Assembly: GCA_021432655.1 (NCBI GenBank) | Contig: MU271623.1 | Coordinates: forward strand, 6,144 to 38,356 | Source: Atractiella rhizophila | Lineage: Eukaryota | Reading direction: 5' to 3' | DNA length: 32,213 nucleotides | The notes under the pieces: model-generated | Database searches by the model: none | What the model saw: the letters and a program-made list of their open reading frames with translations, nothing else | What the model was told of the DNA's origin: nothing | Translations under genes and position numbers: made by a program | Part shown: positions 1 to 32,213 of the stretch, piece by piece | Layout: the number at the start of each line of letters is the position of its first letter | How positions within the stretch are numbered: the stretch's first letter is position 1

Positions 1-2587
1 ACCCACTCACGGAGACTGCAGGGAACTGGTGAGCTTTCTCCTTTAAGTTTAGTTAAAGCCGTCCATTGTCAAACTCCCACACCGGAACTCAAATTCTTGC
101 GTGCTGTTTTCTCAGACACCGCGCTTCAGATGTCTGGGCTGACAGCGAGCAGCTACATGGCTCAACCCAGCCTAAGTAGAATAGCAGTCGAAAGTTGCTA
201 GAAGATGGGAGGTGACACTTCTAGAATGGATTGGAGAGAAGGGTTGATGCATTGAGAGGAGCACCACCAAGTGCCACAAGGCGGAAGCTGGGAGGACGAG
301 TCAGGGGACTCCTTTCCGTGTGAAGGAACAGTTTTAAGGGGTCGAACCAAGTAAAAGAAACCTATTTCATAGTCCAACTTCATGTTGCTGATTGAAATTG
401 GCACGTTGAAGCCTCTAGCTCGAAAAGGCCGTTGAGTAACAGAGCTATGCGGCGGTTCTCAAGCGGAGCCAGTCTACACAAGGGTAACATTCTCACGCTG
501 ACCGTAAAGGAATGAAATCTATCGAACTTGGAGTTACCGCAAATTTGGTGAGCAGCCATAGATACAGTGTCCATTGCTTCAGCACGAGCTTGACATTCTT
601 GTCAAAGCGTAGTGATCACGTACATCGTATCGCTCGCTCTCTCAGCATCAACCGTGACAGGGGTTAGCAATTGATGTAAGGTGTAATTGGGGCATTGGAG
701 CTGAAGGTGGAGCCTCACCCCGCTGCACTGTCACTGGCGATAGGATTGATAGCAGCACTGGAGACTCACAGTCACGAGCACAACCAATGCACTTCCTCTT
801 TAATGATAAGAGGACATAACCTGAGCATAACCTCATTACTCTTGAGATACGACCGGGATGCATGGGATTGAGGAACCGATTGAGGAATCTTGAGGATTGA
901 GGATTGACATGCCAGGGGCAAAGTGACCGAGTCATGGTCATCCTGATGTGATGTGCGAGGGAGCTGAAGCGGTCGGCCTGACAATCGTTCAAGTCGACCC
1001 CCTATCAACAAGTGGGGGAAGTGATAGCAGGAGCAGATAGTACTGGTTCTGTACTATTGGGCCGCTATAGAGCCATGGCGGAGAATGGGTATTGGAAGAG
1101 GAATCTCTGTTTGAAAGGAGTGAGTCGTCCCGTGTTCGCCGGCTATTGTGAAGAGTGCAGGTCTCCATTTCTTATTTTGTAATTCATGACAGCGAAATGA
1201 AATACAACTCATTGGTAGCAATACTCCCAAAGCTACTCTATATCATAGTCAGTGAACCCATTCACAACAGGTGAGCCTGAAGAGCAGAGAGGAAACTATG
1301 GCAATTCCTGCAGCCCTATCACCCATCAACAAAGTAGAAGGCGATAGCACGTCAGTAGGATGTGGAAGAGTCTCAGAAGCTCTGGCATTTTACCGGAGAG
1401 GAACCCATTCTGACCAGAACATGGGACGACACACCAATTTCAAACCACTATTTCTCCCCTCTTACCCCTGCTCCCCCTTAGCTGTATAGCAGTCTAGTAT
1501 TCTAGAACCAGCACTCTCTGTCCTTACCAACAATTTCTCCCATTTGTTGATTGGTACCTTGGTAGGTCGAAGGAGTGAGTGTTTATTATTTCCCGTCACA
1601 GTTGTATGCTGATGCCAACTTTAGTAGGCGTGATGCTCATTACCAGCGACCGACGTGTGTTACTCTTACCGCAGTGACATCACCTCATTCGGGAAATACA
1701 CCTACGAGTGCTCTGACCGCTCCCACCCAACCATCCCCTGAAGAGGGGCTGAAGTTCAAGACAAGTTCATCGCTTTCCCCGTTGTACATACTGATATTGA
1801 GGAGGAGATATATCGGATTGGTATGCTTTCTGCCCCTCGATAGATCTGGTGCTCTGATGTCTTCCGCAGGGGAGCGGTCCATGAGACTGACGACGACTTT
1901 ATTGGAGGAACTGATCTCCGAATGCGTGTTACGATCCTACAATCAAACGTAGAGTGTTCACCTTTGTTGATGATTTGGCTTTGCTAGTGTACTGGTAGCC
2001 AATTGGGAATCCGGATTCCATATCGACATTAAAGGACGCAGTGACCCCAGCTGACGCCTTGGTTCAACTCAGGTAGATAAATAAGTGCCTCTGCGTGTTT
2101 CAAGGTCAGAGGTTCATTGTCAGGTTTCATTTATAATGCAACGTCCGAAGCACCTCGCACACGGGCTCATGAGAAATATCGGGGATAATTCTACCACTCT
2201 GTCTGAGAACAACGGCGCTCTCACACTCTTTTACGCGTCAAAATATCAAGTTGTTTTGGAGAGATTTGGACATTTCCCTTGGAGGACCAAGATTTGTTAA
2301 TATTTATTTTAATTATTCTGATGATCATGGCAATGCGCTATCCGTCCACATTCTTGGGTAACGAAATGCAGAGTAGTGATACTGAGACTATGGAGGGGTA
2401 AGGTTGTGGGAAAGGGAGTCTATGACTTGAAGAAATTGAAAAAGAGAAGCTACAAAGTTGACCCATTGAACGCAGGGAGTTACTAGTCTGATTTGTTAAA
2501 AAGGAGATGTATGAATGTGCGAAAAGCTGACTTTCGAAGGGTTGGTTTAAAGCAGTTGACTACGTGGACATACCACGTCATTAACAA

Positions 2588-4704
2588 TCAACAACCAGCT
2601 TTCTCAATCCAGTTGACATCCATAATGCCGAACTTTTGCTTTAACAGCAAAATCTCCCATGTTCGCCATGAAAGGACCTCGGGATGTTTTTCCTTGTCAT
2701 CCCACCCGGGACCAACCAAGTTGTTCAGTGAGCATGTCGTTGAAGCACCCCGAATCCGCAGAAATGGTGAGATCCCATGCCGCCAGGGATTGGAGGTAGC
2801 TATCATCCATTTGAACCAAATTGCTCATCCCAAAGTCGATGAGCACAAAATCGGGGGAGAGGCCAGGACAGGACGGAGGAGGACAAATGATTTGGTCAGG
2901 CCGGTCATGAAGATCCGTATGGTTGACGCCGAGGAGAAACATTGCCCCCATCAATGCCATTCCTTTGTTGAACTGTTGTTTGGAGATAAGCGAATTATAA
3001 CCAGCAAAAGAATGTGAGACGCACGAAATTTTGTTGTTCCTCTTCTGACAGGTCCCGAACCGAAGTCTCGTAGAGATGTGGACCATCGACGTATTCCATT
3101 AGGTGGGCCGCCGCGACTTCACCGTCAGGAAGCTGAATCTGTTTATACAAGGCGAGATTAGAAGGTCAGCCTTCAAAAAAAAAACTCACTCGATAAAAAA
3201 GCCGTAGGATCTCGGAACGCCAGAACCTTGCAGAAAGCGGAGTGCATGATAGGCTCTTTCTTCGCGCTGCCACGAATCTTCTGCATTCGGCCATTGTCTG
3301 ATCCGTAGAATACCGCTACAGTCCATCTCCCACGCCGGAGGTGGGAAGAGTCGTTCATCGTAGATCTTCAAAACTAGTTTCCGCGTTTCCAAAGCGGAGA
3401 CCTTTACTTCAAAGGTTTGGCCCCAAAATTCCTGTCCCGACCGTAAAGAGCTTTCTAGGAAAATCAAATCTCCTGGACAGAGTGAGAAACTCTCGGTGGA
3501 TGGTCGAATAGCGGAGGCTGCTTCAAAGAGAATATTTTGGAAGAATCGAACAAGTGGGTCTTCTGCCGTCATAAGCAGCGGTGGCACAAACGACATCGAA
3601 GAATGGGGGCAAGGGGAAATCACAGAAACAACTCGAAGCTCATGACCCGGGAACTGGAGCTCATCGAGCCAAACTTGAGCTTTCTGAAGTCGACGATTAT
3701 GCCAATCTGCAATCGCATCAAGAATAAGACCATCATCGTTCTGAGCATCGTAAAGATCTAGCTCGGCAGCTACCTGTATTCCATTGAGATCCACATCGTG
3801 CTCTTTACTAGGATCCCTCATCGCACCAGACACAAGAACTCGGGGGAAAGATGCTTCCCCAGTCTGGTGTGAAAATTTTGAGCAGTCCCATCGCTTAGAA
3901 AAGACCTCGCTGAGAAGTGTCAGCGCAGGAAGGTAAGGTCCTTCCTCAAAAGAGGCATAACAGAAAGATTTGAAACAATTAAAGATAACGGTAGCCTTGA
4001 AGTCCAGGAATGCGGCATGGTCCAACCGGTCAACCTCAAGTGATTGAAGGTACGCGAGATAGTTGCCCGCAACAATCGACGTGTCCTGAAAATTGATCCG
4101 CCCATAGTCTGGAAGTTTCCAGTCCTTTTCACGAAGGATTCCAGGAGTTTCCTGTGTTTAACGTCAGAATTAAGCCTCGGACTTTCCGCTGGTACGAACT
4201 AAGATGACAAGAACCGCCAAGGTCTCCTCCTCCATTTGCAAGCGCAGAATATCGACCTCTTGAGTTTGGACTCCGTTGGACGAACAGGTCTGGTGGGTGA
4301 TATGGATCGAAAGCGGCGCTGGTGCTCTTGCAGGGTACATATATATCAAGAATATCTTCAGATCGTGCAAAAACGCCGAAAGCCGTGATTCGCTGCCTAA
4401 AGTGGTCAGCGGTATGCTGGAGGAACTGGGAGACTCACGGTTGCACCTCCCCATGGATGAGTATTTCTGGCCAAAATGGGATGACGTTTAATGGAAGCAC
4501 CTCTAGGTCCTTGAGGAGATGGTCACGATAGGTGACCTTCAGGAATGTGCTGGTCTCTCTTGAGGGCAGAAACTGGGCGCTCGTAACCACTGATTCACAT
4601 CTGTCGTGTGGTCGCTTGGAAACGTCTTGAAGAAGTGGCGGGTCCTCACTATCATCGGAAAAGATTGGGAAGGAAGGCGTCAGGAAGGCGTGAAGCCTTG
4701 TCAT
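2588..4704 (-). pseudogene. K1: kinase-like family paralog, frameshifted (probable pseudogene)
   Basis: Same 5-exon structure as K2-K5 (exons 4704-4439, 4392-4200, 4151-3190, 3138-3025, 2972-2588, all GT-AG introns). Exon 3 is 962 nt versus 960 in K2-K4 (T6 instead of T4 in GGC TTT TAT CGA). Exon 5 has one extra base (TCC CGG GTG G GAT GAC), giving TGA at 2699-2697; the homologous C-terminus KHPEVLSWRTWEILLLKQKFG lies in another frame. Confidence 0.8.
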
Positions 4705-5668
4705 GATAGTGGTGACCTGCTGTGATGTTGATCTCGGGTTGGCGTGGAAGAATGAAGAGGTAGAAATACATGGGGAGATGAGAGGGTCTATTTGGAGTAT
4801 ACGGGTCTCGGCGACGATTGAAATTATATTAACAGGTCTGCATCTTACAGTCCCTTCGAATTCTTGGATAGCTTAATATGAGCGAGAGCGCCGAAGGCAG
4901 ATCTTGCTGCAGCCGCAAGCTACCTTTGGTACATATTGTGCACGTTCACAGAGGCGTTCACAGCGGCAGTAAATAACCCATATCATAGACACAAAGAGTA
5001 GACACTCGATCAAAACTTCAAGCTTCAGTTTGAGAACAATCCTCGAAAACCCCCTTGCACTGCAGGTCTACGACGCGAAAGCTCACCTGCAGATGAAACG
5101 ACAATGCTATGTATCCCGGATCACTTGGGATGTCCTTACAACTGAGACCAGCTGAGACAAGTTGCTGAAGGTGAAGGCGAACGCTAGCGCGTAGTTGTTC
5201 ACGATGCCCTGGACTCTTGTGGAGGAGAGGCGGGAGTGGGTGCACGAGACCGGAGGCGCCGCAAATCTAAATTCTGCAAATACAGGACTACTCTAACAGA
5301 CTAAAAGGATATCTCAACGGCCCAAGCGTTAATTGCTGGCACGTGGCGGATTCGCGTCCTCTGCCCGCCTACGAAACCCGAATGCTACTTCATGAACAAG
5401 AATGATTATCATCAGAGATCTGAAAGAAAAGTCACTGTAGTCATTTCTGAACGGTCTTGCCAACTCGGGCATACTTGACTGGGTTCGGCAATCAAAAGGT
5501 CGTAGACTCGTAGTGTGCTCCTCCCACCTTTTGTTTTCCCAACATACGAGTAATCTGTTGTGGTTTCAACGGATCTCCTTAGTACGGTGTTCATTCTCCT
5601 TCTCGTGAGTGCGCCATATTTCTCCCTTCTCTGCTAAATTTTTCGAGTAAAAGCACGTCGACCAAATC

Positions 5669-7807
5669 ATGATGCTTCTTCACGCCTTTCTCACACCAAC
5701 ATTTCCTGTCCCTGCCAACAAACCTAGAGAACCTCCACTACTTCAAGATGTCTCCAAAGAACCTCATGCTCGATATGCATCGTTGGTTACAAGTGCCCAG
5801 TTCATGCCGGCAAGGGACACTGATAAATTCTTCATGGTTTCACACCGGGATCACCTACTCAAGGACCTCGATGTCCTTCCATCGACCGTTAGTCCATTTT
5901 GGCCGGAGATCTCGATACATGGGGAGGTACATCCGTGAGGCTAGTGCAAATCTCTTTCCCATATCGCTCACCAACTTCAACAGGGAATCTCGTGTTTCAT
6001 TATTTTTACTAGATCTGAAGATGTTCTTGACATATATGTACCCTGCAAGAGCGTCCGCACCGCTTTGCATCCATGTTACCCATCAGACATGTTCCTCCAA
6101 CGGAGTTCAGACCCAGGAGGTCGATATTCTGCGCTTACAAATGGAGGAAGAGATCTTGGCGGTTCTTGTTATCTTGGTTCGTAGTCTTTGAAAAGTCCTA
6201 GGTTCAATGCTGACAATACTGACTGCAAACATAGGAGACTCCTGGAATCCTCCGTGAACAGGACTGGAAACGTCCAGACTATGGGCGGATTAATTTTCAG
6301 GACACGTCGATCGTTCCGGGCAACTATCTCGCGTACCTTCAATCACTTGACATTGATGGGTTGAGTTCTGCCGCGTTCCTCGACTTCAAGTCTACTGTCG
6401 TCGTCAATTTCTCCAGATCTTTCTCCTACGTCTCATTTGAGGAAGGACCTTACCTTCCTGCGCTGACACTTCTAAGTGAGGTATTTTCTGAACGATGGGA
6501 CTGCTCAAAATTTTCACATCAGACTGGGGAAGCATCTTTCCCCCGAGTTCTTGTGTCTGGTGCGATGAGGGATCCTAGTAAAGAGCACGATGTGGATCTC
6601 AGTGGAATACAGGTAGCTGCCCAGCTAGATCTTTACGATGCTCAGAACGATGATGGTCCCATTCTTGATGCAATTGCAGGTTGGCACAATGATCGCCTCG
6701 ACAAGGCTCAACTGTGGCTCGATGGGCTCCAGTTACCAGGCCATGAGCTTCGAGTTATTTCCGTGATTTCGCCTTGCCTCCCAAGTGCAATGTCCTCCAT
6801 CCCACCTCTGCTTATGACGGCAAAGGACCGGTTAGTCCGATTTTTTCAAAATATCCTTTATCAAGCCTCGTCTGCCCTTCGACCCTCAGTCCAGACTATC
6901 TCACTCTGCCCAGGAGATTCAATTTTTCTAGAAAGCTCTTTACGGTCAGGACAGAAATTTTGGGGACAAGTTTTTGAGGCAAAGGTTCACGCCGTGGAAG
7001 CCCAAAAACTGGTTTTGAAGATTTATGACGAACGCCTCTTCCCTCCTCCAGCGTGGGAGATGGATTACGAGGGCATTTTACGGATTAGGCGATGGCCGAA
7101 TGCAGAAGATTCGTGGCAGCGCGAAGAAAGAGCTTATCATGCTCTCCGCTTTCTGCAAGGTTCTGGCGTTCCAAGGTCCTACGGCTTTTACCGGGTGAGT
7201 TCTTCTTCGTTGGAGCTGACTTTTCAATAATCTTCTACAATCAGATTCAGCTTCCCGATGGCGAAATTGTGGCGGCTCACCTCATGGAATATGTCGAAGG
7301 TCCACACCTCGATGAAACTTGGGTCAAGGGTCTGTCCGAAGAAGAACAACAGAACTTTGTGGGTTGATATTCCTTCCGCCATTTCAAGTTACTAACCTGG
7401 AGCAGTTCAACAAAGGGATGGTATTGATGGGAGCAATGTTTCTCCTCGGCGTCACCCATACAGACCTTGACGACCGTCCCGACCAAATCATTTGTCCTCC
7501 CTCTTCAATCGCTGGTGTTGCCCCCGATTTCGTGCTAATCGACTTCGGGATGAGCAACTTGGTTCATATGGATGATTCCTATCTCGCATCTGTGTCAGCG
7601 TGGAATCTCACGATTTCTGTGGATTCCAATCACATGAATCGATTGTTGAATGAACAACTAGGTTGGTCATTGCGATATGGCCAGGAGAAGCACCCAGAGG
7701 TCCGTCCGCGGCGTACATGGGAGATTTTGCTCCGGCATCGCAAGTTTGGTATTCTGGACGTGAACTGGGATGAGGAAAAGGGGTTTTCAAGACAGACTAA
7801 GAGCTGA
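5669..7807 (+). CDS. K2: uncharacterised N-terminal domain + divergent protein kinase-like domain, 644 aa, 5 exons
   Basis: Exons 5669-5934, 5984-6176, 6235-7194, 7245-7358, 7406-7807 splice in frame (1935 nt) with GT-AG introns. Motifs SGQKFWGQVF, KLVLKIYD, REERAYHALRFLQGSGVPRSYGFY, LMEYVEG, HTDLDDRPDQI, VLIDFG. Confidence 0.88.
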
Positions 7808-8349
7808 ATTCGGATGTTTGGCGTTAATGGATTTCTATGTCGTGTTGAACTGATAACTCTTATCGCTCTTCTACAGTGATCTTTGCTTAATTGTCTAAGT
7901 TTTCTACAACGCTATGACTAGCTCCCACGCTAAAACTTCTAATCAAACGATATCCCAGGATCTCAGGTACCTGCTCTATGTTTTCCTAATTAGTTTAGTG
8001 GCTATATTCAAATTCACAATTTACAATACAATTAGGGTAATGGACTCATCGTGCTGGATTTGATTTGGGTCAACATTCTCGTCCTTCGACAGGTGTTACC
8101 AAGTGTTAGCCAGTGTCCCTCCCATGTGGCGATCGCCGCGACGTGGGATAAGGATTCAATGTACGAGCGAGGGCAATCAGACAAGAATTCTTCGAACTTC
8201 CTTCGTCCTTCCTGGTCTGCCGATTGACGATTGAGCAGGCATCAACATGATGCCCGATCTTGGTTGCTAGAGATCTAATGGGTCGACGTATTTGCCCTTT
8301 CAAGGTCATCGTGCTACGAATGCTGAATACGAATCTCAATCCCTGACAT

Positions 8350-10488
8350 TTAACGTTCAACATTGTCGACCTTGTTTTCTTCTTCCCAATTCACATCCAG
8401 AATGCCAAACTTCTGCTGTAGCAGCAAAATCTCCCACGTTTGCCATAAAAGGATCTCTGGGTGTCGTTCTTCGTCATCCAGCAAGGTCCAACCAAGCTGG
8501 TCATTGAGCATTTGGTTGATGTGTTCAGAATCCAGGGAAATTGTAAGATCCCATGCAGCAGGGGACGTTAGGTAGCTTTCATCCATTTGAACCAAATTGC
8601 TCATCCCAAAATCGATGAGCACGAAATCGGGAGCACTGCCAGGGCGGGAGGACGGAGGGCAAATGATCTGGTCTGGACGGTGATGGAGATCTGTATGGTT
8701 GACGCCAAGGAGGAAGATTGCCCCGATCAACGCCATCCCTTTGTTGAACTACTCAATAATAACGAATCGTCAAGTAATGACCAAAAAGATTTAAAACGTA
8801 CAAAGCTTTGTTGTTCTTCTTCAGACAGGTCCCTGATTAGCGTTTCGTCGAGATGTGGACCTTCGATGTATTCCATGAGGTGAGCCGCCACAATTTCGCC
8901 ATCGGGAAGTTGAATCTGTAAACAAAAAGATGGTGAATCCTGAGGTCATCATGAAACAAGGAAAAGTTCACCCGGTAAAAACCGTACGACCTCGGAACGC
9001 CAGATCCCTGCAAGAAGTGAAGGGCGCGATACGCTCTCTCCTCGCGCCGCCACGAGTCTTCTGCGTTCGGCCATCTTCTGATCGGTAAGACGCCGTCGTA
9101 GCCCATCTCCCACGCCGGAGGTGGGAAAAGGCGTTCGTCATAAATCTTCAAAACCAGTTTTTGGGCTTCCAAAGCATCAACCTTTGCCTCAAAAACCTGT
9201 CCCCAAAATTTCTGTCCCGACCGTAAAGAACGTTCGAGAAAAATAGAATCTCCTGGACAGAGTGACATAGTCTGGACTGAGGGCCGAAGGGCAGACGACG
9301 CTTGATAAAGGATATTTTGAAAAAATCGTACGAGTGGGTCCTTCGCGGTCATCAGCAGAGGTGGAATTGACGACATCGAGTGCGGGAAGCAAGGGGAAAT
9401 CACAGAAACAACTCGAATCTCATGACCTGGTAACTGGAGCTCATCTAGCCACAACTGAGCCTTGTGGAGGCGATCATTATGCCAATTTGCTATTGCGTTA
9501 ACGATGGTACCTTCGTCATTCTGTGCATCGTAAAGATCTAGGTCAGCAGCCATGGATATTGTACTTAAATCGACATTGTGCTCTTCATTCGGATTCCTCC
9601 CTGCGCCGGATACGAGGACTCGTGGGAAAGATGCTTCTCCAGTCTGATGTGAAAAATTCGAGCAGTCCCATCGTTCAGAAAAAGCCTCACTGAGAAGGGT
9701 CAATGTGGGAAGATACGGTCCACGCTCAAAAGAGACGTAAGAGAAACTCTCGCAAATGTTGAGTACCACAGTGGAGTGGAAATCGAGGAATGCTGCATAG
9801 TTCAGTCCATCGATATTCAGTGACTGGAGAAATCCCAAGTAGTTGCCTCCAATTTTTGAAGTATCCTGAAAATCCATCCGCCCGTAACTAGGAAGTTTCC
9901 AATCCTCTTCACGCAGGATACCTGGAGTTTCCTATATTCGGAGTTAGTGTGACACCTATGAATCCTCCGATTAAACTGACCAAGATGATAAGAACCGCTA
10001 AGACATCCTGATTCATCTGTAAGCGCAAAACATCGACTTCCTGGGTCATCACTCCCTCTGACGAGCACCTCTGGTGAGTAACATGGATGGAAAGTGGTGC
10101 AGGTGCTCTGGAAGGGTATATGTACCTTAAGAACGCTTCGAGATCAGACAAAAATGATGACAGGCGTGATCCACTACCAAATCTCGTCAGTGACAGAAGA
10201 TATGAACGAACAGTAGTCTTACGGCTGTACCTCACCATGGATCAAGATCTCTTGCCAAAATGGAACAACAGTCGACGGAAGTACCTCAAGGTCCTTGAGT
10301 ACATGGTCGCGATACGAAACGCTGAGAAATGTGTCGGTCTCCCGCGAGGGCATAAATTGAGCGCTTGTGGCTAGCGATTTACAAAGGGCATGAGGCTCTT
10401 TGGACACATCCTGAAGCAGGAGTGGCGTTCTACTGATATCGGGACTGATGGGAAAGGCGGGTGTAAGAAAAGCTTGAAGTCGCATCAT
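8350..10488 (-). CDS. K3: kinase-like family paralog, 643 aa, 5 exons
   Basis: Exons 10488-10223, 10173-9981, 9931-8972, 8915-8802, 8748-8350 splice in frame (1932 nt). Exons 1-4 have the same lengths as K2 (266/193/960/114) and the kinase motifs are the same. An upstream in-frame ATG at 10527 is an alternative start. Confidence 0.88.
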
Positions 10489-10529
10489 TGAAGAATCTAG
10501 TTCTGTTTCGCGGTACTCCATTGTCATTA

Positions 10530-11110
10530 AACATCCACATAAGACAAAGTTCAGTGCGAAATATGCTGGGAATGGGTATAAAAGCTACAGGATACGAAAT
10601 GGAACGCGGAATGTTTGCGCCAAGACAACAAACACGACAAATGGAAGAACACCACCTTTGACACACGAAAGGCATCCTTGGACAATGATACTTGAAAGTA
10701 AGGTGGGTCAGAGTCTCATACGACAAAGAATATCCTAGTCAGAACAAAAGATGATATCGCAACCTTTGTTCACAAATAAAAGAATTAGCAGGTGGGGATC
10801 GGTTGATAAAAGTCAGAAAGAAAGAGTATTGTGGCCGGTTTGTTGAGCATTCGACGCCAATTTCGTGCATAAGAATGATAGAACAAAGGAGCATAGCATA
10901 GTGTTGATGAGGCGTGGATCTGCAGTGAGTTAAGTTAAACAGAAGGCATTAGTTCTTTGATTAGCTTGCAGAGACACATATGTAAAACGGAAGCCAGGGT
11001 CTCTGACACTTGACAAAGAACTGAAAAGAAAAGGAGTGCATGGCTGAGGAGTCGATAAAAAGGCTACTAGCATAACAATTTCTGATCAGTGCAAACTCGA
11101 ACAAATCACG
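10530..11110. promoter_or_regulatory. Putative bidirectional promoter between K3 and companion A
   Basis: Spacer between divergent ATGs. The ~250 bp next to companion A match the reverse complement of ~26800-27040 in blocks (gttaagt...aaggca..ag..ct.tga.tagc; cttgacaaag.a..gaaa.gaaa.gg; aaatcacgATG). Confidence 0.45.
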
Positions 11111-11990
11111 ATGTCGAAGTCACAAGTTCCCACTTTCATACGGTCATCAGAGGCCGACCAATCGAAGCAGCAACCCGACCTCGAGATCAACCCACCCACA
11201 ATTGACGAACTTAATCCCCAGATCGAAATCACCAAACTCATTTACGCTCCATCCACGCCGACAACAGCGAGATTAGAACAGTTGAAGGGCAAACATAAAA
11301 TTACCACGGTCCCCGAGGAGGTCCCAAGGAGGAAACTCAAGGTGAGATCAAGACTGAGGTGGCGAATGAGAAGGTTCGTAAACCTCTGCGTAGCTTTTCG
11401 TCAGTCGGCCTGCCACGGCTTAAATTCCATCATTGTTGCCTTCAAAACCTGCGAATGGTACAAGATTACAGAAGAGATAGGAGGAAAACGCATCGGATTT
11501 AAAGATTACTATTGAGACGGTGTTGAAGAAATTGGAAGAAGAGAAAGGGAAGATGCCGTTGGAAACGGTGAATCCGATTGCAACTCACCCAAGGCCGGAG
11601 GTAGATGTCTTGTAAGCATGAGGTATTCAGTGCTATCACTCCTATGGCACTGATTGAAGGGACAACAGGATCCACGTGACTCAAGACACGGTTGGCGTCT
11701 GCGCCAACATACTCGAAAGGTATATTCAGTATATCAGGGAGGATCCGACAAGCACCATGACTGAGACTCCGCTCACCTTGGAGTGCCTCGCGGGGGCTCG
11801 CAAGGCCGTGCCAACAAGCTCAAGAAGCAACGTTCCAGTCAAAGGGATCTTCAAAGGTCAGTGTAACGAAGACAGAAGTCGTTTCGAAGCAGGGATCTAC
11901 GAACGACGTGGACGAAAACGCGGAGGCAGACAAGAAATCATCTGGTATGACCGTTACCTTGCTGTCATATTGGCATCTAATGTGGTTTAA
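11111..11990 (+). pseudogene. Companion A: unknown gene divergent from K3, apparently frame-disrupted
   Basis: ORF 11111-11515 and downstream segments match companion B: TIDELNPQIEITKLIYA, VAFKTCEWYKITEEIG, LETVNPIATH, DTVGVCANILERY, TLECLAGARKAVP. The matching blocks lie in different frames. The 3' limit is uncertain. Confidence 0.6.
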
Positions 11991-13529
11991 TAGTCCGCGT
12001 CGACCTTGTTGGGATTTTCCCAATGGACTTGAAAGAGGAAATGGATATGGAGCGGAACATGGACGGGGCTGGTAGCACGGACAAAGAGTCCATCCATGGC
12101 CTTTTGGTAGAGGGAAAGGTAATTAAGTTTTAGCAACTCTGATGGGAGATGAATTTGATAAAGGAAGTTAGGAGCCTTCACCCTCGCGAACCTGACAGTT
12201 TTCAAAAGGGATTCGACTCCGCCATACAGCCCAAACTTCTTCCTCGGGCCGCAGCCTATAGGTCTCCGAATTAAGGAGACAGCGACAGCCTGCCGCCACA
12301 TGGGAGGATATGGTGCGTAAAGACAATCCGTTGCACTTCATTCTGCCCCAGGTTCTTCGTTATGTTGAGACTTACGGTACCAATTATTGTATCCTAACCG
12401 ATTCCAAAACCACGCTAGGATTCCACGTTTGAAGTATGAGGATCGGTGGATGGTGGAATGGAGTCACACCCCCTGTGCAAAGACGAGATTGGCGGTGGCG
12501 GTAACATTTCTAGCTTGGTTGGGGCTCAAAGCTGTTGGGCTGAATGACAGGGACGCTTGATTACGACACAAACAACGAAAAGGCGACGAAGAAATTTGAG
12601 AAGAGAGGGTTGGTGTACGGAATCAAGGCAATGTAGATAGGACAGAGTCAAGATTCATGTATAGAGATTCTAGTGTTTAAGATGGAAATAACGTGTTATA
12701 GTGTTGTAGTATAGCGGGGCCCTTGTGGTGGAACATTGTGTGAACGAAGAGAAAGGATGTGAGAGCCTCATCCTTCACGTAGCAACAAGCTAAGTGACTA
12801 ATTAACGCCATCATGCTTTCACCACGCTTACAGTAGCGTCGTTTCTTTTCGTTGCGCTTCAGGATAGCATTTGTACCGTGAATCCCAACCCAGGTCAATG
12901 CAAAAAGCTGACACTGTATCAACACGAACCTCCAGTAGATTGTAAGTCGCAGAAGACCCAAGCAAAATCGGGCCTGCAGCGCTGCAGATTATGCAGATTT
13001 GCCTCCGTAATAGCATTCATATCGACGTGATTTGCTTACGTGCTAAGGCTACAGTATCTCGGAGCGTGAACAACAGGCACTCAGTGGAAGTAGTGTCGCC
13101 CAAGCAGGATCCGTAGAAGAGAAACACATGTTCATAAACATCAGAGGAACACCACGTCAAGCAAATAAAAATTGGCGGCACTTTGGAAAGAGAATAACTT
13201 CCTCAGACCCGGGCTAACTACGCAGCAACTCACCTGTAGACAATAAGAGGCGTGAAATCCTCAACACCCCTGCAAGATAAGCCAACTGAGAAAGTTACTA
13301 AAGGTGAAGATAACGATTGCACATCATAGTCGTAAGTCAATCGTAAATCTTGCTACTGGGGACTCTTCTTCCGACCGCCTCAAGAAGTAAGTGGTGCTTC
13401 TCCTGTCCCTGTCCATTCTGCGATTTCTTTGCAGTTGCTGGATCGTCGTCAGCAGCTCAGCTCGCCTAGGTTATATACGGGGCACCAGGGGCATATCAGG
13501 GCGTAGGGAGCCAGACTGAGAGAGACCAA

Positions 13530-16500
13530 ATGGACCCATCACCAGCTTGGAGGTTAGTCTTCATCCATTCCTACCTGACTTCGCACGATGCCCAACAACA
13601 TCTCGGGGAAACAGGCAATTTGAACTCTTCAATCCCTCAGCGCCACTTTCCACCTTTTCTCTTCCACCTCCGCACCAGATCCTAGCTTCAACTGTCAATT
13701 CTTCTCACTCAATCCTTTACCTCTCGCTTTCCGATGCCACCATAAGGTACATGCTTATTCTACACTTTTATTACGAAGCAATATTGACTGCGTGTCACCT
13801 TTTTTAGAGCTTACGATGCACACGGGGAACGCAAATCCCTCGCTCTCGAAGGTCCCTGCTCCCTCCTCGCCATTTCCTCCGATCGCTATTTATATTGCAT
13901 CCTTGTTTGTTCCTCTTCCCCTTGTTTCTTCACATGTTGTTTAAAGGATTATGGAGCAGGAAGGTTCGCCGTCAGTGCTCAAAATTTACGACCTCTCTCG
14001 ATCCACCCCACCACTCCTAAACACAATCAAACTCCGTCCCTCTCCTGCGACCGCACTCGCTATCTCTCCATCTTCTCCCTCATCGAGCACTGTCCACGTA
14101 GCCACGGGTCATACGGATGGAGCTGTTCTCGTGCTCCGTAACATGCACTCACATCTATCCTCGAATTCCAACCCCAGAGTACGGCAGGTGCATTCCGACA
14201 GCTCCCCAATCACTGGACTCGCCTTTTCACTCTCCTCCCATCCACTAGCACAACAAACCAACGGGAAGGCAGCAGCCACAGGTGACGGAGTGCCACACCT
14301 CTACATCTCCACACCGACGCATACTCACTCCCTCCCCGTGTCGTCAAAAGGTACTCTTCCTCCATCTACGCTCGCCGACCCTCAAGGCTCAAACGTGGGC
14401 TGTCTCGTCTCCTCCCTCTCATCCTCACCCATCCCCTCTTCCTCTTCCTCTGAGCAGTCCCCAGATGCGACGACGACAAATACAGTGGAGTGGAAGACCA
14501 TCCTTGCCCGGCCGGAAGCGGTGTATGTGTATGGCAGCGAAGGTCGGGAAGGTTGTTATGCTCTCGAGGGCGATAAAACAATGGTAGTCCCGTTCTCAAA
14601 CTACGTCGTGCTAGTCTCCCCTCCCGTGCTTCCGACCGCGAGCGATATCAGTCGGACCATTCGTGGGGCTGAAAGAGGGAAGGAAGTGGGAAAGCTCACC
14701 ATTGTGGACCTGGGAAACCGGTTTGTTGGGTACAACACCACCTTCGAGAGCGGCGTTCGCGAGGTCTGGTCACTCTTCGGCGCCGTGTATGTTTATACCA
14801 ACGCAGGAGAATGTGTGAAGTTAGAGGAGAGGAAGGTAGAAGAGGTCCTCGAGGCTTTCTGCGAACGCAACTTGTACACGCTCGCTCTTGGATATGTCGA
14901 TAGCCGCGGGTTGGGTGGAGCAGGTTTGGGGGAGTGGAGGGTCGAGATTTGTAGGAGGTATGCGGATCATCTTTACACTAAAGGAGATTGGGAGGGCAGT
15001 ATGGGTTGGTATATCAAGACTGTGGGCGGGTTGCAGCCTAGTTATGTCATACGCAAGGTGGGCTGTATTTCTTCTTTCACTTTCCTGTTAAAGATCTCTC
15101 TCTCTTTCCCATCGTCCCCTTCTCGTGGCATGGCAAGTGGCGGCTAACACAGCGCTACAGTTTCTAGACGGCCAACGAATCAAGCTCCTCATCTCTTACC
15201 TCCAGGTCCTCCATTCACGCGGTCTCGCCACTTCGGACCACACCACCCTCCTCCTAAACTGTTACACGAAATCAAAGGACCTCTCCTCCCTCGATTCCTT
15301 TCTCTCTTCTACTCTCCCCTCTTCTTCCTCCACAACTTCAAAGGATAAAGAAGACCTCCCCTTTGACCTCCACACCGCAATACGCGTCTGCCGACAGGCA
15401 GGTTTGTCCGACCATGCTCTGTTGTTGGCGAGCAGATGGGGGGAAAAGGAGGATAGGATGAGCATATTGGTGGAGGATAGGACGGATTGGGAAGAGGCGA
15501 TAAAATTTTTGAGGGAGTTGGTGGGCGATGAAGAAACGGAGAGAGACGAGGTGGAGGGTTTCCTTCTTCGATATGGGAGAAAACTTTTGAAGGAAAGGGA
15601 GAGAGCGTTCACTGGACTCGTGAGGGACTTCTGTCTGGGACTCGCTCCGGCAGATGAAGAGGAGGAGGAAGACGGAGAGGAGAAGGAGGATAAATCGGTA
15701 GTAGAGAAGAAGGGTTATTTTTCCTATTTCGCCACGATCGCATCAAGCGGGCACACCCGTTCTCACAAAGAAAAGGAGAAAGAGAAAGAAAATGGAACCG
15801 ATGCTCCGTCGCTCCCCTCCCCTCCGAGGAAACGGACGATGAAGGAAGAGGAAGCCCTGCCCGACGTTCGAATCTTCTTCTCTCTATATATCGACCATCC
15901 TCTCTCGCTCATCTCCCTCCTCGAATCAGTCCTCTCTCACCTCTCGACGACGACTATCGACTTAACAGCGGCACAGACCCAAACGGTTTGGAACACGCTG
16001 CTTGAGCTTTATGTCCGCATGGGAGGGGAGTGGGGATCAAAAGCTTTAGAATTGCTGAAAGACGAGAGGGCAGGTTATGAACCTAATCAGGCACTCTTGG
16101 TCTGCACTATGTGCGGTTATGAAGAAGGACTTGTAGTCTTGTATGAAAAGATGGCGATGTTCGTGGAGGTCCTTCGACTCCATATTGCTCTGGGAGGAGA
16201 GGAGGGCGAGAGGCTGGTAGTAAGCACATTGAGGAGGTACCTGAGGGAGAAGGGGATGAGGAAGGAGGACCTAGTGGAGTGCATGAGAGTCGGATTGAGA
16301 TGGTTGACCGAGGAGGAGGGGAGGCTGAGCAGACAAAGAGACCAGGTCCTCGAGTTTCTCCAGGTCGTCGAGGAGAGGAAACTCCTCAAACCAATCGAAG
16401 TGCTCGAGTGTGTTCAGGGAAATGTAAGCGTGGGAGTGGTGAGGGGATTCTTGAAAGGGTGGCTAGAGGAAGAACGGAAAGAGACAGAATCGGTGAGTCT

Positions 16501-16998
16501 TATTTCCGCATTACCTGACATAGAGCTATGATACTCATACTCTCCAGGACCGCGGGCTCATTTCATCCTATCGATCGGAGACGGCAAAGAAGGAGGAAGA
16601 GATAGCAGCACTCAAGAATCCTACTCAACCATCCATCTTCCAAGTCACCCGTTGTTCAGCATGTGGTGGAACACTTGAGCCTCCGATTGTCCACTACATG
16701 TGTAAACACAGTTATCACGATCGGTTCGTCCTTTCCCATTTCCCGATACAGAGCTATCATCAACGAAATGGGCTGTAGCTGCATTCCCGTGTCTTCTCCT
16801 GCCTGTCCTGCGTGTTCCAGGAGGCATGACATGATCAGAGAGATAAAGAACAACAACATGGCATTAGCCGATCAACATGGACTGTTTGAAGAAGAAGTTA
16901 AGGAGGCGGCTGAGGAAGGTGAAGGGTGGAATGTTGTTGTGGAACGGTTTGGCAAGGGCTTGTTCCTTGGGAATTTGGGAGGCGAAATTGCTGCATGA
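13530..16998 (+). CDS. VPS11: Vacuolar protein sorting-associated protein 11 (HOPS/CORVET core subunit, C-terminal RING-H2)
   Basis: Spliced N-terminus MDPSPAWRQFELF (exon 13530-13552, intron 13553-13614); LKIYDL; YADHLYTKGDWEGSMGWYIKTVGGLQPSYVIRK|FLDGQRI; HTTLLLNCYTK; C-terminal FQVTRCSACGGTLEPPIVHYMCKHSYHDR|CI...CPAC. About 6 exons. Confidence 0.95.
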
Positions 16999-17617
16999 TA
17001 ACCTGCCAGTGGAAGCAACTCCTATGCTGCGTTTTAGATAATTGACGCCGTCGTAATCACTCTGCAGTCGGTATTCCGAATAGCATTCTTTGATTTGACA
17101 AACTGGATTAGAGGCATGGATGGTTTGAGGTGAAAAGAGCTCTTACCCTGTATTACAGTAAGCTCTAGGGAACAGTGAACATTTGTGAGCTGCTCCAATT
17201 CGACGGGGGCTCCGACGCTTCCCCCTTTTCTGGTTCGTCGCTGGCAGTCCACAAGCAATCTGTCCTTTGCTTTGGTTTTGTACTTCTCAGCGACGTTTCT
17301 TGATGCGAGATCATGCTAGCTGATGCGCTGATGAAGGACTTCCGCCAAAACAGAAGAACCGCGTCACGTACGAGCGTCGCGAGCACGAACAAGAGCTGAA
17401 GATCATATGTGTTGCGACACATGCTCTTCCCCTCTTGACAGTCAGTTGATCCCCTGCGCAGGAGGCTAGAATGCTGAATTTGTTTTCCAAGAGATATCGA
17501 GACTCGTTTGCTAATGAGGTTGTTCAGATCCGGCGACGACCTCAAACCCCCGCTTCTGCATAAGATGTGTTACTTTGAACATGTCCAAAGTGCCTTTCCT
17601 GTCCCCTTCAGCCGAAG

Positions 17618-20600
17618 ATGAAAGGCTCGCTCGCAGTTCGAGTCGTATTTTTAGCCCTCTCGTTCCAAAATGTCGCCTTGTCGCAAGTCCAGAACCTCAC
17701 TGGACCAGGATGGAACACTGTCCCTCCTCCTCTCGCTAACGGCGGAAGTCATTGGGCGGCCGCTTTCACGCGCGCGAAGAAGATTGTGGACCAGATGACG
17801 ATTGAGGAGAAAGTGAGAATCGTTACCGGTCAAGATGGTGCGTTGACCCATAGAACTCTGCATTGTGGTTACCCAACATTTTAGGCCTTTGCGGTGGGAA
17901 TGTTGGAAATGTGTCTCGGGTCGGATTTCCTGGATTATGCTTGTGCGTCCTTTCTTTCATTCTGTACGACGCTCACAATCGGCAGAGCGGATGGACCGGC
18001 GGGTCCTCGACCTGCAAAAGGTGCGGTTTGTCCCAGGCTCTTCCTAGACGAAGCCGTTAAAAGATGAAGAGAAGGTGTAACTCAACTACCCGCTGGAGTC
18101 ACGACCGCCGCAACTTGGAATCAGGATCTTATCTACCAGCGCGCTGTGGTCATTGGCCAAGAGTTTGCAGACCTGGGAGTAAACGTGGCACTCGGACCTG
18201 TTACTGGTGCGTTATTCGTTATATTTTCATATACTTTGATTATTCCTACTAGCATAATTTCTACTAAACCTTACTGATTGGTATGGCTCAGGAGGGCCTT
18301 TGGGAAGAGCGCCACGGGCAGGAAGGAACTGGGAGGGGTGGTCGACTGATCCTTATGCTTCCGGTGTTGCTTCTTACCTTAGCGTAAAAGGAATGAAGGA
18401 ACATGGAGTAATTATAACCGCGAAGCACTACATTGGTGTGTCTCCTACGCAGAGAGCAGGACTCACAATGCTGATATGTCACAACCGTGAAACAGCTTAC
18501 GAACAAGAGACCTTCAGGCGATACTATGCTGCGAACCCTGCAAGTTTCAACTCGAGTCAGCTCAGCATTTCTGCCAATCTAGATGACAGAACAATGCATG
18601 AGGTATATCTTTGGAGCTTTGCGGAAGCGGTGAGAGCAGGGGCAGACTGTGAGCATTCTCCCTTTTCGCGCCCTCCACAACTCAGTCCAGTGCAGACGTG
18701 ATGTGCAGGTGCGTTCTAACTGTTGCGCGAGAAGGCAAAATCTGAGTCGCTCATCCGCAGTTATAACATGAGTGCGTCTTAATTCTGAACTTGTGACCGG
18801 AGAAAACTGATAATTGTGCAGTCAATCAAACCCGATCCTGTGCGAACTCCATGACCATCAACGGCCTCCTCAAAACAGAACTTAACTTTCAAGGCAAGTT
18901 TCCGTCTTTACTTAGTTTCGAGACTTGATTACTCCGTTCCAGGAGCGGTCATGAGTGATTGGGGAGGCGTGTATGAAGATACCAATGGGGCCTTCGAGAT
19001 GGGAGGAACAGATTTAATGTACGTCGCGCCCAATTTTCTTCCCTTGTTCTGACGAGCTTTGCAGCATGCCGGGCAATGGATGTACGGAATACTTCCTCTT
19101 GAAAGTGCCCACTAAGAGGCGTGGCAGTCTTTGGTATATTGGGAACGTTTTGGAACGACACCCTTGTAGAGCAGGTAATGACCCTATTGCCCACGTTGCA
19201 CTGGAGGCGCTAATGCCCTGTTCACCAGGTCAAGAATGGGACAGTACCAGAATCGAGACTCACAGATATGGTGCTGCGAATAGTGACGCCTTTCTATGCC
19301 AGTGGTCAAGCAGATAAGAAACTTCCGTCTCCAGGTATGCTACTTCTAGTTACCATCTCGTTTCTTGATATTTGTGTACAGTTTACACCCAGGGTGTTTA
19401 CACGAATGTACAAAAACCTTCAAGTGTCACACTTGCGAAGACAATTGCGGAAGAGTCTCTGACTCTTCTCAAGAACGTTAATGGGGCCTTACCACTGAGA
19501 GCCCCTCAGACGCTTGCCATAATCGGGGAAGATTCTGGGCCTAATATCCTCGGAACATGCGTAAGCGATTCCTTATTCTTTAAAGATGTCGGTAGGAGAG
19601 AAGATGTCAGGGAGATACCGCTATGAGCTGTCCGATCAATAACAATAATGGAACTATCACCATGGGCGGAGGGTCAGGTGCGTGTGGTCTATTTGAGGAG
19701 TATACATTTAGACTGAACAGTAGCAACATAGGCTACGCATATCCAAAGAACTTGATCACTCCCCTTCAAGCTCTCCAAAGTCGAGCCGCTGAGTTGGGAA
19801 CCCTAGTGCAATTTGTTTTGAATGATACAGCATTCGACTCTATCTCTTCTGTGCGTACCGATTGAACTTTTTTCAGTAATTCTCAGTCTTTAAATAGGCA
19901 GCAGCCACATCAGAGGTTGCGATTGTGTTCCTCTCGGCATGGGCACAAGTGAGCTCTAAAATGATCGAGTGGCTATAGCTGATCGATCTGCAGGAATTTC
20001 AAGACCGGACTGACCTCGATGTACGAAACGCAATTGTTAATGCTACAGCTTCGGTCAATAATAATACCATTGTCGTGCTTCAGTTCGTCGTCTTCTTGCT
20101 GTCTCTCACGTGCGCTGAAGCATGATATTCAGTATTCCGGGTCCCGTCCTCAGTGCGTCCTCACAATGATTTCTACAGCACGTTCTAATGAAGGAAAAGT
20201 CGAGGAGTGGGTTGAACACCCAAATGTTACTGGTGAGTCCTCTGTCACTGTTCTGCGCTGATTCTGATGGTGTGTAACAGCAATTATCGCAGCTTACTAT
20301 CCCGGTGAACAAGCTGGACCATCTCTCACAAGTGTCCTCTATGGTGTGAGTGTAAATATTCTTCTAATCTGAAAGCTGACATAAACTACAGGACATCTCG
20401 CCAAGCGGCAAACTACCATTCACGTTGGGGAAGCGGAGCCAAGATTGGCCTGTGCGCTCTTTTCTTCCTCATGTTGCAGTATCCTCATTGCTAGGAAAGC
20501 CAAACAATCTGGTGACGGAAGAAAGCGACACACCACAAGCGAACTTTACAGGTTCGTGCCTCAAGGCTTAAACGCTCCTCCTAATCGCAAGACATCTGTA

Positions 20601-21191
20601 GAGGGTCTTAATTTTGACTACAAATGGTTCGATTCCCAAAATATCGAGCCACGATACGAATTCGGCTTTGGTCTTTCATATACGAGCTTCAAATACTCGA
20701 ACATCCAGATTTACAAGACTTTCAAGCGAGATACCACTACCATTGCTAGAACTGCAGAACCGTTCGATGGAACATCGTCGCTATATGACATAATTGCCGT
20801 AGTGCAAGCTTCCGTCAAAAATACAGGCAACATTGTGGCGTCTGAAGTTGCCTTCTTGTTTCTAGAGTTCGCGCCTGAAGAGGAGGAGCCTCCGCGTAAC
20901 CTCAGAGGTTTCACAAAACTGTCCAACATTTCTCCAGGTGCTTCGAAAACTGTGTGTCCTCTTCTTAGCCACTCGTCCTCTTGGTGACCCCGTCAAACAC
21001 AGGCTATCTTTGACTTGAGAAGGAAAGATGTCTCAGTGTGTGCGTATGTTTCAGCTTTAAATGTTCTTGATCTGATCATCTTACTAGGGGACGTGGTGTT
21101 ACAGCGTTGGAGGCTTCCAAAAGGAAAGGTAACTATGCATGTTGGTCAAAGCTCCAGGATCCTTCCACTGAATACGCAGACAACTTTTTAG
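17618..21191 (+). CDS. Secreted glycoside hydrolase family 3 beta-glucosidase (BGL1-like) with C-terminal FnIII-like domain
   Basis: Signal-peptide-like N-terminus; MTIEEKV; DGPAG; GRAPRAGRNWEG; TAKHYI; DDRTMHEVYLWSFAEAVRAG; VMCSYN; VMSDWG (nucleophile Asp); TLLKN; GGGSG; PSGKLPFT; PRYEFGFGLSYT; LRGFTKL. More than 20 short introns; stop TAG at 21189-21191. Confidence 0.95.
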
Positions 21192-22338
21192 CCTATTCTC
21201 AAATCGTGCAATGGAATCGCGTTCATCATCTTTCGCTCAGGTCGACGTGATTAACTTCACGTCTGCTTCCACTGGATCTAACCTGTATATGGCGAATATA
21301 TTAATCGATTGAGCTCATTCTGGCTCAATGGTACTATTACTGAGCAGCTAAGACCGAATTTGTTACGTGGTCAGGGTACCTTTCAAATCGTGTAGCAGTT
21401 TGCATGCATCCAATAAAATAAAGTTTCGAACGGTGCACGCACGTGCGAAATTCAGAACAATCGACATTCGTGTTGTCAGCGTCAGCACAGACATTTGCTG
21501 CTTGTTGCCAACAAGTATATTGCGGTTCTTCCACACAACTCTCTTCAGCGCCTCTCCGGTGGACCGAACGGAAGTTTGGAATAGCTAATGATCAGCTGGA
21601 GAGGGACCCAGGAATTGACTACTTCACTACAGCATAGTAATCTTCAGGTGAGTTGTCGCGTGGTTCAGTTGCATGTGATGGAGCTGTAAAGCAAGCGTCA
21701 CTGTTATTTCTTGTCTGGAACGGGTGGTCGTTCCCGCAAATTCTTTGCTGATTCGTAAAAACAATATTGCACATGCTGAACATGACTGAGGACCGCCATC
21801 TTATGGTTTCGCTTGTTTGAGGGCCGCCTAAAATTGGTAGATGGACTAACTCATTTCAATCTTGGATACAGAGTCATTATACCCCCTATTATCTTGCCAT
21901 GCTACGTTCATGCCGTTTATTTAACCAACTGTAGCCCTTTGTAAGTAACAGAGTTCAGATATCCCTTTGTATTAGTTCCTCGGGGTTCTTTGTTTTAAAT
22001 AGCCTTATTCTTTTGCTACCGAATGTGATGTCCATTACGACACTGTACTCCACGCACGAAAGTCTTCTGCATAAAGCTCTTAGTTCCGATTTCCACACTT
22101 TAATGAACCTCTTTGACTACTGTCCCAGACTGCCACCGGGACAGCCTTTGTAGCGAAATAAAGGGTGAAGAATGTATGTGTTCTTATCTTTGTTCTTCTT
22201 TGACCGAGCCTGACTCACCTGCTCCGTTGTCCAGAGGCTAATTTCACCACATAGCTTCTTATAACAGTCTATACAGCCCTTCTTCATTTCGCCCCATCCT
22301 GTGTCCTGTTTGAGCAACGCATCTGGCTGCAAGCAACG

Positions 22339-24451
22339 ATGCGGCTTCCCGCCTTTCTCACACCAACATTTGCTGTCTACTCCAATCCCACCGGAAGCCC
22401 ACCTCTCCTTCAGGATGTTTCTGGAAAACCTCACACTCTATCAAAGTCGCTGTTCACGAGCGCTCAATTTATACCTACTAGAGAGACAGACAAGTCGATT
22501 AAGGTTTCATATCGTGATCACCTACGAAAGGACCTTGAGCTGCTACCGTTGAATGTTGTTGTTCCATTTTGGCCGGAGATCTTGATTCAGGGGGATGTGC
22601 ATCCGTAAGACGACTACTCGTTGATCTGCTGTGCCACTGATGAGCTCAAGCAGAGAATCTCGTCTTTCAGCTTTCTTGTTTGATTTGACGACATTCTTGA
22701 AGTACATGTACCCTGCGAGAGCACCAGCTCCACTTTCCATCCACGTTACCCACAGAACTTGTTTTGCAGATGGAGTCCGGACGCAGGATGTGAATATATT
22801 GCGCTTGAAAATGATGGAGGAGGTGCTGGCGGCACTTGTCATCTTGGTTGGTATCGATTGAAGATTAAGGGTCGGTCCTAACTCAGACAATAGGAGAATC
22901 CGGGTACACTTCGTCAGCAAGACTGGAGAGGTCGCACATACTCGTTCATAGATTTTGATGATACGTCAGGAATAGCAGGGAACTACTTGGCCTTTCTCGA
23001 CTCACTAGACATTACTCAGCTCAACTTCGCGGCTTTCCTCGATTTCAAATCTACAGTCATAGTCAACATCTCTGAATCTTTCTCTTCCGTCTCTTTTGAG
23101 GAAGGTCCTTACCTTCCAGTGCTGACACTTCTAAGTGAGGTCTTTTCTGAGCGATGGGACTGCTCGAAATTTTCACATCAGACTGGGGAAGCATGTTTCC
23201 CCCGTGCTCTCGTGTCTGGCGCGGGAAGAGATCCCGATGAAGAGCACGACGTGGATCTCAGTGGAATACTGGTGGCTGCGGACCTAGACCTTTACGACGC
23301 TCAGAACGACGATGGTCCCATTCTTGATGCAATTGCAGATTGGCATAATGATCGCCTCGACAAGGCTCAACTGTGGCTCGATGAGCTCCAGTTACCAGGT
23401 CATGAGCTTCGAGTTATTTGCGTGATTTCGCCTTGCCTCCCAAGTGCAATGTCATGCATTCCAGCCCTGCTCATGACCGCGAAGGACCAGTTAGTCCAAT
23501 TTTTTCAGAATATCCTTTTCCAAGCTGCCTCTGCCGTTCGACCCTCAGTCCAGACTGTCTCTCTCTGCCCAGGAGATTCTATTTGTCTCGAAAGCTCTTT
23601 ACGGTCAGGACAGGAATTTTGGGGACAAGTTTTTGAGGTAAAGGTTCACGCCGTGGAAGCCCAAAAACTGGTTTTGAAGATTTACGACGAACGACTCTTC
23701 CCTCCTCCGGCGTGGGAGATGGATTACGAGGGTATTTTACGGATTAGGCGATGGCCGAATGCAGAAGACTCATGGCAGCGCGAAGAAAAAGCTTATCATG
23801 CTCTACGCTTTCTGCAAGGTTCTGGCGTTCCAAGGTCCTACGGCTTTTACCGGGTGAGTCCTTTTTCGTCGAAGCTGACTTTTTAATTATCTTCTACAAT
23901 CAGATTCAGCTTCCCGATGGCGAAATTGTGGCGGCTCACCTCATGGAATACGTAGAAGGTCCACACCTTGACGAAACATGGGCTACTGACTTTTCTGAAG
24001 CAGAACAGCAAGACTTTGTGGGTTCATGTTTATTTTGTGTTGATCATCATTTCATTAAGCCAAACAGTTCAACAAAGGCATGGCATTGATGGGAGCAATG
24101 TTTCTCCTCGGCGTGAACCATACTGATCTTGAAGATCGTCAAGATCAAATCATCTGTCCACCTTCCTCCCCAAACCGCGCTCCAGATGTCGTGCTCATCG
24201 ACTTTGGGATGAGCAATCTGGTTCAGATGGATGAAAGCTACCTTACATCTATCTTTGCATGGAATCTCGGCATCTCCAAAGATTCCATTCATATGAACCG
24301 GATGCTCAACCGACAGCTTGGTTGGACCTTACTCCATGATAAGGAAAAACACCCTGAGGTGCGTTTGTACTATACGTGGGAGATAATGCTGCGACAGCGC
24401 AAGTTCGGTATTCTGGAGGTGCACTGCGATGAAGAAAAGGGGTTGTCGTAA
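22339..24451 (+). CDS. K4: kinase-like family paralog, 638 aa, 5 exons
   Basis: Exons 22339-22604, 22654-22846, 22894-23853, 23904-24017, 24068-24451 splice in frame (1917 nt). Kinase motifs as in K2, with catalytic loop HTDLEDRQDQI and VLIDFG. Confidence 0.88.
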
Positions 24452-24525
24452 GTGGTAGTGATAGCTTGTTCTCCCTGCCACTTGTGTTGGATGCAATATG
24501 ACCAACAAAGACAGCTCCATTATAG

Positions 24526-25782
24526 CAACTACTTGTAAGCTACAAGCAATCACTCAGAGCCCATAAACAGACACCATTTCATCGTGACGATTCAGGACGT
24601 TTTGTCAGAAATAACAGGATACATCCATGTTCTACGTTTTCTCAGAAGAGTAAGGCAGGAACCGTGACGTTGGACGAGGCCGTCTCTGAAAGAGATTCGA
24701 AGGCGGCAGCCAAGCTCCTCAACTCAACCACCACCTTCGGCTGCACATCGCGTCAATCCTCTAGCAACACTTTTGTCGTACCAACCCCAATTTCTGACAC
24801 AGCTTGTCGCTCCATGTCACGAAGTACCATAGTCCAATGTCACACAGGGCTTCTTGCTCCTTCCGACAAAATGCCAATGTCTACTTCAGAGACTCATGCT
24901 CCATGCCACGATGTATCACAAAGTAAAAGCCCAATGCCCAGCAGCATGCCACATTGAGCCATAAAATACCAGGGTCCTTCGGAAAAAAGTGTGCCTCTGG
25001 CAACTCTGCTGGCTACTTTAGTTTGGGTGCAGGTTAGAAGCACTACTGCTTTTTGCCCTGAAGCTCTTGCAGCATTTGAGGTGACTGCCCTGCCCCTTTC
25101 TGTTGGGTCTTGCCTGTTTAGCGGGCTCTCGGGCCCTGTTTGGACGAAAGTCTTGTGCAATCCCGGCCCCACGAGCACGCGGGTTCTCCTCGCGGCAAGG
25201 AATAGGTACACACCCCAAACATCCTGCTCTTGCACACCGTAGCATTGCGATGTTGCGAGGCCACTGAAGGAGCTGCTTGCAAAGAATGAACTACAACGTG
25301 GCTGCGATCTGACGCTGACAGCTCGATCATCACAACAAAGCACGCGCCAGTGCAGGCGAGTGCAGGCATATGCATCAACAGACCACAGCACTCTGTACTC
25401 ATACATAATCCCTTCAACCTCTCCGTGCGCTCTCAAATTCGCCTAGCTTCGCGCCAGTATAGGCGTGTTACCTTTGTGGCATTTATCATTTGTTCAAAAG
25501 GGTGCTAGTGATTTGCCAGTTGTAGGCCATTGTAATAATCCACGGGTGAGTTGTCTCACAGTTCAGTCGTATCCGAAGGGCATGTTGAGGTTTTTTGGAC
25601 CTGTTTGTTGTCTGCAAGTCGCCGCTGTTCTACAAATTCCTTGTTCATCTGTAATCCATAGAGGATGCTATCATCGTATATACTTGTGTATTTGGCTTGA
25701 AGGTGAGCCCTTTGCGATGCTGTTGTTTGACTCCATCAGAGCAAACGTAGTAAGCACAAGACTGAAGCAACAAGCTATCTAG
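24526..25782 (+). pseudogene. Decayed reading frame of unknown origin (gene or transposon relic); coding strand uncertain
   Basis: ORFs 24664-24957, 24991-25242 and 25465-25782 share one frame, which runs ~419 codons with only three internal stops (TGA 24955, TAG 25240, TAG 25444). No recognisable domain. Confidence 0.35.
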
Positions 25783-26079
25783 AAACCGCCGCTATGATGC
25801 TGTCGGCGGTTGGCATTTGTGGTTAGACAGTGTATACAACGCAAACTTGCTCGCCAACAGCTTGTGTGTGTCGTGCCACTGCAGTGTTGGGTTACCATGC
25901 TAGAACTGATGTCATCTGGTCATCGATGGACATTAAGGCATGCCATAGACAAGTCCTGCAGTTAGATGAACGGAGGTGGACTTATTAAGGCTGACTGCTT
26001 TGTCGGCATAAAGATGTTCTAGAAATTGCTAGACGTGCCTATGCTATTGTATTTCATTCATGGATACCGAGACCTCTAT

Positions 26080-26798
26080 GCTCTATGTAAACCTTTTCTC
26101 GGGATGGTCTTTTGACCCTCCGCGAGGTACTCCAAGGTGATGAAAGTGTCTGTCACGGTAGCCTGATTGGTATTTGTTGCTGGAGCATGCTTCTATGCCA
26201 GGGATATCGTTCGAGGATGTTAGTACGCACTGTAATGGTATCTTTATTTGTGTTTCAGAGGCAGTGCGAGATGCAGGGATTGCTCACATCACATCTGCCT
26301 CAGACCTCAGATCTGTCAGATGTTTAGCGATGGGATTCCCGGTTTCCAAGTCCATCTAGACGGGGAGGGGCATTCACCTTCAACGTCCCCAACACTGTCT
26401 TCTTGATGCCATCGGCAATTCACACGTCAAGTCCAACCTCTTCTGTAATTTGATACCATTCACATTTCCTGAAAGCAACACTGAATTCAAGTCTTGCGAA
26501 TAGTAAGCGGTACCAACGGACGAAAAATACTAGTTGGCTTGCGGGTCCTTACGGTCGTCTCAGGGGAAAGAGCCTCCGTATCCTCCGAATTTCGCGACAG
26601 AGCTTCATGTTTCTCCCTTATCCGTTTTAATCTCGCCATTATGAACGTGGATTCGGCGTAAATGAGTTTAAGAATTTCGTTCTGGGGATGAAGTTCGTCA
26701 GTTGTGCAGGGTCGCAGATGCCCTCTCCCTCTGGGTCCTTTGCTTCCGTCGATAGTTCGGACGACCATACGAAAGCTGGAGCTTGTGATTTTTGACAT
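26080..26798 (-). pseudogene. Companion B: paralog of companion A, divergent from K5, frame-disrupted
   Basis: ORF 26798-26487 (TTDELHPQNEILKLIYA) and downstream blocks VAFRKCEWYQITEEVG, LETGNPIAKH, DTITVRTNILERY, TLEYLAEGQKTIP are collinear with 11111-11820, in several frames. Same aaatcacgATGTC start context. Confidence 0.6.
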
Positions 26799-27662
26799 CG
26801 TGATTTATTCGTGTTGAGAATGCGATCACCAAAATCATCGAAGTACTAGTACTTTCCCACTCTTACAGTCGTCTGTCGCCTATTTTCCCTTTCTTTCTCT
26901 GCTTTGTCAAGGTTTCTAGGAGAGCCTTGTCTGCTAGTCAGAGGGCTGGTGCCTTTCATCGCACTTAACACTAGTTCCTAAATGGTGCCATCCTTGGCCG
27001 TCCGCTTGAAGTAGCACTTTCTTTGTTTCTATTATTCCCGCCTTTCTGTATTCCTTCATGCATCATCCTTTCTCACAGAAATGGTAAACAACCTCGCACA
27101 TAGCGATATTCCTTTGTCTGCTTTGCGATGAATGATATCTTTTTTGATCCTTCATGTGACGCTAAAAATGATCCCTTTGGCTACTCTTCCACAATTGTAG
27201 GCACCTGCACGTATGTCTTCCTTTCTATTCCTTCCTATCTTTTCTTTGTTTCGCCTGGTCTCACTCTTTGTTGACTTTTGCTTCGACGAATAACAACTCC
27301 CCGCCGTTGTCTGCTACCCAAAAACTGCCATGCACTTCTTGGTTCAATCCAAATCAATTATGATCCTTAGCAAGTATCACTCTAAGTATTGTCTCACCTG
27401 ACCATGATATTCTTGCACCGCCAGATTCACTTCTAAAGGAAAGGAGGCCTACGTGTTCGTTCCTCTTCTCCGCAACGCATTTTCTCATTTGTCCAACATG
27501 TTCCTTTCATATCCGCGTGAGAAACATGGTTGTTGGTAGTTGCTTCTTTCACTAGGAAAGGTTAATGGCCATGGAAGTGTGCCACCCATATTTTGTCCTT
27601 TTCGTATGGTCCCGCGTTGAACTGTTTACTAGCTGCAGCTGCAAATCTAGGTTTATCCGATA
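26799..27662. promoter_or_regulatory. Putative bidirectional promoter between companion B and K5
   Basis: Pyrimidine-rich spacer between divergent ATGs. The part next to companion B is homologous to 10870-11110. Confidence 0.45.
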
Positions 27663-29772
27663 ATGCGGCTTTTCGCCTTTCTCACACCAAGCTTCCATGT
27701 CCCTTCTGACCGGGGTGGAACTCCACCACTGCTCCTTCAGGATGTCTCCAAAGAGCCGCATGCCTTGTGCAAATCGTTGGTGACAAGCGCTCAGTTCAAA
27801 CCCACAAGGAAGACGGACAAATTTATCAAGGTTTCGTATTATGATCATCTTCGAAAAGACCTTGAGGTGTTACCTTTGAATGTGACTGTCCCGTTTTGGT
27901 CGGAAATCTTGGTTCATGGAGATGTGCAACCGTGAGGCTACTCCTTTTCTGTCCCCCATCCCGCTGATCACCTTCGGTAGCGAAACCTGTCTTTCATCAT
28001 TTTTGCTCGATCTGAAAACTTTCTTGACGTATATGTACCCTGCAAGAGCACCCGCACCTCTTTCCATCCACACTTCCCACGAGACGTGTTTTTCACAGGG
28101 AGTGAGAACCCAGGAGATTGATATTCTGCGAATCCAAATGGAGGAGGAAGTCTTGGCAGTTCTGGTTGTCCTGGTTGGTACAGCTTTCAAGACTGACGCG
28201 AAATGTTCACATAGGCCTAGTCCCCAGGCACACTGCGAGAGGAAGACTGGAAAGGTGTCACGTTTTCATCCATCGACTTTGAGGATACATCCCAAATTGC
28301 AGGGAACTACTTAGCATTTCTCCAATCACTTGACATTGATGAGCTCGATTATGCCGCATTCCTTGATTTCAAGTCTACTGTCACACTCAATGTCTCTAAA
28401 TATGTCTCATACGTCTCTTTCGACCATCGGCCATATCTTCCCGTGTTGACACTCCTGAGTGAGATTTTTTCTCGTCGGTGGGATTGCTCTCAATTTTCGC
28501 ACGAGACTGGTGAAGCTTCTTTCCCACGAGTCCTCGTGTCTGGCGCTGAGAGGGATCCAAACGAAGAGCACGACGTGGATTTAAGCACAATTACGCTGGC
28601 TGCTGACCTAGACCTTTATGACGCTCAAAACGACGATGGTCCCATCCTTGATGCAATTGCAGATTGGCATAATGATCGCCTCGACAAAGCTCAGGTGTGG
28701 CTAGATGAGCTCCAGTTACCAGGTCATGAGCTTCGAGTTATTTCTGTGATTTCCCCTTGCCTCCCCAGTTCAATTTCGTCCATCCCACCTCTGCTCATGA
28801 CCGCGAAGGACCCGCTAGTTCGATTTTTTCAAAATATCCTTTATCAAGCGTCGTCTGCCCTTCGGCCCTCAGCCCAGACGACCTCGATACATCCAGGAGA
28901 TTCAATTTTTCTAGAAAGCTCTTTACGGTCAGGACAAGAATTTTGGGGACAAGTTTTTGAGGTAAAGATCCACGCTTTGGAAGCCCAAAAACTGGTTTTG
29001 AAGATTTACGACGAACGACTCTTCCCTCCTCCAGCGTGGGAGATGGACTACGACGGCATTTTACGGATTAGGCGATGGCCGAACGCAGAAGATTCGTGGC
29101 AGCGCGAAGAAAGAGCTTATCATGCCCTACGCTTTCTGCAAGGTTCTGGTGTTCCAAGATCCTACGGCTTTTACCGGGTGAGTTCTTCTTCGTCGGAGCT
29201 GACTTTTTAATTATCTTCTACAATCAGATTCAGCTTCCCGATGGCGAAATTGTGGCGGCTCACCTCATGGAATATGTCGAAGGTCCCCACCTCGACGAAA
29301 CTTGGGTCAGGGACCTGTCAGAAGAAGAACAGCAGAACTTTGTGTGTTGACATCCTTTCCGCCATTTCAAGTTACTAACCTGGAGCAGTTCAACAAAGGA
29401 ATGGCGTTGATGGGGGCAATGTTTCTCCTAGGCGTTACACACACAGATCTCAACGATCGACCAGATCAAATCATCTGCCCTCCTTCTTCCCTCCTAGGTG
29501 TTGCGCCGGATTTCGTGCTCATCGACTTTGGAATGAGTAATCTGGTGCAGATGGATGAGAGCTACCTCACATCCGTGTTGGGGTGGAATCTTAATATTTC
29601 GGTGGATTCCGAATATATCAATCGGATGCTCATTCAACGACTTGGTTGGACCTTGGTTGATGATGACGAAAAGCACCCTGAAGTTTTGTTACGGTACACG
29701 TGGCAGATTTTGCTAAGAAAACGAAAATTTGGGATTCTGCATGTGAACTGGGATGCAGAGAAGGGGTGGTAA
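27663..29772 (+). CDS. K5: kinase-like family paralog, 638 aa, 5 exons (requires the distal acceptor of intron 2)
   Basis: Exons 27663-27931, 27981-28173, 28221-29177, 29228-29341, 29389-29772 splice in frame (1917 nt). Catalytic loop HTDLNDRPDQI and VLIDFG. Confidence 0.8.
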
Positions 29773-30004
29773 GCAATGAGCTTTTTGCAGTCTCCACTAG
29801 AACTCATTCGTCGCGTCCCTGTACATGTCTGGGATGGGAATGTAATGAAGCAAGACTTTTCATAATCGGCAACTAAGTCACAAGCACTCAAAGAGTCCGT
29901 TGAAGAATATCGAAATACGTCCTTTCACAATGATTTTCAGTCACGACTCCAATCTGCTAGAAACTAAATGCTCAATGTCCACTGCGCTAATCGTAGTCAC
30001 AGAG

Positions 30005-32213
30005 TTATGACGCGGGAGCACCCGAAACGTTGGCTTCCTGCTCTATTTTGCTTGATGTGGGAACCTGAAGATCCACAGGACTTGGCACTACGTCAGACTC
30101 TTCCAGGATAGGGACTGTTTTGTGACTATGCCGCCGACTCAAGCCCGGCTCGCTTGAACTGGACGAGTTGTGGCTGTCGTTTCTCCCCGAGCTACCCTTT
30201 CCTCCAGAAGATGAGTGCGAGGCTTCTTTCCGAGAATTTTGCCCTGCTGAATGTGTCCTCGACAGTACGCCATATTCGGAAACGTTGCGGGATCCTGGAT
30301 GAAGGGAAGAAGTGACAGAAAGGGAACGGTCGAGTGTATGTCCAGTAGATGGCCTTGGGGACGGTGGAATGGACTGGCCCATCGTTGCCTTGGACCAACG
30401 TGTGCGGCGCGCGAGATCTGTGGAGGAATCGCTGGGTTCTCGACGGTCCTCAGAAGACCGTCGTGAGTGAACCGATTGACTTGGGGAATTAGCGTGTAAA
30501 GAGGGTTGGGAATGCGAGAAGGATGTGCGAGTGCTCGCTGAGATTGGATCGATTTCCCCTTCGCCGGGAGTTGCAATTTTGCCCAGCTCCGTCAGCGAAG
30601 AAGACTCAAAACCTGTAGCAGTCGTAGTAACTGGGCGATAACGTGGATTATCTCGAAGGATCGGATGTCGACTCGATCTGCTATACACTTAGCCCCAGTC
30701 ACAGAAACAGAATGAATAAGACGCACGACGACTCCTCTGACTCAGGATCCAGCTTTTCATCCATTTCTGGTTCCTTCTCTTCCATGAGCGTCTCCCGTGG
30801 TGACGATGTGCCCTTTCGCTGAGCACCGAAGAGTCTGATACCCAATCCCGCCAGAACTCCACCGATCCCTTCTTTCGCACTTGACGTGGATCCAACACTG
30901 ACAGGACGCATCGTAGAGTGAGACTCTGAGCCTGTTCCGCTGCGTCGTTTCATCTCTGAGGAGTACAAACTTTCTGACTCTTCAGCTATCGTGCTTGTTC
31001 GACGGCCTGTGAAGATAGGCGGGAGGTAGTTTTCGCGCCGAGATAAACCTGCACTGCCGGAGGATGGACTCGATGAGGGAACACGTTGAGGTGAATTGGC
31101 TGCCGTGGTGGTAGGGGTATGGAGAGAGGAAGCGGGCGTTTCTTGACTTGGGACACTCGTATCAATGCTTCCGGATGCATAAACATCTGGCATTCCATAT
31201 GTCGAAGAATACGCAGAACCTTGACGGACAGCACCAGTGAGGGAAGAACTTGAGCGGTTTGCGGTGGATTGAGGATTCAATGTGTCCACAGACTGATAAG
31301 CTCCGGCTGGCGTCGCAGTTCCGCTGGTCGCGGTCCCATAAACAGATTGATCGGTGGATGGGCCAGTTGGAGCTGTCAGAAACGAAGGTCGAGACATCTC
31401 TGAGCGGCCAGAAGGGCCATCAACGTTGGACTCGGGGGAGGAGGCATCAGAGTCTCGACCTTTTGCGCTGACCAGGGCACCCAACCCAACCGTTGCAGCT
31501 GCAGCTCTTCCAACATCTCTTAAATTCCAACCATACTGCCGGTCGCCGCTCGAAGGTCCAGCACCACGTCCTCCGGGGGGATTTGAGGGTGGTCGAGAAT
31601 AAAAGAGGTCGTCAGAGTTCACGGAAGGGCTTTCTCCACTGCTTGAGTTACCTGCAGGGCCGCCTCCACCACCTCTCCCACTTCCCGAACCAGAGCCTGA
31701 CGGATTACTCGACCCACTAGTTTGGCGTGTTCCACGAGTATTCCTCGACCCCTCATTCGACGTTGACAGGCTGCCTGCTCCACTTGCCATCCTCTCACTG
31801 CCTGAGCCAGTACCACGTCCAGTCATCGGAGTATCATAGCCTCTTCCTGCACCCGACCCTGAACTAGAGCCCAAACTGTCTTCTCCCCTAAACGTACCGC
31901 CTAGCACTCCAAAGCCGAGACCTACACCAGCAACAACGGTCCCGATATCCCCGCTAGATGCTGATCGATGATCGCTTTCCTGCCCTAGCAGTCCCTGCCT
32001 CTCCCCAGCTCGAGTTGCCTCAGTCCCTAATACCTCGGTAGCATCTTGTCCCTGGTCTTGACTAGGAAAGATATTTCTCGAATCCGGTCGATCCTCGCTT
32101 GGCCGAATAGTCGAACTTCCTCCCCGATTGCTCAACCTACTCATCATCTCCCTGCTCCGACTCGCAAGACCCGCCAACCCCCCAGCTCCTCCCATAGCGC
32201 TGATCAAAGCATT
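30005..32213 (-). CDS. 3' part of a large Ser/Gly/Thr-rich, probably disordered protein (5' end outside window)
   Basis: Frame is open from the window edge to 30727. A 46-nt GT-AG intron (30726-30681) joins it in frame (ESEESS|RSSRHP) to the exon ending at 30005. More than 700 codons; no recognisable domain. Confidence 0.8.

What the first reader, a model, noticed from the sequence alone, without database searches (positions are those of the whole stretch)
2588..29772. Locally expanded five-member family of an uncharacterised two-domain atypical kinase
Seen: five ~2.1-kb genes with identical intron positions and phases, in orientations -,+,-,+,+, one of them frameshifted. The ORF track breaks them into many small ORFs, but they splice into ~640-aa proteins. 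Known: birth-and-death clusters of divergent kinases with the 'E..AY..L..LQG..VP..YG' signature occur in fungal conflict and effector families. Inference: a candidate non-self-recognition, toxin or drive locus rather than a housekeeping signalling kinase.
Basis: partly seen in the sequence, partly recalled or inferred. Interest (0 to 1): 0.75.

Follow-up and report, generated by a model that had tools for sequence, protein, structure and literature searches.

The report
Clustered nuclease-like plus kinase fungal genes
Five neighbouring, transcribed copies of a gene found almost only in the root fungus Atractiella encode a restriction-enzyme-like domain fused to an unusual kinase, a design known from fungal spore-killer genes, though no such role has been shown here.

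Summary
The window carries five paralogues (A–E; 73–79% DNA identity over about 2.1 kb). Each has five exons and four short introns at the same positions, and four splice into proteins of 638–643 aa. Spliced transcript contigs confirm 10 of the 12 introns of A, B and C at canonical GT..AG borders and support an eleventh (intron 3 of A). Copy A is frameshifted in the window (+2 and +1 bases, both in homopolymer runs), but transcripts of a roughly 99%-identical strain or haplotype lack both insertions. The C-terminal half has a protein-kinase fold (Z 14.1) and keeps Lys, Glu, HxD and DFG. Nuclease plus kinase is the design of SPOK spore killers and Crinkler REase–kinase toxins. SPOK membership is not shown: there is no coiled coil and no Cys/His cluster, a full catalytic triad cannot be read, and paralogue dN/dS is 0.12–0.18. 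Close full-length relatives occur only in Atractiella rhizophila. More distant relatives are scattered in Basidiomycota. No Pfam family covers these proteins. The conflict-system reading is plausible but untested.

The parts
2588..4704 (-). Copy A. Exons 4704-4439, 4392-4200, 4151-3190, 3138-3025, 2972-2588. Frameshifted in the window by +2 nt (T run 3195-3200) and +1 nt (C/G run 2705-2710).
   Evidence: Spliced contigs give joints 4392/4439, 4150/4199, 3138/3197 and 2972/3025, and lack the extra bases. Copy A is 99% identical over 205 aa to public protein P0036, which is intact.
5672..7807 (+). Copy B, 643 aa. Exons 5672-5934, 5984-6176, 6235-7194, 7245-7358, 7406-7807. A 5'UTR intron lies at about 5605-5653.
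   Evidence: All four coding introns and the 5'UTR intron appear as GT..AG joints in run X4. Copy B is 98% identical to public fragments P0037 and P0005.
5924..6513 (+). Copy B, restriction-endonuclease-like (PD-(D/E)XK fold) domain, residues about 85-245 (spans introns 1 and 2). It contains the family-invariant Asp in 'AAFLD-F-K-S' (residues 201-204 'LDFK').
   Evidence: AF2 model of P0005 (allele of B), core residues 70-243 at pLDDT 76-92. VIA-align: BpuSI Z 8.1, HsdR EcoR124I 7.1, 9y1l 6.6, HsdR V. vulnificus 6.3, DrdV 5.9, TT1808 5.7, repeated. Invariant Asp.
6931..7804 (+). Copy B, eukaryotic-like kinase domain, residues about 385-643 (spans introns 3 and 4). Motifs: VLKIYDE (Lys), REERAY (Glu), GVTHTD (catalytic Asp), PDQII (Gln where Asn is usual), IDFG.
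   Evidence: AF2 model of P0034 (copy C residues 130-642), pLDDT 78.5. Foldseek: at least 500 kinase hits. VIA-align: YabT Z 14.1, Sky1p 13.3, Rio2 12.9. Motifs.
8350..10485 (-). Copy C, 642 aa. Exons 10485-10223, 10173-9981, 9931-8972, 8915-8802, 8748-8350. It has 'LDFH' instead of 'LDFK', and the intron 3 donor is GTGAAC.
   Evidence: Joints 10173/10223, 9930/9980 and 8748/8802. Residues 130-642 are 100% identical to public protein P0034.
22339..24451 (+). Copy D, 638 aa. Exons 22339-22604, 22654-22846, 22894-23853, 23904-24017, 24068-24451. It has 'QDVNIL' where the others have 'QEVDIL'.
   Evidence: 95.7% identical to public protein P0001. Splicing is inferred from the alignment only.
27663..29772 (+). 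Copy E, 638 aa. Exons 27663-27931, 27981-28173, 28221-29177, 29228-29341, 29389-29772. The intron 2 acceptor is shifted 6 nt.
   Evidence: The public fragment P0046 reads the same as the matching stretch of copy E by my eye comparison. Splicing is inferred from the alignment only.

Best explanation
The locus holds five paralogous, spliced and transcribed genes for intracellular proteins of about 640 aa, in a gene-rich, non-repetitive stretch of an Atractiella (Pucciniomycotina) genome. Each protein has four parts. A poorly modelled leader of about 85 aa comes first. Next is a domain with the restriction-endonuclease (PD-(D/E)XK) fold, most like the nuclease domains of type I and type IIG/IIL restriction enzymes (about residues 85-245). 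A helical linker follows (about 250-380). The last part is a divergent eukaryotic-like kinase domain (about 380-640) that keeps the ATP-binding Lys, the helix-C Glu, the catalytic HxD Asp and the DFG Asp. The most likely mode of action is that of other nuclease-plus-kinase proteins (SPOK spore killers, Crinkler REase-kinase toxins): the nuclease-type domain acts on nucleic acid, and the fused kinase controls or neutralises it. On that reading the family serves some form of genetic conflict (toxin/antidote, non-self recognition or defence), not housekeeping signalling. Shown: the genes, their splicing and transcription, the two folds, the conserved kinase residues, the narrow distribution, purifying selection and gene conversion. 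Inferred: nuclease activity, control by the kinase, and any conflict role.
For: Five copies with shared intron positions. Spliced transcripts for A, B and C. Kinase fold: Foldseek gave at least 500 hits at E<=1e-3, top hits all protein kinases, best 3.8e-7. VIA-align: YabT Z 14.1 (rmsd 3.6, 218 aligned), Rio2 12.9. A family profile against PDB sequences hits only kinases in its top rows, over the hinge-to-DFG stretch (best E 5e-4). Lys, Glu, HTD and DFG are present in B, C, D and E. Nuclease-like fold: the top 6 of 48,161 chains are all restriction-endonuclease-type domains: BpuSI Z 8.1 (rmsd 3.5, 120 aligned), HsdR EcoR124I 7.1, 9y1l 6.6, HsdR V. vulnificus 6.3, DrdV 5.9, TT1808 5.7. Further such folds stand in the top 50: D212, 3ijm, I-Bth0305I, DUF820, Bax1, VRR_NUC, Hjc, EcoRI, BsaWI. 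The same picture appears. Separately, the ESM Atlas's own model of paralogue P0035 lists HSDR_N, BpuSI_N and MmeI N-domain clusters (TM 0.25-0.31, all under its bar), and the top feature hit for residues 1-395 is a cluster with SPOK2_N in 76% of members (score 0.88, 159 shared; a lead only). Whole-protein look-alikes include SPOK2_N/Kdo/APH clusters. The SPOK3 nuclease domain's best HHpred hit was the V. vulnificus HsdR (PMC6660238, passages read), the same structure as my rank 4. Nuclease plus kinase is described as a widespread conflict design (PMC12693581 and PMC5289972, passages read). Narrow range: 33 hits among 1.84 billion representatives; 12 of 12 named hits are A. rhizophila. Paralogues exchange sequence: 93-97% identity over alignment columns 1401-1800, including intron 3, for B/D/E, against 55-78% in most other 100-column windows.
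Against: No sequence-level link to any nuclease or to SPOK was obtained. The Pfam scans found nothing above the cut-offs. The N-domain profile found nothing in PDB at E<=10. Foldseek found nothing at E<=1e-3 for the N-domain model. Z values of 6-8 are within what models without a true match can reach, according to the tool's own note. A complete D...(D/E)xK triad cannot be read. Only one Asp is invariant; the Lys two residues after it is His in copy C and absent in distant relatives; the candidate upstream Asp is Asn in copy D; the Glu of 'ILETPG' is missing in E. dN/dS is 0.12-0.18 with dS 0.7-1.5, unlike SPOK paralogues (0.66-0.98, Table 2 of PMC6660238). No transposon or Starship-type context is present, and the neighbours are VPS11 and a GH3 glucosidase. 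The kinase part is the most conserved (up to 100% over 40 aa) and the nuclease-like part less so (60-80%). That pattern fits a kinase-centred function as well.
Confidence: 0.5

Rival explanations
1. An ordinary, lineage-expanded atypical kinase. The restriction-endonuclease-like domain is a catalytically dead scaffold used for binding or regulation, and the family does a cellular job (small-molecule or protein phosphorylation) unrelated to toxin/antidote conflict.
For: Strong purifying selection on old duplicates. The kinase N-lobe and hinge are the best-conserved part. The canonical nuclease residues are not all kept. The gene neighbourhood is ordinary. Steady transcript cover of A and B in a culture-type run.
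Against: The nuclease-fold domain is kept at full length in all copies and in distant basidiomycete relatives, with one invariant Asp. Many clustered copies with a patchy, narrow distribution are unusual for a core kinase. The look-alike clusters are the SPOK/Kdo/APH type.
Confidence: 0.3
2. True members of the SPOK family: homologous single-gene killer/antidote meiotic drivers, here in a basidiomycete.
For: The order of domains is the same (nuclease-like, then ELK-type kinase). The same HsdR structure appears as a match. Atlas feature hits go to SPOK2_N clusters. The family is multicopy with gene conversion, and B has a 5'UTR intron, as reported for Spok genes (PMC6660238).
Against: No coiled-coil repeat at the N terminus was seen: the only tandem repeat in a coding start is 11 nt x 1.9, and residues 1-64 are modelled at pLDDT below 50. 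The C-x3-C-x13-C-x5-H-x7-H cluster is absent from 0 of 14 proteins checked. There are four coding introns. dN/dS is far lower than in SPOK. No sequence match was obtained. SPOK homologues are reported from Pezizomycotina only (PMC12693581). Full-text searches for Spok with Basidiomycota or Agaricomycetes listed no title or abstract on basidiomycete homologues.
Confidence: 0.1
3. The N-terminal fold assignment is a chance resemblance. The N domain is a new alpha/beta domain of unknown function attached to a kinase.
For: Best Z is 8.1, and the tool notes that models without true matches typically reach 7-8. Foldseek and sequence profiles find nothing. The model's mean pLDDT is 64 and the alignment is shallow (18 rows).
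Against: The top six of 48,161 chains belong to one fold class and to the same subgroup (type I/IIG/IIL enzyme nuclease domains). They cover the whole well-modelled core, residues 88-240. A separate ESM model of another paralogue points to the same families.
Confidence: 0.12

Closest known systems
SPOK proteins of Podospora (Spok1-4) and their Pezizomycotina homologues (single-gene spore killers)
   Same: One polypeptide with a PD-(D/E)XK, HsdR-like nuclease-type domain upstream of an ELK-type kinase domain. Multicopy, with gene conversion between copies, a 5'UTR intron, and expression outside meiosis (PMC6660238; here).
   Different: No sequence similarity was demonstrated. There is no N-terminal coiled-coil repeat and no Cys/His cluster. 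Four coding introns are present. dN/dS is 0.12-0.18 against 0.66-0.98. There is no transposon (Starship) context. The host is a basidiomycete. The catalytic Lys is not kept in every copy. No killing or resistance has been tested.
Crinkler/CR-toxin C-termini with REase plus protein kinase (e.g. Phytophthora CRN8), as summarised from Zhang et al. 2016 in PMC5289972
   Same: A restriction-endonuclease-superfamily domain coupled to a kinase. The proposed logic is that the nuclease is the toxic part and the kinase regulates it.
   Different: No signal peptide or ubiquitin-like header was found: residues 1-64 are modelled at pLDDT below 50. These are not secreted-effector genes as far as can be seen. 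Zhang et al. 2016 itself could not be read. No sequence comparison was possible.
Nuclease domains of type I (HsdR), type IIG (BpuSI), type IIL (DrdV) and type IIB (BsaXI) restriction enzymes
   Same: Best structural matches of the N domain: Z 8.1-5.2, 102-120 residues aligned.
   Different: 7-14% identity. No motor or methyltransferase partner. The catalytic triad is not identifiable from sequence.
Eukaryotic-like kinases (RIO, Kdo/WaaP, APH, ABC1) and Hanks-type kinases
   Same: The fold (Z 11.7-14.1) and the Lys/Glu/HxD/DFG residues. Sub-threshold Pfam hits to ABC1, APH, Kdo, RIO and Pkinase.
   Different: No hit reaches a Pfam cut-off. Gln stands where the metal-binding Asn is usual, after a 2-residue insertion in the catalytic loop. 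The glycine-rich loop reads RSGxxxWGQVF. No APE motif is present.

Membership tests
SPOK (Spok1-4 type killer/antidote proteins) | N-terminal coiled-coil with a variable-length repeat | tested here: not met
   Tandem Repeats Finder finds no repeat array at the coding starts; the only one is 11 nt x 1.9 at 4671-4691. Residues 1-64 are modelled at pLDDT below 50 with two short helices.
SPOK (Spok1-4 type killer/antidote proteins) | PD-(D/E)XK nuclease domain with catalytic D...(D/E)xK and a QxxxY motif | tested here: inconclusive
   The fold is supported. One Asp is invariant, with Lys at +2 in 4 of 5 window copies. The upstream Asp and the QxxxY motif are not identifiable.
SPOK (Spok1-4 type killer/antidote proteins) | Cys/His cluster C-x3-C-x13-C-x5-H-x7-H upstream of the kinase | tested here: not met
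   The pattern, with loosened spacings, matched in 0 of 14 proteins (5 window copies, 9 relatives).
SPOK (Spok1-4 type killer/antidote proteins) | ELK-type kinase domain with a catalytic Asp | tested here: met
   Kinase fold. The HTD Asp and the DFG Asp are present in B, C, D and E.
SPOK (Spok1-4 type killer/antidote proteins) | Sequence match to the family profile (Pfam PF27653 SPOK2_N / InterPro IPR052396) | tested here: inconclusive
   There was no Pfam hit, but I could not establish whether the local Pfam copy holds PF27653. Only Atlas feature look-alikes were found (0.88-0.95).
SPOK (Spok1-4 type killer/antidote proteins) | Spore killing and self-resistance in crosses | not testable with these tools
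   Needs genetics.
Protein kinase-like superfamily | Bilobal kinase fold with beta-3 Lys, helix-C Glu, catalytic-loop Asp and DFG Asp | tested here: met
Protein kinase-like superfamily | Metal-binding Asn five residues after the catalytic Asp | tested here: not met
   Gln takes this aligned position. In the window family it comes after a 2-residue insertion (HTDLxDRPDQ). The distant relatives P0027 and P0021 keep Asn.
PD-(D/E)XK (restriction-endonuclease-like) superfamily | alpha-beta-beta-beta-alpha-beta core fold | tested here: met
   Model elements are H92-107, E116-127, E131-142, E145-153, H180-190, E198-202 and following. The top matches are all of this fold. This rests on a predicted model with middling Z.
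PD-(D/E)XK (restriction-endonuclease-like) superfamily | Conserved acidic residues and Lys at the metal site | tested here: inconclusive
   No coordinates were available for a residue-level superposition. Conservation is partial.
Crinkler (CR) effectors | N-terminal ubiquitin-like header with an LxLFLAK-type motif, often with a signal peptide | tested here: inconclusive
   The N terminus reads M-R-L-x-A-F-L-T-P in all copies, but the model shows no confident fold there. No header profile was available.

The most novel reading that the evidence does not exclude
These genes are working single-protein toxin/antidote elements: the nuclease-like domain kills and the kinase protects. They would be a basidiomycete counterpart of the SPOK spore killers, either very distantly related or independently assembled from the same two modules. 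They would have become fixed and multiplied in Atractiella, and could bias inheritance or police hyphal fusion.
Probability: 0.15. Interest if true: 0.85.

Novelty: new variant of a known kind. Interest (0 to 1): 0.6.

Why it matters
Single-gene killer/antidote proteins that pair a nuclease with a kinase are known experimentally only from a few ascomycetes. How the kinase neutralises the nuclease is still unsolved. A compact, expressed and well-conserved family with the same two-fold design in a distant fungal phylum would give independent material for that question. It lacks the coiled coil and the zinc-finger-like cluster. With four intact paralogues that differ at candidate active-site residues (Lys to His in C, Asp to Asn in D, loss of Glu in E), it offers natural variants to test. 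It would also show that such modules can persist under purifying selection in ordinary chromosomal neighbourhoods, not only on mobile or accessory DNA. If the nuclease-like domain proves inert, the result still defines a basidiomycete kinase family that no Pfam model covers.

Tried and rejected
- Whole genome of the window: not held, so paralogues could not be counted in this assembly. Counts come from public A. rhizophila protein models instead. About 18 models lie on 9 contigs, and some may be alleles.
- Pfam on exon pieces and on relatives: nothing above the cut-offs.
- Foldseek with the N-domain model: no match at E<=1e-3.
- N-domain profile against PDB sequences: 0 hits at E<=10.
- Third word-indexed protein search, with the family alignment: only Atractiella proteins again, because only the 8000 candidates sharing most words were scored. 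No ascomycete SPOK sequence could be obtained, so no direct comparison was made.
- Earlier findings of the scan: none by place, sequence or words.
- Zhang et al. 2016 (the primary source for REase-kinase toxins): not held. I rely on two papers that summarise it.
- Search for a FunK1/restriction-endonuclease link in print: nothing relevant among the 10 titles and abstracts listed.
- Transposon domains in the remaining open reading frames of the window: none in 17 tested.
- Runs X1-X3 hold only small parts of the stretch (shares 0.05-0.06). I draw no habitat or strain conclusion from them.
- Parts of C without transcript cover, and the unspliced X2 contig over intron 3 of C, are not evidence for or against splicing there.
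- No residue-level structural superposition was possible, because model coordinates are not exposed.

Full report
**What is in the sequence**

A self-comparison of the window finds five copies of a roughly 2.1-kb unit. They lie at 2591-4695(-), 5669-7788(+), 8375-10490(-), 22334-24447(+) and 27660-29770(+). They are 73-79% identical at E = 0.0.

The five-way alignment shows four short intervening stretches with GT..AG ends at the same columns. When these are removed, copies B, C, D and E read through as proteins of 643, 642, 638 and 638 aa. Exon lengths are 263-269, 193, 957-962, 114 and 384-402 nt, with identical phases. Copy E needs an acceptor 6 nt further on at intron 2.

Copy A has two extra T in a T run at the end of exon 3 and one extra base in a C3G3 run in exon 5. 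The frame is therefore lost between those points.

**Transcripts**

One search for public runs gave four, and I laid them on 2500-10600. Run X4 covers 29 of the 30 bins.

- Copy A: contigs join 4392/4439, 4150/4199 and 2972/3025.
- Copy B: contigs join 5934/5984, 6175/6234, 7193/7244 and 7358/7406, plus a 5'UTR intron at 5604/5654.
- Copy C: contigs join 10173/10223 and 9930/9980. Run X2 adds 8748/8802.

These are my predicted introns, allowing the one-base cut shift the tool itself reports.

At intron 3 of A the contig joins 3138 to 3197 with five letters between. In other words it has four T, not six, and reads in frame. All X4 depth at 2705-2708 (76.8 of 76.8), and X1 and X3, lack the extra base in exon 5.

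The public protein P0036, 99% identical to A, also reads through. The frameshift is therefore a property of this assembly or haplotype, possibly an error, and is not shown to be a dead gene.

**Whose genes they are**

A full HMMER scan with exon 3 of B against 1.84 billion representatives gave only 33 hits at E<=1e-3. All hits that cover the N-terminal part strongly are hypothetical proteins of Atractiella rhizophila (12 of 12; 4 of 10 looked up).

P0034 is 100% identical to copy C over residues 130-642. P0046 reads the same as the matching stretch of E by my comparison. P0001 is 95.7% identical to D. P0037 and P0005 are 98% identical to B. In the public assembly these lie on three different contigs, so the window comes from another assembly or haplotype of the same or a very close fungus.

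A quick tree, taken in place of the unfinished careful search, gives three Atractiella subfamilies. The window clade also holds P0035 and P0038, so the local clade has at least seven members.

More distant relatives (18-29% identity) come from Plicaturopsis, Taiwanofungus, Laetiporus, Meripilus and Rhodotorula, and from unnamed metagenome pieces.

**The C-terminal half**

Pfam gives nothing above its cut-offs, only faint ABC1, Pkinase, APH, Kdo and RIO matches. A profile of 37 relatives hits protein kinases in the PDB over the hinge-to-DFG stretch (best E 5e-4).

The AF2 model of P0034 (pLDDT 78.5, pTM 0.70) matches kinases:

- Foldseek gives at least 500 hits, best 3.8e-7.
- VIA-align gives YabT Z 14.1, Sky1p 13.3, Rio2 12.9 and PknB 12.8.

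The alignment shows an invariant Lys (VLKIYDE) and Glu (REExAY). A Gln stands where the metal-binding Asn is usual, after a two-residue insertion. There is no APE motif. I judge this an atypical but probably active kinase. Activity is inferred.

**The N-terminal half**

I modelled P0005 (an allele of B, residues 1-256 plus a mis-spliced tail) with 17 relatives. The core, residues 70-243, is well modelled. Residues 1-64 are not.

Foldseek finds nothing. The exhaustive VIA-align search of 48,161 chains puts six restriction-endonuclease-type domains on top:

- BpuSI: Z 8.1, rmsd 3.5, 120 aligned
- HsdR of EcoR124I: Z 7.1
- a putative restriction endonuclease (9y1l): Z 6.6
- HsdR of V. vulnificus: Z 6.3
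- DrdV: Z 5.9
- TT1808: Z 5.7

Many more nucleases of this fold stand further down the list. The second look repeats this. The Z values are middling, and by the tool's own note could arise without kinship. What carries weight is that one fold class and one subgroup fill the top of the list and cover the whole core.

The ESM Atlas, using its own model of P0035, also lists HSDR_N, BpuSI_N and MmeI N-domain clusters. All are below its bar, so they are leads only.

At the sequence level only one Asp is invariant, in AAFLD-F-K-S. The Lys is His in copy C. Other candidate acidic residues vary between copies. From recall, hhhDxK(S/T) resembles the RecB-type motif III; I could not test this.

**Comparison with what is known**

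Nuclease-like plus kinase in one protein is the design of the SPOK spore killers. In SPOK3 the PD-(D/E)XK domain kills and the kinase protects, and the best HHpred match of that nuclease domain was the V. vulnificus HsdR (PMC6660238, passages). SPOK1 lacking kinase function damages DNA in E. coli and yeast (PMC9972908, passages).

The same pairing is reported for about a sixth of Crinkler toxin C-termini (PMC5289972, passages). It is described as widespread in conflict systems (PMC12693581, passages). Atlas feature look-alikes of the window family include clusters carrying SPOK2_N.

Membership in SPOK is not shown:

- no coiled-coil repeat;
- no Cys/His cluster in 0 of 14 proteins;
- four coding introns;
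- no sequence match.

**Evolutionary signals**

Pairwise Nei-Gojobori dN/dS is 0.12-0.18 with dS 0.7-1.5, far below the 0.66-0.98 given for SPOK paralogues.

Identity is mosaic. B, D and E are 93-97% alike over columns 1401-1800, including intron 3. A and B are 98% alike over columns 1001-1100. Most other 100-column windows lie at 55-78%. This points to gene conversion.

The kinase N-lobe and hinge are the most conserved part of the protein. The N terminus, residues 120-200 and the C-terminal tail are the most variable.

The neighbours are VPS11/PEP5 and a GH3 glucosidase. No transposon domain was found.

**Verdict**

The family is a basidiomycete nuclease-fold-plus-kinase protein that works, most likely, like SPOK or Crinkler modules. 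However, it evolves like a conserved cellular gene, and its nuclease chemistry is unproven. I file it as a new variant of a known kind.

Noticed in passing
window 11094-11482 (+) and 26815-26432 (-): A second, small duplicated unit (71-77% identity). It has an open frame starting MSK... and lies divergently upstream of copy C and of copy E. C and E therefore seem to have been duplicated together with a neighbour gene. It has no Pfam match.
   Followed up: partly
window 13945-16995 (+): A VPS11/PEP5 gene (PEP5_VPS11_N E 3.3e-45, TPR_PEP5_VPS11 1.6e-37, VPS11_C 2.6e-07) sits between copies C and D.
   Followed up: partly
window about 17579-20987 (+): A GH3-type beta-glucosidase gene in several exons (Glyco_hydro_3 E 9e-07, Fn3-like 1.5e-04) lies next to VPS11.
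   Followed up: partly
window 30702-32213 (-): An open frame of 504 aa, rich in Ser and Gly, runs off the right end of the window. It has no Pfam match and looks largely low-complexity.
   Followed up: no
alignment A1 columns 1401-1800 (copy B 6950-7330 and the matching parts of D and E): B, D and E are 93-97% identical here, including intron 3, against 55-78% in most other 100-column windows. A and B are 98% identical over columns 1001-1100. This looks like gene-conversion tracts between paralogues.
   Followed up: partly
window 5604-5654 and 4719-5087: Transcript contigs show a GT..AG intron in the 5'UTR of copy B (side 201). A weaker candidate (side 20) lies upstream of copy A in the shared A/B promoter region.
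   Followed up: no
window 8916-8971 (-): Intron 3 of copy C has the donor GTGAAC. The only contig over it (X2, 8819-8969) is unspliced. The public model P0034 splices it.
   Followed up: no
first nine codons of all five copies (e.g. window 5672-5698): All copies start M-(R/L/T)-L-x-A-F-L-T-P, which is faintly like the Crinkler LxLFLAK motif named in PMC5289972. The model gives no confident fold for residues 1-64, so this is only a resemblance.
   Followed up: partly
relatives P0017, P0057, P0058 (Plicaturopsis crispa): Three distant relatives lie on one 4.1-Mb scaffold and have close accession numbers (KII95526, KII95533, KII95536). This suggests local clusters of this family in an agaricomycete too.
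   Followed up: no
public proteins P0034, P0046, P0001, P0036, P0037: Copies identical or nearly identical to the window's C and E lie on two different contigs of the public A. rhizophila assembly, and A/B-like copies lie on a third. The public assembly is therefore fragmented or split by haplotype across this locus, and most of its gene models for the family are truncated.
   Followed up: partly
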